In this document: piece by piece, positions 1-56,762 of the stretch
Layout of the letters: every line of letters begins with the position of its first letter
How positions within the stretch are numbered: position 1 is the stretch's first letter
Source: Candidatus Methanophagaceae archaeon GoMg1
Lineage (GTDB): Archaea > Halobacteriota > Syntropharchaeia > Alkanophagales > Methanospirareceae
NCBI GenBank assembly: GCA_013180605.1
Contig: QBUL01000188.1
Location: forward strand, 1-56,762
Direction of reading: 5' to 3'
Length of the DNA: 56,762 bases
The notes under the pieces: model-generated
What the model was told of the DNA's origin: nothing
The model's database searches: none
What the model saw: only the letters and a program-made list of their open reading frames with translations
Position numbers and translations under genes: made by a program

Positions 1-66
1 GCCTTCTTTTATTTTTAACATCTTGTTTTAAGTATTTCTTAACCACAGATTACACAGATTACACAT

Positions 67-107
67 CGTGGGCTCTGCCCACGTCCCCGCAAACCCTGAA
101 AGGGTTT
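67..107 (+). repeat. Double-hairpin repeat element, copy C1
   Basis: cgtgggc-tct-gcccacg, then tccccgc, then aaaccct-gaa-agggttt. Near-identical copies at 346-386 and 2975-3017. Confidence 0.7.
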
Positions 108-188
108 ATTTCCCGAGAAAACGGTTTTAAATTTTAATTGGTTTTATAGCTTTTAAATAGGTAGACTATAAGATAAGGGGGAGATAAA

Positions 189-260
189 ATGTTAACGCCA
201 ATTTGCCCCCTTTGCGGGGGAAAAGTAGTAGAAAAAGAAGTGGAGAAGATTGTTAAATAA
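189..260 (+). pseudogene. Truncated YgiT/MqsA-type zinc-ribbon ORF (23 aa)
   Basis: MLTPICPLCGGKVVEKEVEKIVK*, with a GGGGGAG ribosome-binding-like site just upstream. Only the first CxxC knuckle is present, so it looks like the N-terminal stump of an antitoxin-type zinc finger. Confidence 0.3.
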
Positions 261-319
261 GCCAATTGGTCGAACGTATATTTATGAGGGTGTCGTTGCG
301 TGAGGCAGGACAAGAAAAA

Positions 320-485
320 ATAAATTATGGACGCAGATTAACGCTCGTGGGCTCTGCCCACGTCCCCGCAAGCCCAGAAATGGCTTAATTAACACAGATG
401 ATAAGAATCAACAAACACGGTTAAACAAAAATAAATCTGCGTAAATCTGTGTCTTAAATACAAGGAAGTTATACTTTATATACAA
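320..485 (+). promoter_or_regulatory. Intergenic terminator-to-promoter cassette (left module interrupted by element C2; right module with TTAAATA box) upstream of the tldD/pmbA-like gene
   Basis: aaataaattatggacgcagattaacgc [C2] taattaacacagatgataag ... aaataaatctgcgtaaatctgtgtcttaaatacaaggaagttatactttatatacaat. The right module ends 6 nt before ATG 492. Confidence 0.65.
346..386 (+). repeat. Double-hairpin repeat element, copy C2, nested inside the cassette left module
   Basis: cgtgggctctgcccacgtccccgcaagcccagaaatggctt splits a cagattaac repeat that is uninterrupted in other cassette copies. Confidence 0.7.
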
Positions 486-491
486 TAAAAA

Positions 492-1877
492 ATGCTCGAC
501 ATCATGCATAAAGGTCTGAAAAAGGCGTTGGAAAGCTGCGACCAGGCGGAGATTTATGGAGAGTGTGGCGATGTTTTAAGCGTTGACCTTGAGCAAGAAG
601 AAGTAAAAAAGGTGAAGCATGTTAAAAGCACCGGTATTGGAGTACGAGTAGTAAGAGGAAAAAAAATCGGGTTTTCATACACTACCGCTTTGGAAGACGC
701 GAGAATAGAAGAATGCGTGGAGCATGCAATAAAACAGGCGAAGGTATCCGAGCAAGACACGCATTTTCACGGCTTACCGGGGGCAGAAACGTCAAAGCAG
801 GGATACACGAAACCGGAAAGAAGTTTTGACCCGCGCATAACTGGACTGCTTGAGTGTGGAAGCGAGGATGCGATACAATATTGCAAACGGATGCTGAATG
901 GCGCGAAAGAGTATAAATTGAGCAAAAGCGTAACGTGCACGCCAACAGAAGGCAGCTTCGCCGCGGCTCGCGATGAGACATATATCCTGAATTCCGAAGG
1001 TATTGAAACGAGTGATACCGGCACGTACGTCTCTGCGTGGCTAATGGTTGTGGCAAGTGAAGCAGGCGAAGCAAGCGGTAGCGGAGGCGGAGAGGAGATT
1101 TCAGGATACGAGGGCAAGGTAAGCAGAATGCTCACGGGCATAGATTTTGAATGGATAGGCAGGGAAGCGGTGAAAATGGCTGTGGACTGTTTTGGTGCTA
1201 AGAAACTAAAAACGAAGGAGATGCCTGTTGTTTTCTCGCCACGTGCAGTACAAAACCTTCTGGCTTATACCTTGATTCCGCAACTGAGCGCGGAGAACGT
1301 GCAGCGTAAACAATCGCCGTATCACGGTAAAAAAGGGCAGGAAATAGCTTCTGAAATTCTTACTGTTGTGGACGATGGCACGATGCAGGGTGGTGTAAAT
1401 AGCAGAAAAATGGATGGCGAAGGCGTTCCTGCACAACCTACGAAGTTGGTAGAAAATGGGGTGCTAAAAAATTTCCTCTATGATTCGTACACCGCTGGTA
1501 AAGACGGTGTGGAAAGCACAGGTAACGCAATAAGAGGCTTCAGCAATTTGCCAACCCCGGGAGCAACGAATTTTATTATAAACGCAGGAAGCAAAGCTTC
1601 TAAGGAAGAGATGTTCGGCGAAATACGTGAAGGATTGTTTGTAAATGACGTGATAGGTGCGCATACAGCTTCACGTGCATCCGGCGATTTCTCCGTCGTT
1701 GCACAGAATTCTTTTGGCATTAAAAAAGGCGAGTTGTATCCGGTTACGCAGGTGATGCTCGCAGGCAACATGCAAGAGATATTGAAACACATGGAAATGG
1801 TTGGGAACGATGCAAGGCAGATTTACAGTGTCGTTTCTCCTTCTGTTAAGGTGTCGAAGGTGCAGGTTGTTTCTTAA
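492..1877 (+). CDS. TldD/PmbA-family metallopeptidase
   Basis: 461-aa ORF. Its length and C-terminal motifs (GDFS..., G...P, MLAGN...L) are typical of the PmbA/TldD family. An alternative ATG at 504 fits the promoter spacing better. Confidence 0.8.
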   Translation: MLDIMHKGLKKALESCDQAEIYGECGDVLSVDLEQEEVKKVKHVKSTGIGVRVVRGKKIGFSYTTALEDARIEECVEHAIKQAKVSEQDTHFHGLPGAETSKQGYTKPERSFDPRITGLLECGSEDAIQYCKRMLNGAKEYKLSKSVTCTPTEGSFAAARDETYILNSEGIETSDTGTYVSAWLMVVASEAGEASGSGGGEEISGYEGKVSRMLTGIDFEWIGREAVKMAVDCFGAKKLKTKEMPVVFSPRAVQNLLAYTLIPQLSAENVQRKQSPYHGKKGQEIASEILTVVDDGTMQGGVNSRKMDGEGVPAQPTKLVENGVLKNFLYDSYTAGKDGVESTGNAIRGFSNLPTPGATNFIINAGSKASKEEMFGEIREGLFVNDVIGAHTASRASGDFSVVAQNSFGIKKGELYPVTQVMLAGNMQEILKHMEMVGNDARQIYSVVSPSVKVSKVQVVS

Positions 1878-1923
1878 TTTAAGTGCCCACTGACTCACGA
1901 TTAGGTTGGAGCAGTTTCAGATA

Positions 1924-2811
1924 TCAAAATTGCTTACTTACCTTCTTATGAGCAGCCACCACTTTAGCTCTAAAATTCTTGAGGAGCTTCGCCGCTGATC
2001 CCTCTTGTTTTAATAATTTTAATAACCACTTTTCCGTAGGTTCTGGACTATGCTCCCAAGAGTTTAGCTGGTCGTTTATCGCAATAATGTAAGTCAAGTA
2101 CTGTTCAGCTAATTTGAAGAATGACGGGTCTTCATCTACATAGCGATTTGTTATCAACAATTCGGCTGCCGACACTCTAAAACGATAGGTAATGAACGCA
2201 CCTTCCTCAGGGTTTTCCTGGTTATATCGAGCTTGATCAGCAACACCTTTTAGAACACTCAAATTTCCACTGCACTCTGATAGCACCGCGTCTAGCCGGC
2301 GAATTGCCTCATCTCGACGAAAAATCTCAAACAGGGTCCCTCGACCGGAAAGGGAATCCAGCACATGGCTATCAGGCCTATCAGAATGCACAAAACAATC
2401 TTGGATAGCTTCCTTGAAACGTTTACGAAAATCCTCCATCTTCAGGTGATCCTTTGGATAATAGAAGAGAGTGCCTTTTCCACCAATATCGAAAGGAAGC
2501 TGCGTTCCCTCTTCTGCGATCGTAATTGTACCATGCTTAAAACTTTGGCGAACCCCTAGCTCCCAATAAACATTAGGATTATTGTCTGTGAGGTCTGTAA
2601 CTACCACACGAGAAACAACAAGATCAGTAATGATTTCTCTCAAAATATCCCCACGCATCGCCTTTGAGCGGCGGACTTTGAGCTTCGGGTTCTCCTCGAT
2701 AAGGGGCTTCAAGAAACCTTCGAAATGTTTCGTCCAGTAGTTTTCAGTATGTTCATCTGTCGTTTTGCTAAACGGCATGATCACAAAGCAAATTTCTCGA
2801 TTTGTTGACAC
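1924..2811 (-). CDS. Hypothetical protein with an N-terminal TIR-like / nucleoside 2-deoxyribosyltransferase-like domain and an unknown helical C-terminal domain
   Basis: N-terminus ICFVIMPFS ... VVVTDLTDNNPNVYWELGVRQSFKHGTITI matches the FVxMPF ... NxNVxxExG signature of the NDT/TIR-like Rossmann families. The C-terminal ~140 aa were not recognised. Confidence 0.5.
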   Translation of the reverse strand: MSTNREICFVIMPFSKTTDEHTENYWTKHFEGFLKPLIEENPKLKVRRSKAMRGDILREIITDLVVSRVVVTDLTDNNPNVYWELGVRQSFKHGTITIAEEGTQLPFDIGGKGTLFYYPKDHLKMEDFRKRFKEAIQDCFVHSDRPDSHVLDSLSGRGTLFEIFRRDEAIRRLDAVLSECSGNLSVLKGVADQARYNQENPEEGAFITYRFRVSAAELLITNRYVDEDPSFFKLAEQYLTYIIAINDQLNSWEHSPEPTEKWLLKLLKQEGSAAKLLKNFRAKVVAAHKKVSKQF

Positions 2812-2925
2812 TTTAGTCCCCCTTCCTATCTTCTATCACTTATTTATCTATTTGGTTCTTATAAAGGTTTCGGTGCAGACTATTTGCTGTGCAAAAAAAA
2901 ACGTTCTCAAGAAGAAAAGCTTACC

Positions 2926-3100
2926 AAAAACCTTCCTTTAAAAAAGAAAGCTTTACCAACAACTTTTTTACCCATGTGGGGCTCCGCCCCACGACCCCGC
3001 AAGCCCTGTAAGGGCTTAGTAAAAAACTTGACTAAAAACAATCTCTTATTTTTTCTTTTAGCACAGGTTTTCTTTTTTAAAAAAAAAAAGAAAAAGTGTT
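2926..3100 (+). repeat. Two-palindrome A/T-rich repeat element, copy B1 (carries nested C3)
   Basis: aaaaccttcctttaaaaaagaaagctttaccaacaac ... ttttcttttagcacaggttttcttttttaaaaaaaaaaagaaaaagtgtt. Same architecture at 14385-14471, 21390-21482 (reverse), 28538-28586 (half) and 54708-54866 (reverse). Confidence 0.7.
2975..3017 (+). repeat. Double-hairpin repeat element, copy C3, nested in B1
   Basis: gtggggc-tcc-gccccac, then gaccccgc, then aagccct-gta-agggctt. Both stems keep pairing through paired substitutions or insertions relative to C1. Confidence 0.7.
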
Positions 3101-3223
3101 GTGAGAAGCGCCGACTGTGAAGTAATACACACGCTTCTCTACGTTGTTTCTATACTTTTTAGTTTGGTTTGGTTGCGAACTGCGTAGACAGCTTTTTTTT
3201 TGAAGCTTGTTCCTGTGTCTCTA

Positions 3224-3418
3224 CTACGCCGCCTCGGTCATGCTTATCGCACCTTTCTCGCAGGTATCTACGCACGTTTCGCAATCCGTACACTCCTCTG
3301 CGTTGACTACGGCATGTTTGTTGTCCTCTTCACCCTCTAGAGTTATGCACTCTACCGGACACTCCTCTACACAAGCTCCACAGCCATCGCACTTCTCCAA
3401 ATCTATTACTGCTGGCAT
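3224..3418 (-). CDS. 2x[4Fe-4S] ferredoxin
   Basis: 64 aa with CDGCGACVEECP and CTDCETCVDTCE cluster motifs. Confidence 0.9.
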   Translation of the reverse strand: MPAVIDLEKCDGCGACVEECPVECITLEGEEDNKHAVVNAEECTDCETCVDTCEKGAISMTEAA

Positions 3419-3535
3419 TTTTTTTTCTTATCACTCTCCTAATTTATTTTTTTCTCTTCTTTTAGTAACGCTTTCCTTTCTAAGAGAAAGGGGTTTCATC
3501 ATATATAAAAATTGCTGTTTTTTCGTGCAACAAGA

Positions 3536-3606
3536 AAAAAATAAATCTGCGTAAATCAGTGTAAATCTGTGTCTCAAATAGAAGGAAGCTATACTTTATA
3601 TACAAT
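3536..3606 (+). promoter_or_regulatory. Promoter cassette, right module only
   Basis: aaaaataaatctgcgtaaatcagtgtaaatctgtgtctcaaatagaaggaagctatactttatatacaatc. Lies 32 nt before ATG 3638. Confidence 0.6.
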
Positions 3607-3637
3607 CAAAAATAGATAACTAAAAGGTGGCACCGCA

Positions 3638-3847
3638 ATGAGTATTGCAAAGCAGCAGGTTATTAACTTGATTAAGGAACTTCCGGAGAAAATAGATATT
3701 GATGAATTGATGTATCGTCTTTACCTTAGACAAAAGCTCGAGGCTGCTGAGGAAGATGTCCGTGAAGGTCGTCTCATTTCTCATGAGGAAGTTATGTCCG
3801 TAGTACATGGACGGCAGTTACTCGAAGAACAGCCTAACTACCAGTGA
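3638..3847 (+). CDS. Small antitoxin-like protein (addiction-module component type), no adjacent toxin
   Basis: 69 aa. The pattern LIKELPEK..IDELMYRLYLRQKLE.AEEDVREGRLISHEEV resembles small type II antitoxins. AGGTGG ribosome-binding site upstream. Confidence 0.4.
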   Translation: MSIAKQQVINLIKELPEKIDIDELMYRLYLRQKLEAAEEDVREGRLISHEEVMSVVHGRQLLEEQPNYQ

Positions 3848-3850
3848 CAT

Positions 3851-4019
3851 GGCACAGTCTAAAAATCAAGTGATTTATCACCGCCGAGAGCGCCGAGACC
3901 ACAGAGTTTTAAGACTGTTTCAATCGTTGCTTATGTTTTTTTGGTGCCTCTGCGTTCTCCGTGTGCTCTGCGGTGAAATTTAAGGATATAGCAATTTCAC
4001 TGGAAAATTAGATAGTGCC
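3851..4019 (+). mobile_element. MITE-like element, copy 1 (~169 bp)
   Basis: Termini ggcacagtctaaaaat ... aaaattagatagtgcc are inverted repeats. The whole element is the reverse complement of 52967-53125 with scattered mismatches. Confidence 0.65.
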
Positions 4020-4031
4020 GCTGGCATGCTA

Positions 4032-7000
4032 TCAAACAGCCTCTACCCCAAGCCAAACCTCCTTGTCTCCTATTTTCCACTTCTTCTCGTAGATCTGCTC
4101 ACCTTTCACGGAACTGGGTGGCTTCCCCTTCTCAATACCTATCGCAAGCGTCTCCTCAGAGATATAATCCAAGAACGTCTTTATCGCCTCTTTTACCTCT
4201 TCGTCACCCTCGTACAGGATTCTTATCTTCGCCGTATATTCCAGGTCAATGTCCTTCCTCATGCCCTGTACTCTTCTCACGAGGTCTCTGACCAGCCCTT
4301 CCTCTCTTAGTCCTTTGTCCAGGCAAACGTCCAAAAACAACGTTGTTTCTTCATTCACGCCCACCTGTTTATAGTTCTCCGCATCGCTAAACTCGCTCTT
4401 ACGACTCACATCCGCGAATTGCACTTCACGAACGTTCAACTCATCCTGCAATATCGCTGCTAAACCACTCACCTCCTCCATCTTTTCCGTTTCGCACACC
4501 ACTACAACCGCCTTTAACGGTTGTCGTATCTTTATTCCCGCATCTGCTCTCGCTCGTCTGCCCGCTTCGACTAATCGGGCAACTAAATCCATTGAATCCT
4601 CTAATTCCTGTTCTACAAGCGATTCGTCGGGAGAAGGATAATCGCAAAGATGCACACTCTCAAGCGCGTCTTCCGAAATCGTTCTTACGATGTTCTGATA
4701 GATATGTTCAGTAATGAAAGGCACAAAAGGCGCGAGCATTTTGCATAAAGAGACAAGCACCTCATACAGTGTCAAGTATGCACAATCCTTATCAACGTTC
4801 TCCTCGGTGACCCAGAACCGCCGCCTTGACCGCCTTATGTACCAGTTGCTCAGGTCGTCCACCACGAAATCTTCTATTCTCCTCCCCGCAAGATGTATTT
4901 CAAACCGTTCGAGAGCTTCAGTCACGCCTTTTATCGTTGAGTTCAATCTTGACATTATCCATCTGTCTAGCGCGCTTCTTTTATCCACCGGGATCTTCTT
5001 CGCATTCGGATTGAATTTGTCTATGCTTGCGTACGTGATGAAGAAGAAATATGAATTCCAAAGCGTGTTCAATGACTTCTTTTGCCGCTCCGCTATCGCA
5101 GGTTCAGAGAACCGTATGTCTTCCCATGGTGGACCTACGGTGAAGAAATACCATCTCAACGCATCTGCACCTGCACCTTCTTTATTAAATATAGAAGTTA
5201 TGTCAACCACGTTTCCCTTGCTCTTACTCATCTTCACGCCCTTTTCATCCAGTATATGACCCAGTGAGAGCACGTTAAGATATGGCGGGACATCGAAAAT
5301 AGCTGTTGAGACACCGAGCAAAGAATAGAACCAACCACGGGTCTGGTCTATCGCTTCGGTAATAAAAGAAGCGGGGAAATTCTGCTTGAACTTTTCAGTC
5401 TCAAAAGGGTAATGCCACTGAGCAAAAGGAGCAGAGCCCGAATCGTACCAGCAATCTATCACGTCCTTTACCCTTCTCATTTCTCCTCCGCATTTTTCAC
5501 ACCTCAGTAACACGTCATCAATGTATGGCCTGTGCAGGTCAAGGTTTGCGTCTGATTCTTGAGGAAAAGGAAAATTCTTTGCTTTTTCTTTCAGTTCCTC
5601 TATGCTTCCAACACAACACTCCGCCCCGCATGTTTCGCATACCCATATATTCAGTGGCGTGCCCCAGAACCGCTCCCTACTTAGCGCCCAATCCTCAATA
5701 TTCTCCAGGAAGTTCCCGAATCTTCCATATTTTAAGTGCGAGGGATACCAGTTTATTTTTTCGTTGTTTGCAAGCAGGTTATCACGCAGCGATTTCATAC
5801 CGATAAACCACGATTCGCGGGCGTAATACAAAAGAGGCGAACCACAACGCCAGCAGAAGGGATATGAGTGCAAATGCGTGCTCTCTTTGTACAGGATGCC
5901 ACGCTGCTCCAGCATTTCTATTATGCGCTTATCTGCACCCTTTACGAAAACACCTTCCAAATCCGGAAACGGGACCTCACTCGTAAACCGGCCTTTGCTG
6001 TTCACGGGCTGCGAAAAACCAAGTCCTTTCTCCTTGCACACCCCGTAATCATCTTCACCAAATGCAGGTGCAATATGAACGACGCCCGTGCCTTCGTCTA
6101 ACGTGACGAAATCGGCAGTGATTACTCGATGTGATTTCCCCTCTACAGGCACGTCAAAAAGCGGCTCATATTCTTTACCTTCTAGATCTTTACCTCTTAA
6201 TCGCTCAGTTATCTCGTATTCGCCTTCCAGAGCGTCCAACCGTGATTCAGCAAGAATCAAAATCTCTTCGCCGGCCTTTACCTTCACGTAGGTATGTTCA
6301 GGATGAACCGCGAGTGCGATATTGCCGAGTAAAGTCCAGGGAGTTGTAGTCCATGCGAGCATAAAAACGGGCTCTTTTGCTTGGCTCAGCTTGAACTTCA
6401 CGTATATCGAAGGGTCCTCCACCTCCTTATAGCCCTGTGCTACTTCATGACTGCTCAGCGTGGTCTCACACCTAGGGCAGTAGGGCACGACTTTATGCCC
6501 CCGGTAAAGCAAGCCTTTTTTCCATATCTCCTTTAACGACCACCAGACCGATTCTATGTATTCGTTATCAGAGGTTACGTAAGGTGAATCCATATCTATC
6601 CAGAATCCCACTCGTTTCGTGGCATTCACCCATTCTTTTTCATATCGGAAAACCGAGTCCTTGCATTTGCGGTTGAATTTTTCCACCCCATACTCCTCTA
6701 TCTCACGCTTGCTGTTTGTTCCCAGTTCCTTCTCCACTTCTATCTCCACCGGCAGACCATGCGTGTCCCATCCTGCTTTTCTTTCCACATAGAAACCACA
6801 CATCGTTTTATATCGCAGCACGAGGTCTTTCACAACCCTTGTAAGGATATGCCCTGGATGCGGTAGTCCATTCGCAGTTGGTGGACCTTCGACAAAAATG
6901 AACTTCTCACAACCTTCTCTGCGGTCTACACTGTGCTCAAATGTTTTGTTTCTGTCCCACAGCTCCAATATTTCCCCTTCCTGTTGTATGAAATTTGGTC

Positions 7001-7040
7001 TTTGCGCTTCGCTCTTGAAATACGCCATTTCTTCCTTCAC
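4032..7040 (-). CDS. ileS: Isoleucyl-tRNA synthetase (archaeal/eukaryotic type)
   Basis: 1002 aa. PPTANGLPHPGH (HIGH region), KMSKSKGN (KMSKS) and zinc-binding CPRC/CWRC pairs. Confidence 0.95.
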   Translation of the reverse strand: MKEEMAYFKSEAQRPNFIQQEGEILELWDRNKTFEHSVDRREGCEKFIFVEGPPTANGLPHPGHILTRVVKDLVLRYKTMCGFYVERKAGWDTHGLPVEIEVEKELGTNSKREIEEYGVEKFNRKCKDSVFRYEKEWVNATKRVGFWIDMDSPYVTSDNEYIESVWWSLKEIWKKGLLYRGHKVVPYCPRCETTLSSHEVAQGYKEVEDPSIYVKFKLSQAKEPVFMLAWTTTPWTLLGNIALAVHPEHTYVKVKAGEEILILAESRLDALEGEYEITERLRGKDLEGKEYEPLFDVPVEGKSHRVITADFVTLDEGTGVVHIAPAFGEDDYGVCKEKGLGFSQPVNSKGRFTSEVPFPDLEGVFVKGADKRIIEMLEQRGILYKESTHLHSYPFCWRCGSPLLYYARESWFIGMKSLRDNLLANNEKINWYPSHLKYGRFGNFLENIEDWALSRERFWGTPLNIWVCETCGAECCVGSIEELKEKAKNFPFPQESDANLDLHRPYIDDVLLRCEKCGGEMRRVKDVIDCWYDSGSAPFAQWHYPFETEKFKQNFPASFITEAIDQTRGWFYSLLGVSTAIFDVPPYLNVLSLGHILDEKGVKMSKSKGNVVDITSIFNKEGAGADALRWYFFTVGPPWEDIRFSEPAIAERQKKSLNTLWNSYFFFITYASIDKFNPNAKKIPVDKRSALDRWIMSRLNSTIKGVTEALERFEIHLAGRRIEDFVVDDLSNWYIRRSRRRFWVTEENVDKDCAYLTLYEVLVSLCKMLAPFVPFITEHIYQNIVRTISEDALESVHLCDYPSPDESLVEQELEDSMDLVARLVEAGRRARADAGIKIRQPLKAVVVVCETEKMEEVSGLAAILQDELNVREVQFADVSRKSEFSDAENYKQVGVNEETTLFLDVCLDKGLREEGLVRDLVRRVQGMRKDIDLEYTAKIRILYEGDEEVKEAIKTFLDYISEETLAIGIEKGKPPSSVKGEQIYEKKWKIGDKEVWLGVEAV

Positions 7041-7104
7041 CTACTTCTACACTGAACAATATGCTATTTATGTTGGTAGATAAGTTAATTATAAAGTATT
7101 AAAG

Positions 7105-7455
7105 GTGATGAAGATGGAAGTGGAAAGAACAGAATTTTACAGAAGGAGCAAAACCTCACTTTTAGAAATACCCGTAAAGGAACGTATAACCTTCAAAGAT
7201 ATTTGCTGTGAGACGGAGACATTGAAGTTAAAATCACCAATACAGGTGGAAGGAAAGTTATCGAGCGAAGGATGGATTTTTTATTACAAGCCACTGAACA
7301 TACTGGTAAATGCATCCACCTTAGACGAATGTGTAGAAGATTTTCAAGAGGAGTTTTTTGTGCTATACGAAGCATACGCAAAAGAAGCAGACGAGAAATT
7401 AACCGAAGGTGCTAAGAGGTTGAAAAGGATATTGTTAGACATGACGGAGATATAA
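7105..7455 (+). CDS. HicB-like antitoxin candidate
   Basis: 116 aa. EGWIFYYKPLNILVNASTLDECVEDFQEEF resembles the HicB/UPF0150 fold signature. An 8-nt gap separates it from the next ORF. Confidence 0.35.
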   Translation: MMKMEVERTEFYRRSKTSLLEIPVKERITFKDICCETETLKLKSPIQVEGKLSSEGWIFYYKPLNILVNASTLDECVEDFQEEFFVLYEAYAKEADEKLTEGAKRLKRILLDMTEI

Positions 7456-7463
7456 CGCTCAAA

Positions 7464-7751
7464 ATGACGTTTACGATTAAGACCGAGAAAATAAAAGCTG
7501 CTTTAACGAGTAAGGGCTTTGTCAAGGAGGAAAGGTCAAAACACACTTTTTATTTCCTCGTTGTTGATGGCAAGAAAACGGCGATTCACACGAAATTGAG
7601 CCGTGGCAGTAAAGAATATAGTAACAAGTTACTCTCGTTTATGCGTAAACAGTTAGGATTTGGCAAAATGAGAGACCTGAAAGACTTTATCAAATGCCCA
7701 ATTTCCGAGGGCGAGTATGTGAAAATTTTGAACAAAAGAGGTCGGATTTAG
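7464..7751 (+). CDS. HicA-like toxin candidate
   Basis: 95 aa. LTSKGFVKEERSKHTFYFLVVDGKKTAIHTKLSRGSKEYS..LLSFMRKQLG resembles the HicA/YcfA layout (GF...H...h...G.kE....l..i.kql). Confidence 0.35.
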   Translation: MTFTIKTEKIKAALTSKGFVKEERSKHTFYFLVVDGKKTAIHTKLSRGSKEYSNKLLSFMRKQLGFGKMRDLKDFIKCPISEGEYVKILNKRGRI

Positions 7752-7824
7752 TATCGTTTTGTATAAACGAACTTCTCACAACCATCCTTCCGGGCTACGC
7801 TGCGAGCCTTTTGTTACACCCTTT

Positions 7825-8097
7825 TTAGGTTTTCACCGTCTTGAGGATGTTCTTCACTGCTTTCAAACCGTCTTCTGTGATTCTAACCCTGTAAGATGGT
7901 AAACCTGACGCACTTTCTTCTGCAGAGATTTTGCTGATATCAATGAGCCCTATCATGTGGAGGAAGTTACAATTTTTCTTAACCGTGGTGTTATTAGCCC
8001 CAACTGCTTTTGACAGTAGATAGAAAGAATAAACTTTTCCATCGCTTAACTGCTTCAAAACCCTCGTTTTTAACTCATCATTAATGTTCAGTTCCAT
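7825..8097 (-). CDS. Small winged-helix DNA-binding protein
   Basis: 90 aa. The pattern LKQLSDGKVYSFYLLSKAVGANNTTVKKNCNFLHMIGLIDI is typical of wHTH regulators. Confidence 0.5.
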   Translation of the reverse strand: MELNINDELKTRVLKQLSDGKVYSFYLLSKAVGANNTTVKKNCNFLHMIGLIDISKISAEESASGLPSYRVRITEDGLKAVKNILKTVKT

Positions 8098-8185
8098 TTT
8101 GTTTTGGAATTGAACCAGCCTATTTATATACAGTAGCTACAAATCTAAAGTAGGTCTAACGTAAGTATGTTAGTCCTACCGCCTC

Positions 8186-9737
8186 ATGTCGCGAAGAAGT
8201 GTATTTTACCCGAAGGGAAAAGAGCGGAGCATAAAGATTATAAATGCTTTGATTGGCCTGCTATTTTTGGTAACTATAGCAGCGATGCCACCTGCTTTAC
8301 CTTTAGATAGCGATAGTGATGTCGGCAGTGTTATAACTGAAGAATCCTTCTTCAGCGGTAAGTGGATCCCGAAAAATGATACACCAGAGCAAGGTGGTTT
8401 TGGAGAAGCGGTAGTTGGTACTGGAAAGGAAATCTATATCGCCAGATGCTATGACATTAACGATAATCCAGCATTTTGGCGTTACGATTCAAATAAAAAT
8501 AAATGGGATAATATGACTACTTCTGGATTTGAAAAGGGTGCATTCCGGAATGGTGCCGCACTTGCGTGGGATCACGATAATCATATCTATGCTTTGCTTG
8601 GTGGAAGATACAAAGCTGAAGATAATGATTATTGTCTCTTCTACAGATACGCCACATCAAATAACAGTTGGAAGAATTTGACAGATACCTTGACAGGGGA
8701 TGTTCGTCATGGACAGGGTGCTGGCGATGCTATAACATGGGCAAATGGCTATAGTTATGTAATAATGGGTAATAGAATCCGAAAATCCGTTTTTGCTCGT
8801 TATAATTGCCGTGATAAATCATGGGAACTTCTGAGCTTGCCTCGCAGTTGGAAGAATAAAACAGATGGTGGCGCTTCTTTGGTTTGGACTGGAGGGAAAT
8901 ATTTATACGCATTACAAGGGGAGACCAACGAAAATAATGGAAGTAAAAATAATAACTTCTCTCGATATGACATAGACAGCAATACTTGGGAAGATATGGC
9001 TAATATATCAGAGGGCAGTTGTGGTGTTGGTGACGGGGGTTCATTACTCTGGATTGGAAAAGGGATGTATGAATATGCAAACTACATCTTCGCACTCGGG
9101 GGGAGGTTGTGCATACCCCGAAGACCCAGAAGATAATTTTTATGCATATAATATCTCCAATAATTCTTGGAAACCGCTAACACCAATTCCCTGTCCAGTA
9201 GGCAAGTATGTTGGAAACAGGTTGGGTTTTGCCAAAAGACATGTTTACTACTGGCAAGGTACACCAAAAACAGAAAAATACGACCACAATTGTTCTGGGA
9301 AAGCATTTTTTATGTTTGAATGGTTGCCAGCTATATTTGACACGGAAAAGCCAGCTAATCCATACCCAAGCATCTTCGGCATGCATAATGGCACACTCAC
9401 ACCAAACCAAACGATATCTGTGCATAAACTTTACACATATCCCTGCAATGGCACCGGTGGGCATACAGAAAACGTGAAAATTTGGAACTTGACCTGGAAC
9501 GAGACGGCAAATTGGAATGGTTACAGCGGTGATTGGCACAATATCTCTTTTAACGAATCATTCACGCTTGTAAAAGGCGAAACTTACAATTACACCATCA
9601 GAACAGGCTCTTATCCACAAATTCACCACACACCTGCACTGCCAACCGCTAATGGCTGGATAAACTGCTCCGAATTTGTAGATGCGAACGGGCGGGTTTA
9701 TTATGATTGGATACCTGCCATTAAATTATATTTTTAG
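8186..9737 (+). pseudogene. Membrane-anchored Kelch-like beta-propeller protein, frameshifted in a G6 run
   Basis: ORFs 8186-9136 and 9021-9737 overlap. Removing one G from the run at 9098-9103 joins ...YIFALGG to GCAYPEDPEDNFYAYNISNNSWKPL, which continues the Kelch-type repeat. N-terminal TM anchor present. Confidence 0.6.
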
Positions 9738-9799
9738 TCAAGGTTTTTTGGATTCCTGCGGTTAAGTTTGAATAGAATAGCCGCTCTTATTAATTAAAA

Positions 9800-11029
9800 G
9801 TGATAAAGATGGAAATAAAGAGGCGTCCAATTTTAGAAACATCCAGAAAGGAAAGAAAAGCTTTAAAAATATTGGCAATAGGATATTCGGTGAGGCATAT
9901 CGTATGTTCAGGGAGCAGAGCGGGCTATGAGATGTATGCTGCCGATGCTTTTGGCGATGTAGATACGAGGAGATGTGCCACCAGATATTTCCCTCTGAAT
10001 CCGCTTCAGCTTCACGCTGACGTCAAACACCTTAAAGCGGAGATAGAAGAAGCTGATGGTATAATTATAAGCTCAGGGTTTGAGAGTGCGGATTTCGGGT
10101 TCTTAACGGTTAAGGATAGGAAAAAGATAGTGGGGAACACACCGGAGCTCACGAAAGAAGTATCGAATAAAGCATGGCTTTCATCGCGATTAGACGATTT
10201 AGGTATCCCACATCCTCTTAGCTATACGGGCAGAGAAATAGCGGAAGGAGAAGGAGAATGGGAAGAAAAAGCGAAACTGAAAGACTTTCACTATCCCGTG
10301 GTGGCAAAACCCGTTTATGGCGGAGGGGGAACGGCTAATTTCTTTTGTATTGATGAAAGGGAGTTGATTCACTGGGCTAAATTTTTTCCTGATTTCTTAT
10401 TCCAGGAATACATAAATGGAACGCATGCTTCTGTATCGCTCATTTCAACCGAGCATGAGGCGATTTCGGTATCCGTGAATGAGCAGTTGATAGGTCTGGA
10501 TTCGGTTTACGCTCCCGGACCCTTTGCCTACTGCGGAAACATTTCCCCGTTTGTAACAAAATCTTCAGAGCGAGTGTGTGAAATTGCAGAGTTCTTAACG
10601 ACTGAATTAGGACTGGTAGGCTCTAACGGGATTGATTTTGTTGTTACGGATGACGTACCTTTCGTAATAGAAGTGAACCCCCGGTTTCAAGGAAGTCTGG
10701 ACACCGTTGAGCTTTCTACAGGTCTAAATTTGAATTTAGTTGATGCGTCTATGAAAGCGGTAAGAGGGGATTTACTCGTGGAACGAGTGGAAGCGAAAAG
10801 ATATGCTGCAAAAACGATTGTGTTTGCAAGACAAGAAGGGGTAGTGATAGGGAATTTAGATAGGGGTGTGCAAGGAATAGTGGACATTCCGGAAAAAGGC
10901 AGAGTTGTAAAGCAGGGAGAACCCATTGCCACGGGAATAGGGATTGGCAATAGCAGAGCGGAAGCGGTTGCCGAAGCGATGAGTAATGTCAAGCGTATAA
11001 AAGCGGGTGTGAGGAGCAAGAAAGAATAA
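9800..11029 (+). CDS. ATP-grasp family protein (archaeal COG2232-like carboligase)
   Basis: 409 aa. YPVVAKPVYGGGG, FLFQEYINGTHASV and IEVNPRFQGS are ATP-grasp signatures. The likely ATG is at 9809. Confidence 0.7.
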   Translation: MIKMEIKRRPILETSRKERKALKILAIGYSVRHIVCSGSRAGYEMYAADAFGDVDTRRCATRYFPLNPLQLHADVKHLKAEIEEADGIIISSGFESADFGFLTVKDRKKIVGNTPELTKEVSNKAWLSSRLDDLGIPHPLSYTGREIAEGEGEWEEKAKLKDFHYPVVAKPVYGGGGTANFFCIDERELIHWAKFFPDFLFQEYINGTHASVSLISTEHEAISVSVNEQLIGLDSVYAPGPFAYCGNISPFVTKSSERVCEIAEFLTTELGLVGSNGIDFVVTDDVPFVIEVNPRFQGSLDTVELSTGLNLNLVDASMKAVRGDLLVERVEAKRYAAKTIVFARQEGVVIGNLDRGVQGIVDIPEKGRVVKQGEPIATGIGIGNSRAEAVAEAMSNVKRIKAGVRSKKE

Positions 11030-11030
11030 T

Positions 11031-11091
11031 TTTCTGCGTAAATCCTCTAAATCTGCGTCCTAAATAGGTAGAAGTTATACTTTAATATACC
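11031..11091 (+). promoter_or_regulatory. Promoter cassette, right module
   Basis: tttctgcgtaaatcctctaaatctgcgtcctaaataggtagaagttatactttaatatacc. Lies 20 nt before ATG 11112. Confidence 0.6.
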
Positions 11092-11111
11092 ACAACTACT
11101 TTTTCTTTTCT

Positions 11112-12095
11112 ATGCCGTGGACATACGCAAAAGCAGGCGTGGACATTAAAAAAGAGCAAGGAGTTGTAAAGGCGCTATCCGCGGAGATGACCCGGATAAA
11201 AGAGTTAAAAGGTTTCTCTGGTCTTTTTGAAGTCCCTTTTGATACGCAGCATCTACTCGCTATTTCCACTGATGGTGTCGGCTCAAAAGTCCTGATTGCT
11301 GCTGAGCTAAACAAATGGGATACTTTAGGTATAGACTGCATCGCGATGAATGTCAACGATGTTTACTGTGTAGGGGCAACGCCCATTGCGGGGGTTGATT
11401 ATCTCGCGATGGAAAAGCCAGATGAGTTAATTGCCGCGGAAATAGGCAAGGGATTAGAAGAAGGAGCGCGAATTGCGAATATTTCTATCGTGGGTGGTGA
11501 AACGGCGATACTACCAGAAGTGGTAAACGATTTAGACCTCTCTGGAACTTGCGTAGGATATGTTTTAAAGGACCGGGTAATACGAGGCGAAAAGATAGAA
11601 ATAGGCGATGAGGTTCTGGGGCTGAAAAGTTCGGGAATACACAGCAATGGGTTAACACTCGCGCGGAAAGTAATAGAAGCAGCAGGGTTGGATTACAATT
11701 CTCCTCTTGAATACAATCCTTCGATAAGCATAGGCGAAGAGTTACTCACGCCAACGAGGATATATACCGAGGTTTTAGATGTTTTGAACCGGTGTGAAGT
11801 GCACGGCTTGGCACATATAACGGGCAGTGGGTTTTTGAAACTGCGAAGAATCACGGACCTCGGCTTTGACATCCACGACCCTTTAGAGCCGAATGCCATA
11901 TTTCGCATTATACAGGAGAAAGGTGACATAACGGCTCAGGAGATGTATAAAACGTTCAATATGGGTATGGGCTTCGCGGTAGTAATTCCGAAAAGCGAGG
12001 AGCAGGAAGCCATCAGGGTAACAGGGGGCAAAATAGTGGGTGAAGTCGTGGAGAGGGAGAGAGGGATAAAAGTAGGGGACGTGAAGGTACTGTAA
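11112..12095 (+). CDS. purM: Phosphoribosylformylglycinamidine cyclo-ligase (AIR synthetase)
   Basis: 327 aa. YAKAGVDIKKE start, STDGVGSKV, DCIAMNVNDV and GGETA motifs. Confidence 0.85.
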   Translation: MPWTYAKAGVDIKKEQGVVKALSAEMTRIKELKGFSGLFEVPFDTQHLLAISTDGVGSKVLIAAELNKWDTLGIDCIAMNVNDVYCVGATPIAGVDYLAMEKPDELIAAEIGKGLEEGARIANISIVGGETAILPEVVNDLDLSGTCVGYVLKDRVIRGEKIEIGDEVLGLKSSGIHSNGLTLARKVIEAAGLDYNSPLEYNPSISIGEELLTPTRIYTEVLDVLNRCEVHGLAHITGSGFLKLRRITDLGFDIHDPLEPNAIFRIIQEKGDITAQEMYKTFNMGMGFAVVIPKSEEQEAIRVTGGKIVGEVVERERGIKVGDVKVL

Positions 12096-12170
12096 AAATA
12101 AATCTATAGTCATTCCAATAATAAATTGCAAATAATGAACCACGAGATTTCGCGAGATTAACACAAGAAA
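12096..12170 (+). repeat. Cassette left-module variant (F1) after the purM stop
   Basis: aaaataaatctatagtcattccaataataaattgcaaataatgaaccacgagatttcgcgagattaacacaagaaa. The reverse complement is homologous to 32861-32927. Confidence 0.6.
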
Positions 12171-12223
12171 TGGTAGTTAATAGAGGATAAAATCACTAAT
12201 AGAACGCTGAAACTTGATTGTTA

Positions 12224-13573
12224 TTATTGTTCTCTCGTGGAAATCTGTGTAATCTTGTGGTTAATAATTTTCGTTATCTTTTTAATGCATTCCTCTACGC
12301 CTATTTTATCTTGCTCTCCCGTCTCTAAATTTCTCACTGTTACTTTCCCTTCTCTTATTTCAGTTCTGCCCACAAGCACGGCAAACGAAGCATTAAGGGC
12401 ATTGGCATAAGATAACTGAGCGCTCAGACTCCGGTTCATCACGTCTATATACGTGGGAATGTATTCTCTCAGCTTGGACGCTATTTTTATCGCCTCTTCA
12501 ACTACATCTGCCGAGTCTGCATTTTTTTCGCGTATCGGCACTACCGCTACCGATACTACTCCACCTCGCTTCAAATCCGATGTTTCATGAGGGAATAGTT
12601 CTGCTAATCGGTCAAAGCCAAAAGCAAAACCCGTAGAAGGCGTGTCATCACCACCAAACAAAGTAGCCAGCCGATAGGAACCGCCACCGCATATCTGATT
12701 CTGTGCGCCTAACCTGCCTCCCGTTTCGTATATCTCAAATACCATTCCCGTGTAATAATCCAGACCACGGGCTATTCCGGGGTTTAACGTATATACAACG
12801 CCATAATAATCGAGGAGTTCCAGCAGCATCCCCAATTCCTTCGCCGCATCGCTGTCAGAAACAATTATTTCGCGCTCACGTGCTTCCTTTAGTGCATCCT
12901 TACCTTTTACCTTTACCTTTAAATCCACCAGGCTTATCAAATCATCAATCAAGTCCTCTTTTGCACCCGTAGCACGCAAAAACCTGATTACCTCTTCTCT
13001 TTCTCCTTTGTCTATTAACCTCATCACTCCGTTTATCTTGTCCACCTCAACATTTGCCGCTCGTAATACTTCTCTTATTAGACCTACATGACCCACGTGC
13101 AGCTCTGCCTTTATGTGTATGCCTAAACCCTCCAAGATATAGTAAGCAAGTGCGATTATTTCCGCTTGCGCCTCCGGCCGGTCAGACCCGATTATCTCAG
13201 CACCAAACTGCCAGAACTCCCGGTAACGCGACTTCTGCGGCTCTTCATACCGGAAGCAATTGCCGAAATAATAAACCTTCGTCGGTTTCGGCGCCATCTT
13301 CAGCTCGTTAACGTACATTCTTATCACAGGAGCAGTAAGCTCAGGTCTTAGTGCTAAATGCCTGCCACCCTTGTCGCGGAATTCGTACATTTCATTCAGG
13401 ATTCCCTCGCCGGATTTAACCGTGAACAGTTCAGAGCGCTCAAAACTGGGTGTTCGTATCTCTCCATAGCCCCATTTCTCCGCGATGTCACGCATCCGCG
13501 CTTCCATTGTTCGTCTCTTCCGCATCTCCTCAGGCAAGAAATCTCGTGTCCCCCGGGCTCTTTCTATTCGCAT
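12224..13573 (-). CDS. hisS: Histidyl-tRNA synthetase
   Basis: RGTRDFLPEEM, class II motifs (LRPELT, FRYE.PQ..RYREF) and GGGSYRL. Start trimmed to ATG 13573 (MRIERARG). Confidence 0.93.
   Translation of the reverse strand: MRIERARGTRDFLPEEMRKRRTMEARMRDIAEKWGYGEIRTPSFERSELFTVKSGEGILNEMYEFRDKGGRHLALRPELTAPVIRMYVNELKMAPKPTKVYYFGNCFRYEEPQKSRYREFWQFGAEIIGSDRPEAQAEIIALAYYILEGLGIHIKAELHVGHVGLIREVLRAANVEVDKINGVMRLIDKGEREEVIRFLRATGAKEDLIDDLISLVDLKVKVKGKDALKEAREREIIVSDSDAAKELGMLLELLDYYGVVYTLNPGIARGLDYYTGMVFEIYETGGRLGAQNQICGGGSYRLATLFGGDDTPSTGFAFGFDRLAELFPHETSDLKRGGVVSVAVVPIREKNADSADVVEEAIKIASKLREYIPTYIDVMNRSLSAQLSYANALNASFAVLVGRTEIREGKVTVRNLETGEQDKIGVEECIKKITKIINHKITQISTREQ
12229..12272 (-). repeat. 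Repeat element E1, lying inside the 3' end of hisS
   Basis: gaaaattattaaccacaagattacacagatttccacgagagaa (gene strand). Copies at 22336-22381 and 32694-32737 are non-coding. Here it encodes the tail KIINHKITQISTREQ*. Confidence 0.6.
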
Positions 13574-13610
13574 CCTTCTAAATAAATAAAACAACAAAGT
13601 TTAATTAAAC
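13574..13610. promoter_or_regulatory. 37-bp bidirectional promoter region between hisS and the HisA-like gene
   Basis: ccttctaaataaataaaacaacaaagtttaattaaac. A/T boxes lie ~25-35 nt upstream of each divergent ATG, leaving no room for leaders. Confidence 0.45.
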
Positions 13611-14342
13611 ATGAACTTCAGACTGATTTTCGTGCTCGATTTGCTCGACGGTGTAGTAGTGCATGCGAAGCGAGGGGAGCGAGAGCAATACGCGCCAGTT
13701 CATCTCTTCAGTTCTATCGTCGGGTCCTCTGACCCTGTCCGTATCATGGAAAAGCTAAAACCTGCGGATGTTTATATCGCTGACCTGAACAGGCTTATGG
13801 GCACGGGTTCTAATAAAGGGATAATAAAGGAGATAAGGGATAATAACAGAAAAGCGAGAATAATGGTAGATTATGGTGTAAAAACGGCGGATGACCTGGA
13901 AGAAGCTGCTGACGCGGAAATAGCCGATAGTATCATTTTAGGGACAGAAACGGCATCTATGGAATTGATTGGCGAGGTATCGAAAAATGACAATTTAGAC
14001 ATAAGCATAAGCGTTGACATTTTCAATAAACAAGTGCTGACGAAGGATAAACACGTGAAGACGGACCCGCTGCTGCTAATACACGAGTTGAACGAGTATC
14101 GCGGCGTACGGGACGTAATCGTGCTGGAACTGGACAGAGTAGGAACAAAAAGCGGAATAGACTTCAATTTTCTCGCTCGTGCCGTTGACGTCTCGGAACA
14201 CAACATTCTATGTGGTGGCGGCGTTAGCGGTTGTGAAGATGTAGATAAAATGCAAGGGATAGGCGTAAAAGGCGCCTTGGTTGCTACCGCAGTCCACGAT
14301 GGGAGTATCCCTGTGCCTTTGCTTCGCCTACGAACGAAATAA
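13611..14342 (+). CDS. HisA/HisF-family TIM-barrel protein (archaeal COG1411-like)
   Basis: 243 aa. IFVLDLLDGVVVHAKRG, VYIADLN, ELDRVGTKSG and GGGV are ProFAR-isomerase-like motifs. Confidence 0.7.
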   Translation: MNFRLIFVLDLLDGVVVHAKRGEREQYAPVHLFSSIVGSSDPVRIMEKLKPADVYIADLNRLMGTGSNKGIIKEIRDNNRKARIMVDYGVKTADDLEEAADAEIADSIILGTETASMELIGEVSKNDNLDISISVDIFNKQVLTKDKHVKTDPLLLIHELNEYRGVRDVIVLELDRVGTKSGIDFNFLARAVDVSEHNILCGGGVSGCEDVDKMQGIGVKGALVATAVHDGSIPVPLLRLRTK

Positions 14343-14357
14343 AAGGGCTTCTCACAA

Positions 14358-14530
14358 AATGAGTTATAGACACAGATTAACACAAACCTTTCTTTCAAAA
14401 AGAAAGCTTTACCAAAGAAATTTGTTTTTCTTTTAGCACAGGTTTTCTTTTTTTGAAAAAGAAAAAGTGTTGCGTAAATCAGTGTAAATCTGTGTCTTAA
14501 ATAGAAGGAAAATTATACTTTTGCAATCAA
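14358..14530 (+). promoter_or_regulatory. Composite cassette: left module, nested B2 element (14385-14471), right promoter module
   Basis: gagttatagacacagattaacacaa + aaacctttctttcaaaaagaaagctttaccaaagaaatttgtttttcttttagcacaggttttctttttttgaaaaagaaaaagtgtt + gcgtaaatcagtgtaaatctgtgtcttaaatagaaggaaaattatac. Confidence 0.65.
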
Positions 14531-14544
14531 TCTTACAGAACAAG

Positions 14545-15612
14545 ATGGAAACTAAAGCTCTGAAAACGGAATTGTTATGTCTGGGTGCGAGAGTACCTGG
14601 TTTAGATAAAGGCAGAAAAGGCGGTGCGGGTCCTGCTGCTGGTGGGATGTTCCTTTTTGGTGGCACGGTAGCGAACGTGCCAACGCAGAGCTGGTTCGTG
14701 TCTCAGTCGCCGTATAGCGTGGCTGCAGAGAAGGATAACTACGTAATAATGAGGGATGGCGATGGTGAGCAAATCACCGAAGTCGAGTTTCCACATGCAA
14801 AGTTTCAAGAACTTAAAACCGAGGATGGCATACCATACTATAAAATCGCTCTTCTGCACGGTGCGGACTGTTTAGCCACTACCACGATACAAACTTGCGT
14901 ATACTGGAACACACCAAAGCGGTGTAAGTTCTGTGCAATTGAACTGTCATTGAAGGGTGGAGCGACAATAGCGATGAAGAAACCGGAACAGCTTGCCGAA
15001 GTGGCGATTGCTGCGAAAAGATTGGACCATGTGACGCACGTTACGCTTACTACGGGCACAACACCCGGTCCCGACAAGGGAATAAACTACCTTGCGGAAA
15101 CAGCGAACGCGATAAAAGAAGCAACGGGCTTGCCTATCCATGTTCAGTTCGAACCGCCGAAGGAACTCAGTATGATTGACGTTCTTTACGATTCCGTGGA
15201 TACGGTAGGCATACACGTGGAGTGTTTTGATAGAGCAGTGTTGAAAGAGCTGGCTCCAAGTAAGGTTGAAATACCGTTTCAGCATTATGTGGATGCGTGG
15301 AAACGGAGTGTGGACATTTTTGGCGATTGTCAGGTGAGCAGTTATGTGATTGCAGGTGTGGGTGAAAGCGATGAATCAATAATAGCAGGTAGTAAGTTAT
15401 TGGCAGAGCTGGGTGTTTATCCATTCATCGTGCCTCTGCGCCCTATACCGGGTTCGATGCTGGAGAATGAGAAACCGCCGAGTCCCGACAGGATGCGGTA
15501 TATATATGAACAAGTGGCGGAGATATTGCATGATAACGGCGTGAGCTGGAAGAAGAACAAGGCGGGATGTGTGCGATGCCGGGCTTGTTCAGCGCTGCCG
15601 GATTTCGAATAA
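14545..15612 (+). CDS. Radical SAM-related protein (archaeal COG2516-like)
   Basis: Cys cluster CVYWNTPKRCKFC, TIM-barrel-like pattern and C-terminal CVRCRAC. Start trimmed to ATG 14545. Confidence 0.6.
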   Translation: METKALKTELLCLGARVPGLDKGRKGGAGPAAGGMFLFGGTVANVPTQSWFVSQSPYSVAAEKDNYVIMRDGDGEQITEVEFPHAKFQELKTEDGIPYYKIALLHGADCLATTTIQTCVYWNTPKRCKFCAIELSLKGGATIAMKKPEQLAEVAIAAKRLDHVTHVTLTTGTTPGPDKGINYLAETANAIKEATGLPIHVQFEPPKELSMIDVLYDSVDTVGIHVECFDRAVLKELAPSKVEIPFQHYVDAWKRSVDIFGDCQVSSYVIAGVGESDESIIAGSKLLAELGVYPFIVPLRPIPGSMLENEKPPSPDRMRYIYEQVAEILHDNGVSWKKNKAGCVRCRACSALPDFE

Positions 15613-15671
15613 CCAAAAATTTAAATATGAAGTAAAGAATAAAAAGAAAATGGAGGTAAAAAAGCTAAAAA

Positions 15672-16520
15672 ATGAATGAAAAAAGAGGGAAAGAAGAGGG
15701 GAGAGGGAAAAGGGCGGTAGTAGGTATTGTGCTGGCAGCAGTAATGCTTGCTTCGGTGTTAGCGGCGATGATGCCCACTTTGAGTGGAATACCTGCCACT
15801 AACCAGATTGGCACCAATGACGCCGCTTATGTAAGCGAAGTTATCATAACAGATGTGAAACCAGCAGACTTCCATCCGGGGGAGACAAAAGAAGTTGTTT
15901 TGACCGTGAGGAGCACATGTGGAGGTGCGAGAGATGTGAAGTTAACATTTGAAAGCACAAGAAACATATCTGTTATAGGACCCGTGGTAGCAGAAATGGA
16001 TACGTTGAATCCCTGGTATGAGAAGGAGGTAAAAATCACGGTTCACGTGGAAGAAGGAACTCCTATTGGTATTCAGTCCATACCGGTCATCTGTTCGTGG
16101 GATGAATATTGCCCTTTTAATCTCGCAACGGGTTATGCAACTAAGCATAAAGGACCAGAGAGATTAGAAATAAACTTCAACATAATAGCAGAAGTTTCCA
16201 TTTCTACGGACAGGAAAGAATATTCTCCGGGTGATACGATCACTGCAACAATTCATCTTTCAAATCCAACGGGTAACGCTCAAAACATGCTCTTTAACTG
16301 GTATTTTGGGATCCCTGATCACAACAGTTGGACGAGGATAGAGCAAAAAATGGTAAATCTATCGGCTAACTATGATCAAACATCTACGGCTTCAATTTCT
16401 GTGGGAGACTGGGGAAATGAATGCTTCTGTGGCTGCTACGTCATTTCGTTGACGAATGCGACAACCAAAAAAGTAGTAAGCACGGGTTCTACAACTTGGA
16501 CTTACACACCAAGTGCTTAG
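15672..16520 (+). CDS. Secreted or membrane-anchored surface protein with a shared C-terminal FCGCY domain
   Basis: N-terminal anchor RAVVGIVLAAVMLASVLAAMM. The C-terminal ~110 aa (16191-16520) are homologous to the C-terminus of the next gene. Confidence 0.7.
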   Translation: MNEKRGKEEGRGKRAVVGIVLAAVMLASVLAAMMPTLSGIPATNQIGTNDAAYVSEVIITDVKPADFHPGETKEVVLTVRSTCGGARDVKLTFESTRNISVIGPVVAEMDTLNPWYEKEVKITVHVEEGTPIGIQSIPVICSWDEYCPFNLATGYATKHKGPERLEINFNIIAEVSISTDRKEYSPGDTITATIHLSNPTGNAQNMLFNWYFGIPDHNSWTRIEQKMVNLSANYDQTSTASISVGDWGNECFCGCYVISLTNATTKKVVSTGSTTWTYTPSA

Positions 16521-16678
16521 TGTAAAAGCAAAACATCAGCGGAAATCGCAAAAGGAATAAAGAAAGGTGGAGAAGGAGTAAAGTTGCCAATTTGGAGACT
16601 CTACTCTTTTTTATTTTTTGCAATGGGAAAAGAAGAGTAAGCAAAAAGAAAAATTTGTGGCTGTGGAGGGATAAAAGG

Positions 16679-19105
16679 ATGTACATGAAAAAAGTCATCG
16701 GTGTCGCAGCGGTGATTATGGTAATAATGGCGATAGTGCTTATCGCTTTTTCTTCTATGGTATCAGCGTATGCTGTCGAAAGAACCTTTGATGAAGAGGG
16801 CGGCGAGATGACATATAACGGTACATGCCCTACTAAGGTGGATAAGGACCCAATTAAGATTTCTGCGTATGAAGGTGAAAAAATCAAATTTGCGAACGAA
16901 ACGAACGTTTCAGTAGCTGTCACCGTCTCAGGACCCTATCGACGTGACGGAGATTGTGTATCCGGCTGTGCTGACTATTTCGTGAGAGCTGGCGAGTCCT
17001 GGAACTCGGGCAGTATGAAAACTGGCTACTTCTTCAAAGTTTGCGATGCTGAAGGTGATGGTTGCTGGTTCAGCGTTGATAAACAGTCTTTCCGCTTGAA
17101 GCTTGTGGACGATATAGATAAAGTGCGAGAGAAAGAGAGTTTTGACCTCACACTAAAAACAAACAACAAGAAGGGAGGTTTTATGAAGCTGACCATCGAA
17201 GACAATGAAGGGTATTCGATAATGAATGCCAACGGCATAGACATATACGAGGTTCTTGTGAATTACACGCAGAGGGAATTTACCTCTGACCCTGTTGATG
17301 CTGAGGGTAATCCGGTAGACGGAATAAAACATGATGCAGAGGGTAAGCTTGTTTTCAACACCGCGCAACTGGACATGAGAAAAGGTAGATACGAGATAAT
17401 CTTAGAGGACTATGCAACAGAGGTGGAGAAGACAGTGGATATAAGAGTTGAGAAGTGGTATCTGGAAATGGAGTGCAGCGAAGAAGTCGTAAAGGGCTGG
17501 GAGGACATTGTTATAACAATACATAGCTCGTTCTATGAGAAAGAAGTGAACATAACGGTTGAGGGTATCCTCGGGTGGGAAGAAAAGACACTAACTCTTG
17601 ACGATGAAGGCAAGAAAAGGGTAAGGATTCCCACAAAAAATGTGGACTACGGCAGGTATAAAGTAACGGTTAAACTGTCTGAGTTTCCGGCATGTGCGGA
17701 AACCAGATATGTGCTGATAAAGAAAGGCAAAACGAGCTTAGAAGTGCCTGAGACTGCAACTGTCGGTGACATCGTGTATATAGACGGAACTTCTGACTAT
17801 GGTTATTTGGCAGTTTTCGTAATTGATGAGGTGTATAAAAGCGATGCAGCAATAGTTGATGATAAATTTGAATGGTACTGGGAAACAAGCGGAGAGCTTG
17901 AAGGTGGCAGAGAGATTGAGGTTTTTATACTTAACGACCGTCCCTCTAAAATTTCCATTGGTGACTACGTGAGTAAGGACTGGCAGAGAGAAGAGGGTGT
18001 GGACGCAACGGCAAGCATATCCTTATTTCCTCCAATGTTACGCATGACAGTCCCAAAACGCATAGCTGAGAGTGATGATGTGGTAATAAGTGGCGAAGCT
18101 ACTGGAACAGACCGTGTTTATATCATTGCCATCAACAAAGAAGGAGATGTGGTGTTCCCACCTGATGGAATTGCGAGAGCGACTCCTGTCGAGGAAGAGG
18201 AGTGGGAGGAGAATATTGGCGAACTCGACTCCGGAAATTATACTGTGATTTCTCTCCATAAAGGAAAGGATGGGAGAACTAATGCCATAGAAAACGGTAA
18301 GTGGGCAGCAGGTGGCGAAAACAAAACCTTAGAGGAAAGAGTGGCAATCCTTATGGATGCGATTCAGTCGGCAGGCAGGGATGATCTATTTGTGCTATTT
18401 AATTTCACAATTGAGGCATCGTATGTTAGTTTTAATCCGATTGAAAATATAACAATTGGAGGACCATTAGAAATAACCGGCAAAACAAACCGAGAACCTG
18501 GGACAAAGATCGGAATATGGACAGTTGAAGGGCCTGCAATGCTGCCTCCTGTTATAACAGAGGTTGAATGGCCGACTGCTGATCAAGGCATGTTCACAGC
18601 GACAATTGATACCTATGATGCGGTTCCAGGGATATATACGCTTAAAGCGGAGGATGGCGATTTGAATACAGACACAGCAACCGTAGAAATACGTGTGCCG
18701 CCACCGCTTGCACCTGAAATTTCCATTTCTACCGACAAGAAAGAATATTCTCCAAGCGATGTAATCAAAACAACGATTCGTCTTTCAAATCCAACAGGCA
18801 GCACTCAAAACATGCTGTTCAAATGGTATTTTATCCGGGATCACAACAATGGGACGAAGATAGAGCAAAAAGCGATAAATCTGCCGGCAAACGATGATCA
18901 AACATCTACTACTTCAATTCCTGTGGATGAGTGGGGAAATGAAAGCTTCTGTGGGTGCTACATCGTTTCGTTGACGAACACAACAACAAATAACGTCGTA
19001 AGCGTAGATTCTGCTTCCTGGATTTATCTGCCAAGCGCGGAGTGTAAAAGCAAAACATCCGCGGAAATCGCAAAAGAAATTGAGGGAGTGGAGTTGCAGA
19101 GTTAA
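16679..19105 (+). CDS. Large secreted surface protein (about 808 aa)
   Basis: Start trimmed to MYMKKVIGVAAVIMVIMAIVLIAFSSMVSAYA (signal or anchor) with GGAGGG upstream. Acidic multi-domain body. The C-terminal domain is paralogous to 16191-16520. Confidence 0.75.
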   Translation: MYMKKVIGVAAVIMVIMAIVLIAFSSMVSAYAVERTFDEEGGEMTYNGTCPTKVDKDPIKISAYEGEKIKFANETNVSVAVTVSGPYRRDGDCVSGCADYFVRAGESWNSGSMKTGYFFKVCDAEGDGCWFSVDKQSFRLKLVDDIDKVREKESFDLTLKTNNKKGGFMKLTIEDNEGYSIMNANGIDIYEVLVNYTQREFTSDPVDAEGNPVDGIKHDAEGKLVFNTAQLDMRKGRYEIILEDYATEVEKTVDIRVEKWYLEMECSEEVVKGWEDIVITIHSSFYEKEVNITVEGILGWEEKTLTLDDEGKKRVRIPTKNVDYGRYKVTVKLSEFPACAETRYVLIKKGKTSLEVPETATVGDIVYIDGTSDYGYLAVFVIDEVYKSDAAIVDDKFEWYWETSGELEGGREIEVFILNDRPSKISIGDYVSKDWQREEGVDATASISLFPPMLRMTVPKRIAESDDVVISGEATGTDRVYIIAINKEGDVVFPPDGIARATPVEEEEWEENIGELDSGNYTVISLHKGKDGRTNAIENGKWAAGGENKTLEERVAILMDAIQSAGRDDLFVLFNFTIEASYVSFNPIENITIGGPLEITGKTNREPGTKIGIWTVEGPAMLPPVITEVEWPTADQGMFTATIDTYDAVPGIYTLKAEDGDLNTDTATVEIRVPPPLAPEISISTDKKEYSPSDVIKTTIRLSNPTGSTQNMLFKWYFIRDHNNGTKIEQKAINLPANDDQTSTTSIPVDEWGNESFCGCYIVSLTNTTTNNVVSVDSASWIYLPSAECKSKTSAEIAKEIEGVELQS

Positions 19106-19324
19106 AACTCTACTCGGGTTTATTTTTTATTTAGAGCGCTAAGGGATGCAGAGGAGGTATTTGAATTCAGTAAACGGTTAATAAAGCAATAAATCCGCTC
19201 CTATACAGCCACCCAGCGCTAAGAAAAAAATGTGGTTTTGAGTAAACCAATCTTATCCACAACACGACCGAAAAATTTAAATATGAAAAGAGAAGTAAAA
19301 AACTTAGGAGGTGAAAAAAGGAAA

Positions 19325-20989
19325 ATGAAAATAGCTAAAGGGATAGTTGCAGTAGCGATAGCAATGCTGGTAGCGTTGGGAAGTGTTTCCCTGGTCATAG
19401 CGCAAGAAGCGGACATATCAGAAATAGTAGGAGAAATTGACAAAAATATGGATGAGCTTAAAGAAGCCACCGAGACCATACACAGCCAGACGGACGTGAT
19501 CCTTGGTGTTGAGGGTATGCCTGATGAAGTAAAAGATATGGCTGAGACAGTTCATCTGAGCAGCCACGGTCTCGAGTTCTTTGGGGTTTATATGGACAAC
19601 TATATCGGGAAGCTTGATACCTTTAAAGCAGAGCCTGCGAAGAACAAATCAAAAATTTTGGTTACTGCCGGGAAAATCGAAGCACTCCGGAAAATGTCTA
19701 TAGACACTGAAGATGCAAGTGAGTTTGTAACATTGATGGAGCTGCCGGTTATGGGGTACTCGCCACATGATTTGGTACATGTACTTATAGAGGGCCCGGA
19801 TGTCAAAGCAGCACCGGAAGCCAAAAGTGCTGCAGACACTGTACATGTGGCTCTGCATGATTTCCGCGATGCTGCCCAAGCTATGAGGCTCAATTTAGAA
19901 GAACTTGAATATATCTTGGCAGAGCCACCAGTTACGGTAGATATATCAGCACCGGCGGAAGGAATTGACAAGGATATGGATGTGCTTAAAGAAGCCACCG
20001 TGGTCATATTCGAGCAGACGGACGTGATTCTTGGTGTAGAAGGCATACCGGAAGAAGTGGCAGATATGACTGAGACAGTTCATCTGAGTTCCCACGCTCT
20101 CAAGCACTTTGAGGTTTATATGGAAAGATATGTCGGGAAGCTTGAGACCTATAAAGCCGAGCCTGAAAAGAATAAAGCAAAAATTTTGGTTGCTGCCGGA
20201 AAAATCGAAGCACTTCGGAAACTGTATATAGACACAGAAAATGCACCTGACTTTGTAACTGCTATGGAGTTGCCGGTTACAGGTAAATCGCCACATGAGT
20301 TAATGCGTGTACTTATGGAGGACCCGGTTGTCATAACATCACCGGAAGCCAAAAGTGCTGCAGATGCTGTACACACTGCTGTGCATGATCTCGAAGGTGC
20401 TGCCCAAGCTATGAGGCTCAATTTAGAAGAGCTTGAACATATATTAGAAGAACTTGAAGAAGAAGCTACAACAATGCTTCTTCGAGAAAATTGGAACTTT
20501 ATTTCAGTCCCTAAAGAGCTTGCAGATGGAAACAACACTTTCAAGCAGGTTTTTGGCGATGTTAACACTTCTGGGAACCCTATTTACTGTTACCGTAACG
20601 CAACCGAAGGAGGGCAAGCAGTAACTGCAACTGAAGAAGTCAAACCTCTCTGGGGCTACTGGATTTACTCTGCGGAAATGATAGCGGTGAATTTGACTTA
20701 CGACACTTATCCGCTCAGAACGCCGCCGACAAGACAGCTATACAAAGGTTGGAATGCAATTGGGTTCTCAGACACAACAGCAGCGCCAGCGAATTCTGCT
20801 TTAACTTCCATCGAGAAAAACTGGGCTTATTTAATTGGTTTTGACTCCGATAAACAAGAATATGAGACTGCGATAATAAACAACGATGACGCAGGTGGAA
20901 TGCATGACGAAGACAATTTAATGTACCCAATGAAAGGTTACTGGATTTACGTGGCCGAAGATTGCGAATTAGCAGGAATTAGTGTATGA
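19325..20989 (+). CDS. Secreted protein with an internally duplicated ~165-aa helical domain and a C-terminal GYWIY domain
   Basis: Start trimmed to MKIAKGIVAVAIAMLVALGSVSLVIAQEA after AGGAGGTG. Two repeats, then a domain with WNFISVP...GYWIY...GWNAIGF...GYWIYV. Confidence 0.7.
   Translation: MKIAKGIVAVAIAMLVALGSVSLVIAQEADISEIVGEIDKNMDELKEATETIHSQTDVILGVEGMPDEVKDMAETVHLSSHGLEFFGVYMDNYIGKLDTFKAEPAKNKSKILVTAGKIEALRKMSIDTEDASEFVTLMELPVMGYSPHDLVHVLIEGPDVKAAPEAKSAADTVHVALHDFRDAAQAMRLNLEELEYILAEPPVTVDISAPAEGIDKDMDVLKEATVVIFEQTDVILGVEGIPEEVADMTETVHLSSHALKHFEVYMERYVGKLETYKAEPEKNKAKILVAAGKIEALRKLYIDTENAPDFVTAMELPVTGKSPHELMRVLMEDPVVITSPEAKSAADAVHTAVHDLEGAAQAMRLNLEELEHILEELEEEATTMLLRENWNFISVPKELADGNNTFKQVFGDVNTSGNPIYCYRNATEGGQAVTATEEVKPLWGYWIYSAEMIAVNLTYDTYPLRTPPTRQLYKGWNAIGFSDTTAAPANSALTSIEKNWAYLIGFDSDKQEYETAIINNDDAGGMHDEDNLMYPMKGYWIYVAEDCELAGISV
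19433..20452 (+). repeat. In-gene tandem duplication (two ~490-nt units, period 528 nt)
   Basis: GEIDKNMDELKEATETIHSQTDVILGVEGMPDEV...AMRLNLEELEYIL versus EGIDKDMDVLKEATVVIFEQTDVILGVEGIPEEV...AMRLNLEELEHIL. Confidence 0.8.
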
Positions 20990-20991
20990 AA

Positions 20992-21078
20992 AATGACGGC
21001 ACACACAACGGCACAGAATTCACCGATGCAAATGGAAAGAGATACAACAATTGGATCCCCGCAGTAAGGTTGGAATAG
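20992..21078 (+). pseudogene. Orphan C-terminal gene fragment (28 codons)
   Basis: NDGTHNGTEFTDANGKRYNNWIPAVRLE* matches the extreme C-terminus of the Kelch-like gene (SEFVDANGRVYYDWIPAIKLYF*). No upstream ORF in this frame. Confidence 0.5.
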
Positions 21079-21239
21079 ACGGGGATTTTTTTTATTTTAA
21101 ATATTTTTCTTTTTTTCTTTCTTATTTTTAGCACTCCCGAATGCTCTTTCTTCTGGACGATATTTTAAAAAGTATTAATCCTATTATTAGATTGGGAATT
21201 AACCAAAGAAATAAAAAGGTAGGAGGATAATAAGAAAAG

Positions 21240-21368
21240 ATGGCGAAAAATAAGAGAGCGAGCAGGAAGAAGGAGAAAAGTAGTGGAAGATGGCAGAGAG
21301 CAATAATAGGACTCTTAATGGCGCTGATAATGGTTGGTTCGGTGATTGCATTATTGTTTCAGCTGTGA
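21240..21368 (+). CDS. Possible 42-aa single-TM mini-protein, or N-terminal stump of a surface-protein gene
   Basis: MAKNKRASRKKEKSSGRWQRAIIGLLMALIMVGSVIALLFQL*. Strong AGGAGG 10 nt upstream. Resembles the basic-then-TM anchors of neighbouring surface proteins. Confidence 0.3.
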   Translation: MAKNKRASRKKEKSSGRWQRAIIGLLMALIMVGSVIALLFQL

Positions 21369-21389
21369 AATGTAACCACAATATTACAC

Positions 21390-21482
21390 AACACTTTTTC
21401 TTTTTTGCAAAAAGAAAACCTGTGCTAAAAGAAAAACAAATAAGTTCTTTTGGTAAAGCTTTTCTTTCTAAGAAAAGGTTTC
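21390..21482 (-). repeat. Two-palindrome A/T-rich repeat element, copy B3
   Basis: The reverse complement reads aaaccttttcttagaaagaaaagctttaccaaaagaacttatttgtttttcttttagcacaggttttctttttgcaaaaaagaaaaagtgtt. Confidence 0.7.
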
Positions 21483-21501
21483 TTGTGAAATCTCGTAGTT
21501 T

Positions 21502-22200
21502 TTACTTTAACTGCACAAATTCCTTCTTTATCTTGTTCGCATATAGATGAGCGATTCGCGTGGGTTCAGGTAGCTTATGCTTACGGATGCAATTTCTTGT
21601 CAGCTGCAGCGAACTTTGTAGCGATATTTTATGCCCTGGCGCTACGATTAGGGGTCTACAGCCCTTTTTACTCTTGAGATAATATCCTATTTCTCTACCT
21701 TTGTATTTTATCATACGCGCTTCGCCTTCGGTCATCGGCACTTCACCACTGCCACACAGAAGGTTCTTTGCCACACCCACGGTCGCTACGTCTAGAACAA
21801 CACCTACATGCGTGGCTAATCCCGCAAACCTCGGATGGTTTACTCCTCCGCCATCTATTACTAACAGGTTGGGCTTGGTTGTGTTTTCAAGTGCATGAAA
21901 AGCGTCTATTATGGCTGGCGCTTCTCTGAACGAAAGAAGCCCGGGGATATAAGGGAAATCCACAGGCAGCACCGAGTATGAATAATTGACAAATCTCATG
22001 GATGGGTATTCGAGCACTACAACCGCAGATATTATTTTCTCTTGTCTATCTTTATTTTCAGTATTGTTTTTTGATTCGTAAAAGAAAGCCTGGTCTGCAC
22101 CTGCGATTAGTTTTAAGCCTTCTAAGCTCAGTTTATCTTCTATTAGCGCTTTTGATGCGATTTCTCGCTGTATGCGATACAGTTGTTCGGTGGTTTTCAT
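21502..22200 (-). CDS. nfi: Endonuclease V
   Basis: IAGADQAF, PYIPGLLSFREAP, LLVIDGGGVNHPRFAGLATHVGV and VGVAK. Start trimmed to ATG 22200 (MKTTEQLYRIQ). Confidence 0.9.
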   Translation of the reverse strand: MKTTEQLYRIQREIASKALIEDKLSLEGLKLIAGADQAFFYESKNNTENKDRQEKIISAVVVLEYPSMRFVNYSYSVLPVDFPYIPGLLSFREAPAIIDAFHALENTTKPNLLVIDGGGVNHPRFAGLATHVGVVLDVATVGVAKNLLCGSGEVPMTEGEARMIKYKGREIGYYLKSKKGCRPLIVAPGHKISLQSSLQLTRNCIRKHKLPEPTRIAHLYANKIKKEFVQLK

Positions 22201-22332
22201 TGTATATAAAGTATAATTTAAGTTTGACATTGCTGATCTTAACCACAGATTGCGCAGATTACACAAATTTTGCACTTTGCATTTTGTTTTGTCTGTGTTA
22301 ATCTGCGTTAATCTGTGTCCATAATTTATTTT
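22201..22332 (-). promoter_or_regulatory. Intergenic cassette (left and right modules) abutting the nfi ATG
   Basis: Gene strand: aaataaattatggacacagattaacgcagattaacacagac ... gtgtaatctgcgcaatctgtggttaag ... cttaaattatactttatataca-ATG. The right module has a 10-nt deletion relative to consensus. Confidence 0.6.
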
Positions 22333-22335
22333 TTC

Positions 22336-22381
22336 TTGGTCTCGTGAAAATCTGTGTAATCTGGTGGTTAATAATTTTCGG
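22336..22381 (-). repeat. Repeat element E2
   Basis: ccgaaaattattaaccaccagattacacagattttcacgagaccaag on the minus strand, 20 nt downstream of the Mut7-C gene stop. Confidence 0.6.
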
Positions 22382-22400
22382 TATGAAACAACAGGCTGCC

Positions 22401-22916
22401 TCAGAATTCAGAAGTCTCCTCATTTAACTCTCTCAACCGCTCACGCATATTCCTCCAGTGACTCCCTTCCCAGTATATTCTGCCACAGCGTTCGCAAACC
22501 CAGAAATCACACTCCCCTATCATGCTCGTTGGCACATAACTTTTCTCTCTCAGTATCTCCTCTTCCCCTCCCTCTACTTTCCTTATCCTCGCATTGCATT
22601 CGCTGCACCTGACCGGAACGGGTTCGAGGTTTAAGGCGATATTATGCCGAAGCAACTCTTTCAATTGTTCCATCACATCGTCGGTTTTTATTTGAACGCA
22701 CTGCACACCCCTTTTCATCGCGGCCAATGCGAGATTTTTGTCTCGAGTGAGCAATATTCGTGTCTCGTGCTCTGCCAAGGCGACAAGGGCTTTATCCTCG
22801 TCTTCATTACCTGCACCGATTTTACCGTTTACTTCCGCCGCGTAAACAGTATCATATCCAAGGACACGCAGCCATGTGCTTAACTTTCCTAACATTCTGT
22901 CGGTTACGAATCGCAA
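22401..22916 (-). CDS. Mut7-C (DUF82) PIN-like RNase domain protein with C-terminal zinc ribbon
   Basis: FVTDRMLGKLSTWLRVLGYDT, LLTRD, CSECN...CERCG. TTG start or the internal ATG are both possible. Confidence 0.8.
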   Translation of the reverse strand: MRFVTDRMLGKLSTWLRVLGYDTVYAAEVNGKIGAGNEDEDKALVALAEHETRILLTRDKNLALAAMKRGVQCVQIKTDDVMEQLKELLRHNIALNLEPVPVRCSECNARIRKVEGGEEEILREKSYVPTSMIGECDFWVCERCGRIYWEGSHWRNMRERLRELNEETSEF

Positions 22917-23015
22917 GGTTCCTGTTCCTTCCTCTTCTTTTTCTCTACAACATCAAAAGTATTTATACCATGGACTGATGCTATATAAAATGAAGAATTA
23001 GAAGGAGGTGAAAAA

Positions 23016-23942
23016 ATGAAAAGAAAAGCAATTGCAGGATTAATAGCCGTAGTTGCAATCGTAGCAGTTGCGATGTTTGCAGGATGCATTGAGGAGGAGC
23101 GAATGAGTACAGCAGAAATAAAAGAGATGGTCCTTGCTACTGCTGAAAACATAGATAATTACAAGTTTGACATGAATATGACACAGAATATGCTAATAAG
23201 CAACGAGACTAATGAAACAGAGATGACGACGCTAAACACTGGAAATGGCGTAGTGGACAATATAAACAAAAAAATGAAGCTGGAGATGACGATAACGATG
23301 AAAATGCCTGAGAAAGCAGAAATGCCTGAGACAAAGGAAATAAAGATGGACATATATTTCATCAATAACACCATGTACACGAAGATGGATATGGGCATTC
23401 CAAAGATGCCCGCGCATTGGACAAAGATGGAAATGCCCGAGGGCTACGAGGAATTATGGGAATCGCGGAACCAGGTAGACAAGCAAATGGAACTGCTGAA
23501 CATTTCAAAGGTGGAACTATTGGAAGATGAAAAGGTGAACGGTGTGGATTGCTATGTGCTAAAACTCACACCTGACATCGAGAAGTACTGGAAGACCGTG
23601 ATGAAGCAAGAAGGGATGAGCGAACTAATGCAAAACCTGCGACAGAACGATAGCTTTGACATAGGAAACATGATAAAGGAGATGTCTATAAAGCAATGGA
23701 TTGCAAAGGATACGAAGTTCCCGATGAAAACAGAAATGCAAATAAAAATGGCGATGAGCTCCGCAGACTTGAACATACCTGAAACGGAGGAGGAATTTAC
23801 AATGACGATGGATCAAAGAACCAACATAGTTTTCTATGACTATAACAAGCCGGTGACGATAGAATTGCCAAAAGAGGCGGAAAGTGCAGTCGAGTATCCA
23901 ATGTTTCCACCGCTGAATCAAACAGCTACAACTGCGGCATAA
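23016..23942 (+). CDS. Lipoprotein with a LolA-like fold and a Met-rich segment
   Basis: Signal plus lipobox-like MFAGC. VNGVDCYVLKLTPD is typical of LolA-like/DUF4367-type proteins. Dense MxxM-type stretch at MKLEMTITMKMPEKAEMPETKEIKM. Confidence 0.55.
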   Translation: MKRKAIAGLIAVVAIVAVAMFAGCIEEERMSTAEIKEMVLATAENIDNYKFDMNMTQNMLISNETNETEMTTLNTGNGVVDNINKKMKLEMTITMKMPEKAEMPETKEIKMDIYFINNTMYTKMDMGIPKMPAHWTKMEMPEGYEELWESRNQVDKQMELLNISKVELLEDEKVNGVDCYVLKLTPDIEKYWKTVMKQEGMSELMQNLRQNDSFDIGNMIKEMSIKQWIAKDTKFPMKTEMQIKMAMSSADLNIPETEEEFTMTMDQRTNIVFYDYNKPVTIELPKEAESAVEYPMFPPLNQTATTAA

Positions 23943-23987
23943 GTAAATACGAGATATAACTTATAAAGAGGATTTCTTCCTCTTATT

Positions 23988-24314
23988 TTATTTTTTTAAA
24001 TCAAAAAAAAACAGGAAAAGAGTTTCTTCAAATTTTACCACTTTTCTGCCTTTTATCTCTACTCCTTCCGCGCTCAGAAGCTTTATCTTCTTCTCCACGC
24101 CTGAGCTATAACCTCCAATGTCTCCATCACTTCTAACCACGCGATGACAAGGAACAACAATAGGATACGGATTTGTAGCAACTGCCTGTCCAACAGCACG
24201 AGCAGCGCGAACAGAGCCCGTTAGTTCTCTTGCTATCTCTCCATACGTGGTTACTTTTCCCTCGGGTATTTGCTTTACCAGGTTCAATACTGCGTCTTGA
24301 AAATATCCATCCAT
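23988..24314 (-). CDS. MGMT-family protein (O6-alkylguanine-DNA alkyltransferase DNA-binding/active-site domain only)
   Basis: 108 aa. TYGEIA...AVG.A...NP.PIVVPCHRVV has the PCHR active-site motif. No N-terminal Ada/Ogt domain. Confidence 0.85.
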   Translation of the reverse strand: MDGYFQDAVLNLVKQIPEGKVTTYGEIARELTGSVRAARAVGQAVATNPYPIVVPCHRVVRSDGDIGGYSSGVEKKIKLLSAEGVEIKGRKVVKFEETLFLFFFDLKK

Positions 24315-24357
24315 AGTTTATAAAAACAAATATGAACAATAATATCATTTTAACACT

Positions 24358-26067
24358 ATGACAGTAAATGGACATCACAGAGCGGTATTCATTGTCATTG
24401 CAATAACTCTACTTTCTACCGGAGCCGCAGCGATGATCTACGAAGTCGCCCTTTTAAGGGAATTTACACTACTTCTCGGCTCTTCTTTTTATTCCGGCTC
24501 GATAGTTTTAGCTTCGATAATGGGCGGTCTCGCTGTTGGCAGCCTCATCATCGGCAAACTCTCAGATAGAACCAAGAATCCATTCCTCCTGCTATTCATA
24601 TTAGAAATGCTTATTGCCCTTATTTCTCTTGTTATCGTGCCAGCCACGAGGAGACTCGCACTTTGCGATACATGGATGCTGACTGACGGAATAATTTATG
24701 CATTCGAGTTCATCAATCTCAAACCCACTTCATGGCATGTTCTGCTATTCTACAGTTCGTGCATTTTGCTCGTTCCCGCCGTATTGATGGGCGGCGAACT
24801 CCCGGTAGCCATAAACATATTATCAAAATACAAAACGGAAAAAATCGGCGAAGTATCCGGATATTCATATTTTCTGGATACCATAGGAGGAATCTTCGGG
24901 GCAATTTCTGCCGGGCTCATAATGATTCCTCTACTCGGCTCAATAGCGACAGTCCACACCGGAGGAATCCTGAATACAACAGGGGCAGTGAGTGTGGCAC
25001 TGTTCATGATATTCTTTCGGAGTTCTGATAACCCTTCAAAGGCACTCTCTTCAAAGAACAAAAATCGAACTAATCGAAAGATTATTTCGGTTATTATAGT
25101 TATAATAATGGCTCTTTTTCTCTCGCTCTTTGCTATGGGCTACCACAAGGCAGAGCAGTTGGAATATACCACGGTTGGGGATTTGTATCGTGGACAGGTT
25201 ATCCTTGAGCGAACACAGAGCAGATACCAGACGATAACAGTAATAGACCATGATATTCTTGGACGTGTTCTGTTCCTGGATGGCCAAGTGCAAATATCCG
25301 AGAGTGATGATGAGCCATATTCGGAGGCGCTGGTATTACCCGCCGCAGTTACTTTACTGAATAACGCACATAAACATAATCTTGATGTCCTCATCATTGG
25401 CGGTGGCGACCTCGGCGTCTTAGAAGTATTAACGAGGTTCTCTGATGACAAAATAGGAAACATAACACTCGTGGATTTAGACCCCGGAGTAATAGAAATA
25501 TCGAAGAAATATTTGGTAAGTATACACAACGATTCATGGAAAGACCATAGATATGAGTATGTGGCGATGGACGGAAGGAAATATATAGAAGAAGCGCTTA
25601 GGGACAGTAAAAAGTTCGACCTCGTTATTTTAGACCTGCCTGACCCCAATAATGATATTCTCGCAACTTTTTATTCGCTGGAGTTCTATAATGACGTTTA
25701 TTCTTTGCTGGATGAAGATGGGATAATGGCTACGCAGGCTACGCAGGCAGACTGGGCGTTAGGTGCTGACGGATACGTAATAATTGCAAATACATTGCGA
25801 CAGTCACGATTTCCGGTTGTTCGGATGTATACGCAGTATATACCAAGTTTCGGGCAATGGGGATTTGCAATCGCATCCAAACGTTATGACCCACTGCAAA
25901 TACGTGACGATGAGATTGCAGATGTCTTAGCGGCTATCGAAACAAACACATACAGCGAAAAGACACATTTTTCGCTCTTTGCACTTCCTCCATGGCTTTT
26001 ACAAGATATGGAAAATACGCAGCTTATAAATACGATTGATAAACCGGTAATAATTAAGGAGTATTAA
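24358..26067 (+). CDS. Polytopic-membrane-fused spermidine synthase-like aminopropyltransferase
   Basis: ~250-aa multi-TM N-terminus, then YQTITVIDH..GRVLFLDGQVQISESDDEPYSEALV, IIGGGDLG and ILDLPDP (SpeE-type motifs). Confidence 0.75.
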   Translation: MTVNGHHRAVFIVIAITLLSTGAAAMIYEVALLREFTLLLGSSFYSGSIVLASIMGGLAVGSLIIGKLSDRTKNPFLLLFILEMLIALISLVIVPATRRLALCDTWMLTDGIIYAFEFINLKPTSWHVLLFYSSCILLVPAVLMGGELPVAINILSKYKTEKIGEVSGYSYFLDTIGGIFGAISAGLIMIPLLGSIATVHTGGILNTTGAVSVALFMIFFRSSDNPSKALSSKNKNRTNRKIISVIIVIIMALFLSLFAMGYHKAEQLEYTTVGDLYRGQVILERTQSRYQTITVIDHDILGRVLFLDGQVQISESDDEPYSEALVLPAAVTLLNNAHKHNLDVLIIGGGDLGVLEVLTRFSDDKIGNITLVDLDPGVIEISKKYLVSIHNDSWKDHRYEYVAMDGRKYIEEALRDSKKFDLVILDLPDPNNDILATFYSLEFYNDVYSLLDEDGIMATQATQADWALGADGYVIIANTLRQSRFPVVRMYTQYIPSFGQWGFAIASKRYDPLQIRDDEIADVLAAIETNTYSEKTHFSLFALPPWLLQDMENTQLINTIDKPVIIKEY

Positions 26068-26068
26068 G

Positions 26069-27040
26069 ATGCTACTACTACGCCTGATAAACAGGATAAG
26101 AGCTTTAAGGCGACACGTAGATAAATTCAGGATTCTATCCCTACTCCTTTTCGTGCTCATATTCGGCTCCATAGCATTTTACCATTTTGAAAGAGGCAGT
26201 GAAGGAGTAGAAGAGATATGGGACGCCGTTTATTGGGTAATCGTGACGATTACGACCGTGGGCTACGGTGATTTCACGCCAAAAACAATGGGTGGACGGA
26301 TTACATTTGTGCTGGTTGCATTGGGGGGAATAGGAACCATTGCGTATGTAATTGAACAACTTGTATCTTTTTCTACTAAGAGTCAATTAAAAAAATTGTT
26401 TGGGTCGGGGGCGGAGAAGATGAAGAAGCATACCATTATTGTTGGCTGGAATACCAAAGCAGAAGAGGCGATAAAAGAGCTACGGAATGAAAATGAGGAG
26501 TTTTTGGTGGTGGGTAGCGAATTGGATCAAGCAGAGCTGAATGCGCGGGAGATACCTCATATTAGTGGAGACCCGACAAAGAGCGAGACGTTGAATAGAT
26601 GCGGGATCGAAGATGCAAAGACGATGATGATACCTCTGGAGAACGATTCTGAGACGATAATGATTGCTCTCGCAACCCGGAGACTGAATCCCGATATAAA
26701 AATCGTTGCGACATGCGAGGCGCGGGAGCACGTGGAGATGATGCGCGGGGCTGGGATTGACCATATAATATCTTATGCGGAGATAAGCGGGAGATTACTT
26801 GCTCATGCGGTCACAGAACCAGTAGTTGTGAATTTTATTATGGATGCTTCGACTTCGGTTGAAGGGTTTGACCTGAAACAGATAAAAGTGGGCGAGAAAA
26901 CGAAGTTGTCAGATATGTCGCGGGGTGCGGGTGAGAAGGTGATCGCGTTGTACAAAAGGGGAAGGTTTGTTTTCGAATTCGCGGCGGATGTTATGCTGGA
27001 GGAGGGGGATTATTTGGTGGTTATAGCTTCTTCGTGCTAA
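26069..27040 (+). CDS. RCK-domain potassium channel (MthK-like)
   Basis: Selectivity filter TTVGYGD, followed by a TrkA-N/RCK domain (IIVGWN...). The start lies 1 nt after the upstream stop. Confidence 0.85.
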   Translation: MLLLRLINRIRALRRHVDKFRILSLLLFVLIFGSIAFYHFERGSEGVEEIWDAVYWVIVTITTVGYGDFTPKTMGGRITFVLVALGGIGTIAYVIEQLVSFSTKSQLKKLFGSGAEKMKKHTIIVGWNTKAEEAIKELRNENEEFLVVGSELDQAELNAREIPHISGDPTKSETLNRCGIEDAKTMMIPLENDSETIMIALATRRLNPDIKIVATCEAREHVEMMRGAGIDHIISYAEISGRLLAHAVTEPVVVNFIMDASTSVEGFDLKQIKVGEKTKLSDMSRGAGEKVIALYKRGRFVFEFAADVMLEEGDYLVVIASSC

Positions 27041-27112
27041 ATGTTTTTTATCTATAACTCATGAAATATTCTGAAACAGGTCTTTAAAAATTTTTCGTTC
27101 TTGCGGTAGTTT

Positions 27113-27556
27113 TTATGAAAACCGCCCCAATTTTTTTAACCTTGAATTAATACCACCTCTTTGTTTTCCGAATAGTTCCATACGCTTTTCTATGGTTTTA
27201 CCGGATTCGTACTCGGCAATTAACTTTTCATCATCTTCTTTTGTCCATGGCTCATACGCTCGCGGATGAATTTTTTGATTTTCCTTTACTGAATATGTCC
27301 CGGATTTATCAGAATGCGGCTCTTCTTTGATGGGAAAAGATGGTTCATGTTCCTTACAATAATCAACAATTTCTTTTACGAATAAGTTCCCGTATTTCTC
27401 TAATTTGCTTTTAACCCATCGACCTAGTCTTTCATTAATTAAGGCAATAAGCGGTGAGACAAGTATCGTCACACCGTCCAAAAGAAGGGCTGGTAATTGA
27501 TAGCACAAAGATTTACCCCCGCTCGTTGGCATAAGGACAAAAACATCGTTTTTTAT
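27113..27556 (-). pseudogene. RecQ-family helicase remnant (motif I fused to a C-terminal HTH-like tail)
   Basis: [38 protein letters not shown] is the RecQ Walker A region, and homology runs upstream of the only ATG. The rest of the helicase core is missing. The tail [41 protein letters not shown] resembles helicase C-terminal HTH domains. Confidence 0.55.
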
Positions 27557-27577
27557 TTAAAAAGCCCCGTAACCTGC

Positions 27578-28522
27578 TCACTTCGCCCTCCCTGGACCTC
27601 CACCACCCCTGATAGTATATCCCGTACCCCTCGGCCTGACAATAGGACCTGAACCGTGACGATCGTACCTGTAAGGCGAGTAGTAGCCATACCCCCCACC
27701 GCATACCCAAAAGAAGCCCCATGGGTAATACCTCGTTCTCTCTCTGACTACACGAGTATCATTAACCGCCGCCGTCTCATTATCCGCAGAAACATTAAAG
27801 AACTCCCGCTGGAACGTTTCGTTTGTCAGCGCTTTTTCTTTCAACGCAAGCACCTCCTCGTACGACTTCCTCGCCTCTACGTTCACCGCCGCATCTATCG
27901 GTCCACTCAACTTGTGTTGAGGATACTTTATTGCATACATCGTCCCCGCAAGAGGTGCAACGTGCTCAATCTCTGCGGGTTCTCCTGATTTATACCTGAC
28001 ATCACTTCTCAACGATACGAAGTCATTTCCTTCCGCACGAATCTTGAATACCTCCTCTTCATAATCGTCTGAACCCGCAGCTATACAAACATATTTGCTG
28101 CGACCATCGGAATAAGTCGTAACATAAGCAACTATATCACCATTCGCACCAGAGAACCACGAATAATCCCAGTACGGCTCCCATCCACTACTCTTCTCGC
28201 TTTCTATCGCAGTTGTGACGAAGCCTATCTCCTCTAATTTGTCGTGCACCGTTTTATCAATATCCTTCGCCTCTCTTCCATATCTGTACATTATCCCGGC
28301 AACGCCATTTTCATGCACCTTCTGTGCACTGTAATGGTCTATCGAATCTCCACCAAGCGCGTGATATCCGAGGTAAGAAACTAAAGAAAGAGCTATTTGC
28401 TGGTCTTCTGTGTATTTCGGAGGTGCTAAAAGCGGTCCTATAACGAACGGAATCGAAGCCACAATGAGTATCACTATAACAACCATAGCTGCTATTATGC
28501 CTATATCCTCTTTAGCTACCAT
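27578..28522 (-). CDS. Membrane-anchored protein of unknown function with a Gly/Tyr/Arg-rich C-terminal tail
   Basis: N-terminal TM IGIIAAMVVIVILIVASIPFVIG. Tail GGGYGYYSPYRYDRHGSGPIVRPRGTGYTIRGGGGPGRAK. Last gene of the pspA operon. Confidence 0.5.
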   Translation of the reverse strand: MVAKEDIGIIAAMVVIVILIVASIPFVIGPLLAPPKYTEDQQIALSLVSYLGYHALGGDSIDHYSAQKVHENGVAGIMYRYGREAKDIDKTVHDKLEEIGFVTTAIESEKSSGWEPYWDYSWFSGANGDIVAYVTTYSDGRSKYVCIAAGSDDYEEEVFKIRAEGNDFVSLRSDVRYKSGEPAEIEHVAPLAGTMYAIKYPQHKLSGPIDAAVNVEARKSYEEVLALKEKALTNETFQREFFNVSADNETAAVNDTRVVRERTRYYPWGFFWVCGGGYGYYSPYRYDRHGSGPIVRPRGTGYTIRGGGGPGRAK

Positions 28523-28537
28523 TTCTTCTTATTATTA

Positions 28538-28586
28538 TTTGTTTTTCTTTTAGCACAGGTTTTCTTTTTTCTAAAAAGAAAAAGTG
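28538..28586 (+). repeat. Two-palindrome repeat element, half copy B4
   Basis: atttgtttttcttttagcacaggttttcttttttctaaaaagaaaaagtgtc, abutting the DUF350 stop codon. Confidence 0.6.
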
Positions 28587-29033
28587 TCACGTTATTATCA
28601 CCGCCATTGCCACCACCGAAACTGCGACATAAACAATCCCTGAAAGGATACCAGCCGCGATGTTCCCGTTACTTATTGCCTCTTGCAGTTTTATCTTCGG
28701 CACTAATAATATATCAAACGCGAAGAAAAGGAGTGTTGCAACGAGCGAAATCCCTATGCTCCAGCCAATTGTTAATGCGATGTCATGGCTCAGCGAACCA
28801 GACCCAGGTGACATAATCGTTGCCGCAACCACCAGACTTATTCCGAGCAACATCAAACTGAAAAATATCGCAACCGCACTATTCTTTCCTTCTATCGCTT
28901 CCTGCAAATCGAATTTCCGAAACACGAGAATATCGTAAACTTTCACCAACAGCATGCTGAGTCCTATCCCTATTACCAGCCATAAGAGTGCTACCCACGC
29001 CGTTACTATCATTTCATTTACCATTTTATTCAC
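28587..29033 (-). CDS. DUF350-family membrane protein
   Basis: 148 aa with 4 TM. Duplicated pattern FDLQEAIEGKNSAVAI and IKLQEAISNGNIAAGI is typical of DUF350 (YjfL-like). Confidence 0.7.
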   Translation of the reverse strand: MNKMVNEMIVTAWVALLWLVIGIGLSMLLVKVYDILVFRKFDLQEAIEGKNSAVAIFFSLMLLGISLVVAATIMSPGSGSLSHDIALTIGWSIGISLVATLLFFAFDILLVPKIKLQEAISNGNIAAGILSGIVYVAVSVVAMAVIIT

Positions 29034-29367
29034 CTCCTATTATTTTATCCAATACAATCTCTGCTTTACCACCCAGCATATTTTCCATGAGCTCCAGAAC
29101 CTTTTTCGCATCACCCTGCCCGCATGACATCACCTCTACGAATATCGAATTCTCTTCCGGATACGTATGAACGGCAATATGGCTCTCGGCAAGCAATGCA
29201 ATCGCTGTCAGTCCCTGTGGCGAGAACTTATGGCTGACGGTTTTCAGTAATGTCAAATCCATTAGCTTCGCCGCTTTCTCTATCGTTTCCTCCATTAACG
29301 CAATATTTTCCAGCTTTTCCACATTGCAATCCTTTATCAGTCCTATAATAGCTTGAATTCTTGCCAT
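29026..29367 (-). CDS. speH: Pyruvoyl-dependent S-adenosylmethionine decarboxylase proenzyme (SpeH type)
   Basis: 113 aa. LLAESHIAVHTYPE contains the ES self-cleavage site and the HTxPE motif. 8-nt overlap with the DUF350 gene. Confidence 0.85.
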   Translation of the reverse strand: MARIQAIIGLIKDCNVEKLENIALMEETIEKAAKLMDLTLLKTVSHKFSPQGLTAIALLAESHIAVHTYPEENSIFVEVMSCGQGDAKKVLELMENMLGGKAEIVLDKIIGGE

Positions 29368-29373
29368 TTCTAC

Positions 29374-29727
29374 TTACCCCGGGATTAAACCTTCGCCCTT
29401 GAACACCAAAATTGCCTCCTCGTAGCTCAAATCCTCCGGCGGAAGTGTCAAATCAGGCGTTGGAAACGCTTCCTCTTCGTCTAGCACCTCGTCTATCTCA
29501 ACGTCCTCACCCACGAGCAGTCCCCTCGACCTTATCAATTCAAATATCCGCGGATAAAGGTCATTGAATTTCCCTTCTGTAAGTTCGCCCCTTTCATTAA
29601 GAGCTGCAAGTTCGTTGTCCGGCTCGTTTATCTTGCTCAATATCTCCTCTTTGTTCGCTGCCGGGAACGCCCACGTCCCGCCACCAGAAATGCCAATTAA
29701 TAAATATTCACGCGACATTTTCTTCAC
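29374..29727 (-). CDS. Small acidic PspA-associated protein (function unknown)
   Basis: 117 aa. The start overlaps the pspA stop (GTGA). Acidic C-terminal half DVEIDEVLDEEEAFPTPDLTLPPEDL. Confidence 0.5.
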   Translation of the reverse strand: MKKMSREYLLIGISGGGTWAFPAANKEEILSKINEPDNELAALNERGELTEGKFNDLYPRIFELIRSRGLLVGEDVEIDEVLDEEEAFPTPDLTLPPEDLSYEEAILVFKGEGLIPG

Positions 29728-30470
29728 TTCCCCTTCAGCTCCTCGTCAAGTGAGGCAAGCGACCCTGAGACTTTCAGTTCTCGCTCGATTTCGCTTGTCC
29801 CCAAGTCCTCAGTCCCCGCAGCAGTGCCGAGTTCCCCCGATGCCTCCGCCCTCGCTTCTTCCATCCGAATCTTCTCCGTCATCCGCTGCACCGTTAAATC
29901 AACATCACCTATCTCGCCGTCTATTCCTGAGAGCGCTTCGTTAACGCGCTTACCCGCCTTCGCCATCGCGTAATCGGATTTTAAATCTGCTCGCTTATCT
30001 GCAAATCGCTGAATCTTCGCATTTAAATCCACCTGCTTGTCCTTCAGCATCCTCACTTTCTTCTCCATTTCCGCAACGGACTGCTGAAGCAGCGGTATTC
30101 GCTCCCTCGTCCTCGTCTCCTCCTCCAACAGTTGCGCCGCCGCACTGTTCAGTTGCTCCACCTGCAGTTCCGCCTTCTCGCGCTTCTCGCCCTCTAACTC
30201 CGCCACTCTCTCCTCTAACGCCACCGCCCGCTTTCTGTACTCCAACGCCTTGTTGTGCACCGAGCCCACCTTCTTCTGCGCCTCGTTCAATTCCCGTTTC
30301 TTCAGGTTCTTCGCCGCGATTGAATCTCGCACTGCGACCGCCACCTTCTTATTCTCCTCAACCAATTTCTCGTGTGCGTAGTCGAGTTGTTCCGCCGGGT
30401 CTTCAAATCGCTCTACTATTTTGCTCATCTTCGCTTTAGTCACATTTGAGAACCTACCAATCAATCCCAT
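29724..30470 (-). CDS. pspA: PspA/IM30 family protein
   Basis: 248 aa. MGLIGRFSNVTKAKMSKIVERFEDPAEQLDYA matches the PspA N-terminus. Long coiled coil. Confidence 0.85.
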   Translation of the reverse strand: MGLIGRFSNVTKAKMSKIVERFEDPAEQLDYAHEKLVEENKKVAVAVRDSIAAKNLKKRELNEAQKKVGSVHNKALEYRKRAVALEERVAELEGEKREKAELQVEQLNSAAAQLLEEETRTRERIPLLQQSVAEMEKKVRMLKDKQVDLNAKIQRFADKRADLKSDYAMAKAGKRVNEALSGIDGEIGDVDLTVQRMTEKIRMEEARAEASGELGTAAGTEDLGTSEIERELKVSGSLASLDEELKGK

Positions 30471-30482
30471 TTTTCATCACCC

Positions 30483-31031
30483 CTAAAAAAAATCCAAACT
30501 TCTCCTCGATAATTCATTTCCCCTATATACTTCCAGCCTTGCCCCTGCGGGCTTTTCCAAGCTGAAGATTTCTCCTGTTCGCTCGAACTCGCAATCGGCA
30601 TACGTTACCTGCGTTCCAACGGCAATGTCCCACGGAAAAGACCCCTCAACCAGGACTATTCGTGCTTTTCCCACTTCGTTCGCCTTCACTTTTTCCCCTT
30701 GAAAGTCAAATACAACACCTTCTTTTAGTTCATCCGGGTCTGGTGCATCCGCAGATTCGACTTCGTCAAGTAAATCAAGTGTCGTCCCTTCCTTTGATAA
30801 CCATTTGTGCTCTTCCGTGTCTGAGAACTCCAAATAGAACTCTTCCCAGCTCCCTCCACCCCAGTCATATACCAGCTTTCCAAGCACGGTGAAATCTAAT
30901 CCATCTATCGTTCCGATACTGCCTTCTCTTAATTCTTCTGATTTGGTATCGGGTCTAACCTCTCCCCGCTGCTTCTTCTTTTTTTCTTTTCTTATTTCAA
31001 GTATCCTTTTGCTTCGCTCGAATAATCCCAT
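30483..31031 (-). CDS. DUF4178-like protein
   Basis: 182 aa. DGLDFTVLGKLVYDWGGGSWEEFYLEF...HKWLS fits the DUF4178 pattern (G..f.V.G......W.Ey.l....WL). Confidence 0.6.
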   Translation of the reverse strand: MGLFERSKRILEIRKEKKKKQRGEVRPDTKSEELREGSIGTIDGLDFTVLGKLVYDWGGGSWEEFYLEFSDTEEHKWLSKEGTTLDLLDEVESADAPDPDELKEGVVFDFQGEKVKANEVGKARIVLVEGSFPWDIAVGTQVTYADCEFERTGEIFSLEKPAGARLEVYRGNELSRRSLDFF

Positions 31032-31143
31032 TCTTAACTTTTTCTTTGTCTTGATTTATATAATATAAGCGGGTATATATGCTTTTCGGTAGCCAATTCA
31101 TTCTATACGTGGAAATGCTCACACCATCGTATACCTTTTCATT

Positions 31144-32673
31144 TTAAATCCTTAATTTCCACTGCCATCTCCTCATCCTTCTTTTACCTATCAATTTGCT
31201 TATCTCGTCGCTTGTTACCATTCCAATCACGCTTCTATCCTTACTCACGACAGGTAACGCAGAGATGTTGTATTTCTCCAATTTGCGTATTACCAGTTCG
31301 AGGGGCTCATCCGAATCAGCGGTAATCACATTTCTTGTCATTATTTCTGCCAACCCTCTGTGTTGCGTTGCCACTGCCGTTGAGATATCCCATGCGGTTA
31401 CGATACCCACAAGTTTGTTCCCTGCTGATACAACGGGGATATGCGTAGTCTGTGTTTCCAAGAGTAATTTCGCTGCATCTGCTATGCTCGCCCGTTCACT
31501 TATTGTGGTCACTTCGCGTATCATCATATCCTTCACCAGAGGCAGTTCTTCCGTCTGTTTCATCGGCTTTAACACGGTATCCGTTGGCAGTCGCCCTACG
31601 GGCAGCGACAATAAAAACTCCCCCGCTTCTATTTCACTCTTTAACTCGTCCGCAATTCGCTTTGCCATATAAAAACTTGAAAGAGGCGATGTTGGCACTT
31701 CATTACCTTCTATTTCTATCATCCCTGTTTTTAACTCCTCGTAGGTGACTTTCCTCACTACTGGTCGTTCCCTTCTGCCAACGCCATAATCAAGCACTTC
31801 TGTTACAATAGCCGCATCTCTTATTCCCGTTTTCTTCGCTATACCCTCGTTCAGTACAGGTATCGGTATTCCAATACCCACATACAGTGTAACGCCATAT
31901 TTGTGGAATGTAGCACCACGGAGGTATTTTGTACTCATTTCCTTCAGGTTCCCCGTGACCATTAACGTTCCAAAGCGGTCGGCAGGGTTGTGCTGCGTTC
32001 CCGTTCCCACCACATATCCGCTTGCACCGCAAAGGAAAATCCTTGTTCCCAATCCTGTGGTCTCGAAATCGGGGTCGTTAGAAAGAGGAGAAAGGGCTCC
32101 TGCACCGCAATAAGTTGCATTACGATAATTAGGTAGTAGCGTGCCCATATAGGTATATAAAGTTCTGTCCGTGGAGTTCACCCCGACTTCATGCCGTTGT
32201 GATGAATTCCGCGGATTTATCATTATCGCTTGATTCACATCGTCAAGCGTAATTGTTGTTTCTATTTCTTTACGAGGATAGCAGTCTGTGCCGTAGCCGA
32301 TAGCCTTCATCTCTAATTGCTTACCCGCCACTAAATCCTCTATTGCATGCCCGCCACCATATTCCATTCCTTTCTCCTCGGACAATTGTGCTGCTCCTAA
32401 ATACGCATCTACCGCTGCAATTCCCGTATATGCTTCTACGTCGTTAAGCCACACACGCTGCATTTTTAGCGGGGGTTCGGAATGCCCGAAGTTGATGAGC
32501 ACACCTGAGGAACACATAGGGCCAAACGTCCCGGTGGTTACGACGTCTACTTCCTTCGCTGCTTCTTCTGCCCCTAACTCGCTCACTATCTCGCTCATTC
32601 TATCCGCTGTTACTACGCGAACACTGCCATCCCCGATTTTTTCGTTTATCTCCCCTATGGTTTTAGTTTGCAT
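31144..32673 (-). CDS. Homocysteine-biosynthesis protein (COG1900/DUF39 domain plus two CBS domains)
   Basis: VVTTGTFGPMCSSGVLINFGH, WLNDVEAYTGIAAVD and C-terminal tandem CBS. Start trimmed to ATG 32673 (MQTKTIGEINEK), because the upstream ORF part is repeat element E3. Confidence 0.85.
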   Translation of the reverse strand: MQTKTIGEINEKIGDGSVRVVTADRMSEIVSELGAEEAAKEVDVVTTGTFGPMCSSGVLINFGHSEPPLKMQRVWLNDVEAYTGIAAVDAYLGAAQLSEEKGMEYGGGHAIEDLVAGKQLEMKAIGYGTDCYPRKEIETTITLDDVNQAIMINPRNSSQRHEVGVNSTDRTLYTYMGTLLPNYRNATYCGAGALSPLSNDPDFETTGLGTRIFLCGASGYVVGTGTQHNPADRFGTLMVTGNLKEMSTKYLRGATFHKYGVTLYVGIGIPIPVLNEGIAKKTGIRDAAIVTEVLDYGVGRRERPVVRKVTYEELKTGMIEIEGNEVPTSPLSSFYMAKRIADELKSEIEAGEFLLSLPVGRLPTDTVLKPMKQTEELPLVKDMMIREVTTISERASIADAAKLLLETQTTHIPVVSAGNKLVGIVTAWDISTAVATQHRGLAEIMTRNVITADSDEPLELVIRKLEKYNISALPVVSKDRSVIGMVTSDEISKLIGKRRMRRWQWKLRI

Positions 32674-32693
32674 GATATTAATTATAGTCATTC

Positions 32694-32737
32694 CGAAAAT
32701 TATAACCACAAGATTACACAGATTTTCACGAGAGCAA
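32694..32737 (+). repeat. Repeat element E3, in the 5' leader of the COG1900 gene
   Basis: cgaaaattataaccacaagattacacagattttcacgagagcaa. Confidence 0.6.
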
Positions 32738-32802
32738 CACAAGGGTAGCAATAGCTTTTACGTGTTTCATTAGCGACTTTTTCCCCCTATTAAACGCTAT
32801 AT

Positions 32803-32927
32803 CTTATTGTATACTAAACTATAGCTTCTTTCTATTTAAGACACTGATTTATTTTCTATTTTCTTGTGTTAATCTCGTGAAATCTCGCGGTTTATTAATT
32901 GCAATTTGTTACTGGAATGACCATAAT
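32803..32927 (-). promoter_or_regulatory. Intergenic cassette (left-module variant F2 plus right promoter module) between cooC and the COG1900 gene
   Basis: Minus strand: attatggtcattccagtaacaaattgcaattaataaaccgcgagatttcacgagattaacacaagaa ... aaataaatcagtgtcttaaatagaaagaagctatagtttagtatacaataag. Confidence 0.6.
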
Positions 32928-32935
32928 ATACCCCC

Positions 32936-33724
32936 TCACATTATAGCTCGCGCTATTCTTCTTATACCGATAACCGACGGCGCATCGTCCGGTAAATCCA
33001 CAATGGGTACGCCTTTAAAGTCGTATTCCGGGATTAAAGGGTCAAAGGGTACTATTTCCTCTATGGTGAGACCGTATTTCTTCGCTTCTTCTATTATCAT
33101 CGCCTCCATGCCCTCTGGTATTTTATTCGCTATGTTCATCATTTGCTTCACGTTAGCATCTATTTCCTCGGCAATCCGCCTGAGCCGCAATGCCGTTTTT
33201 ATGCTCTTCAGCGTCGTATCCAGCACGACAAGCATCACGTCAACGTCCCTTGTCGTTCTTCTGCTGAGGTGCTCCAGACCCGCTTCGCAATCTATTATCG
33301 TGTAATCGTAGTTCTTCGTCAACGTGTCTATAATCATACGTATTATGTGATTTACCGGGCAGTAGCAACCCGGCCCCTCAGGGCGGCCCATAACCAGCAG
33401 GTCATACTGCTCTTCCTCTTCTATTATCGCCGCTATTTTAGCCTCGAATTGCGACCTTATGTCTAACGTAACGTCCCGATGCTTATCCTCCAGCAGACCC
33501 TCTCTTACATCACCCGCCGTTTTATTATACGATATCCCAAGTGCCTCAGGCAAGTTTGAATCGGCATCCGCATCCACGGCTAATATGCAAACGTCCGGAC
33601 CTGCAAGTTTCAGTATTTCCGTGATTAACCGCGCGGAAATAGCTGTTTTCCCTGTTCCCCCCTTCCCCGCTACCGCGATTATTTTGCCTTTTCGCATCAT
33701 AGGATTCTCCTCGTTTGGGTTCAA
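32936..33724 (-). CDS. cooC: CooC-type nickel-insertion ATPase (CO dehydrogenase maturation factor)
   Basis: KIIAVAGKGGTGKT P-loop, AVDADADSNL and the GPGCYCP CxC metal motif. Confidence 0.8.
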   Translation of the reverse strand: MNPNEENPMMRKGKIIAVAGKGGTGKTAISARLITEILKLAGPDVCILAVDADADSNLPEALGISYNKTAGDVREGLLEDKHRDVTLDIRSQFEAKIAAIIEEEEQYDLLVMGRPEGPGCYCPVNHIIRMIIDTLTKNYDYTIIDCEAGLEHLSRRTTRDVDVMLVVLDTTLKSIKTALRLRRIAEEIDANVKQMMNIANKIPEGMEAMIIEEAKKYGLTIEEIVPFDPLIPEYDFKGVPIVDLPDDAPSVIGIRRIARAIM

Positions 33725-33858
33725 AGTTCAGATTTGTACAAGAAGGCGTGGTTTGTTTGTTTTTTCCGGTTATCTAACCGCGGCTAAACCCGCGGACATT
33801 CTAAACCGCTAATTGAACTCACAGCTCACAGCACTCACCTTCACTACTCCAAACCTGT

Positions 33859-34005
33859 TTACTTCCCTCTGTGACTGGATTTCATTCTCAAATCCTTTGA
33901 CCCGCATTTCCTACATCTCGTCGCTCTGATCGCATTCCTTGCATTGCAGTCCATGCATATTTTCACACGGAAGAGTCTTGCTTCCGCCTCTGGGAATCTT
34001 GCCAT
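33859..34005 (-). CDS. rpl40e: 50S ribosomal protein L40e
   Basis: 48-aa ORF missed by the 60-aa ORF cutoff: [48 protein letters not shown]. CxxC...CxxC zinc ribbon. GAGGAGAGG 11 nt upstream. Confidence 0.85.
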
Positions 34006-34116
34006 TTTCGGTTCTTACCTCTCCTCAGTATATCTACTCTACAATCCTGTATATATCTAGTGCATAAAAACCTTTAAATAATTTCACAAATAAAGGAAAG
34101 ATAAAAAACTAAATTG

Positions 34117-34245
34117 TTGACACAGATTAAGAACGCAGATTAACACAGATAGATGATAAAAATTAACCGTGTTCAACGTAAATAAATCAGCGTAAATCAG
34201 TGTTAATCCGTGTCTTAAATAGAAAGAAGTTACACGTTATATACA
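34117..34245 (+). promoter_or_regulatory. Complete intergenic cassette abutting the asd ATG (leaderless configuration)
   Basis: ttgacacagattaagaacgcagattaacacagatagatg ... taaataaatcagcgtaaatcagtgttaatccgtgtcttaaatagaaagaagttacacgttatataca-ATG. TTAAATA lies at -31 to -25 from the ATG. Confidence 0.7.
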
Positions 34246-35301
34246 ATGAAAAAAATAAAAGTAGGGGTATTAGGTGCGACCGGAAGCGTAGGGCAGCGAT
34301 TTATGCAGCTTTTGGACGGACATCCCTGGTTTGAACTCGAATCGCTGTTTGCTTCTGAACGAAGTGCGGGTAAGAAATACCGCGAGGTATCGAAGTGGTT
34401 TCTTCCCTATGAGATGTCCGCGGAAGCAGCGGAGATGGTAGTGCAATCGCTGAACGATGTGGATGCTTCAAAGAACAAAGACATCTCAATTATGTTTTCT
34501 GCTTTGCCTGGCTCGGTTGCAAGCGAGGTAGAGAAGAGATGTGCACAGGCAGGATATTGCGTGGCAAGTAATGTCTCGGTGCATAGAATGGAGCCTGATG
34601 TGCCTCTGGTCATTCCTGAGATAAACGCCGACCACTTAGCGTTAATCGAGATGCAAAAAGAGAAGAGGGGGTGGGATGGATTTATCATAACAAATCCTAA
34701 CTGTTCGGCCATCGTCATGACGTTGAGTTTGAAACCGCTGATGAGATACGGGATAAAAGAAGTGCGGGTGTCAACCATGCAGGCGGTATCGGGTGCGGGA
34801 TATGCAGGTGTGCCGTCAATGGCGATTCTGGATAACGTGATACCGTTTATAGAAAGCGAAGAAGAGAAGATGGAAAGTGAACCGCTGAAGATTCTCGGCA
34901 CAGTGGAAGAAGGTTCAGGAATAAAAAACGCCGCGTTCAACGTGTGTGCTTCTTGTCATCGAGTTCCGGTGATGGATGGACATACCGAGGCGATATGGGT
35001 AAAGTTTGAGGAAGGCGTAACGGAAGAAGAAGCTAAGAAGGCGTTTAATGACTTCACCACCGACATAAAAACACCTTTTGCTCCCGATAAGCCTATAATA
35101 CTGCGTGAGGAGCGGGATAGACCGCAGCCCAGGTTAGACTGTGATGCCGGGAGGGGTATGAGTATATCAGTAGGGCGAATAAGAGCAGGAAGAATGAAGA
35201 ATGAGGTGAAGTACATTGCACAGGGTCACAATACAGTACGAGGTGCTGCTGGTGCGTCCATATTGAATGCTGAAGTACTGGTGGAAAGGAAATACGTATA
35301 A
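34246..35301 (+). CDS. asd: Aspartate-semialdehyde dehydrogenase
   Basis: KVGVLGATGSVGQRF, NPNCS active-site Cys, QAVSGAGY and HRVPV...GH. Confidence 0.92.
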   Translation: MKKIKVGVLGATGSVGQRFMQLLDGHPWFELESLFASERSAGKKYREVSKWFLPYEMSAEAAEMVVQSLNDVDASKNKDISIMFSALPGSVASEVEKRCAQAGYCVASNVSVHRMEPDVPLVIPEINADHLALIEMQKEKRGWDGFIITNPNCSAIVMTLSLKPLMRYGIKEVRVSTMQAVSGAGYAGVPSMAILDNVIPFIESEEEKMESEPLKILGTVEEGSGIKNAAFNVCASCHRVPVMDGHTEAIWVKFEEGVTEEEAKKAFNDFTTDIKTPFAPDKPIILREERDRPQPRLDCDAGRGMSISVGRIRAGRMKNEVKYIAQGHNTVRGAAGASILNAEVLVERKYV

Positions 35302-35386
35302 AATCCTAATTTTATTCGGCTTTTTATTGAATACCAAATATTTTTAGGGTTACCTATTTATCCACCTAACAACATTAATATAAAAA

Positions 35387-35626
35387 ATGAATAAAGAAGA
35401 CATTGAATGGCTGCGTATAACGGAAGGCATCTGCAAGTCGGTGCCTGTGGTGTACAATGAGAACCGCGTAGGTTCCAATGCCATAACTGACCGAGTTCAG
35501 GTCCATAGCCGGCCGATACACGTGAATTCACTCGAGAACATTGTCAAGCAGGTGGTTGAGGATGTGACAAAACGTAAGGCATATGTCGTAACCGAGGGTA
35601 CGGCAGGCTATATCTTGAACCTATGA
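35387..35626 (+). CDS. Hypothetical 79-aa protein
   Basis: ORF with a 4-nt ATGA overlap onto the following methyltransferase gene. No recognisable motif. Confidence 0.4.
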   Translation: MNKEDIEWLRITEGICKSVPVVYNENRVGSNAITDRVQVHSRPIHVNSLENIVKQVVEDVTKRKAYVVTEGTAGYILNL

Positions 35627-36444
35627 ACGATAACGATAGAGATAACCGTGGCAAGTTAAAGGAAAACATCGAAAAGCCATATTATGGCTACCGTGTGGTG
35701 AAATATTTCATCGCGGCTTTAATCGCAGGAGGAATTGTAAGCATAGCACTTGCAATCGTCTTTACAACATGGAGTTCAATTTTATGCGGGGTTTTAGGTG
35801 TAATCTTACTCTCTTTTGGAGTGTTCTGGCATCTCTCGATGGGCTGGGTGAACGTTCCTGAGAAAATAGAACTCGTAAAGGATAAGTTCTCAAACCAGTT
35901 AGAAAACGTCTGGGCTGGCAATGGAAAAGTGCTGGATATGGGAACGGGGCTTGGTCGTGTGGCAATTGAAATAGCTAAGCAATTCCCCGAGGCACAAGTA
36001 GTTGGCGTGGATACGTGGACAAAAGGCTGGAAATTATTTGGGATGACGAAAGCAGGAGCTGAGAGAAATGCAAGAATTGAAAATGTGAGTGAACGATGCA
36101 CATTCCAAACTGATAGTGCGCTTGACCTGCCATTCGAGGATGGAGAATTTCAATTAGTGGTAAGTTCATTTGCCTTTCACGAGATTAATGTGTCGGACCG
36201 AACGGTTCTCTTCAAAGAAGCCATCCGACTCCTCGCTCCTGGCGGTGTGTTCGTGATATGCGACCCTTTCAGTGGTTCTTTCTTGAAGGCATATAAAGCG
36301 AAGAACATGCCTGAACTGCTCGAAAAGGTGCAGCGGATGGATGTTGAAGACGCGAAGTTTGTGAGTTTTAAGGAGGCGGGTGTCAATCTCGGCAGGCTCG
36401 CACATATCTGGGAAATGGGGTATTTGAGCGGGAGGAAAGTATAA
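35623..36444 (+). CDS. Class I SAM-dependent methyltransferase with two N-terminal TM helices
   Basis: VLDMGTGLGRVA (motif I), VGVD, LVVSSFAFHE, LAPGGVF. Confidence 0.75.
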   Translation: MNDNDRDNRGKLKENIEKPYYGYRVVKYFIAALIAGGIVSIALAIVFTTWSSILCGVLGVILLSFGVFWHLSMGWVNVPEKIELVKDKFSNQLENVWAGNGKVLDMGTGLGRVAIEIAKQFPEAQVVGVDTWTKGWKLFGMTKAGAERNARIENVSERCTFQTDSALDLPFEDGEFQLVVSSFAFHEINVSDRTVLFKEAIRLLAPGGVFVICDPFSGSFLKAYKAKNMPELLEKVQRMDVEDAKFVSFKEAGVNLGRLAHIWEMGYLSGRKV

Positions 36445-36466
36445 AGTTATATTCTGGAGACATTGG

Positions 36467-36556
36467 ATGAAGATAATATTCGTTTGGATAATTCTGTCGC
36501 TGATATATTTCAATTACCAAGCCTATAAATCATATGGAAGAGGAGAAAAGAGATGA
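36467..36556 (+). CDS. Possible 29-aa single-TM mini-ORF coupled to the next gene
   Basis: MKIIFVWIILSLIYFNYQAYKSYGRGEKR*. GGAGA 7 nt upstream. The stop overlaps ATG 36553 (ATGA). Confidence 0.25.
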   Translation: MKIIFVWIILSLIYFNYQAYKSYGRGEKR

Positions 36557-37458
36557 ACAAGAAGATATACTTTTACTACATCGTGATTGCAGTATTATAT
36601 CCCATAGTCAAATTGATTTGCTACATCAACGGTCTTGTTTACTTGCGTGGAGTGATATATGGACTAATTGCAGGGGTTTTGACAATCACCATCGGAATTC
36701 TCGCGTTTAAAGAGTATGGTGGAGCAGATAAGCCGGTGTGGCACTGGCTGGCTGCTCTGATACCTCTGATTATCATTCCACTTACTCCTATTGTTATGAT
36801 TCTTCATTTAGGGCTCAGGATGTTTCTGATGGAGAAAATGACCCCATTTATGATATTTGAAGGCATCGCGGTTGCTCAATTCATCGTGGCTATTTTGATG
36901 TTCCGGGGTTTGATATTCAAACGAGGAACGGATAAGCAGAAGATGCCTCGCGTTGGGTTTGCGATAATGAAGACGGTATTAACCCTACGCAGCATATTTA
37001 AAAAGCCAGAAAGAATCTTACGTGAGATGGGACTCCAGAAAGGACAAACTGTTCTGGATTACGGATGTGGAATAGGGAGTTTTAGTATCCCGGCGGCGAA
37101 AATGGTCGGCGATGATGGCGTTGTTTATGCGCTGGATATTCATCCTCTGGCTATAAAAGCGGTTGAGAAAGAGATTAAAAAGAAAGGAATTTCGAACATC
37201 AAAACGATTCTCTACTCACGAGGAACGGGATTGCCGGATGAGAGTGTAGATGTTGTTTTATTATACGATGTCTTTCAAATGCTAAGTGACAAGGAGAAAT
37301 TGTTGGAGGAACTACACAGGGTATTGAAATCGGGTGGAGTTCTTTTTGCTACTGCTGAACATCTCGACCCGAAAGAATTTATGAATATCTTTGCACGGGG
37401 GAATTTGTTCACATTGATTGAGCATCGCGGGGAAGTATTCCGGTTTAAGAGGGATTGA
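36553..37458 (+). CDS. Class I SAM-dependent methyltransferase fused to a ~4-TM N-terminal domain
   Basis: VLDYGCGIGSFS (motif I), YALDIH, VVLLYDVF, LKSGGVL. Confidence 0.75.
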   Translation: MNKKIYFYYIVIAVLYPIVKLICYINGLVYLRGVIYGLIAGVLTITIGILAFKEYGGADKPVWHWLAALIPLIIIPLTPIVMILHLGLRMFLMEKMTPFMIFEGIAVAQFIVAILMFRGLIFKRGTDKQKMPRVGFAIMKTVLTLRSIFKKPERILREMGLQKGQTVLDYGCGIGSFSIPAAKMVGDDGVVYALDIHPLAIKAVEKEIKKKGISNIKTILYSRGTGLPDESVDVVLLYDVFQMLSDKEKLLEELHRVLKSGGVLFATAEHLDPKEFMNIFARGNLFTLIEHRGEVFRFKRD

Positions 37459-37528
37459 AATTGTTTATGCGCCTAAAAAGTATATCAGAGATATTGTTTT
37501 GTTAGGATAGCGTAAATGGAGAAGTAAA

Positions 37529-38380
37529 ATGGACGAGAATTACTACCAATATATAAGAGGATTCTTTGGAAAATGGGCATCGTTCTATAATTTTATTGCT
37601 TTGCCTTTAACCGGCATAAGGAATAAGGTTGCAGACATGGTTGACTCAAAAGACAAAATAAAGATTCTGGACGTCTGCACGGGAACCGGGACACAGGCTT
37701 TTGCGTTTGCGAAAAAGGGTTATGAAGTCGTGGGGATTGATTTGTCAGAAGAAATGTTGCAGGTGGCTAAGAAAAAGAGCAAATACGGAAATGTGCGATT
37801 TGTGATGGCAGATGCAACTAAAATGCCATTTGAACCCGTTTATTTCGACTTTGCATGCATTTCTTTTGGACTGCATGAAATGCCACACGAGGTCAGACAC
37901 CAGGTGTTGGACGAAATGAAAAGAGTTAGCGAGAAAATAATCGTTGTTGACTATCACATTCCGAAGGACAGGTTGCATAGATGGCTGCACGTGTCTTTTG
38001 CATCACTTTACGAGAGCAAGTATTACAGAGATTTTGCAAAACGAAATCTTGAGGAATTGTTGCGAGAACACGGTTTTCGTGCGGTCAAAGAAGCTTACGG
38101 GCTGATGGATTTTGTTAAGATATTTGTGTGTGAGCGGAAATCGTTTGAGGGAAAACAAGAAAATAAATCGTTGACACAGATTAACACAGACAAGATGAAA
38201 CGAGCAATGCCGTTAAAAATATGCCAGCCAGCCCAACAAAAAAGAAAAAATCAGTGTAAATCAGTGTCTCAAATAGAAGGCGGTTATACTTTATATACAA
38301 GGATAAAAATGGAAGACATATTATTAATAATATCTCTGATCTTTGTTGGGCAAACTTTCTATGGTAAGGTAATAATATGA
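37529..38380 (+). CDS. Class I SAM-dependent methyltransferase (UbiE/COQ5-like) with a repeat-encoded C-terminal extension
   Basis: ILDVCTGTGTQA, VGIDLSEEML, ISFGLHEM. The fold ends near 38117. The last ~87 codons read through cassette 38161-38300 because no stop is met. Confidence 0.7.
   Translation: MDENYYQYIRGFFGKWASFYNFIALPLTGIRNKVADMVDSKDKIKILDVCTGTGTQAFAFAKKGYEVVGIDLSEEMLQVAKKKSKYGNVRFVMADATKMPFEPVYFDFACISFGLHEMPHEVRHQVLDEMKRVSEKIIVVDYHIPKDRLHRWLHVSFASLYESKYYRDFAKRNLEELLREHGFRAVKEAYGLMDFVKIFVCERKSFEGKQENKSLTQINTDKMKRAMPLKICQPAQQKRKNQCKSVSQIEGGYTLYTRIKMEDILLIISLIFVGQTFYGKVII
38161..38300 (+). promoter_or_regulatory. Intergenic cassette upstream of the dtxR/feoA-feoB operon (lies inside the extended methyltransferase ORF)
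   Basis: aaataaatcgttgacacagattaacacagacaagatg ... aatcagtgtaaatcagtgtctcaaatagaaggcggttatactttatatacaa. Confidence 0.6.
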
Positions 38381-38976
38381 CTGAAGAATCTGACATTCTA
38401 CGAATAGTAGAAGAGGATATACTGAGGATATTGGGTGAAGAGAAAAGTAAAAGAGTCTCATTAGAATCTATAAAATCCGAGATTAACGTCGCTTATTTAT
38501 TCATATCCAACGCAATTAAAGAATTGGAGAGAGGGGGATCAGTACAATCCCAAGGTGACTTTATTGTATTAACAAAGGAAGGGTTTGGCAAGGCAGAAAA
38601 TATTGTTAAAAGACACTTAGTCCTTGAGAATTACTTTAAAATTAAAAGAACGAGAAGCGAAAGAGAAGCGCATAAAATGACCGATATCCTTGAACACTAC
38701 ATCTCTAAAGAAGTTATTGAGCACATAAAAAAGTTGTCTACATTTAAAACGGAAGGCTTTCCGCTGACAAAACTCGCGCTTAACAAAGAAGGCATAATCA
38801 CGGATATTCTGTTCCCTGACTACGGATTATTTGAAAGAATAGTCAGTATGGGCATCGTTCCCAGTGAGAAAATCAAGGTCATGTACAAGATTCCGGATGG
38901 CATGGTTATTTACGTTGGTGGCAAGAAATTCGCGTTGGGTAATGAAATCGCAAAAGGGATAGAGGTGTTGGGATGA
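38377..38976 (+). CDS. DtxR-family metal-dependent regulator with a C-terminal FeoA (SH3-like) domain
   Basis: wHTH N-terminus, KRHLVLENYF (DtxR dimerisation-helix motif), C-terminal FeoA-like GIVPSEKIKV. Confidence 0.65.
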   Translation: MTEESDILRIVEEDILRILGEEKSKRVSLESIKSEINVAYLFISNAIKELERGGSVQSQGDFIVLTKEGFGKAENIVKRHLVLENYFKIKRTRSEREAHKMTDILEHYISKEVIEHIKKLSTFKTEGFPLTKLALNKEGIITDILFPDYGLFERIVSMGIVPSEKIKVMYKIPDGMVIYVGGKKFALGNEIAKGIEVLG

Positions 38977-40865
38977 AACTCAGGATTATCTTAGTTGGGC
39001 AACCCAATGTCGGGAAATCATGCTTACTCAATGCCTTGGTTGGTCCTGAAGTTATCGTATCTAATTATCCTGGAACTACGGTTGAAGTAACCACAGCTGA
39101 AAAGACAGTCGCAGGCGAAGAGATGGTGTTTTTAGATAGCCCAGGAATCTATTCTATTTCTGACAGAAGCGAAGAGGAGAAGGTTACAGAAAAGGCATTA
39201 TTTGAAGAGGAGATAGACGGAGCAATAATAATTGCCGATTCGGTTTCTCTTGAAAGAAGCCTTTATCTGGCATTTCAAGTATTAGAAGCTGAGATTCCCG
39301 TTGTTATAGCTCTTAATTTTGTTGAGAGCGCCGAGAAGAAGGGGATAAGAATAGCTCATAAGAAATTGAGTAAAATACTGGGCGCTCCCGTCATCCCTCT
39401 CAATCCTTTAAAAAAGTGGGGAATAGACGAACTTGTAAACGCACTTTTGGAGATCAAAGAAACTAAGGGCAAGACTTTCACTGTTAGATATGACGATCAC
39501 ATAGAGGACGCAATAATGGAGGTATCCTCGCAGGTGACGAGAACGCAACTGCCAAAGAGATTCGTAGCATTAAGAGTTTTGGAAGAAGACGCGGATTTTT
39601 ACGGATACTTGAGAGATAAACGAACAATCAAAGCGGTTAAAGAAGGTTTAATCGAGCACCCAAAAGTTGCAGAGGACATCGCAATAACAAGATACGGTAC
39701 AGCGGCTTTTATTTCCGGGAAGGTAACCCATTTAGTTCATGTAGAAGAAGCAGCAAGAAGTTTGGATGAGAGGCTCGATGGGGCTCTTCTACACTCGTTA
39801 GGGGGGCCTATTCTCACTATTCTAACATTCGTCACCATTTTTGGTGCGCTGCTGTTCATTGGAAGCTGGATTCAAGACATCCTCACTGGCTTTACAGAAT
39901 ACCTTTTGTCATTGATTCATTTAGGTGTGGGTTTCGGTGGTACAGCGTTAGAAGCGGGTTTAGCAGGGATGATGGCGGGCATTTCCATTGCTTTGCCTTA
40001 CGTCTTTATATTTTACATCCTTTTTACGCTGATTGAAGATGCTGGACTACTCTCAAGATTCGTCGTCAACTTGGAGAGATTTTTAAGATGGTTTAATCTC
40101 CCGGGAAGGGCGATCATACCCTTAGCTTTAGGCTTGGGTTGCACCGTACCCGCTACGAGGAGTACGCGAATTCTGTTTACAAAGAAAGAGAAGTTCTTTA
40201 CAGCATCCTTACTTAGCTGTGTACCCTGCTCTTCTCGAATCGCCATAATAATGGGTGTAGTTGGCTATTTTGGTAGCAAATGGTTGGCTCTTTCCGTTTT
40301 TATTACGCTCTTCGTTTCTTTTTTAGTTTGGGGCTACATAGTGAAGAGGATTACACGAATAGAGAAGAAGCCCGTGCTCTATGAATTGCCGGAATTGCCC
40401 CCTTATAGAATACCTTCAATTGGAAATATCGTTACCAAGAGCTGGATTAGAATGAAGACCTTTGTATATCTCGTTGTACCCCTGTTATTCTTAGGTGGAG
40501 TGGCATACGCGGGATTGGATGCTTTAGGACTCACCAATGTGATCGTGGCACCTCTATCGCCGATTACCTGGTGGTTAGATTTGCCTAATGTAGCCATTAT
40601 CCCGTTGGTATTTGGATTTTTGCAGAAGGATTTAACCGGCTCAATGCTTCTGTTAGTTTTAGGCGGTAAAGTATCCTCTGTTTTAACTCCTCTTCAGATT
40701 TACACCTTTGGTGTTGCCGCTACTATTGGAATCCCGTGCATAATCGCTTTAGGAATGTTTATTAAAGAATTTGGCTTCAATAAAGCGGTGCTTTTAACCG
40801 CAGCATCAATACTGTATGGTTTATTATTCGCGGGTTTAGCTTGGAGGCTAATATCGCTTTTTTGA
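38973..40865 (+). CDS. feoB: Ferrous iron transporter FeoB
   Basis: G-domain GQPNVGKS, DSPG, NFVE, followed by a polytopic membrane domain. 4-nt overlap with the upstream gene. Confidence 0.92.
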   Translation: MKLRIILVGQPNVGKSCLLNALVGPEVIVSNYPGTTVEVTTAEKTVAGEEMVFLDSPGIYSISDRSEEEKVTEKALFEEEIDGAIIIADSVSLERSLYLAFQVLEAEIPVVIALNFVESAEKKGIRIAHKKLSKILGAPVIPLNPLKKWGIDELVNALLEIKETKGKTFTVRYDDHIEDAIMEVSSQVTRTQLPKRFVALRVLEEDADFYGYLRDKRTIKAVKEGLIEHPKVAEDIAITRYGTAAFISGKVTHLVHVEEAARSLDERLDGALLHSLGGPILTILTFVTIFGALLFIGSWIQDILTGFTEYLLSLIHLGVGFGGTALEAGLAGMMAGISIALPYVFIFYILFTLIEDAGLLSRFVVNLERFLRWFNLPGRAIIPLALGLGCTVPATRSTRILFTKKEKFFTASLLSCVPCSSRIAIIMGVVGYFGSKWLALSVFITLFVSFLVWGYIVKRITRIEKKPVLYELPELPPYRIPSIGNIVTKSWIRMKTFVYLVVPLLFLGGVAYAGLDALGLTNVIVAPLSPITWWLDLPNVAIIPLVFGFLQKDLTGSMLLLVLGGKVSSVLTPLQIYTFGVAATIGIPCIIALGMFIKEFGFNKAVLLTAASILYGLLFAGLAWRLISLF

Positions 40866-40871
40866 GGTTAA

Positions 40872-41436
40872 TTGGTAATTCAGTCGTTTACGGTGATGAA
40901 CTCTTTTATCATTGGAATAGTCACGTTCTGGATTATTGATAGAACCCTGCCACACATAAATCCAGAGTTGCTTAAAAAAGAAAAGAGATCCATTGAAAGA
41001 AGCGTTACCATGCTTGTTATCGGCATGGCTTTGCATAACCTCCCAGAAGGATTGGCAATTGGGGTTGGATTTGCTTTAACGCCTGCATTGGGAATTGTGA
41101 TAGCAGTGGGGATTGCAGCACAGGACGTGCCAGAGAATATCGCAACAATCGTTCCTTTATACGGCTTAACGAAAAAGCGAATGAAATCCTTTATTATTTA
41201 TAGTAACGGTGACAATCGGGTTTGAATTACTTGGTTTTATTTTTGGCTACTATTTTTTAAAAGGGATGTCTTTAGATTTATTAGGCGCCTCGCTTGCACT
41301 TGCAGCAGGATTTATGACCTACATTTCCGTAGAAGAACTGATTCCAGCAGCACAAATAAAACAGAATTTAAAAACAGGTCTTACCGGTCTTATTTTGGGA
41401 TTGGTGTGCGTTTTATTAATCTGCCTTTTAGGTTAA
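40872..41436 (+). pseudogene. ZIP-family metal transporter, N-terminally short and frameshifted
   Basis: HNLPEGLAIGVGF and AAQDVPENIA lie in ORF 40872-41225. LALAAGFMTYISVEELIPAA lies in ORF 41209-41436. The frames join if one base is removed in the T/A-rich stretch 41187-41200. Only ~6 of the usual 8 TM segments are present. Confidence 0.65.
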
Positions 41437-41468
41437 ATGATGATAAAAATGATTAATAATAGAAAAAC

Positions 41469-41590
41469 AAAATAAATTATAGACACCGATTAATGCAGAT
41501 TAACACAGATAGATGGCAAAAATCAGCAATGTTAGACTCAAATAAATCCATGTCTTAAATAGAAATTAGGGGAGTTATAGTTTGTATACA
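41469..41590 (+). promoter_or_regulatory. Intergenic cassette (diverged right module) after the ZIP gene
   Basis: aaaataaattatagacaccgattaatgcagattaacacagatagatg ... aataaatccatgtcttaaatagaaattaggggagttatagtttgtataca. Confidence 0.55.
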
Positions 41591-41935
41591 ACGAAAAGAA
41601 AAAACATAAATCCATTCCCTTTGTTAGACCGCTTCCTATCCACCTAATATGTTTAGGTTTATTCTAAATTTTTATTGCTTATTTCAAGCAATGTTTCTTA
41701 TAGTTCACTATATAAAGTGGGGAATTTATTAGAAATGCATGAAAGCAATACGGTCTACCTATGCTAAGACGTATGCTATTGCCAATCCTCAATTTGAATC
41801 ATTAGCATAAAAGAAAACCACAGTTTAAAAAATCCGTGATGCACGGGGATTTGCCCGCACGCCTTCGGCGGCGCTAAAGGGTACTGTAGCAAGTGCATCA
41901 ATAAGTCCCATGAAGTGCTAAAAAGGGATAGAAAA

Positions 41936-42937
41936 ATGGAAAAACAAAAAGCCTTCAGAATTTATGGAAAAGTGCGAGAACTGGAAAGTATGATTGGAGT
42001 CCCAGGCTTGAAAATTGAAGCTTTGGATAAAGACCTTATATTTGACGACCGCTTAGGTTCTGTTACTACGGACATTGATGGCAACTTCGAGATCAGATAT
42101 GAGAAAGAAGATTTTCAGGAACTTTTCTTTGATCAACGACCGGACATCTACCTTAGAATTAAAAACCCGGATGGAAAGTTAGTTTCTACAACCGAAGACA
42201 AGGTCAGATACGGGGCCAATAGAACAGAAGAATTTGTTATAAATCTCCCTAAAAAGTTACTAAAGGGAGGCGAAAGTATGAAAGAAAAAATAGAAGATAG
42301 TAGGGAACTTAGGGGTAGAATCCTAAGAGATAAGGAACTGCTAAGACATCTTAGCGAGAAGATTGCAGAGATACTTAATGGAAAGGTGGAGATTGGAGAA
42401 GATGAGGCATACACGTTTGTGCCATTCGTCTATGAAAAACCCGTATTTGCGCCAGAGATATTCGCAGGGCCAGTCCGGCGGGTAAGGAAAACGGAGCCCC
42501 CACCGTGGTGGTGGGAAGGGCTACCGGCACCTGAAATTCTACAGCACTTGGAAAAACACAGGGTCACGGAAAAACCAACTCCAGAGCTTGCTATGTCACT
42601 CGGAGAGCAGATAATCAGAAATAAAAAGCTTCTCGGGGAACTCAGTGAGGGTGTATCAAGTGTTCTAAAAGAGCATGGTGTTGCTATTAGCGAGGATGTC
42701 ACGTATGTATTTTCGCCGATAGTCTACAAAAAGCCAACCTTTGCACACGAGATGTTTATGGATGTAAAGCCATCAATGTTTGCGTCCATGGTAGCTGCAG
42801 ACCCAACTCCACAGCCCGCAATAGCATCAGCTACTGCACTCCGAGCTTCAGAATCAGCTTCAATGCGTATCGTCACTCCCATAGATGGGATACCCGCACC
42901 GGAACTTCTGTATGCTTTGGATAAGCTCAGATTTTAG
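41936..42937 (+). CDS. Repeat-module protein A: beta-sandwich N-domain plus two ~100-aa modules (candidate radical SAM substrate)
   Basis: N-domain FRIYGKV...GLKIEALDKD...LGSVTTDIDGNFEI...RPDIYLRIKNPDG is carboxypeptidase-regulatory/transthyretin-like. Then two modules share ELR.RI...K.LL..LSE.I...L......EDE.Y.FVP.VYKKP.FA.E.F ... G.P.P.LL..L.K.R. No Cys. Internal GGGAGG plus ATG at 42278. Confidence 0.6.
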   Translation: MEKQKAFRIYGKVRELESMIGVPGLKIEALDKDLIFDDRLGSVTTDIDGNFEIRYEKEDFQELFFDQRPDIYLRIKNPDGKLVSTTEDKVRYGANRTEEFVINLPKKLLKGGESMKEKIEDSRELRGRILRDKELLRHLSEKIAEILNGKVEIGEDEAYTFVPFVYEKPVFAPEIFAGPVRRVRKTEPPPWWWEGLPAPEILQHLEKHRVTEKPTPELAMSLGEQIIRNKKLLGELSEGVSSVLKEHGVAISEDVTYVFSPIVYKKPTFAHEMFMDVKPSMFASMVAADPTPQPAIASATALRASESASMRIVTPIDGIPAPELLYALDKLRF

Positions 42938-42963
42938 TAAATGGATAAATAGGAGTAAATAAT

Positions 42964-43641
42964 ATGGAAGAGAAGATAGAGCGAAGTGAAGAGCTTCGGG
43001 ATAGAATCATCAAGGATGAAAAACTGCTGAGAGACCTCAGTGAAACAATATCGGGGATACTGAAAGGAAATGTAAAACTTGAAGAAGATGAGACCTATGC
43101 ATTTGTCCCGCTCGTATACAAAAAACCAATCTTTGCGCCAGAGATATTTACAAGTGTGGTCTCGATAGAGAAGATACCTTTTGGTGGGGCGGGACCATTG
43201 GACCCTTTGTTTGCAGTCGTGTTGGAAAAATACAGAGTGAGGGATGACGAGCCTCTACCTGTCGGAAAGTCACTCAGAGAACAGATACTCAGTAACAAGG
43301 CACTGCTAAATGAGCTCAGTGCGGGCATATCAAAAGTTCTCATGAAACATGGTGTAGCATTTGAAAACGATGAAACATACGCATTCATGCCGGTCGTGTT
43401 CAAAAAACCAGTCTTCACATCAGAACCCGTTCCATGGATAACCTCAGGAATCCGTGCATTCTCAGATGCATCTCCTGTTATGCTCGGTCCACAACCAGAA
43501 CCTCCGGACAGCCCTACACGTATAGCGCGATTTTCGACGATTGCACTGATTGAAAAGTATGGGATATTACCCCAACCTTTTCCCGGTCCTCTGGATCCAT
43601 GGCTATTGAACGTGTTAGAGAAATCCCGAATACAAAAGTAA
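42964..43641 (+). CDS. Repeat-module protein B: two modules, paralog of the C-terminal two thirds of protein A
   Basis: MEEKIERSEELRDRIIKDEKLLRDLSETISGILKGNVKLEEDETYAFVPLVYKKPIFAPEIF, and a second module SLREQILSNKALLNELSAGISKVLMKHGVAFENDETYAFMPVVFKKPVFTSE. No Cys. Confidence 0.6.
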   Translation: MEEKIERSEELRDRIIKDEKLLRDLSETISGILKGNVKLEEDETYAFVPLVYKKPIFAPEIFTSVVSIEKIPFGGAGPLDPLFAVVLEKYRVRDDEPLPVGKSLREQILSNKALLNELSAGISKVLMKHGVAFENDETYAFMPVVFKKPVFTSEPVPWITSGIRAFSDASPVMLGPQPEPPDSPTRIARFSTIALIEKYGILPQPFPGPLDPWLLNVLEKSRIQK

Positions 43642-43687
43642 TGATGAGATAAAGCAATCTCATCCCTTTTTTCATTTTTTTATCTAC

Positions 43688-45115
43688 GTGAAAATGAGTT
43701 CGGAAAAGCCGAAGGTATCGGAACAGCTATTTGTTGAGGCGCGGGATTTAAAGGATGAAAAGGTTTATTTCATTCTTGACCCAAATAAACCCTCTTGGGC
43801 TTTTATTAATAAAGATAGTCTGGAAATATTGAACTTGTGCAACGGTAAAAACGCAATTCATGATATTTCAGGAATAATTGCAGATAAATATGCGATAGAC
43901 CAGAAAGAAGCGTTAAACGGCGTTGAATCCTTTTTAAATAGCATGATTAATATTCAAGTGATACACTACAACGAGACGGAGGAAGTAGATGCCCACGAGA
44001 CAACAGCTTCTGTCAATTCGTTCAGAAGTCTGGCAATGGAAATAACAAAAAAATGCAATTTGAGATGTGTTCATTGCTATCTACCCGCTGGAGAGAGAGC
44101 GGAAGAAGAACTGACTACCGAAGAGATAAAAGAACTGATAAAATCAGCCAAAGAACTCGGCGCGAGGTCAGTAAGCATCGGTGGCGGCGAGCCTCTGATG
44201 AGACCTGATTATATTGAGATAATAGAATATGCACTTTCTTTGGATTTGTTAGTTGCATTAGGTACCAATGGGACGCTAATAGATGAAAAAATTGCGGAAA
44301 CATTATCAAAATTACCAATTAAAATTCAAATAAGCCTTGATGGCGTCAGAAAAGAGACACATGACCGTATTAGAGGAAACGGTAGTTTCGATTCGGCGGT
44401 CAGAGGGCTGGATAACCTTATCGAAAAAGGTATGGGAAAAGACATCGTTATTGCTTTTACTCCGATGAGTTTAAATGCTGATGACATTCCGGAACTAATT
44501 GATTTCGCACTTGAAAAGGGGATACAAGTGATTCAGTTTCCTCCTCTTTCATCGTCTGGGCGAGCAAAAGCGAGATGGGACGAATTGAGGCTTTCTGATG
44601 ATAAAAGACTATGGTTCTGGGATTTTATTTCGAAGAGATCAAAAGAACTGAAAGGGAAATTAGATTTACTCGCAGAATGTTTCTCGCTGGATATAAACAA
44701 CCCAGGAAATCCTTACAGATGCTCAATAGGTAGTCAGTTGCGGATTGCCCCGGATGGAGATGTCTATCCCTGCCAGTGTTTTCATTTTGGTTCTGAATAT
44801 TGTATTGGAAACGTAAAAAAACAACGTTTGGAAGAGATTGTGAATAGTAAAAAGCTGAGGGAGATAATAAAAACTTGTTCCGCAAGACCTTCAAAGATAG
44901 ATCAGTGCAGAGAATGCAACTGGAGGAATTTCTGCGGTGCCGGGTGTATGGGAAATGCCTTTGAAGTCAATGGAACAATTTGGAGCCCTGATTCTTGCAA
45001 TGTTAGAAAGCAGTGGATTGAAAAATTATTTCACGCAAAATTTAATGAGATTTATCGCTTGGAAGATAAAGCCATAAGCGCAGGTGATGCATTAAAAAAG
45101 TATGAAAATGGCTAA
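43688..45115 (+). CDS. Radical SAM/SPASM-domain maturase with an N-terminal PqqD-like (RRE) domain
   Basis: N-terminal YFILDPNKPSWAFINKDSLEILNLCNGKNAIHDISGIIADKY is PqqD-like. CNLRCVHCY is the CX3CX2C motif. GGGEPL present. SPASM cysteines CSIGS...PDGDVYPCQC and CRECNWRNFCGAGCMG. Confidence 0.85.
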   Translation: MKMSSEKPKVSEQLFVEARDLKDEKVYFILDPNKPSWAFINKDSLEILNLCNGKNAIHDISGIIADKYAIDQKEALNGVESFLNSMINIQVIHYNETEEVDAHETTASVNSFRSLAMEITKKCNLRCVHCYLPAGERAEEELTTEEIKELIKSAKELGARSVSIGGGEPLMRPDYIEIIEYALSLDLLVALGTNGTLIDEKIAETLSKLPIKIQISLDGVRKETHDRIRGNGSFDSAVRGLDNLIEKGMGKDIVIAFTPMSLNADDIPELIDFALEKGIQVIQFPPLSSSGRAKARWDELRLSDDKRLWFWDFISKRSKELKGKLDLLAECFSLDINNPGNPYRCSIGSQLRIAPDGDVYPCQCFHFGSEYCIGNVKKQRLEEIVNSKKLREIIKTCSARPSKIDQCRECNWRNFCGAGCMGNAFEVNGTIWSPDSCNVRKQWIEKLFHAKFNEIYRLEDKAISAGDALKKYENG

Positions 45116-47513
45116 AAAACTCGATAGCGGAATAGCATTGGTGTTTGTTGTGCTGATAATGGGATTGCTTGATGGCAGTCTAAGCGCGGCAGCAAATGAC
45201 GAGGCGGTGATAGTAAACGAAGAGGATCGCTCTAACATCAATTTCCCCTCGGATTATTATCCAAGTGACACGACCCCACCAACCATAGCAATAACTTGTT
45301 CTCCAGAAAATCCCACCGCTGATCAGCAGATTACTTTTAGCGCAACAGCATCGGATAGAAGTGGAATTAACAGAATCGAGATATTGGTGAATGCAAGAAA
45401 GGTAGAAGAATGCTTTGACTCAGGTTCATGTATCTATATTGGTGGACCTTATCCCGACTATGCAGGAACATCTGTGAGTTATGGTGCTAATGCCTACGAT
45501 AAGGCAGATAACAGAGCGTGGACTGGCTACAAGAGTGTGCACATATCCGAGCCAAGGGATATAATCCCTCCTACCGTAATAGACAATACACCAGTCGGTA
45601 CAGATGTCCCGGTTACAACGGAAATAACCATTACATTTAGTGAGTCTATGAACAAGGAATCGGCAGAAGACGCATTCTCCATTTATCCTGAAGTCACTGG
45701 CAGATTTGATTGGAATGAGAACATGATGATCTTCAAGCCACATTCTGATCTTGATCACGAAACAGAATACATTGTAAATCTCAAAGGTTCTGATCTTAAT
45801 CAATTCACAGGACAGCTTACACATCTCGAAGGAGGGAACTGGGGTGCAATGGATTTAGCAGAAAACATCATGGTAAGATCATACAACTGGGAATTTAAAA
45901 CCAACTCTCCTGAACGCATACCACCGACCGCTATAATATCTGCACCCTCAACGGAAATAAATGTGGGTGAAGGTATGATTTTCAGTGCGGAAGCGTCCAG
46001 CGACCGGGATGGTAAAATCATTTCTTACGATTGGGACTTTGGTGATAGTAATACCGGTGCAGGAATAAGCGTAGAACACACATATCCTCACAGCGGGCAT
46101 TATACAGTCACACTCACGGTAACGGATAACGATAAGTTATCTGACACCGACACAGTGGATATAAGCGTTACTACACCAGCTCTTTCTGTTTCAATCTCTA
46201 CAAATCCTATGCCCTCTGGTGAATCAGACGAGATAATAGTTCAAGTCTTCTCAGATGGCAATCCCGCAGCTGGTGCTAATGTGTATCTCTCATCCACACT
46301 CGGCAGTCTCTACCCAACTGAAGGGGGGACCGATGAAGATGGTGTGTTTGTTTCGACTTATACAGCACCACTCGTGTCTACCACTCAACGGTATACTATT
46401 TCTGCTATGGCGGAAAAAGAGGGATACGAAGAAGGAATAAATACCGTTTCGGATTCGATTTTTATTGAAACAATACCAGCTCTTTCTGTTTCAATCTCTA
46501 CAAATCCTATGCCCTCTGGTGAATCAGACGAGATAATAGTTCAGGTCTTCTCAGATGGCAATCCAGTAGCTGGTGCTAATGTGTATCTCTCATCCACACT
46601 CGGCAGTCTCTACCCAACTGAAGGGGGGACTGATGAAAGTGGTGAATTTGTTTCGACTTATACAGCACCACTCGTGTCTACCACTCAACGGTATACTATT
46701 TCTGCCACGGTGGAAAAAGAGGGATACATAGAGGGAAAAGATTCTGTCCCGAATTCGATTTTTGTAGAGCAGCCGCCAATTACTACGCCAGCACCTGTGG
46801 TTACACCAATTCCAACGCCTGAAGAAACTCCCACACCTGCGCCAACACCACCTCCTTCACAGCCAATCGTTCCGATAGCGATAGCTGCGATAGCAGCAGT
46901 TACGGTTTTAATATATATGTTCAAAGTGAAGAAGCCGCCAGAGCCTCAACCAGGGAAAGAGAAGAAGAAGTCTGAACCAGATGAAGAAGAAAAGCGGCAA
47001 TATGGTTCAGTATCCGCAAGTTCTGATCCTGATGGTGCTGTGGTTTTATTAGATGGAGCATATCATGGTATATCGGCAATGAGAATGGATAACATCCCAA
47101 TAGGCCCTCACGTTGTTGTATTTGCAAAGTTCGGCTATTTCAAATGCGAAAAAAAGGCAATAGTTAACGCAAATCAAACAACCCATGTTCATTGCGATTT
47201 AACGGAAATACCGGAGATAAAACTGAAACTCTCAGCAGAACCTACCGAAATCCCTGCCGATGGGAAATCGAAATCCATGATAACGATAAGGATAGAAGAC
47301 AAGAATGAAATACCGATTCCTGTTCCAGAAGATATAATGGTAGAATTAGTAACAAATATTGGAAAGATAGAGAGTCCGGTCAGAATACCTGCTGGCAGAG
47401 CTTCAGTTACTGCGACTTTGACATCCTTCGCAGTCCAAGGAACTGCCACGGTAGAAGCAACGGCCGAATTCTTGAAAGGCAGCACAACCGTTGAATTTTC
47501 TCAATCTACATAG
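45102..47513 (+). CDS. Multi-domain surface protein (Ig-like, PKD, two Big-like repeats, Pro/Thr linker, TM helix, PEGA-like and Ig-like C-terminal domains)
   Basis: Signal peptide. The PKD motif is ISYDWDFGDSNTG...HTY..SGHYTVTLTVTDN. Linker is TPAPVVTPIPTPEETPTPAPTPPP. TM helix is IVPIAIAAIAAVTVLIYMF. The PEGA-like motif is SDPDGAVVLLDG...IPIGPHVVVFAKFGY. The start overlaps the radical SAM gene by 14 nt. Confidence 0.75.
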   Translation: MKMAKKLDSGIALVFVVLIMGLLDGSLSAAANDEAVIVNEEDRSNINFPSDYYPSDTTPPTIAITCSPENPTADQQITFSATASDRSGINRIEILVNARKVEECFDSGSCIYIGGPYPDYAGTSVSYGANAYDKADNRAWTGYKSVHISEPRDIIPPTVIDNTPVGTDVPVTTEITITFSESMNKESAEDAFSIYPEVTGRFDWNENMMIFKPHSDLDHETEYIVNLKGSDLNQFTGQLTHLEGGNWGAMDLAENIMVRSYNWEFKTNSPERIPPTAIISAPSTEINVGEGMIFSAEASSDRDGKIISYDWDFGDSNTGAGISVEHTYPHSGHYTVTLTVTDNDKLSDTDTVDISVTTPALSVSISTNPMPSGESDEIIVQVFSDGNPAAGANVYLSSTLGSLYPTEGGTDEDGVFVSTYTAPLVSTTQRYTISAMAEKEGYEEGINTVSDSIFIETIPALSVSISTNPMPSGESDEIIVQVFSDGNPVAGANVYLSSTLGSLYPTEGGTDESGEFVSTYTAPLVSTTQRYTISATVEKEGYIEGKDSVPNSIFVEQPPITTPAPVVTPIPTPEETPTPAPTPPPSQPIVPIAIAAIAAVTVLIYMFKVKKPPEPQPGKEKKKSEPDEEEKRQYGSVSASSDPDGAVVLLDGAYHGISAMRMDNIPIGPHVVVFAKFGYFKCEKKAIVNANQTTHVHCDLTEIPEIKLKLSAEPTEIPADGKSKSMITIRIEDKNEIPIPVPEDIMVELVTNIGKIESPVRIPAGRASVTATLTSFAVQGTATVEATAEFLKGSTTVEFSQST
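46176..46775 (+). repeat. Exact-period 300-bp tandem duplication inside the surface-protein gene
   Basis: 46176-46475 and 46476-46775 both begin ccagctctttctgtttcaatctctacaaatcctatgccc. They differ at only a handful of positions over the first ~240 nt. Confidence 0.9.
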
Positions 47514-47582
47514 ATTATATGTAGTTGTATAAAAATTACCCACTTCTTTTTTATACACTTAATCCAAAGGAATATTACAAGG

Positions 47583-48077
47583 GTGTTTTTAATGACTTTT
47601 GATATGATTAACATGTTACCTGAAAGCATTCGGGTGATGTTAGTAGCGATGCTGCCATTTGCAGAACTTCGGCTTTCCATACCCATTGCGTTAGCGAACG
47701 AGATAACACCCCTGCAAGCTTTTGTTCTGTCCGTGATGGGGAACATGCTACCAGTGGTGCCTTTACTTCTTTTTCTCGACCCGGTTTCAAACTGGTTGAG
47801 AAGATACACTATCTTCGAGAGGTTCTTTAACTGGCTATTCTCAAGAACAAGGAGATATAATTATAACAACAGAATGGAGAAATACGGCTCTTTAGCGCTG
47901 ATACCTTTTGTTGCAATACCTCTACCATGGACAGGTGCGTGGACAGCGTGTGCAATTGCTTTTGTATTTGGCATTCGGCATAGATATGCGTTTTCAGCTA
48001 TTTTCGCGGGTGTAACAATAGCGGGGATAATAGTAACGCTGTCGTGCATGGGTGTTTTGGTGATGATAGGTGTGTAA
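47583..48077 (+). CDS. Small membrane protein (COG2426-like putative small multidrug export protein)
   Basis: MLPFAELRLSIPIAL motif and 4 TM. The likely ATG is at 47592. Confidence 0.55.
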   Translation: MFLMTFDMINMLPESIRVMLVAMLPFAELRLSIPIALANEITPLQAFVLSVMGNMLPVVPLLLFLDPVSNWLRRYTIFERFFNWLFSRTRRYNYNNRMEKYGSLALIPFVAIPLPWTGAWTACAIAFVFGIRHRYAFSAIFAGVTIAGIIVTLSCMGVLVMIGV

Positions 48078-48118
48078 ATAAATTATAGACGCAGATTAAC
48101 ACAGATTAACGCAGATGA
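48076..48118 (+). repeat. Cassette left module only, at a convergent gene junction
   Basis: aaataaattatagacgcagattaacacagattaacgcagatg, starting within the stop codon of the upstream gene. No right or promoter module follows. Confidence 0.6.
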
Positions 48119-48183
48119 AGAGATCAACTTTGATGGATAAGGACCGCGAAAAGGAGAGTTTCGGATATATATGAACGAATGAG

Positions 48184-48795
48184 TCACAATTCCATCTTCT
48201 TACGCACATTCCTGAACAACCCTCCATGTCCGGAGATAATAAAATCAGCAACCGCGGAGATTTTTTTGATGCTTTCTCTTGCTTTCTCAGCGGAGAAAAA
48301 ATCAGAATTATAATCCCAGACTTTATTTTGGATGAAATATGCGTAGGATACAATCGCATCGCCTGCCACAACAATGCGAGGACTGCCTATTCCGCTGATT
48401 CTCCCACGCAGTTCAAAAGATCCCTTGTAAACCAATCTTTCTGCTTGGAGAACTACGGAAGCATGGTGTTCTGTATGCCCTGGTGTCGCCAGGACATTCA
48501 CACCTTCCGCTATCGATTCATCATCGCTCACACCCGTGAAATCCAATCCGAAATTACCCATTGCCTCAACCAATATCTTTTGGTTTCGCTCTTTATTCCA
48601 TTCGCTTATGTCCGTTTCATATTCAAATCCCGTATCAACTATTATCTTCCTGTCTTCCGTTTCGATGTACGTGATTGTTTACCCTCCACCCATCCCACAA
48701 AAATACTCCATTGCAACCAGATTGGAGTCTGGTCTCTCAAAAGCCTCAATCGTCAGAGTTCCTACTTTTATCTGCTTTACATCTTTCACGCACAT
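48184..48795 (-). pseudogene. MBL-fold hydrolase-like gene interrupted by an in-frame TAA
   Basis: MCVKDVKQIKVGTLTIEAFERPDSNLVAMEYFCGMGGG-TAA(48679-48681)-TITYIETEDRKIIVDTGF...ATPGHTEHH...SGHGG, all in one frame. The canonical HxHxDH segment also appears to be missing. Confidence 0.55.
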
Positions 48796-48895
48796 CCTTC
48801 TTCCTTCTCCTCATTCTTTAGAGGCTTAGTTTATTCGAAACTTAGTTAAACACAAAATAAGCCCGGATTGAAACCTAACTAAACCGCCAACCCGC

Positions 48896-49483
48896 TCACT
48901 TCCTCGCCACATACCGCCCTCGTTGTTCTATCTCCTTTACCCTTCTCAACACTTGTGAGGCACCCGAAAATGTTTCCTTGTAGCCCTCTATAAATGACTC
49001 TTTTAACTGTTCATACGATTCGTGCGTGCCGCAAAGGCTTTGGAAAAATACATGTACATCCACGCCCCGTGCTTCCGTGCTCGACTCGATAAAGGATAAA
49101 CCGAAATCTATAAAGTAGATGTGGTTATGGTTGTCTTGGTTCACAATAATATTAGAAGTGGTCAAATCGCTATGAATTATGCCGTTTTTGTGCAGTATAC
49201 CCACGAACTCGCCTATTCTTTTGCTTATCGATTCGTCAATCACCTCTCTCGCCAAATCGCCTTCTATTTTCTCCATCACGAGTTCGTAATCGTTAATATC
49301 AAAAATAATAGGCGTGGGCACGCCTTTTCTTCTCGCTTCGGATATCAGTTTCGCTTCGCTTTTTGTCCGCTCTCTCCTTATCCGCTCGTCTATCTCTTTT
49401 ACGCGGTATCGCTTCTGTATCCGCCTCTTATACACGAGGTCGCCCTTTATTTCTACTATCGCTTCAGCGCACTGTATTTTCAT
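48896..49483 (-). CDS. bud32: KEOPS kinase Bud32
   Basis: AEAIVE...KRRIQKRYR...IRRERTKSEA, LHKNGIIHSDLTTSNII and FIDFGLS. Start trimmed to ATG 49483, since the longer ORF overlaps the divergent gene. Confidence 0.85.
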   Translation of the reverse strand: MKIQCAEAIVEIKGDLVYKRRIQKRYRVKEIDERIRRERTKSEAKLISEARRKGVPTPIIFDINDYELVMEKIEGDLAREVIDESISKRIGEFVGILHKNGIIHSDLTTSNIIVNQDNHNHIYFIDFGLSFIESSTEARGVDVHVFFQSLCGTHESYEQLKESFIEGYKETFSGASQVLRRVKEIEQRGRYVARK

Positions 49484-49583
49484 AAAACAAACGGTTTTTT
49501 CCTTTTTCGTAAACGCTTTTTCTAAAAGTGTCAAAAATAGAAAAGCTTTTATATCCAAATAAAGAATATTTAAAAGAGAAAAA

Positions 49584-50963
49584 ATGGCGAAAAAAGTGGT
49601 GATAATTGGTGGTGGTGATGCGGGGACATATACGCTGGAAGCTATATTTAAAAAGGGAGCAGAGGTTCTCAAGCAGTTTGACATAACGCTTGTGAAGAAG
49701 GAAAAGGGTGGTTCAGCATCTATTTGTGCAGTCCCCTTTGCATTGCAAGGAGTTTTTAGCATGAAGGAAGTTGCAGAGATAGACCCACCAAACACTTTTA
49801 TTGGCCATGGCATAGATTACCGAACAGAAACAGAAGCTACAAGTATTGACTTAGAAAATAGCATCGTGAGTCTCGGCACGGAAGAGGAAATAAAATACGA
49901 ATATTTAGTGATAGCGACGGGGAGAAAGCCACATATCCCCACAGTAGAAGGAACAGACCTAAAAGGTGTTTATACAATGAGCACCGTAGAAGACGGTGAG
50001 AAAATAGAAGATGCAATGAATGCTCCGGAAGCGAAGAACACGGTGGTTATCGGAGGTGGTCCGATTGGGCTGCAAGTGGCTCTTGCTTTTTTGAAAAAAG
50101 GATTGAAAACAACAGCAGTGGTTGGGCATCCAACGCCGCTATCCAGTATGTTAGACCCTGATATGGGCTCAATAGTTCGTGAAAAGATGGAGGGAGAGGG
50201 GGTCGAGTTCATCTTTGGTAAGCCCGTGGATTCTATAAAAGGCGACGGTGCAAAGGTGAAATCTGTTGTGGTAGGTGGAGAGGATATTCCTGCAGATATC
50301 GTCGTGATCTCAAGAGGGATGCTTCCAAATGCTGATTTGGCGGAAAAAGCGGGTATAGAAATAGGAGAGACGGGTGGAATAGTGACAGACCCGTTTTTAC
50401 ATGTCAAGAAAGGCGGAGAATACATAAACAATGTATATGCGCTTGGAGACTGTGTAGAAGTTGTAGGTGCTATTACACTTCGTCCAAGACTGAGTCAACT
50501 CGCTTCTACCGCGTTAGTGCAGGCTAAAGTTGTTGCAAATAATATAACAGGCATTAGTTACTCGCTTGAGCCCTCTTTGAGCCCAGCCATAGCAACTATT
50601 TCAGATCTCCAAGTGGGTTCAGTAGGAATTACATCGGCGATTGCAGAGAGATACGGGATGAAAGTAATAAGCGGTAAAAAGGAAAAGCCCACAAAAGCGA
50701 GATTCTATCCCGGAAGGAAGTCAATGGCAGTGAAATTGCTTTTTGATGCTTATACTGAGAAGTTGATAGGTGCGCAACTGATTTCTGAAGACATGGTTGC
50801 AGATAGGATAGACGGGCTCTATAATGCTATAAGGAGTGGGATGACCGCAAAGGAATTGAGTAGAATGGAGAAGAGCTTTGACCCCTGCGTTTCATTGCAT
50901 CGCGATGTTATGGTTGATGCTGCAGAAAGCGCAGTGGCGCAGTTTGGAAAGGCGGAGGTGTAG
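49584..50963 (+). CDS. FAD-dependent pyridine nucleotide-disulfide oxidoreductase (NADH oxidase / CoA-disulfide reductase family)
   Basis: VVIIGGGDAG, a single redox Cys in SICAVPF, VVIGGGPIGLQ and ALGDC. Confidence 0.8.
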   Translation: MAKKVVIIGGGDAGTYTLEAIFKKGAEVLKQFDITLVKKEKGGSASICAVPFALQGVFSMKEVAEIDPPNTFIGHGIDYRTETEATSIDLENSIVSLGTEEEIKYEYLVIATGRKPHIPTVEGTDLKGVYTMSTVEDGEKIEDAMNAPEAKNTVVIGGGPIGLQVALAFLKKGLKTTAVVGHPTPLSSMLDPDMGSIVREKMEGEGVEFIFGKPVDSIKGDGAKVKSVVVGGEDIPADIVVISRGMLPNADLAEKAGIEIGETGGIVTDPFLHVKKGGEYINNVYALGDCVEVVGAITLRPRLSQLASTALVQAKVVANNITGISYSLEPSLSPAIATISDLQVGSVGITSAIAERYGMKVISGKKEKPTKARFYPGRKSMAVKLLFDAYTEKLIGAQLISEDMVADRIDGLYNAIRSGMTAKELSRMEKSFDPCVSLHRDVMVDAAESAVAQFGKAEV

Positions 50964-51042
50964 AAAAAATATCGAGGAATCAGGTTGGGGTGGTTGATAA
51001 GACAAATCTTTAGAAAAGGTTTGATCCAAATCACCTGGGTTT

Positions 51043-51078
51043 CTTTGATCAAACTTCCTTTTTAAAGAAAGTTTGATT
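51043..51078. repeat. Palindromic repeat (gatcaaactt.ctttt.aaagaaagtttgat)
   Basis: ctttgatcaaacttcctttttaaagaaagtttgattg. Second copy at 54831-54866. Here it overlaps the last codons of the UPF0282 gene. Confidence 0.6.
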
Positions 51079-51930
51079 GTACAGCTCTCTCCTCCTCGCC
51101 TCCAGCATCTCCACTTCACGCCCGAGATATTCCGCCGCCGACGTCACCTTCACTTCCTTTTCCGCTGCGTATTCATACACCTCTGCTATCCGCTCCTTAT
51201 ACTTCAAGTCGCGCATGAAATGATGCTCTACCAGGATGGTTTTTACCGCGGTCTCTTTTATTATCTTCTTCATATTCGCTATGGACAGCTCCAAACTCTT
51301 CCTCGAATACCTGAAGCCAAGCATATATGTCATTGGTCCGTCTAATATAACGAAGTCAGGATTTTCTTGAACGATGAGTTCCACCTGCGCATCCACGGAA
51401 GGACCCTCAACGTCACTTGTAAAAACCATTTTCTCACCACCGCGTGAAATGCTCACTTCCACCACATACCCCAGCCGGGGATTTGTGCCATGATAAACGG
51501 GAGATGAGAATTTTATACCCGTAGAACCATGCTTAAATTCCTTCCCATCTGCGGTATCTATGGATTTCGGTATCGCTTTTAACTTATCCATGAAATAAGA
51601 AGCTCGTTTCTCCTGGCTTTTGTTTATCTTCTCCTTCGGATGTTTCAAGTAAACAATCTTGTCCTTGTATATATCAGGCTCATCGGGGTTGTGATGGTCG
51701 TAGTGGTAATGCGTAACCACAAGGACGTCACTTCGAGCGGTATGCTCTTTTATGTCTGCCCATGTCTCGTTCATCCTATGCTCTTCTATTGGATGCGGTG
51801 GTAACTTATATCTAACCGGTGCTAACGAAACGCCGGGGTCTATTAACACCGCCACGTCATCGGTCTCCACGAACGTCGCCATAGACCGCACACCAAAACT
51901 ATCAAACGCCAGCGGTTTTACCTTTAGCAT
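51049..51930 (-). CDS. UPF0282-family MBL-fold protein (archaeal)
   Basis: KPLAFDSFGVRSMATFVETDDVAVLIDPGVSLAPVRYKLPPHP and THYHYDHH. Confidence 0.75.
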   Translation of the reverse strand: MLKVKPLAFDSFGVRSMATFVETDDVAVLIDPGVSLAPVRYKLPPHPIEEHRMNETWADIKEHTARSDVLVVTHYHYDHHNPDEPDIYKDKIVYLKHPKEKINKSQEKRASYFMDKLKAIPKSIDTADGKEFKHGSTGIKFSSPVYHGTNPRLGYVVEVSISRGGEKMVFTSDVEGPSVDAQVELIVQENPDFVILDGPMTYMLGFRYSRKSLELSIANMKKIIKETAVKTILVEHHFMRDLKYKERIAEVYEYAAEKEVKVTSAAEYLGREVEMLEARRRELYNQTFFKKEV

Positions 51931-52078
51931 TGTGTATAAAGTACAGCCTCTTTCTATTTAAGACACTGATTAACACAGATTTAAAGTAGTTTAAATTTTG
52001 ACAAGTTGTTAATTGAATTTAATCAGGACAGTAGCGTCTGTGTAAATCTGTGAAATCTGTGTCTATGATAATTATCAA
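51931..52078 (-). promoter_or_regulatory. Complete intergenic cassette abutting the UPF0282 ATG (leaderless configuration)
   Basis: Minus strand: gataattatcatagacacagatttcacagatttacacagac ... aatctgtgttaatcagtgtcttaaatagaaagaggctgtactttatacaca-ATG. Confidence 0.65.
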
Positions 52079-52179
52079 AATGGGTAAACTATATACTAGG
52101 AGTTCCCCTATTCTTCATTCTCTCCTCCTCCGTGTCTCTGCGTCTCTGTGGTTTCATTTTTCTTGTTTCGCACTGTTCC

Positions 52180-52656
52180 TCACAACACCTTCCTCATTAC
52201 CATTGCCCCTTCTCCATCTTTGTAATAAAGAGGAATAAAACCAATTTCAAAAAAGCCCATACTTCTATACAATCTCTGTGCTATCTGATTGCTTACCCGC
52301 ACCTCCAACACCACATACCCTATCTTTCTCTTCCTCAACATACTAAAAGCGGCATTCAATAACGCCCGCCCCACGCCTCTTCCTCGGTATCGCGAATCAA
52401 CTGCAAGTGCAAATATCCGCCCTTCGCCTTCTGGCGTTAATACTACCACTTCGAAAGCTATTAGCTCCCCTCCTTTCTCCGCAACCAAGAAACCTTCGGG
52501 CCATTCCTCGTATAAGTCCAGATACATGCCCCCATCGCCGTCCAGAGACGTTTGTTCCTCTATCTCTGCCACTCTCCTGATGTCGGGCATTTCAAAATCC
52601 CTTATTGTTATCATGAACCCCTTTGTCGTGCGGACGCTGATCATCATGGCGTTCAC
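52180..52656 (-). CDS. GNAT-family N-acetyltransferase (RimI-like)
   Basis: LAVDSRYRGRGVGRALL (acetyl-CoA motif A) and LEVRVSNQIAQRLYRSMGF. Confidence 0.75.
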   Translation of the reverse strand: MNAMMISVRTTKGFMITIRDFEMPDIRRVAEIEEQTSLDGDGGMYLDLYEEWPEGFLVAEKGGELIAFEVVVLTPEGEGRIFALAVDSRYRGRGVGRALLNAAFSMLRKRKIGYVVLEVRVSNQIAQRLYRSMGFFEIGFIPLYYKDGEGAMVMRKVL

Positions 52657-52952
52657 TCTTCCTGTTCCTTTTCGACCGTATATTCAATCAGAAGTGCCGC
52701 CACCTTCTGCATCATTTCCTCGCTCAACTCAAGCACCCCTTCGCTTCCTCCGCTCTTCCGTGCACGTTCACGCCATTTATCTATTACCTCTTCTTCTCTT
52801 TGCCTGTCCACAACGGGCTTATTCATCTGCATTTTTGCTTTCTTCGCCTGCTTTGCATATTGCATTCTGCGGATAAGTAAATCAGCAATTGTATCATCTA
52901 CTTCATCTATCCTTTTCCGTATCGCATCCAGATTCTTCTCTTCTGCTGTCAT
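52653..52952 (-). CDS. Chorismate mutase (AroQ class)
   Basis: 99 aa. LDAIRKRIDEVDDTIADLLIRRMQYAKQ...K......PVVDRQREEEV. Confidence 0.8.
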   Translation of the reverse strand: MTAEEKNLDAIRKRIDEVDDTIADLLIRRMQYAKQAKKAKMQMNKPVVDRQREEEVIDKWRERARKSGGSEGVLELSEEMMQKVAALLIEYTVEKEQEE

Positions 52953-52966
52953 TTTACTATCTATAT

Positions 52967-53125
52967 GGCACTGTCGAATTTTCTAGTGAAATTGCCAAAC
53001 CCTTAAATTTCACCGCAGAGCACGCAAAGGCACCAGAAAACCTGAGCAATGATTGGAACAGTTTTAAAACTCTGCGTACTCTGCGCCCTCCGCGGTGATA
53101 AATCACTGTATTTTTAGATAGTGCC
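52967..53125 (-). mobile_element. MITE-like element, copy 2 (~159 bp), flanked by an 8-bp direct repeat
   Basis: ggcactgtcgaatttt ... atttttagatagtgcc. ATCTATAT is present at 52959-52966 and again at 53126-53133. Inverted relative to copy 1. Confidence 0.7.
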
Positions 53126-53344
53126 ATCTATATTTATAAAGGAAAGGAGTAAAATAACAAAAAAGTAACAAATTCGAGATGCCCATGCAAGGAAGAGATA
53201 ACGAAAGCGAAGCTGAATCTGAACCCGACCCGCCGAATAGCTCTGATAACCCGAGCTTGGGACGGATAAACAGTATAGGTATGACCACGGGTAAATACAA
53301 AGACAAAGGCAGCTTTTGGCGGAATAAAGGGGGTAGAGGAACGT

Positions 53345-54706
53345 ATGAGGATGAGTACGAGACTGAGTATGAGGGTGCGAAAACGGCAAAAGAAAGTCAC
53401 ATCTGGGAGCGCAGGCATAGGCTCGTACCTTATTGTTTCGCTCGTCCAAACGACCCCTGCTATTGGTTTTAACATCAAAAAAAAAATCCCGAATCTTAAG
53501 CATTTTTTTCACGACTTCTCCGACTTGTTCCGACAAGCGCCCTTTTCGCTCCTGTTTTGTTCTTTCACCGGTCTTCTGGCGGGAGTTGGGCTGTGTTTGA
53601 TGACCGATATGCTGCAACTACTACCCGGTCTTATGATACTTATTCCGCCGGCAATTGCCATGCGTGGTAACGTTTACAGTGCGCTTGTCTCTCGATTAGG
53701 AACGTCCATGCATCTCGGTCTTTTCTCTCCTACGCTAAAAAAGGGGAATGTGTTGTACCAGAACGTCTATGCGTCTTTGCTGCTGACGATGATTCTTTCC
53801 GTTATTCTCGGCTTATTAGCGAAATTAATGGCAAATGCGTTTGGAATATCGAGTATTTCTGTTTATGGTTTCGTTCTCATTTCGGTAATTGGAGGTTTAA
53901 TATCGGGAATCACTCTGCTCGGTATTGCGATCGTCGTGTCTATTATAGGATATCGCAGAAACTGGAATCTGGATAACATCTCATCGCCCATAATAACCTC
54001 TGCTGGCGACATGATAACCATACCATCCCTGTTTCTGGCTGCTGTTCTGTTGCAAAAATCGCCTGATGTATTTGTAACGATACTTTCAACGTTATTCGTT
54101 TTTGTAGCGGTTTTATGCCTCGTAAAAGGTATGAAATCCGACGACAGCGCCATAAGACGTATTCTCATAGAAAGCATCCCGATGCTTTTCCTCTGCGGTA
54201 TTCTCTGCACGTTTGCCGGGATAACATTAGATATAAAGTTAAAGAGTTTAATTGCAATTCCTGCTATTTTAGTTGCCATTCCGCCCTTTCTGGGCGAAAG
54301 CAATGCGTTAGGCGGTATATTAAGCGCCCGTCTTTCTTCCATGCTGCATATCGGCACAATAAATCCACAATGTGTTCCTGATAAGCTTGTAGCCTCTAAT
54401 TTCGCCGTGATATATCTCTTTTCCATCTTCGTATTTTTACTTGTCGGTGTATTATCCTACTTCGTAAGTGTTCTTATTGGTATATCCGATATCCAATCCT
54501 GCCCGAGCATATTTGAAATGCTGTCTATCTCGCTTTTAGGCGGTCTTCTATGCACAACTTTTCTTAATTTCGCTTCTTATTATATCGCAATTATATCTTT
54601 TAGATTTGGACTGGACCCGGATAACGATACCATACCGCTAATAACCAGCTTAACAGATGTGGTAGGTGTATTATGCCTTCTGTTTGCAATGTTTTTAATT
54701 CTCTGA
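53345..54706 (+). CDS. Divalent cation transporter with duplicated MgtE-like (SLC41-type) membrane domains
   Basis: LPGLMILIPPAIAMRGNVYSALVSRLGTSMHLG, and a second copy AIPAILVAIPPFLGESNALGGILSARLSSMLHIG. Start codon uncertain. Confidence 0.7.
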   Translation: MRMSTRLSMRVRKRQKKVTSGSAGIGSYLIVSLVQTTPAIGFNIKKKIPNLKHFFHDFSDLFRQAPFSLLFCSFTGLLAGVGLCLMTDMLQLLPGLMILIPPAIAMRGNVYSALVSRLGTSMHLGLFSPTLKKGNVLYQNVYASLLLTMILSVILGLLAKLMANAFGISSISVYGFVLISVIGGLISGITLLGIAIVVSIIGYRRNWNLDNISSPIITSAGDMITIPSLFLAAVLLQKSPDVFVTILSTLFVFVAVLCLVKGMKSDDSAIRRILIESIPMLFLCGILCTFAGITLDIKLKSLIAIPAILVAIPPFLGESNALGGILSARLSSMLHIGTINPQCVPDKLVASNFAVIYLFSIFVFLLVGVLSYFVSVLIGISDIQSCPSIFEMLSISLLGGLLCTTFLNFASYYIAIISFRFGLDPDNDTIPLITSLTDVVGVLCLLFAMFLIL

Positions 54707-54707
54707 A

Positions 54708-54866
54708 CACACTTTTTCTTTTTAGAAAAAAGAAAACCTGTGCTAAAAGAAAAAAAGACCTGTTTCTTTTTAAGAAAGGTTGTTAGTCAATGTCTTTATC
54801 GAAGGTAAAAAAGTTGTTGGTAAAGCTTTTCTTTGATCAAACTTTCTTTTAAAAAGAAAGTTTGTT
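54708..54866 (-). repeat. Two-palindrome A/T-rich repeat element, copy B5, with the palindromic repeat at its end, abutting the radB ATG
   Basis: cacactttttctttttagaaaaaagaaaacctgtgctaaaagaaaaa ... gttgttggtaaagcttttctttgatcaaactttcttttaaaaagaaagtttgtt-ATG. Confidence 0.7.
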
Positions 54867-55634
54867 ATGCAACTCCCTACGAAATATAGCTCCGGATGCA
54901 AGAGCATAGACGAGCTGTTAGGTGGTGGCTTTGAGTCCGGCACCGTTACCCAGTTATACGGCGAGGCAGGTAGCGGAAAAACCAACATTTGTCTCCAGAT
55001 GGCGGTAGAATGCTCGAGAAAGGGGAAAACGGTAATTTTTATAGACAGTGAAGGCTTTTCTCCTGAACGATTCTTACAAATAGCTAATGCTAAGCCTAAC
55101 CCTTTACCGGACTTGCGGGGTCGTGAAACGGAGTCCCACAGTGCAAACACAAATGAAACTTCAGAAACTGTAGAATGCATAGCGCAGAGGATTTCAATCT
55201 ACGAGCCACATAGTTTCGAGCAACAAACGTCCTGCATAGACGAGATTGAGGAGCTAATAAAGGAAAAGGAAGGCAAGCACGAAGTTGCACTTGTAATCCT
55301 CGATTCCGCCACTCTGTTCTACCGATTGGAACTGGACGAGGAAAGGAGCATATATCTGAGAAGAGTATTGGCGAACCAAATAATGCACCTTTTGGAACTC
55401 GCTCGTAGGTATGACCTTGCAGTTATAATAACAAATCAGGTGTATATGGACATTGAGGCTGGGAATTTACGCCCTTCTGGTGGATATGCCCTCGAGCATC
55501 TCTCTAAGGTAATCGTGCAGCTTGAGAAAGCAGCGGAGGGGCGTGGTAAAAGAAGAGCCATCTTAAAGAAGCACCGGTCTATGCCTGAAGATACGACATG
55601 CGAGTTTTTTATCACGGGTGAAGGGGTGGAATAA
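54867..55634 (+). CDS. radB: DNA repair and recombination protein RadB
   Basis: SIDELLGGGFESGTVTQLYGEAGSGKTNICLQ, VIFIDSEG and VIITNQV. Carries a ~40-aa insertion after the Walker A region. Confidence 0.85.
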   Translation: MQLPTKYSSGCKSIDELLGGGFESGTVTQLYGEAGSGKTNICLQMAVECSRKGKTVIFIDSEGFSPERFLQIANAKPNPLPDLRGRETESHSANTNETSETVECIAQRISIYEPHSFEQQTSCIDEIEELIKEKEGKHEVALVILDSATLFYRLELDEERSIYLRRVLANQIMHLLELARRYDLAVIITNQVYMDIEAGNLRPSGGYALEHLSKVIVQLEKAAEGRGKRRAILKKHRSMPEDTTCEFFITGEGVE

Positions 55635-55848
55635 CTTTCTGTATCCACCAAAAATTCGGTTGAATCGCCAGCTCTGTCCGTTTTTTACCTCTCACAATAA
55701 CCATTTTCTGTGTACCGTCAAAACTTATCCAGTTACATGAACCGTGAAGCGTTATAACACGACTTTCGGAGATTTAGATTTATGAACCAACCTAAATGAA
55801 ACAAAAAAAAATCATACATCAAACTGTATAGACCGCCCATCAGGATCA

Positions 55849-56025
55849 CAGATATTCATCGCTGAAAGTCATGTTTTATCAAAAGTTGCGAGAAAGCATC
55901 TTAACTCGCTGCCAAAGGAAGCGAGATTGAGAATCGGAGATTATCGTGCCGTTTATTTTGAAAATGCCGATAACATTAAGATAATCCAGATTTTACATCG
56001 TGGAAAGGGATATAAGAGGATATAA
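55849..56025 (+). pseudogene. RelE/ParE-type toxin remnant
   Basis: ...VARKHLNSLPKEARLRIGDYRAVYFENADNIKIIQILHRGKGYKRI*. The RIGDYR...I..I.HR..Y core is present. There is no start codon and the middle of the fold is missing. Confidence 0.5.
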
Positions 56026-56152
56026 TATCTAATGGGGATGCTCAGGAATTTTTTCTGTATGGGCGAGGTTGGGACTTTTATAAGATTATTTTACTTTTAA
56101 GGAGGCTAAAGTTTAATATGATGAGATATATAATAGGTCAGAGATGTATAAT

Positions 56153-56762
56153 ATGAAAATAGTCTATGGACCGGTTCCATCACGGCGTCTTGGACGCTCT
56201 TTAGGCGTTAGTCCAATCCCATTCAAAACCTGTAACTATTCCTGTGTGTACTGCCAGCTTGGCAGGACAACGCACATGACCTCTCAGCGTAAAGACTTCT
56301 TCCCACCAGAAGAGTTGTTGAACGAAATCAAAGGGGCAATAGAAGTAGAAAGCAGCCGTGGTGAAATAGATTTTGTGACCTTCGTAGGCGAAGGGGAACC
56401 GACGTTATGTAAAAGCCTTGGCTGGTTAATCCGCAAGACCAAAGAAATAGCAGATATACCCATAGCCGTTGATACAAACGGTTCGCTGCTTTACAGAGAA
56501 GACGTAAGAAACGACATTTCACAAGCAGATGTTGTTATGCCATCGCTTGATGCAGGCACTGCTGAAACATTCAGAAAGATAAACCGACCACATCGAGGGA
56601 TTGATTTTGAAGCGGTTGTCGAAGGTATGGAAAAGTTCAGGCAAGAATATGATGGAGAGATATGGGTAGAAGTCATGCTGGTAAAGGGGCTCAATGACTC
56701 AGAAGATGAATTAGAAGCGATAAAAAGCAGGCTTAGCCCCTTAGAGCCCAATCGAACGTATA
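56153..56762 (+). CDS. Radical SAM protein (COG0731-like), 3' end outside the window
   Basis: MKIVYGPVPSRRLGRSLGVSPIPFKTCNYSCVYCQLG (CX3CX2C) and FVGEGEPT. The ORF runs off the end of the window. Confidence 0.8.
   Translation, partial: MKIVYGPVPSRRLGRSLGVSPIPFKTCNYSCVYCQLGRTTHMTSQRKDFFPPEELLNEIKGAIEVESSRGEIDFVTFVGEGEPTLCKSLGWLIRKTKEIADIPIAVDTNGSLLYREDVRNDISQADVVMPSLDAGTAETFRKINRPHRGIDFEAVVEGMEKFRQEYDGEIWVEVMLVKGLNDSEDELEAIKSRLSPLEPNRTY

Follow-up and report, generated by a model that had tools for sequence, protein, structure and literature searches.

The ANME-1 (Methanophagales) metagenome scaffold analyzed here (56,762 nt, hereafter the window, with positions numbered from its first letter) raises the question of why the same non-coding sequence precedes unrelated genes, and whether it is a promoter, a mobile element or both. 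The first-pass annotation had described a right module at ten sites upstream of unrelated genes and a left module after the stop codons of preceding genes. An nhmmer profile was built from the ten cited right modules and run against the whole window. Exactly 10 full right modules were recovered (E = 5e-18 to 3e-07), one at each proposed position, and all of them were non-coding and directed at the downstream gene. The 10-mer TAAATCTGYG occurred 8 times where 0.23 were expected, a number reached by 0 of 100 shuffles. Copies of the cassette, ~60-150 bases in length, precede about one quarter of the window gene starts having upstream non-coding DNA. The proposed gene names agreed with Pfam (PmbA/TldD, AIR synthase-like, radical SAM, endonuclease V, HcyBio+CBS and metallo-beta-lactamase fold).

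Table 1. Modules and composites of the cassette in the window. ACA-ATG denotes a module end (ACA) directly followed by the start codon.
Feature	Position	Strand	Context
Left modules (left-profile search)	316-344, 14356-14386, 34106-34151, 38159-38191, 41468-41511, 48073-48117; 22291-22332(-), 52035-52075(-)		
Left module of composite 314-485	316..344	+	Interrupted at 345-392 by nested GC-rich double-hairpin element
Right module, putative core promoter cassette	431..485	+	6 nt before tldD/pmbA ATG at 492 (Pfam PmbA_TldD); part of composite 314-485; E=6e-16
Right module, three 10-bp units, no left module	3545..3605	+	32 nt before 69-aa ORF; nhmmer E=5e-18
Right module, GCGTCCTAAATAGGTAGAAG subfamily	11034..11092	+	Directly after upstream gene's stop (11029); 19 nt before purM-like gene
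Variant left array without right module	12096..12180	+	Convergent junction after purM-like gene
Composite: left module, T-rich hairpin module (14374-14475), right module (14469-14530)	14353..14530	+	5' of radical SAM gene
Composite with rearranged, weakest-scoring right module (22200-22274, E=3e-07)	22200..22335	-	Ends ACA-ATG at endonuclease V start
Variant arm array (AACCACCAGATTACACAGATTTTCACGAGA)	22340..22384	-	Adjoins endonuclease V cassette; second copy at 12233-12277
Right module (32807-32851) and variant left array (32855-32935)	32807..32935	-	Between CbiA-like gene and HcyBio/CBS gene
Composite: left, spacer, right (34186-34246)	34103..34246	+	Ends ACA-ATG at asd start; divergent neighbour is a 48-aa rpl40e-like gene
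Composite: left, spacer type 2, right (38247-38300)	38157..38300	+	Within methyltransferase ORF read-through tail
Composite: left, spacer, right (41529-41591)	41466..41591	+	Followed by ~310 nt without assigned gene
Left module without right arm	48073..48117	+	Edge of ~800-nt segment absent from relative L037
239-nt composite: extra module, left, spacer, right (51930-51990)	51930..52170	-	From acetyltransferase (GNAT) stop to UPF0282/MBL ATG; ends ACA-ATG

Matches to a 22-nt core were detected in at least 103 contig stretches from at least 24 ANME-1-like genome assemblies, and none was found in the IMG/VR viral contigs. The counts given below are based on 136 right modules from the window and the fetched loci, where the genes are crude ORF calls; at least one window call is on the wrong strand. 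Copies within a genome were no more alike than copies between genomes (0.706 vs 0.698), therefore showing no sign of recent genome-specific bursts.

Eight canonical left modules, plus several variants, were identified in the window. The majority of left modules form the upstream portion of a composite that also contains a right module: a left module lay upstream, 14-157 nt apart, in 83 of 130 right modules, the other 47 were without a left arm, and many apparently orphan left modules have a degenerate right arm downstream. The canonical left-module sites of the first-pass annotation were confirmed, while those at 12096 and 32861-32927 proved to be a divergent variant (ACCACGAGATTTCGCGAGATTAACACAAG) that escaped the left profile. 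The variant left array has homologous copies in L004 (90%), L092 and L029, and the two variant arm arrays form repeat family D17 (93% identity). At 38161, where the left module was thought to follow a stop codon, there is no in-frame stop and the methyltransferase ORF reads through the cassette (CAA in the window, TAA in a relative). This composite ends 8 nt before a conserved 23-aa ORF, itself located 5' of dtxR/feoA-feoB. The left module had also been described as approximately the inverted complement of the right units, and the correspondence is only rough. The left units (CRCAGATTAA) have a fixed A at the variable position (129 of 134 units), whereas the right units (TAAATC(T/A/C)GYG) have T in 76, A in 62, C in 47 and G in 1, and the arms differ systematically in TTAATC vs TAAATC.

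The cassette has a mosaic structure: sub-elements are nested in it and its ends are sharp, including the left boundary. The nested GC-rich element of the first composite occupies the same left-module position in L092, L104, L077, L064, L018, L076, L041, L025 and L011, and this insertion at a fixed position defines subfamilies at many non-orthologous loci. The composite upstream of the radical SAM gene displayed 94-96% identity to copies at other loci (L026, L038, L062, L074).

Between tandem genes, 52 of 61 right modules were co-oriented with the genes (p=2e-8). Modules were depleted from coding frames: 22% of their midpoints fell in any frame free of stops for 150 codons or more vs 79% of random positions, and most of these 22% were upstream extensions of the downstream ORF. 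A same-strand ORF started within 400 nt downstream of 115 of the 136 copies; in 45 of these 115 the module ended at most 12 nt from the start codon (20 exactly at ACA-ATG, 25 at +1 to +12). Many ORFs at the module end lack an alternative in-frame start for 50-230 nt, as in asd, UPF0282 and nfi of the window, the next in-frame start of the endonuclease V gene being 182 nt away. The ACA-ATG fusion places TTAAATA at -31 to -25, the position expected for the archaeal TATA box of a leaderless mRNA, and this spacing, first remarked at asd and UPF0282, is shared by 20 of the 115 copies. The downstream genes are indeed unrelated, since 80 proteins matched 103 Pfam families with at most two members each, and three tRNA genes are preceded by modules as well (tRNA-Arg starts 8 nt and tRNA-Phe 21 nt after the module).

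Within the right module, TAAATC, GTC, TAAATAG and TATACTTTATATACAA were near-invariant, while the fifth base of the unit and positions -22 to -14 varied. This position-specific constraint was measured on 37 copies that had not been chosen through the scan pattern (chi2=373, df 52, p=5e-50). The expected BRE position lacks a purine-rich sequence. A canonical TTTATATA lies within the best-conserved block, and two start sites are possible because TTTATATA could be the true TATA box for genes with leaders longer than ~20 nt. Between close orthologues, modules were conserved to the same degree as third codon positions (0.84 vs 0.84; 21 pairs, some not independent), therefore purifying selection on individual copies was not demonstrated.

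Comparison of orthologous sites revealed gains and losses of cassettes. L073 alone carries a 186-nt cassette 5' of the CbiA-like gene, in place of ~12-16 nt; it is absent from the window, L106, L107 and the outgroups, and by all appearances was gained in a single lineage. No target-site duplication was seen at this clean insertion. Between rpl40e and asd, the window and L106 have both left and right modules, L073 has only the right module (the left module plus spacer, 34095-34179, is missing) and L107 has none, yet its asd is 94-95.5% identical. The outgroups L108, L119, L111 and L112 keep the synteny but have no cassette, and L109 and L110 carry a different subfamily, that of GCGTCCTAAATAGGTAGAAG. 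The GNAT-UPF0282 junction holds the 239-nt composite in the window vs 7 nt in L037 (a 17-nt intercistronic gap), and the same composite is present at another L037 locus. This filled/empty pair may reflect a gain or a loss. At one shared site the spacer type was swapped and the unit number was 2 vs 4. Copies were kept at orthologous sites of tldD in L003, with a 94% identical right module, of feoA in L042 and L086, and of HcyBio in L107.

It is probable, in our judgement, that ANME-1 intergenic DNA is made up in part of one mosaic copy-and-paste cassette family, the right module of which would be a complete archaeal promoter. A dispersed promoter-carrying element, as proposed by the first-pass annotation, is supported for the right module by its non-coding location, orientation, unrelated targets, spacing, and gains and losses. 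One to four 10-bp units (TAAATCHGYG) would lie at the position of the BRE or an upstream activating site, followed by a putative TATA box (TTAAATAG) between about -31 and -24, a purine-rich, variable stretch and a conserved AT-rich promoter-proximal or initiator block (TTATACTTTATATAC), with initiation at the terminal ACAA. Genes fused at ACA-ATG would give leaderless mRNAs, leaders elsewhere would measure from a few to ~100 nt, and tRNA genes may be transcribed in the same way. Archaeal upstream activating sites, for example the Ptr2 sites in Methanocaldococcus, are repeated protein-binding sites upstream of the TATA box. By analogy, the 10-bp units, which are likewise directly upstream of TATA, could recruit TBP/TFB; however, we know of no binding protein for TAAATCHGYG, and the activating sites known to us are gene-specific rather than carried by a dispersed cassette. 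The left module, the spacers, the GC hairpin and the T-rich hairpin would belong to the same element as upstream modules that a copy may have or lack.

How the cassette spreads is a guess, because its outer ends showed no terminal inverted repeats and neither a transposase nor a target-site duplication was found. New copies might reach new loci as whole composites without duplicating the target site, with short homologies (AAATAAA at the left end; TACAA, an A-rich tail or ATG at the right) as the likely sites of recombination or template switching, and existing copies would swap internal modules and alter their unit number.

A selfish MITE, in which the arms would be terminal inverted repeats, a transposase would act in trans and promoter activity would be incidental, appears unlikely. 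The inverted ~30-nt arms, the size of 110-200 nt without coding capacity, the sharp boundaries, nested sub-elements and subfamilies, one copy with two left-type ends (L088 4894/5027) and the potential of the canonical composite to form one long hairpin structure (-27.5 kcal/mol, z=-6.4) would all be in agreement with it. However, the arms are not terminal, because the conserved element continues past them, for ~45 nt on the right and ~15 nt on the left. The systematic arm differences, the right modules without a left arm, the strong orientation bias relative to genes and the lack of a target-site duplication at the clean insertion also conflict with a MITE, and no longer arm-bounded element with a transposase was detected in 0.7 Mb.

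Genomes whose flanking gene is 94-97% identical differ in whether they carry an entire cassette, outgroups with conserved synteny lack it, and one lineage has a full 186-nt mosaic, nested non-promoter modules included, at a new site. These results make it rather unlikely that the modules are an ancient, vertically inherited and non-mobile regulon, in which operator arrays and a promoter of one global regulator would be selected gene by gene, although the position-specific constraint with a freely varying base in the 10-bp unit, the same consensus across at least 24 assemblies, the equal similarity within and between genomes and the copies retained at tldD, feoA and HcyBio would suit such a regulon. 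The downstream genes have no common function, and convergent selection cannot account for the nested insertions that subfamily members at unrelated loci have in common.

The exact 10-bp period, with AAAT alternating with CNGYG, and the variation of the unit number from 1 to 4 might also indicate structural DNA, namely phased A-tract/GC units that are bent or position histones and organise chromatin beside promoters, and archaeal histones prefer such periodic sequences. This is improbable, as the conservation is sequence-specific, with TAAATC and GYG near-invariant and G excluded from the variable base, which exceeds the needs of curvature alone.

Also improbable is an element acting in RNA, whether as a hairpin in the 3' UTR that stabilises or terminates the preceding transcript, in the manner of REP/BIME or ERIC, or as a 5' leader or a signal for processing. 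Pairing of the canonical arms is possible and 68 of 115 left modules lie within ~45 nt of, or overlap, a same-strand ORF stop codon, but hairpin stability varies among copies (z=-6.4 to -1.0), own arms pair no better than those of different copies (-21.7 vs -21.9 kcal/mol, p=0.61), only 37 of the 81 composites have outermost units that are complementary, right modules are found alone, 5' of tRNA genes and against start codons, and an Rfam search gave no match. Archaeal transcription is known to terminate at oligo-T. The earlier view of the left module as a 3'-end signal was not supported, as the canonical composite has no sense-strand T-run of 4 or more and its arms do not co-vary as a hairpin; plausible terminator sequence occurred only in the subfamily with the separate T-rich hairpin module.

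The mosaic promoter cassette favored here resembles several known systems. Putative mobile promoters (PMPs; Matus-Garcia, Nijveen and van Passel, 2012, as summarised in PMC3575422) are nearly identical non-coding stretches, 50 nt or longer, upstream of unrelated genes. Like the ANME-1 cassette, they recur within a genome and are common to related taxa, with an unknown mode of movement; they occurred mostly in pairs and their promoter status was untested (PMC3575422), whereas one ANME-1 family accounts for about one quarter of the 5' regions in the 57-kb window. The cassette further differs in its archaeal TATA-to-start geometry, modularity, occurrence in many species of one order and filled/empty orthologous sites. 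Correia elements (CREE/NEMIS) of Neisseria are also dispersed, ~100-200 nt long, directly upstream of genes and equipped with inverted arms, and their strong promoters, possible co-transcription and strain-specific presence/absence were counted as likenesses (PMC10969869). However, they are MITEs with terminal inverted repeats, TA duplication, sigma-70 promoters and an IHF site (PMC10969869), while the ANME-1 cassette shows no duplication, is conserved beyond both arms, and displays a putative archaeal TATA promoter, strict orientation toward genes and exact start-codon fusion. BIME/REP of E. coli, BOX of pneumococci and ERIC are likewise intergenic, consist of few modules in varying order and number, and in some cases affect transcription or mRNA stability, but they are mainly palindromic RNA/DNA hairpins after genes, unlike a directional putative promoter in which pairing is not maintained. 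The intergenic repeats of halovirus HF2 are archaeal, 29-58 bp long and contain AT-rich promoter motifs, but belong to a single viral genome (PMC8707807), whereas the ANME-1 cassette is chromosomal, longer and mosaic, with no IMG/VR match. Because related genomes show gain, loss and reshuffling of the cassette, promoters in ANME-1 seem to spread like a mobile element.

The right module, the putative promoter part of the cassette, was recognized at all ten sites named in the first-pass annotation. These ten sequences aligned over about 60 nt, and their own profile recovered exactly ten full copies in the window (E=5e-18 to 3e-07), together with weak reverse matches that corresponded to left arms. 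The TAAATCTGYG unit was observed eight times in the window against 0.23 expected, and the gene names given to the flanking regions were concordant with Pfam. Eight canonical left modules, the upstream part of the cassette, were confirmed, whereas two other assignments turned out to be a divergent variant of the arm array. The window has 43% G+C and lies in a 76.6-kb metagenome scaffold (ENA ERZ23497743, LASO19-1 scaffold_5). Cassettes make up about 1.6 kb of its approximately 6.7 kb of non-coding DNA and precede 9-10 of the 37 ORF-called genes whose 5' non-coding sequence is 50 nt or longer. The coordinates of the associated features are collected in the table.

A total of 136 full right modules were detected in the window and in loci fetched from related genomes (about 0.7 Mb). 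Their consensus was (TAAATCHGYG)1-4 TC TTAAATAG AAGGAAG TTATACTTTATATACAA, often followed by TAAAAAA. Among the 37 copies that lay outside the scan-pattern selection, variation was strongly uneven across positions (chi2=373, df 52, p=5e-50). TAAATC, G.GTC, TAAATAG and TATACTTTATATACAA were near-invariant, while the fifth base of every unit and the purine-rich stretch 3' of the TATA were free to vary. A second right-module subfamily displayed the sequence GCGTCCTAAATAGGTAGAAG. Of 130 right modules, 83 were preceded at 14-157 nt on the same strand by a left module, AAAATAAATTATAGAC(RCAGATTAAC)n, the spacing peaking at 31-38 and 82-87 nt, and the other 47 had no left arm. All of the listed composites were mosaics of a left arm, one spacer of two types, optional hairpin modules and a right module, with a sharp left boundary at AAAATAAAT. 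The optional parts were a T-rich hairpin module and a GC-rich double hairpin nested in the left arm at one fixed position. The double hairpin occurs alone and also, nested at that position, at many non-orthologous loci in other genomes, and looks like a separate small repeat family. The whole element is small (110-250 nt), non-coding and multicopy, with filled and empty sites.

Features of the window and of one related locus that accompany the cassettes, or were noted beside them
Feature	Position	Strand	Observation
GC-rich double hairpin	52-111; 345-392; 2962-3021		CGTGGGCTCTGCCCACG ... GCAAGCCCnGAAAGGGCTT
T-rich hairpin module	2918-3100; 14374-14475; 21391-21470; 28537-28592; 54691-54866		TTTGTTTTTCTTTTAGCACAGGTTTTCTTTTTTTGAAAAAGAAAAAGTG, plus AAACCTTTCTTTCAAAAAGAAAGCTTT
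Repeat of about 175 nt	3841-4019; 52965-53129 (inverted)		Also in fetched loci L034, L037 and L077; long imperfect inverted arms (TCACCGCCGAGAGCGCCGAGACCACAGAG ... CTCTGCG..GCGGTGA); fold -36 kcal/mol, z=-2.3; sequences related to these arms lie beside some cassettes
Divergent variant of left-arm array	12096; 32861-32927
Long direct repeats	16191-16558/18716-19080; 19412-20239; 46170-46768		Pairs 81-92% identical; 46170-46768 pair inside a surface-type PKD/Big-domain gene, others within or across large ORFs
rpl40e-like ORF	33862-34005	-	48 aa, looks like ribosomal protein L40e, divergent from asd; missing from the gene calls of the public scaffold; upstream sequence conserved at all asd loci
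Methyltransferase ORF	37529-38380	+	Runs through the entire cassette; tail of about 70 aa
Small hydrophobic ORF	38309-38380	+	23 aa (MEDILLIISLIFVGQTFYGKVII), between cassette and dtxR/feoA; conserved in two comparable related genomes; the L086 locus stops part-way through it
Stretch past a cassette	41592-41914		About 310 nt without convincing ORF or Rfam match; the cassette might drive a small RNA or small protein that is missing from the annotation
Segment missing from L037	48078-48878	-	Apparent metallo-beta-lactamase-like fragment on minus strand (TPGHT motif by eye); 3' end of the small multidrug-export gene upstream differs between window and L037
Rejected ORF call	52289-52876	+	Call withdrawn; the stretch holds CM_2 and GNAT, both minus-strand genes
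asd start in L107	~2470-2503 of L107		asd ATG directly after 'cctttaaata'; state unlike cassette-bearing genomes and outgroups

An exact scan for the 22-nt core AATCNGTGTCTYAAATAGAARG, with one genome per prokaryotic species, matched at least 103 contig stretches from at least 24 assemblies, which were told apart by accession prefix. Among the matches listed, nearly all carriers were labelled ANME-1 or Methanophagales, and the remaining labels were vague or probably wrong higher-level ones. One carrier contig labelled "Syntrophoarchaeum" was syntenic with the window and 86% identical to it. Several fetched loci likewise shared gene order with the window, at 86-95% nucleotide identity, which identifies the window as ANME-1 genomic DNA. 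More distant asd lineages had no module in 26 kb. The right-module density was 0.18 per kb in the window and 0.185 per kb in the scan-selected loci, the latter value being inflated because every such locus was picked for the presence of a copy. Both modules were absent from the IMG/VR viral contigs, and a virus-borne element was therefore rejected. A known RNA family or a tRNA was rejected as well, since Rfam 15 at the gathering score gave zero matches over the whole window and no tRNA genes were found in it.

The midpoints of the right modules fell in long open frames in 22% of cases versus 79% for random positions, most of the 22% being upstream extensions of the downstream ORF, and 52 of the 61 copies between tandem genes were co-directional with these genes (p=2e-8, from crude ORF calls). 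For 115 of the 136 copies, an ORF of 70 codons or more began on the same strand within 400 nt downstream. The start codon was fused exactly to the module end (ACA|ATG) in 20 cases, while 25 ORFs started between +1 and +12 and a further 32 between +13 and +30. For many of the closest-fused genes the next in-frame start lay 50-230 nt downstream, and the asd N-terminus MKKIKVGVLGATGSVGQR was kept in all orthologues. In the window and fetched loci together, cassettes precede protein and tRNA genes alike. Three tRNA genes followed modules, namely tRNA-Arg (8 nt), tRNA-Phe (21 nt) and tRNA-Thr, the last one preceded by a left-spacer-right-arm composite with a degenerate right module. The 80 sampled downstream proteins matched 103 Pfam families, with a maximum of two per family, and the downstream products included a ribosomal protein, LysRS, EPSP synthase and FTR.

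The archaeal core promoter contains an AT-rich TATA box centred about 26-28 nt before the transcription start, and -31 to -25 is its normal position. Since start codons and tRNA genes lie close to the module end, transcripts would begin at or before this 3' end. Therefore, TTAAATA would occupy -31 to -25 relative to the ACA|ATG starts, and the conserved TTTATATAC block would represent the promoter-proximal or initiator region. This agrees with the leaderless spacing first proposed for asd and UPF0282: in the 20 ACA|ATG copies, TTAAATA stops 24 nt short of the A of the start codon, which puts it at -31 to -25 if the mRNA is leaderless. The best-conserved columns were those of TTTATATAC, which lies at about -12 to -3, and of the CA/AA at the end of the module; they correspond to the AT-rich promoter-proximal element expected around -10 and to a pyrimidine-purine initiator. 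A purine-rich BRE was absent just upstream of TTAAATA, where the last 10-bp unit finishes with ATCNGTGTC, a sequence that is not A/G-rich. Judged from its sequence and position, the right module most likely acts as a promoter. It also contains a canonical TTTATATA, which was rejected as a general TATA box: for asd, UPF0282, nfi and about 40 others, the single usable start codon is found no more than 12 nt from the module end, and tRNA-Arg starts 8 nt past that end. This TTTATATA could be a second TATA box for genes with longer leaders. Logan contigs from the same sample were discarded as start-site evidence, as they break within the repeats.

Comparison of orthologous intergenic regions, as suggested in the first-pass annotation, revealed filled and empty sites. 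Upstream of a CbiA-like gene, a 186-nt composite (left module, hairpin, T-rich module, right module) replaced about 12-16 nt in the related locus L073 alone. The site was empty in the window, in L106 and L107 and, as flank mapping indicates, in the outgroups, and the empty site holds AAATAAA and GTACAA, which are similar to the cassette ends. No target-site duplication flanked this clean insertion or was found at the asd and UPF0282 junctions. In the rpl40e-asd region, left and right modules were present in the window and L106, and the right module only in L073. L073 is nearest to L106 (97% in asd), and the 85 nt that it lacks lie between direct repeats of AAATAAA. The cassette was absent from L107 (94-95.5% in asd), which has a canonical TTTATATA at -31 to -24 of its ATG. 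It was also absent from the outgroups L108, L119, L111 and L112 (77-84%), where synteny was kept, while L109 and L110 (84%) carried the other right-module subfamily. L113 and L114 are further relatives with no cassette.

The neighbours of UPF0282 were CM_2 and a GNAT acetyltransferase gene on the same (minus) strand. The distance from the GNAT stop to the UPF0282 ATG was 17 nt in L037, while the window displayed a 239-nt composite ending exactly at the ATG. At this site AUK217 carried a one-unit right module with the same diagnostic TATACACA variant as the window. The same composite of extra module plus cassette also occurred in L037, at a different locus. At the methyltransferase-feoA junction, cassette boundaries were common to three species; the spacer was of type 2 in the window and L042 and of type 1 in L086, and the unit number differed (2 vs 4). 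The methyltransferase stop is TAA in L086 and has become CAA in the window and L042, thus the ORF reads through the cassette in the window.

The proposal that the left module marks 3' ends was not borne out, as no terminator could be demonstrated and canonical left-spacer-right cassettes had no sense-strand T-run of four or more. In 68 of 115 cases the left module overlapped or lay close to the stop of an ORF on its own strand, and in 12 of these its TAA provided the stop; such closeness is expected whenever an element occupies the short gaps between tandem genes. Sense-strand T-runs of at least four occurred only in the T-rich module (14374-14475), which also stands alone at other gene ends. 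Its location at gene 3' ends and its T-runs on both strands make it a plausible bidirectional archaeal terminator. The left module at the convergent 48076 junction is indeed alone: this copy (48073), at the edge of an approximately 800-nt segment missing from the relative L037, is among about ten truly lone left modules. Most "orphans" were followed by a right arm with a degenerate or replaced core promoter.

A hairpin function in RNA or DNA was rejected for lack of co-variation, although the canonical copy folds well (-27.5 kcal/mol, z=-6.4; other copies as weak as z=-1.0). Pairing of arms from the same copy was no better than pairing across copies (-21.7 vs -21.9 kcal/mol, p=0.61), and the outermost unit pairs were complementary in only 37 of 81. 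The variable base was A in 129 of 134 left units, while the right units had T in 76, A in 62, C in 47 and G in 1. REP/BIME-type hairpin upkeep by complementary arms was thus not found, the variable base being fixed on the left and free on the right. A C/D-box sRNA in the spacer was rejected by eye, with a C-like GATGATA present and D boxes absent.

The closest concept to the ANME-1 cassette is the "putative mobile promoter" (PMC3575422). Its operational definition asks for 80% identity or more across a stretch of 50 nt or more 5' of non-paralogous genes. The cassette falls within this definition: composites shared 80-96% identity over 150-190 nt with copies at unrelated loci, and the downstream proteins were unrelated. 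Among characterised examples, the Correia element of Neisseria, a MITE that carries promoters, comes nearest (PMC10969869). The cassette resembles MITEs in being small, non-coding, multicopy and polymorphic for presence, but it differs in having no target-site duplication and no terminal inverted repeats. Its arms are internal, as conservation extends outward by about 15 nt past the left arm and by about 45 nt past the right arm. No autonomous element with cassette ends was seen in the approximately 0.7 Mb of fetched loci, and a full-length insertion sequence bounded by the arms was rejected, because these loci contained no such arm pairs. The archaea listed as having MITEs are Sulfolobus, Halobacterium, Haloquadratum and Desulfurococcus, and ANME-1 is not among them. 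Promoter-bearing intergenic repeats are described for an archaeal virus (PMC8707807). Our literature searches found no description of the cassette family in ANME-1.

New sites receive complete composites together with their nested non-promoter parts, which argues for copying over convergence. Orthologous modules were no more conserved than third codon positions (0.84 each), and copies were no more alike within than between genomes, so that no within-genome homogenisation was found. It follows that the diversity is old and shared and that single copies are not visibly protected in the short term. The copies averaged 86% identity to the consensus across genomes differing by about 30% at third codon positions. 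Together with the position-specific variation, we take this to mean function-dependent retention plus continual replacement. The cassette family is real, lineage-wide and evolutionarily labile, and most likely has a promoter role.

A broader reading has three parts, which together we regard as possible but rather doubtful. One standardised, self-propagating promoter cassette would drive a large share of ANME-1 transcription units, about a quarter of those in the window; the TAAATCHGYG arrays would dock a lineage-specific global factor or a specialised TFB/TBP; and duplication-free recombination would copy and paste the cassette, splitting operons and making leaderless genes by start-codon fusion.

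Much of the anaerobic oxidation of methane in marine settings is done by ANME-1 archaea. We know of no pure culture or genetic system for them, and to our knowledge the control of their transcription is almost wholly unknown. One cassette before many housekeeping genes provides a testable ANME-1 promoter model that specifies the TATA position, the start site and a leaderless class. The 10-bp unit is a candidate motif to fish out a global DNA-binding factor, with the trimers (TAAATCTGTG)3 and (CACAGATTAA)3 as candidate factor-binding sequences. Possible uses include a strong native promoter for future tools and better start-codon calling in ANME-1 genomes. Apparent operon splitting and exact start-codon fusion were seen between genomes 94-97% identical in the flanking gene, and the family would illustrate, with unusual clarity for archaea, how promoters can spread as separate units. 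If the three-part reading is true, it would mean that promoters evolve, and regulation is wired across the genome, in a way undescribed for any archaeon.

Follow-up and report, generated by a model that had tools for sequence, protein, structure and literature searches.

What could be the product of two paralogous proteins, a radical SAM enzyme and a membrane protein encoded side by side in an ANME-1 methane-oxidising archaeon? The window, that is, the whole stretch of 56,762 nucleotides that was analysed, carries the four corresponding open reading frames (Table 1). A sequence-only reading had described these genes as a candidate archaeal peptide- or protein-crosslinking system, and our ORF check found the same four genes again.

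The four-gene cassette

Genes A and B had been taken for paralogs made of ~100-aa modules, four in total, and our alignments agree with this: residues 115–333 of A match B with an E value of 2e-50, and the modules match each other with pairwise E values of 1e-11 to 4e-29. The box [DE][DE]xxYxFxPxV[YF][KE]KPxF[AT]xE is present in 4/4 modules, while the third box, also said to be conserved, is matched only approximately (GLPAPEIL in A1, GPLDPLFA in B1). The proteins end in ...DKLRF (A) and ...SRIQK (B), and hydropathy analysis found no hydrophobic segment in either. In A the modules are preceded by a transthyretin (TTR)/CarboxypepD_reg-like beta-sandwich, with a weak, below-cutoff match to Pfam TTR-52 (E 0.004). 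As proposed, an internal GGGAGG and ATG mark the exact point where the homology to B begins, the ATG encoding residue 115, and the ANME-1 relatives that lack the N-domain (L001, L029) begin at the equivalent Met. TTR-like domains are fused to two-module proteins in five lineages, including Altiarchaeales, Campylobacterales and loci L022, L023 and L028, and are absent from the A-type gene of L001, L002 and L029. They are also N-terminal on many unrelated proteins, and most of the 1368 profile hits cover only the N-domain part of the profile.

The enzyme may start at ATG 43694 instead of GTG 43688, its orthologs beginning with MSS(E/R)KPK. The domains expected of it, a PqqD-like N-terminus (the RRE), a CX3CX2C core and a full SPASM cysteine set, were borne out by Pfam (Radical_SAM 1.5e-32, SPASM 4.4e-14) and by the cysteine positions, the last conserved one being residue 437. 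These positions are invariant across 10 orthologs, and the RRE is strongly conserved.

Table 1. Features of the cassette (positions in the window)
Feature	Position	Strand	Description and basis
Upstream intergenic region	41437..41935	+	499 bp, 5' of cassette; direct sequence reading
Gene A	41936-42937	+	333 aa, 0 Cys; N-domain and two modules
A N-domain (residues 1-114)	41936..42277	+	Transthyretin/CarboxypepD_reg-like beta-sandwich; weak Pfam match
Internal GGGAGG and ATG	42265..42280	+	GGGAGG 42265-42270, ATG 42278-42280; junction N-domain/module A1
A two-module part (residues 115-333)	42278..42937	+	43% identity to B; module alignment
Module A1	box 42398-42457; terminal helix motif 42518-42562	+	Motif location
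Module A2	box 42692-42751; terminal motif 42887-42931	+	Motif location
Gene B	42964..43641	+	225 aa, no Cys; two-module protein
Module B1	box 43084-43143; terminal motif 43192-43236	+	Motif location
Module B2	box 43366-43425; terminal motif 43585-43629	+	Motif location
RRE(PqqD)-radical SAM-SPASM enzyme	43688..45115	+	475 aa from GTG 43688; Pfam domains
RRE (PqqD, residues 28-88)	43769-43951	+	Pfam 26.3 bits, cutoff 23.4
CX3CX2C (residues 123-130)	44054-44077	+	Motif location
SPASM CX2CX5CX3C (residues 407-420)	44906-44947	+	Motif location
Surface/membrane protein	45102..47513	+	803 aa; Pfam domains and hydropathy

The 14-nt overlap between the end of the enzyme gene and the start of the surface-protein gene is found as reported (45102-45115), and is identical in two further ANME-1 contigs. 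The surface protein has two hydrophobic segments and consists of an N-terminal signal/anchor, Big_7/Big_5/PKD/Big_1 domains, a Pro/Thr-rich linker, a transmembrane segment (residues ~587-607) and then PEGA and Invasin_D3-like domains. Its Ig-like domains probably flank the membrane on both sides. It follows the enzyme in ANME-1 cassettes only (L001, L002, L028, L029); none of the bacterial or Altiarchaeales loci has it, nor do L022 and L023. The earlier reading needs correcting here: this translationally coupled protein is an addition found in ANME-1 only, and may be a lineage-specific partner. Upstream of A, the ~500 bp of non-coding DNA with a TATA-like box are there: the region contains CTATATAAAG at 41708-41717, a putative promoter element on sequence grounds, and a GC-rich, hairpin-prone stretch at ~41833-41895. 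Its fold z-score is -1.95, an Rfam search returned no family at E<=0.8, and the other ANME-1 cassettes do not keep it, with a gap of 14-70 nt in its place.

A conserved gene pair in bacteria and archaea

Our results show that the two-module gene adjoins an ortholog of the window enzyme in 23/23 distinct loci examined. Eighteen loci were reached through the two-module protein, all with the enzyme (L001, L002, L008, L010-L018, L020-L023, L028, L029), and four through enzyme homologs of at least 47% identity, all with the module protein (L005, L006, L007, L026). Among the pairs compared, the enzymes are 42-93% identical. The carriers (ANME-1, Altiarchaeales, Desulfobulbaceae, Chloroflexota, Bacteroidales, Sphingobacteriia, Eubacteriales, Campylobacterales and Aminicenantes) represent about nine lineages, most of them bacterial, and the label archaeal is therefore too narrow. 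In an all-against-all clustering of neighbouring ORFs these two were the only families common to loci across lineages. No small precursor ORF is conserved between the two genes, and in many loci the gap of 14-55 nt leaves no room for one.

Could the enzyme nevertheless belong to a characterised system (anSME, MftC, PqqE, sacti/ranthipeptide or cyclopropyl synthase), with A and B as unrelated neighbours? A general similarity exists, CteB (5wgg) being the nearest solved structure and MftC the best NCBIfam score; the small-molecule enzymes NirJ and AhbC/D are also among the best scores, and SCIFF maturase, PqqE and anSME score as well. However, every model stays far below its curated cutoff (MftC 184 bits vs 265, PapB 120 vs 340, SCIFF maturase 105 vs 425, PqqE 103 vs 381, AlbA 100 vs 850, anSME 93.9 vs 349), so that no named clade claims the enzyme. 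Motif scans found no (C/S)xPxR in A, B or the surface protein, and in the enzyme no GYW, the motif that defines cyclopropyl synthases (PMC10878394); A and B lack both Cys and a C-terminal Val-Tyr. No MftD/E/F or PqqB/C genes lie nearby, and the pair is not linked to genes for a sulfatase or an amine dehydrogenase. Together with the strict linkage, the sub-cutoff scores and missing motifs effectively refute this assignment, to which we attach hardly any probability.

The earlier reading had named two sequence results that would refute it, a lack of co-occurrence with this enzyme clade and a grouping of the enzyme with anSME or another clade of known substrate; its idea survived both tests. We propose that the enzyme and the two-module protein are probably an undescribed protein-modification system present in many anaerobic bacteria and archaea. 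When the pairwise identity matrix of the module protein is compared with that of the enzyme, the two are correlated (r 0.69, Mantel p 2e-4), and between types the module protein (24-35% identity) evolves faster than the enzyme (44-63%); substrates usually evolve faster than their enzymes. Along with the strict linkage, the conserved RRE and the lack of a hidden precursor ORF, this leads us to infer that the soluble, cytoplasmic two-module protein is a dedicated substrate of the enzyme. The enzymes closest to that of the window are from Altiarchaeales/L013 (62-63%), while the closest relatives of B are in L022/L023/L026 (42-46%), and the two phylogenies are thus not fully congruent.

Judged by adjacency alone, a substrate and an obligate partner that is not one would look alike. 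The module protein could be a scaffold, a chaperone, a regulator or an immunity-like protein, and the substrate could be elsewhere: the ANME-1 surface protein perhaps, another secreted neighbour or a small molecule. Conservation along the whole length of the module protein, its predicted fold of a kind not seen before and the lack of a family-wide reactive residue pair would suit such a role, as would the frequent secreted or surface neighbours (the ANME-1 Ig-domain protein, an fn3 protein in L014, C25/astacin peptidases) and the best NCBIfam scores, which include small-molecule enzymes. Yet an RRE that is fused to the enzyme and conserved implies that the ligand is a peptide or protein, and the module protein is the sole conserved candidate; the surface protein and the other neighbours are missing from most lineages, and the gene ratio seen here (1:1 to 1:2, the genes closely spaced or overlapping) is typical of a RiPP enzyme and its substrate. 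We therefore consider a non-substrate role unlikely.

Predicted fold of the modules and possible fate of the product

What would remain of these proteins after modification? The module had not been recognised as any named family, and it has no match in Pfam, NCBIfam or PADLOC, no sequence match in the PDB and no fold match there at E<0.4. Across loci the partner protein has 210-400 aa and two tandem ~100-aa modules, each with a helical hairpin (LxxxIxxxxxLLxxLS), a beta box (aromatic-x-F-x-P-x-V-aromatic-x-x-P) and a helix (G-x-x-x-P-x-x-L-x-x-L-x-x-x-R). The internal duplication, and an 80-aa single-module-like protein beside a 37%-identical sister enzyme (16.7 bits against the module HMM; best of 2000 shuffles 7.3), point to the module as the unit, in keeping with its proposed role as precursor unit. 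Two supposed hallmarks are restricted to the ANME type. The absence of Cys is true of A and B, but the bacterial/Altiarchaeales type has 1-5 Cys, one of them at the box Tyr position (EGCVFTP vs ETYAFMP), and the Lys-Lys of YKKP is kept in the ANME type only. Family-wide the box retains aromatic-x-F-x-P-x-V-aromatic plus one Pro; the invariant positions are limited to F, P, V, G and R. No reactive residue pair is conserved across the family, and no unstructured core carrying such a pair stands out.

The helices had been read as internal leaders and the boxes as cores. In the AF2 model of B (105-sequence alignment, pTM 0.67), residues 1-55 and 101-150 reach pLDDT 80-96 and form a helical hairpin and a β-strand segment per module, and the loops 60-70 and 152-191 are disordered. 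Since both elements are placed in one confident fold, a leader/core split is not evident.

The modified proteins could still be multi-core RiPP precursors, cut by proteases encoded nearby or elsewhere into one small peptide per module with the hairpins as leaders. The units are indeed repeated, and the locus of the 80-aa relative also has a Frankia_peptide gene and an M35 peptidase. The claim that no protease accompanies the genes stands for the window but not elsewhere, as peptidase genes of five families lie directly upstream of the pair and on its strand in four independent contexts (S8+VWA in ANME-1 L002; C11/C14/C25 in L006/L008; S9 in L007; astacin+PPC in L017). This recurrence fits proteolytic peptide release better than a protein-sized product. 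However, neither the window nor most loci encode a protease or exporter, ORF clustering shows none to be conserved, the boxes lie within the confidently predicted fold, and a folded TTR-like domain occupies the N-terminus of some members. Moreover, the variable, disordered regions are those between the conserved segments; for an excised core one would expect the reverse, a conserved stretch with cleavage sites on either side. Peptide release seems to us a minority prospect, about as improbable as the non-substrate role.

The reading that we favour, at about even confidence, is that a widespread, unannotated two-gene system, elaborated here in a lineage-specific manner, has the two-module proteins as dedicated substrates and that the product stays a modified protein. 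A protein-sized product is suggested by the predicted module cores, the TTR-like domain fused in five lineages, the lack of hydrophobic segments in A and B and of a conserved exporter; that the whole module protein is conserved and predicted to be folded could also be held against our reading. In this mechanism the RRE would dock on one module, the 5'-deoxyadenosyl radical would take a hydrogen atom from a residue within the conserved box or adjoining it, and the two auxiliary Fe-S clusters would finish an oxidative modification, once per module. Candidate modifications are a C-C or C-O crosslink, epimerisation or desaturation, which in the ANME type would be independent of Cys, and the modified protein itself, not a small peptide for export, would most likely be the product. 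In ANME-1 the additions to this scheme would be two paralogous substrates, A (with or without its N-domain) and B, besides the surface protein.

Comparison with known systems

As occurs with CteB, AlbA, SkfB and the SCIFF maturase, the window enzyme has an N-terminal PqqD-like RRE, a CX3CX2C core and a SPASM domain with the full cysteine set, its architecture equals that of CteB over the full length (residues 29-446), and its partner gene lies immediately upstream, as for other RRE-rSAM/SPASM RiPP maturases. Sacti- and ranthipeptide systems place thioether links in peptides of 40-60 aa that contain Cys; in contrast, the partner here has 225-400 aa and two modules, is predicted to be folded and is Cys-free in ANME-1, and the enzyme scores far below the SCIFF, AlbA and PapB cutoffs.

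MftC and PqqE are likewise rSAM/SPASM enzymes, with a PqqD-type domain through which a ribosomal precursor is bound; their oxidative C-C chemistry takes place on Tyr, Val or Glu and needs no Cys. By analogy, such chemistry is plausible for a Cys-free box rich in aromatic residues and Val. However, MftC/MftA/MftB and PqqE/PqqA/PqqD have their RRE as a protein of its own and precursors of 20-30 aa with a C-terminal target, unlike the ends of A and B, and the MftD/E/F and PqqB/C genes of those pathways are not found nearby.

Several modification units per precursor are known from the TvgA/TigB repeat peptides and the NHLP/Nif11 proteusin-type precursors, and long structured N-terminal regions also occur in these systems (PMC10878394 for TvgB/TigE). 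The TvgA/TigB peptides have ~60 aa, and the motifs repeated in them 4-6 aa, whereas here each unit has ~100 aa including its own predicted folded element; A and B do not match the NHLP and Nif11 HMMs, and the enzyme differs from cyclopropyl synthases in lacking their defining motif. The outcome proposed here is that of anSME and of QhpD, which crosslinks the QhpC subunit: a protein-sized substrate remains a functional protein. anSME has no RRE, and QhpD makes Cys-Asp/Glu thioethers, which are impossible in A and B because these lack Cys. Judged from sequence, the system thus probably represents a previously undescribed variation on the RRE-rSAM/SPASM maturases, in which the substrates would be protein-sized and built of tandem modules.

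A conserved gene cassette in ANME-1

Our ORF listing and our motif and domain scans bore out the four-gene block that a sequence-only reading had described in the window, namely two adjacent paralogous two-module proteins (A and B), an enzyme with PqqD-like (RRE), radical SAM and SPASM domains (rSAM), and a membrane protein with Ig-like domains (the surface protein), the first 14 nt of whose gene lie inside the end of the rSAM gene. The ~500 bp of non-coding DNA claimed ahead of the block correspond to 499 bp without ORF before gene A, and the TATA-like box is present as described, being a putative promoter element. This intergenic region has no Rfam match; it holds a GC-rich, hairpin-prone stretch (MFE -36.7 kcal/mol, z-score -1.95) that is not kept in other ANME-1 cassettes. 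For the rSAM, ATG 43694 is a likelier start than GTG 43688, because of the starts of its orthologs. Upstream of the cassette, FeoA/FeoB-like genes precede a ZIP-type metal transporter apparently consisting of two overlapping ORFs in different frames, which could reflect a frameshift or pseudogene, or else an error in sequencing.

Coordinates of the genes and features discussed in the text
Feature	Locus	Position	Orientation	Remarks
FeoA/FeoB-like genes	window	38377-40865
Split ZIP-type transporter, two ORFs	window	40872-41225; 41209-41436
TATA-like box	window	41708
GC-rich stretch, intergenic 5' of gene A	window	41815-41940
Gene A, two-module protein with N-domain	window	41936-42937	co-directional with B, rSAM and surface gene	333 aa (ORF listing)
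Part of gene A coding for the TTR-like N-domain	window	41936-42277
GGGAGG	window	42265
Internal ATG	window	42278
Gene B, two-module protein	window	42964-43641	co-directional with A, rSAM and surface gene	225 aa (ORF listing)
rSAM gene	window	43688-45115	co-directional with A, B and surface gene	475 aa counted from GTG (ORF listing)
Surface-protein gene	window	45102-47513	co-directional with A, B and rSAM	803 aa (ORF listing)
IS-like ORF	L001	6908-7279		directly 5' of short A-type gene
IS-like ORF	L029	3008-3397		directly 5' of short A-type gene
S8+VWA peptidase	L002 (ANME-1)	4812-7931	same strand as pair	directly upstream of pair
C11/C14/C25 peptidase	L006	340-4967	same strand as pair	directly upstream of pair
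C11/C14/C25 peptidase	L008	2807-5933	same strand as pair	directly upstream of pair
S9 peptidase	L007	2803-4716	same strand as pair	directly upstream of pair
Astacin+PPC peptidase	L017	4500-5846	same strand as pair	directly upstream of pair
Two-module/rSAM pair, bacterial/Altiarchaeales type	L013 (Methanophagales MAG)	720-2924
Single-module-like gene	L024	4680-4922		80 aa
rSAM gene	L024	5001-6398
Large protein downstream of rSAM	L026 (Sphingobacteriia)	6467-8974		835 aa

The same four genes, in the order A-type, B-type, rSAM and Ig-domain membrane protein, occur in four further ANME-1 contexts (L001, L002, L028 and L029) with varying flanking genes, and the 14-nt overlap is kept in L028 and L029. 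As judged by clustering of the neighbouring ORFs, the surface protein is limited to ANME-1. It bears PKD, Big_1, Big_5, PEGA and Invasin_D3 domains (Pfam) and two hydrophobic segments, one N-terminal and the other at about residues 587-607. Its PEGA and Invasin_D3-like Ig domains (~587-803) lie beyond the second hydrophobic segment and a stretch rich in Lys (KVKKPPEPQPGKEKKK) and are predicted to be cytoplasmic, an unusual place for such domains, where contact with cytoplasmic A and B could be possible. In the Sphingobacteriia locus, a large protein lacking any recorded Pfam hit overlaps by 4 nt with the stop of the rSAM; it echoes the translational coupling to a large downstream protein in ANME-1, yet it is unrelated to the surface protein.

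Protein A begins with a transthyretin/CarboxypepD_reg-like (TTR-like) N-domain (residues 1-114), and the GGGAGG and ATG pointed out earlier lie precisely at the junction of this domain with the first module. The A-type gene carries the N-domain in the window and in L028 and lacks it in L001, L002 and L029, its product in L001 and L029 having 226 aa and starting at the Met equivalent to residue 115 of A. Since fused and unfused forms coexist among ANME-1 cassettes, the proposal that A is a domain fused onto a B-type gene, made from the internal ribosome binding site and ATG, is supported. In L001 and L029, the place of the N-domain is taken by an IS-like ORF coding for a Cys-rich zinc-finger/HTH protein, which suggests that the N-domain was lost through a mobile-element event. 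Many unrelated proteins (P0208-P0339) also have the domain at their extreme N-terminus, among them an S8 peptidase and proteins as long as 3402 aa. The N-domain part of the profile is all that most of the 1368 profile hits match, and the behaviour of the domain is that of a general adaptor or targeting unit. We rejected an adaptor shared with the neighbouring genes, as among these genes only the A-type proteins have it.

The two-module protein family

Proteins A and B are paralogous (A residues 115-333 versus B, 43% identity, E 2e-50) and contain no Cys, both as the sequence-only reading had it. Each is an internal duplication, and the four modules match one another at E 1e-11 to 4e-29; the helix, the YxFxPxV[YF]xKPxF box and the terminal G..P..L..L[ED]KxR segment are indeed common to all of them. 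The remark that the module was not recognisable as a named precursor family also held, since scans of A, B and eight distant relatives gave no Pfam, NCBIfam or PADLOC family, the only library signal being a sub-cutoff TTR-52 match in the N-domain. All family members are named 'hypothetical protein' in their sources. The best homologs of B, up to 96% identical, come from Methanophagales / Ca. Methanophagaceae, i.e. ANME-1 metagenomes. An exhaustive profile search recovered many 50%-identity clusters of two-module proteins 215-290 aa long, as well as some members of ~400 aa with an N-domain, the family ranging in length from 203 to about 400 aa.

Proteins of the bacterial/Altiarchaeales type have GMSYVFEPRVF in module 1, EGCVFTPxVFETPxYAQK in module 2, a CLPxCG motif, a C-terminal WWWIGIPAPEMLRALDxxR and 1-5 Cys; those of the ANME type and their nearest relatives (L022, L023 and L026) are Cys-poor or Cys-free and have VY[KR][KR]P. 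The Methanophagales MAG L013 carries a pair of the first type (Cys-containing, WWWIGIPAPE) and not the ANME-type cassette, and its rSAM is 61% identical to that of the window; both subfamilies therefore occur within ANME-1. Invariance across 105 diverse family members is limited to P49, G77 and F141, with F47, V51, P81, R91, P149, G208, P212, R222 and the helix Leu/Ile/Ser positions kept in at least 90%. This conservation, together with the comparison of the subfamilies, makes the absence of Cys and the Lys-Lys pair subfamily traits. Freedom from Cys as a trait of the system thus holds for A and B and fails family-wide, and the proposed Lys/Tyr core chemistry depends on residues that are subfamily-specific, the Lys-Lys pair not being found throughout the family. 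The box shared family-wide is aromatic-x-F-x-P-x-V-aromatic.

An AF2 model of B based on the 105-sequence alignment (pTM 0.67) has pLDDT 80-96 at residues 1-55 and 101-150, each comprising two helices followed by a box-containing β-strand segment; the terminal helix closes each module, and loops 60-70 and 152-191 are disordered. Foldseek comparison of both AF2 models of B with the PDB gave nothing below E 0.4 and TM-scores of at most 0.3, PDB sequences yielded no significant hit to the family profile or the A N-domain, and hydropathy analysis found no hydrophobic segment in A or B. From the modelled cores and the lack of PDB matches and hydrophobic segments, the module protein appears to be soluble and folded, with variable loops and a fold not seen before, unlike a typical unstructured precursor.

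Linkage with the radical SAM enzyme and distribution

The sequence-only reading had named a lack of co-occurrence of the module family with this rSAM clade in other genomes as a ground for refutation; the two genes are adjacent in 23 of 23 distinct loci. Four of the loci were reached via the rSAM (L005, L006, L007 and L026) and others via the module protein (14 GTDB genomes, from a genome scan with a bacterial-type alignment, L022, L023 and the ANME-1 contigs). When all neighbouring ORFs were clustered, only the two-module and rSAM families were common across lineages. The two genes are often separated by 14-55 nt, and no conserved small ORF that could be a hidden precursor was found between them. 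The two proteins have correlated matrices of pairwise identity (r 0.69, Mantel p 2e-4), with faster divergence in the module protein. The system was thought to be archaeal, which proved too narrow, the pair being found from Bacteroidales to ANME-1: the closest rSAM homologs (up to 91% identity) come from Methanophagales / Ca. Methanophagaceae (ANME-1) metagenomes, and relatives at 45-63% identity have Altiarchaeales, Chloroflexota, Proteobacteria, Desulfobulbus, Nitrospirae and Sphingobacteriia as annotated sources. No relatives were matched on plasmids, phages or viral contigs; the single hit to a viral contig, in a terminase small subunit, was due to chance.

At L024, an 80-aa gene lies next to and upstream of an rSAM 37% identical to the window enzyme. 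Its product looks like a single module, with a helix, a VVWAPTLVDKP box and NGIPHPRYLEAAHRF, and scores 16.7 bits against the module HMM (best of 2000 shuffles, 7.3); a metagenome scan gave no close relatives. No module-family member lies near the archaeal rSAM of L025 (35% identical). The single-module-like gene beside the 37%-identical rSAM, with none at L025, suggests the module as the ancestral unit of recognition for the clade and duplication as the origin of the two-module protein. Downstream in L024 there are a Frankia_peptide (PF14407) gene and an M35/hemopexin peptidase.

The SPASM signature is Cx9-15Gx4C ... Cx2Cx5Cx3C ... C. Pfam hits and Cys positions agree with the CX3CX2C motif, full SPASM Cys set and PqqD-like N-domain attributed earlier to the rSAM: Radical_SAM (1.5e-32), with CNLRCVHC at residues 123-130 invariant in 10 orthologs; SPASM (4.4e-14), with C345...G-x4-C362, C407/410/416/420 and C437, all ortholog-invariant; and PqqD at residues 28-88 (26.3 bits, cutoff 23.4), a region conserved among orthologs. 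The nine conserved auxiliary Cys would be enough for full ligation of both auxiliary clusters. CteB is the best solved relative, aligning over the full length including the RRE.

That the rSAM belongs to an already known system is effectively excluded, and the expectation that it would not group with anSME or another clade of known substrate held, as every named-family score in NCBIfam falls below its cutoff. The best is MftC (184.2 bits, cutoff 265), then NirJ2, StsB, AhbC and WgkB; PqqE gives 103, SCIFF 104.7 and anSME 93.9, and each of the models named here is far from its cutoff. Mycofactocin has MftA with a C-terminal Val-Tyr, and MftB is separate; here A and B end in ...DKLRF and ...SRIQK and the RRE is fused. 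In sactipeptide and ranthipeptide systems Cys donors lie in the core peptide, and we rejected such a system (0 Cys in A and B) and its maturases (rSAM score versus cutoff: SCIFF 104.7 versus 425, AlbA 100 versus 850, PapB 120.5 versus 340, StsB 153 versus 625). Anaerobic sulfatase maturases act on a (C/S)xPxR motif in a linked sulfatase; that motif is absent from A, B and the surface protein, there is no linked sulfatase in the window or among the clustered neighbouring ORFs, and the anSME cutoff is 349. In the cyclopropyl synthases TvgB/TigE, the Tyr of a GYW motif ligates auxiliary cluster I (PMC10878394); the 475-aa rSAM lacks GYW and is thus not a synthase of this kind. The SPASM-linked peptides of conflict systems (PMC7159879) are a different system, of the FxSxx type. 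By its domains, the enzyme is a member of the RRE-rSAM/SPASM class, outside all its named families.

A proposed protein-sized substrate

What was observed on the precursor relation is the gene linkage at 23 of 23 loci, and from it we infer modification. The most economical reading, which we consider probable, is that the module protein is the substrate of the adjacent RRE-bearing rSAM, which would modify each module. That the module protein is a non-substrate partner of the rSAM is unlikely. A canonical RiPP has a short precursor (typically <110 aa) with an unstructured core, and a leader peptidase and/or exporter in its cluster. Neither canonical precursor nor canonical cluster fits here: A (333 aa) and B (225 aa) have an AF2-predicted folded core in each module, and the protease or exporter already missed in the block is absent from the ORF listing of the window and not conserved among the loci. 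Peptidase genes of five unrelated families do lie on the same strand directly 5΄ of the pair in only four independent contexts, above chance by a rough estimate (four seen versus about one expected among 13) and not universal, and release of small peptides from the two-module protein by proteolysis seems to us improbable. As for a substrate pair whose product is itself protein-sized, we judge the case evenly balanced.

In the ANME type, the sequences exclude the formation of thioethers from Cys, and a reaction of this sort is unlikely to be common to the family, in which Cys is not a conserved residue. Oxidative C-C/C-O chemistry independent of Cys, or epimerisation, would be compatible with the nine auxiliary Cys and the MftC-like nearest models. 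Taken jointly, and tentatively, these proteins might be a class of protein-sized radical SAM substrates in bacteria and archaea, overlooked so far. The substrate would be a cytoplasmic protein of ~25 kDa, of a fold so far unseen in the PDB and with two self-contained modules, each with an RRE-recognised element and a modified residue, and the product a radical-modified (crosslinked or epimerised) protein as opposed to a natural-product peptide. The modified proteins of ANME-1 would cooperate with the membrane-spanning Ig-domain protein, which, if true, would link cytoplasmic radical modification to the cell surface.

The cell-envelope and syntrophy functions of ANME-1 are poorly understood, and our analysis brings to notice a conserved four-gene cassette ending in a cell-surface protein. 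The strict linkage, the novel predicted fold and the easy testability make the pair a worthwhile target: it is a two-gene system, directly testable in hosts much more tractable than ANME-1, and an isolate-style assembly, Thermodesulfobacteriota bacterium B35, is among the carrier records.

Many rSAM/SPASM clusters are still uncharacterised. New peptide chemistry comes mainly from RRE-fused rSAM/SPASM enzymes, and to our knowledge nearly all known enzymes of this kind act on short peptides. In the literature on ANME rSAM/SPASM/RiPP and on RRE with protein substrates we found nothing on the two-module family. If the module protein is a substrate, RRE-rSAM/SPASM logic would extend to protein substrates, and a new Cys-independent modification would probably also emerge. 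The general kind, RRE-dependent rSAM/SPASM maturation, is already known; what distinguishes the present system is its unannotated, protein-sized tandem-module partner, its wide spread among anaerobes and its ANME-1-specific surface-protein extension.
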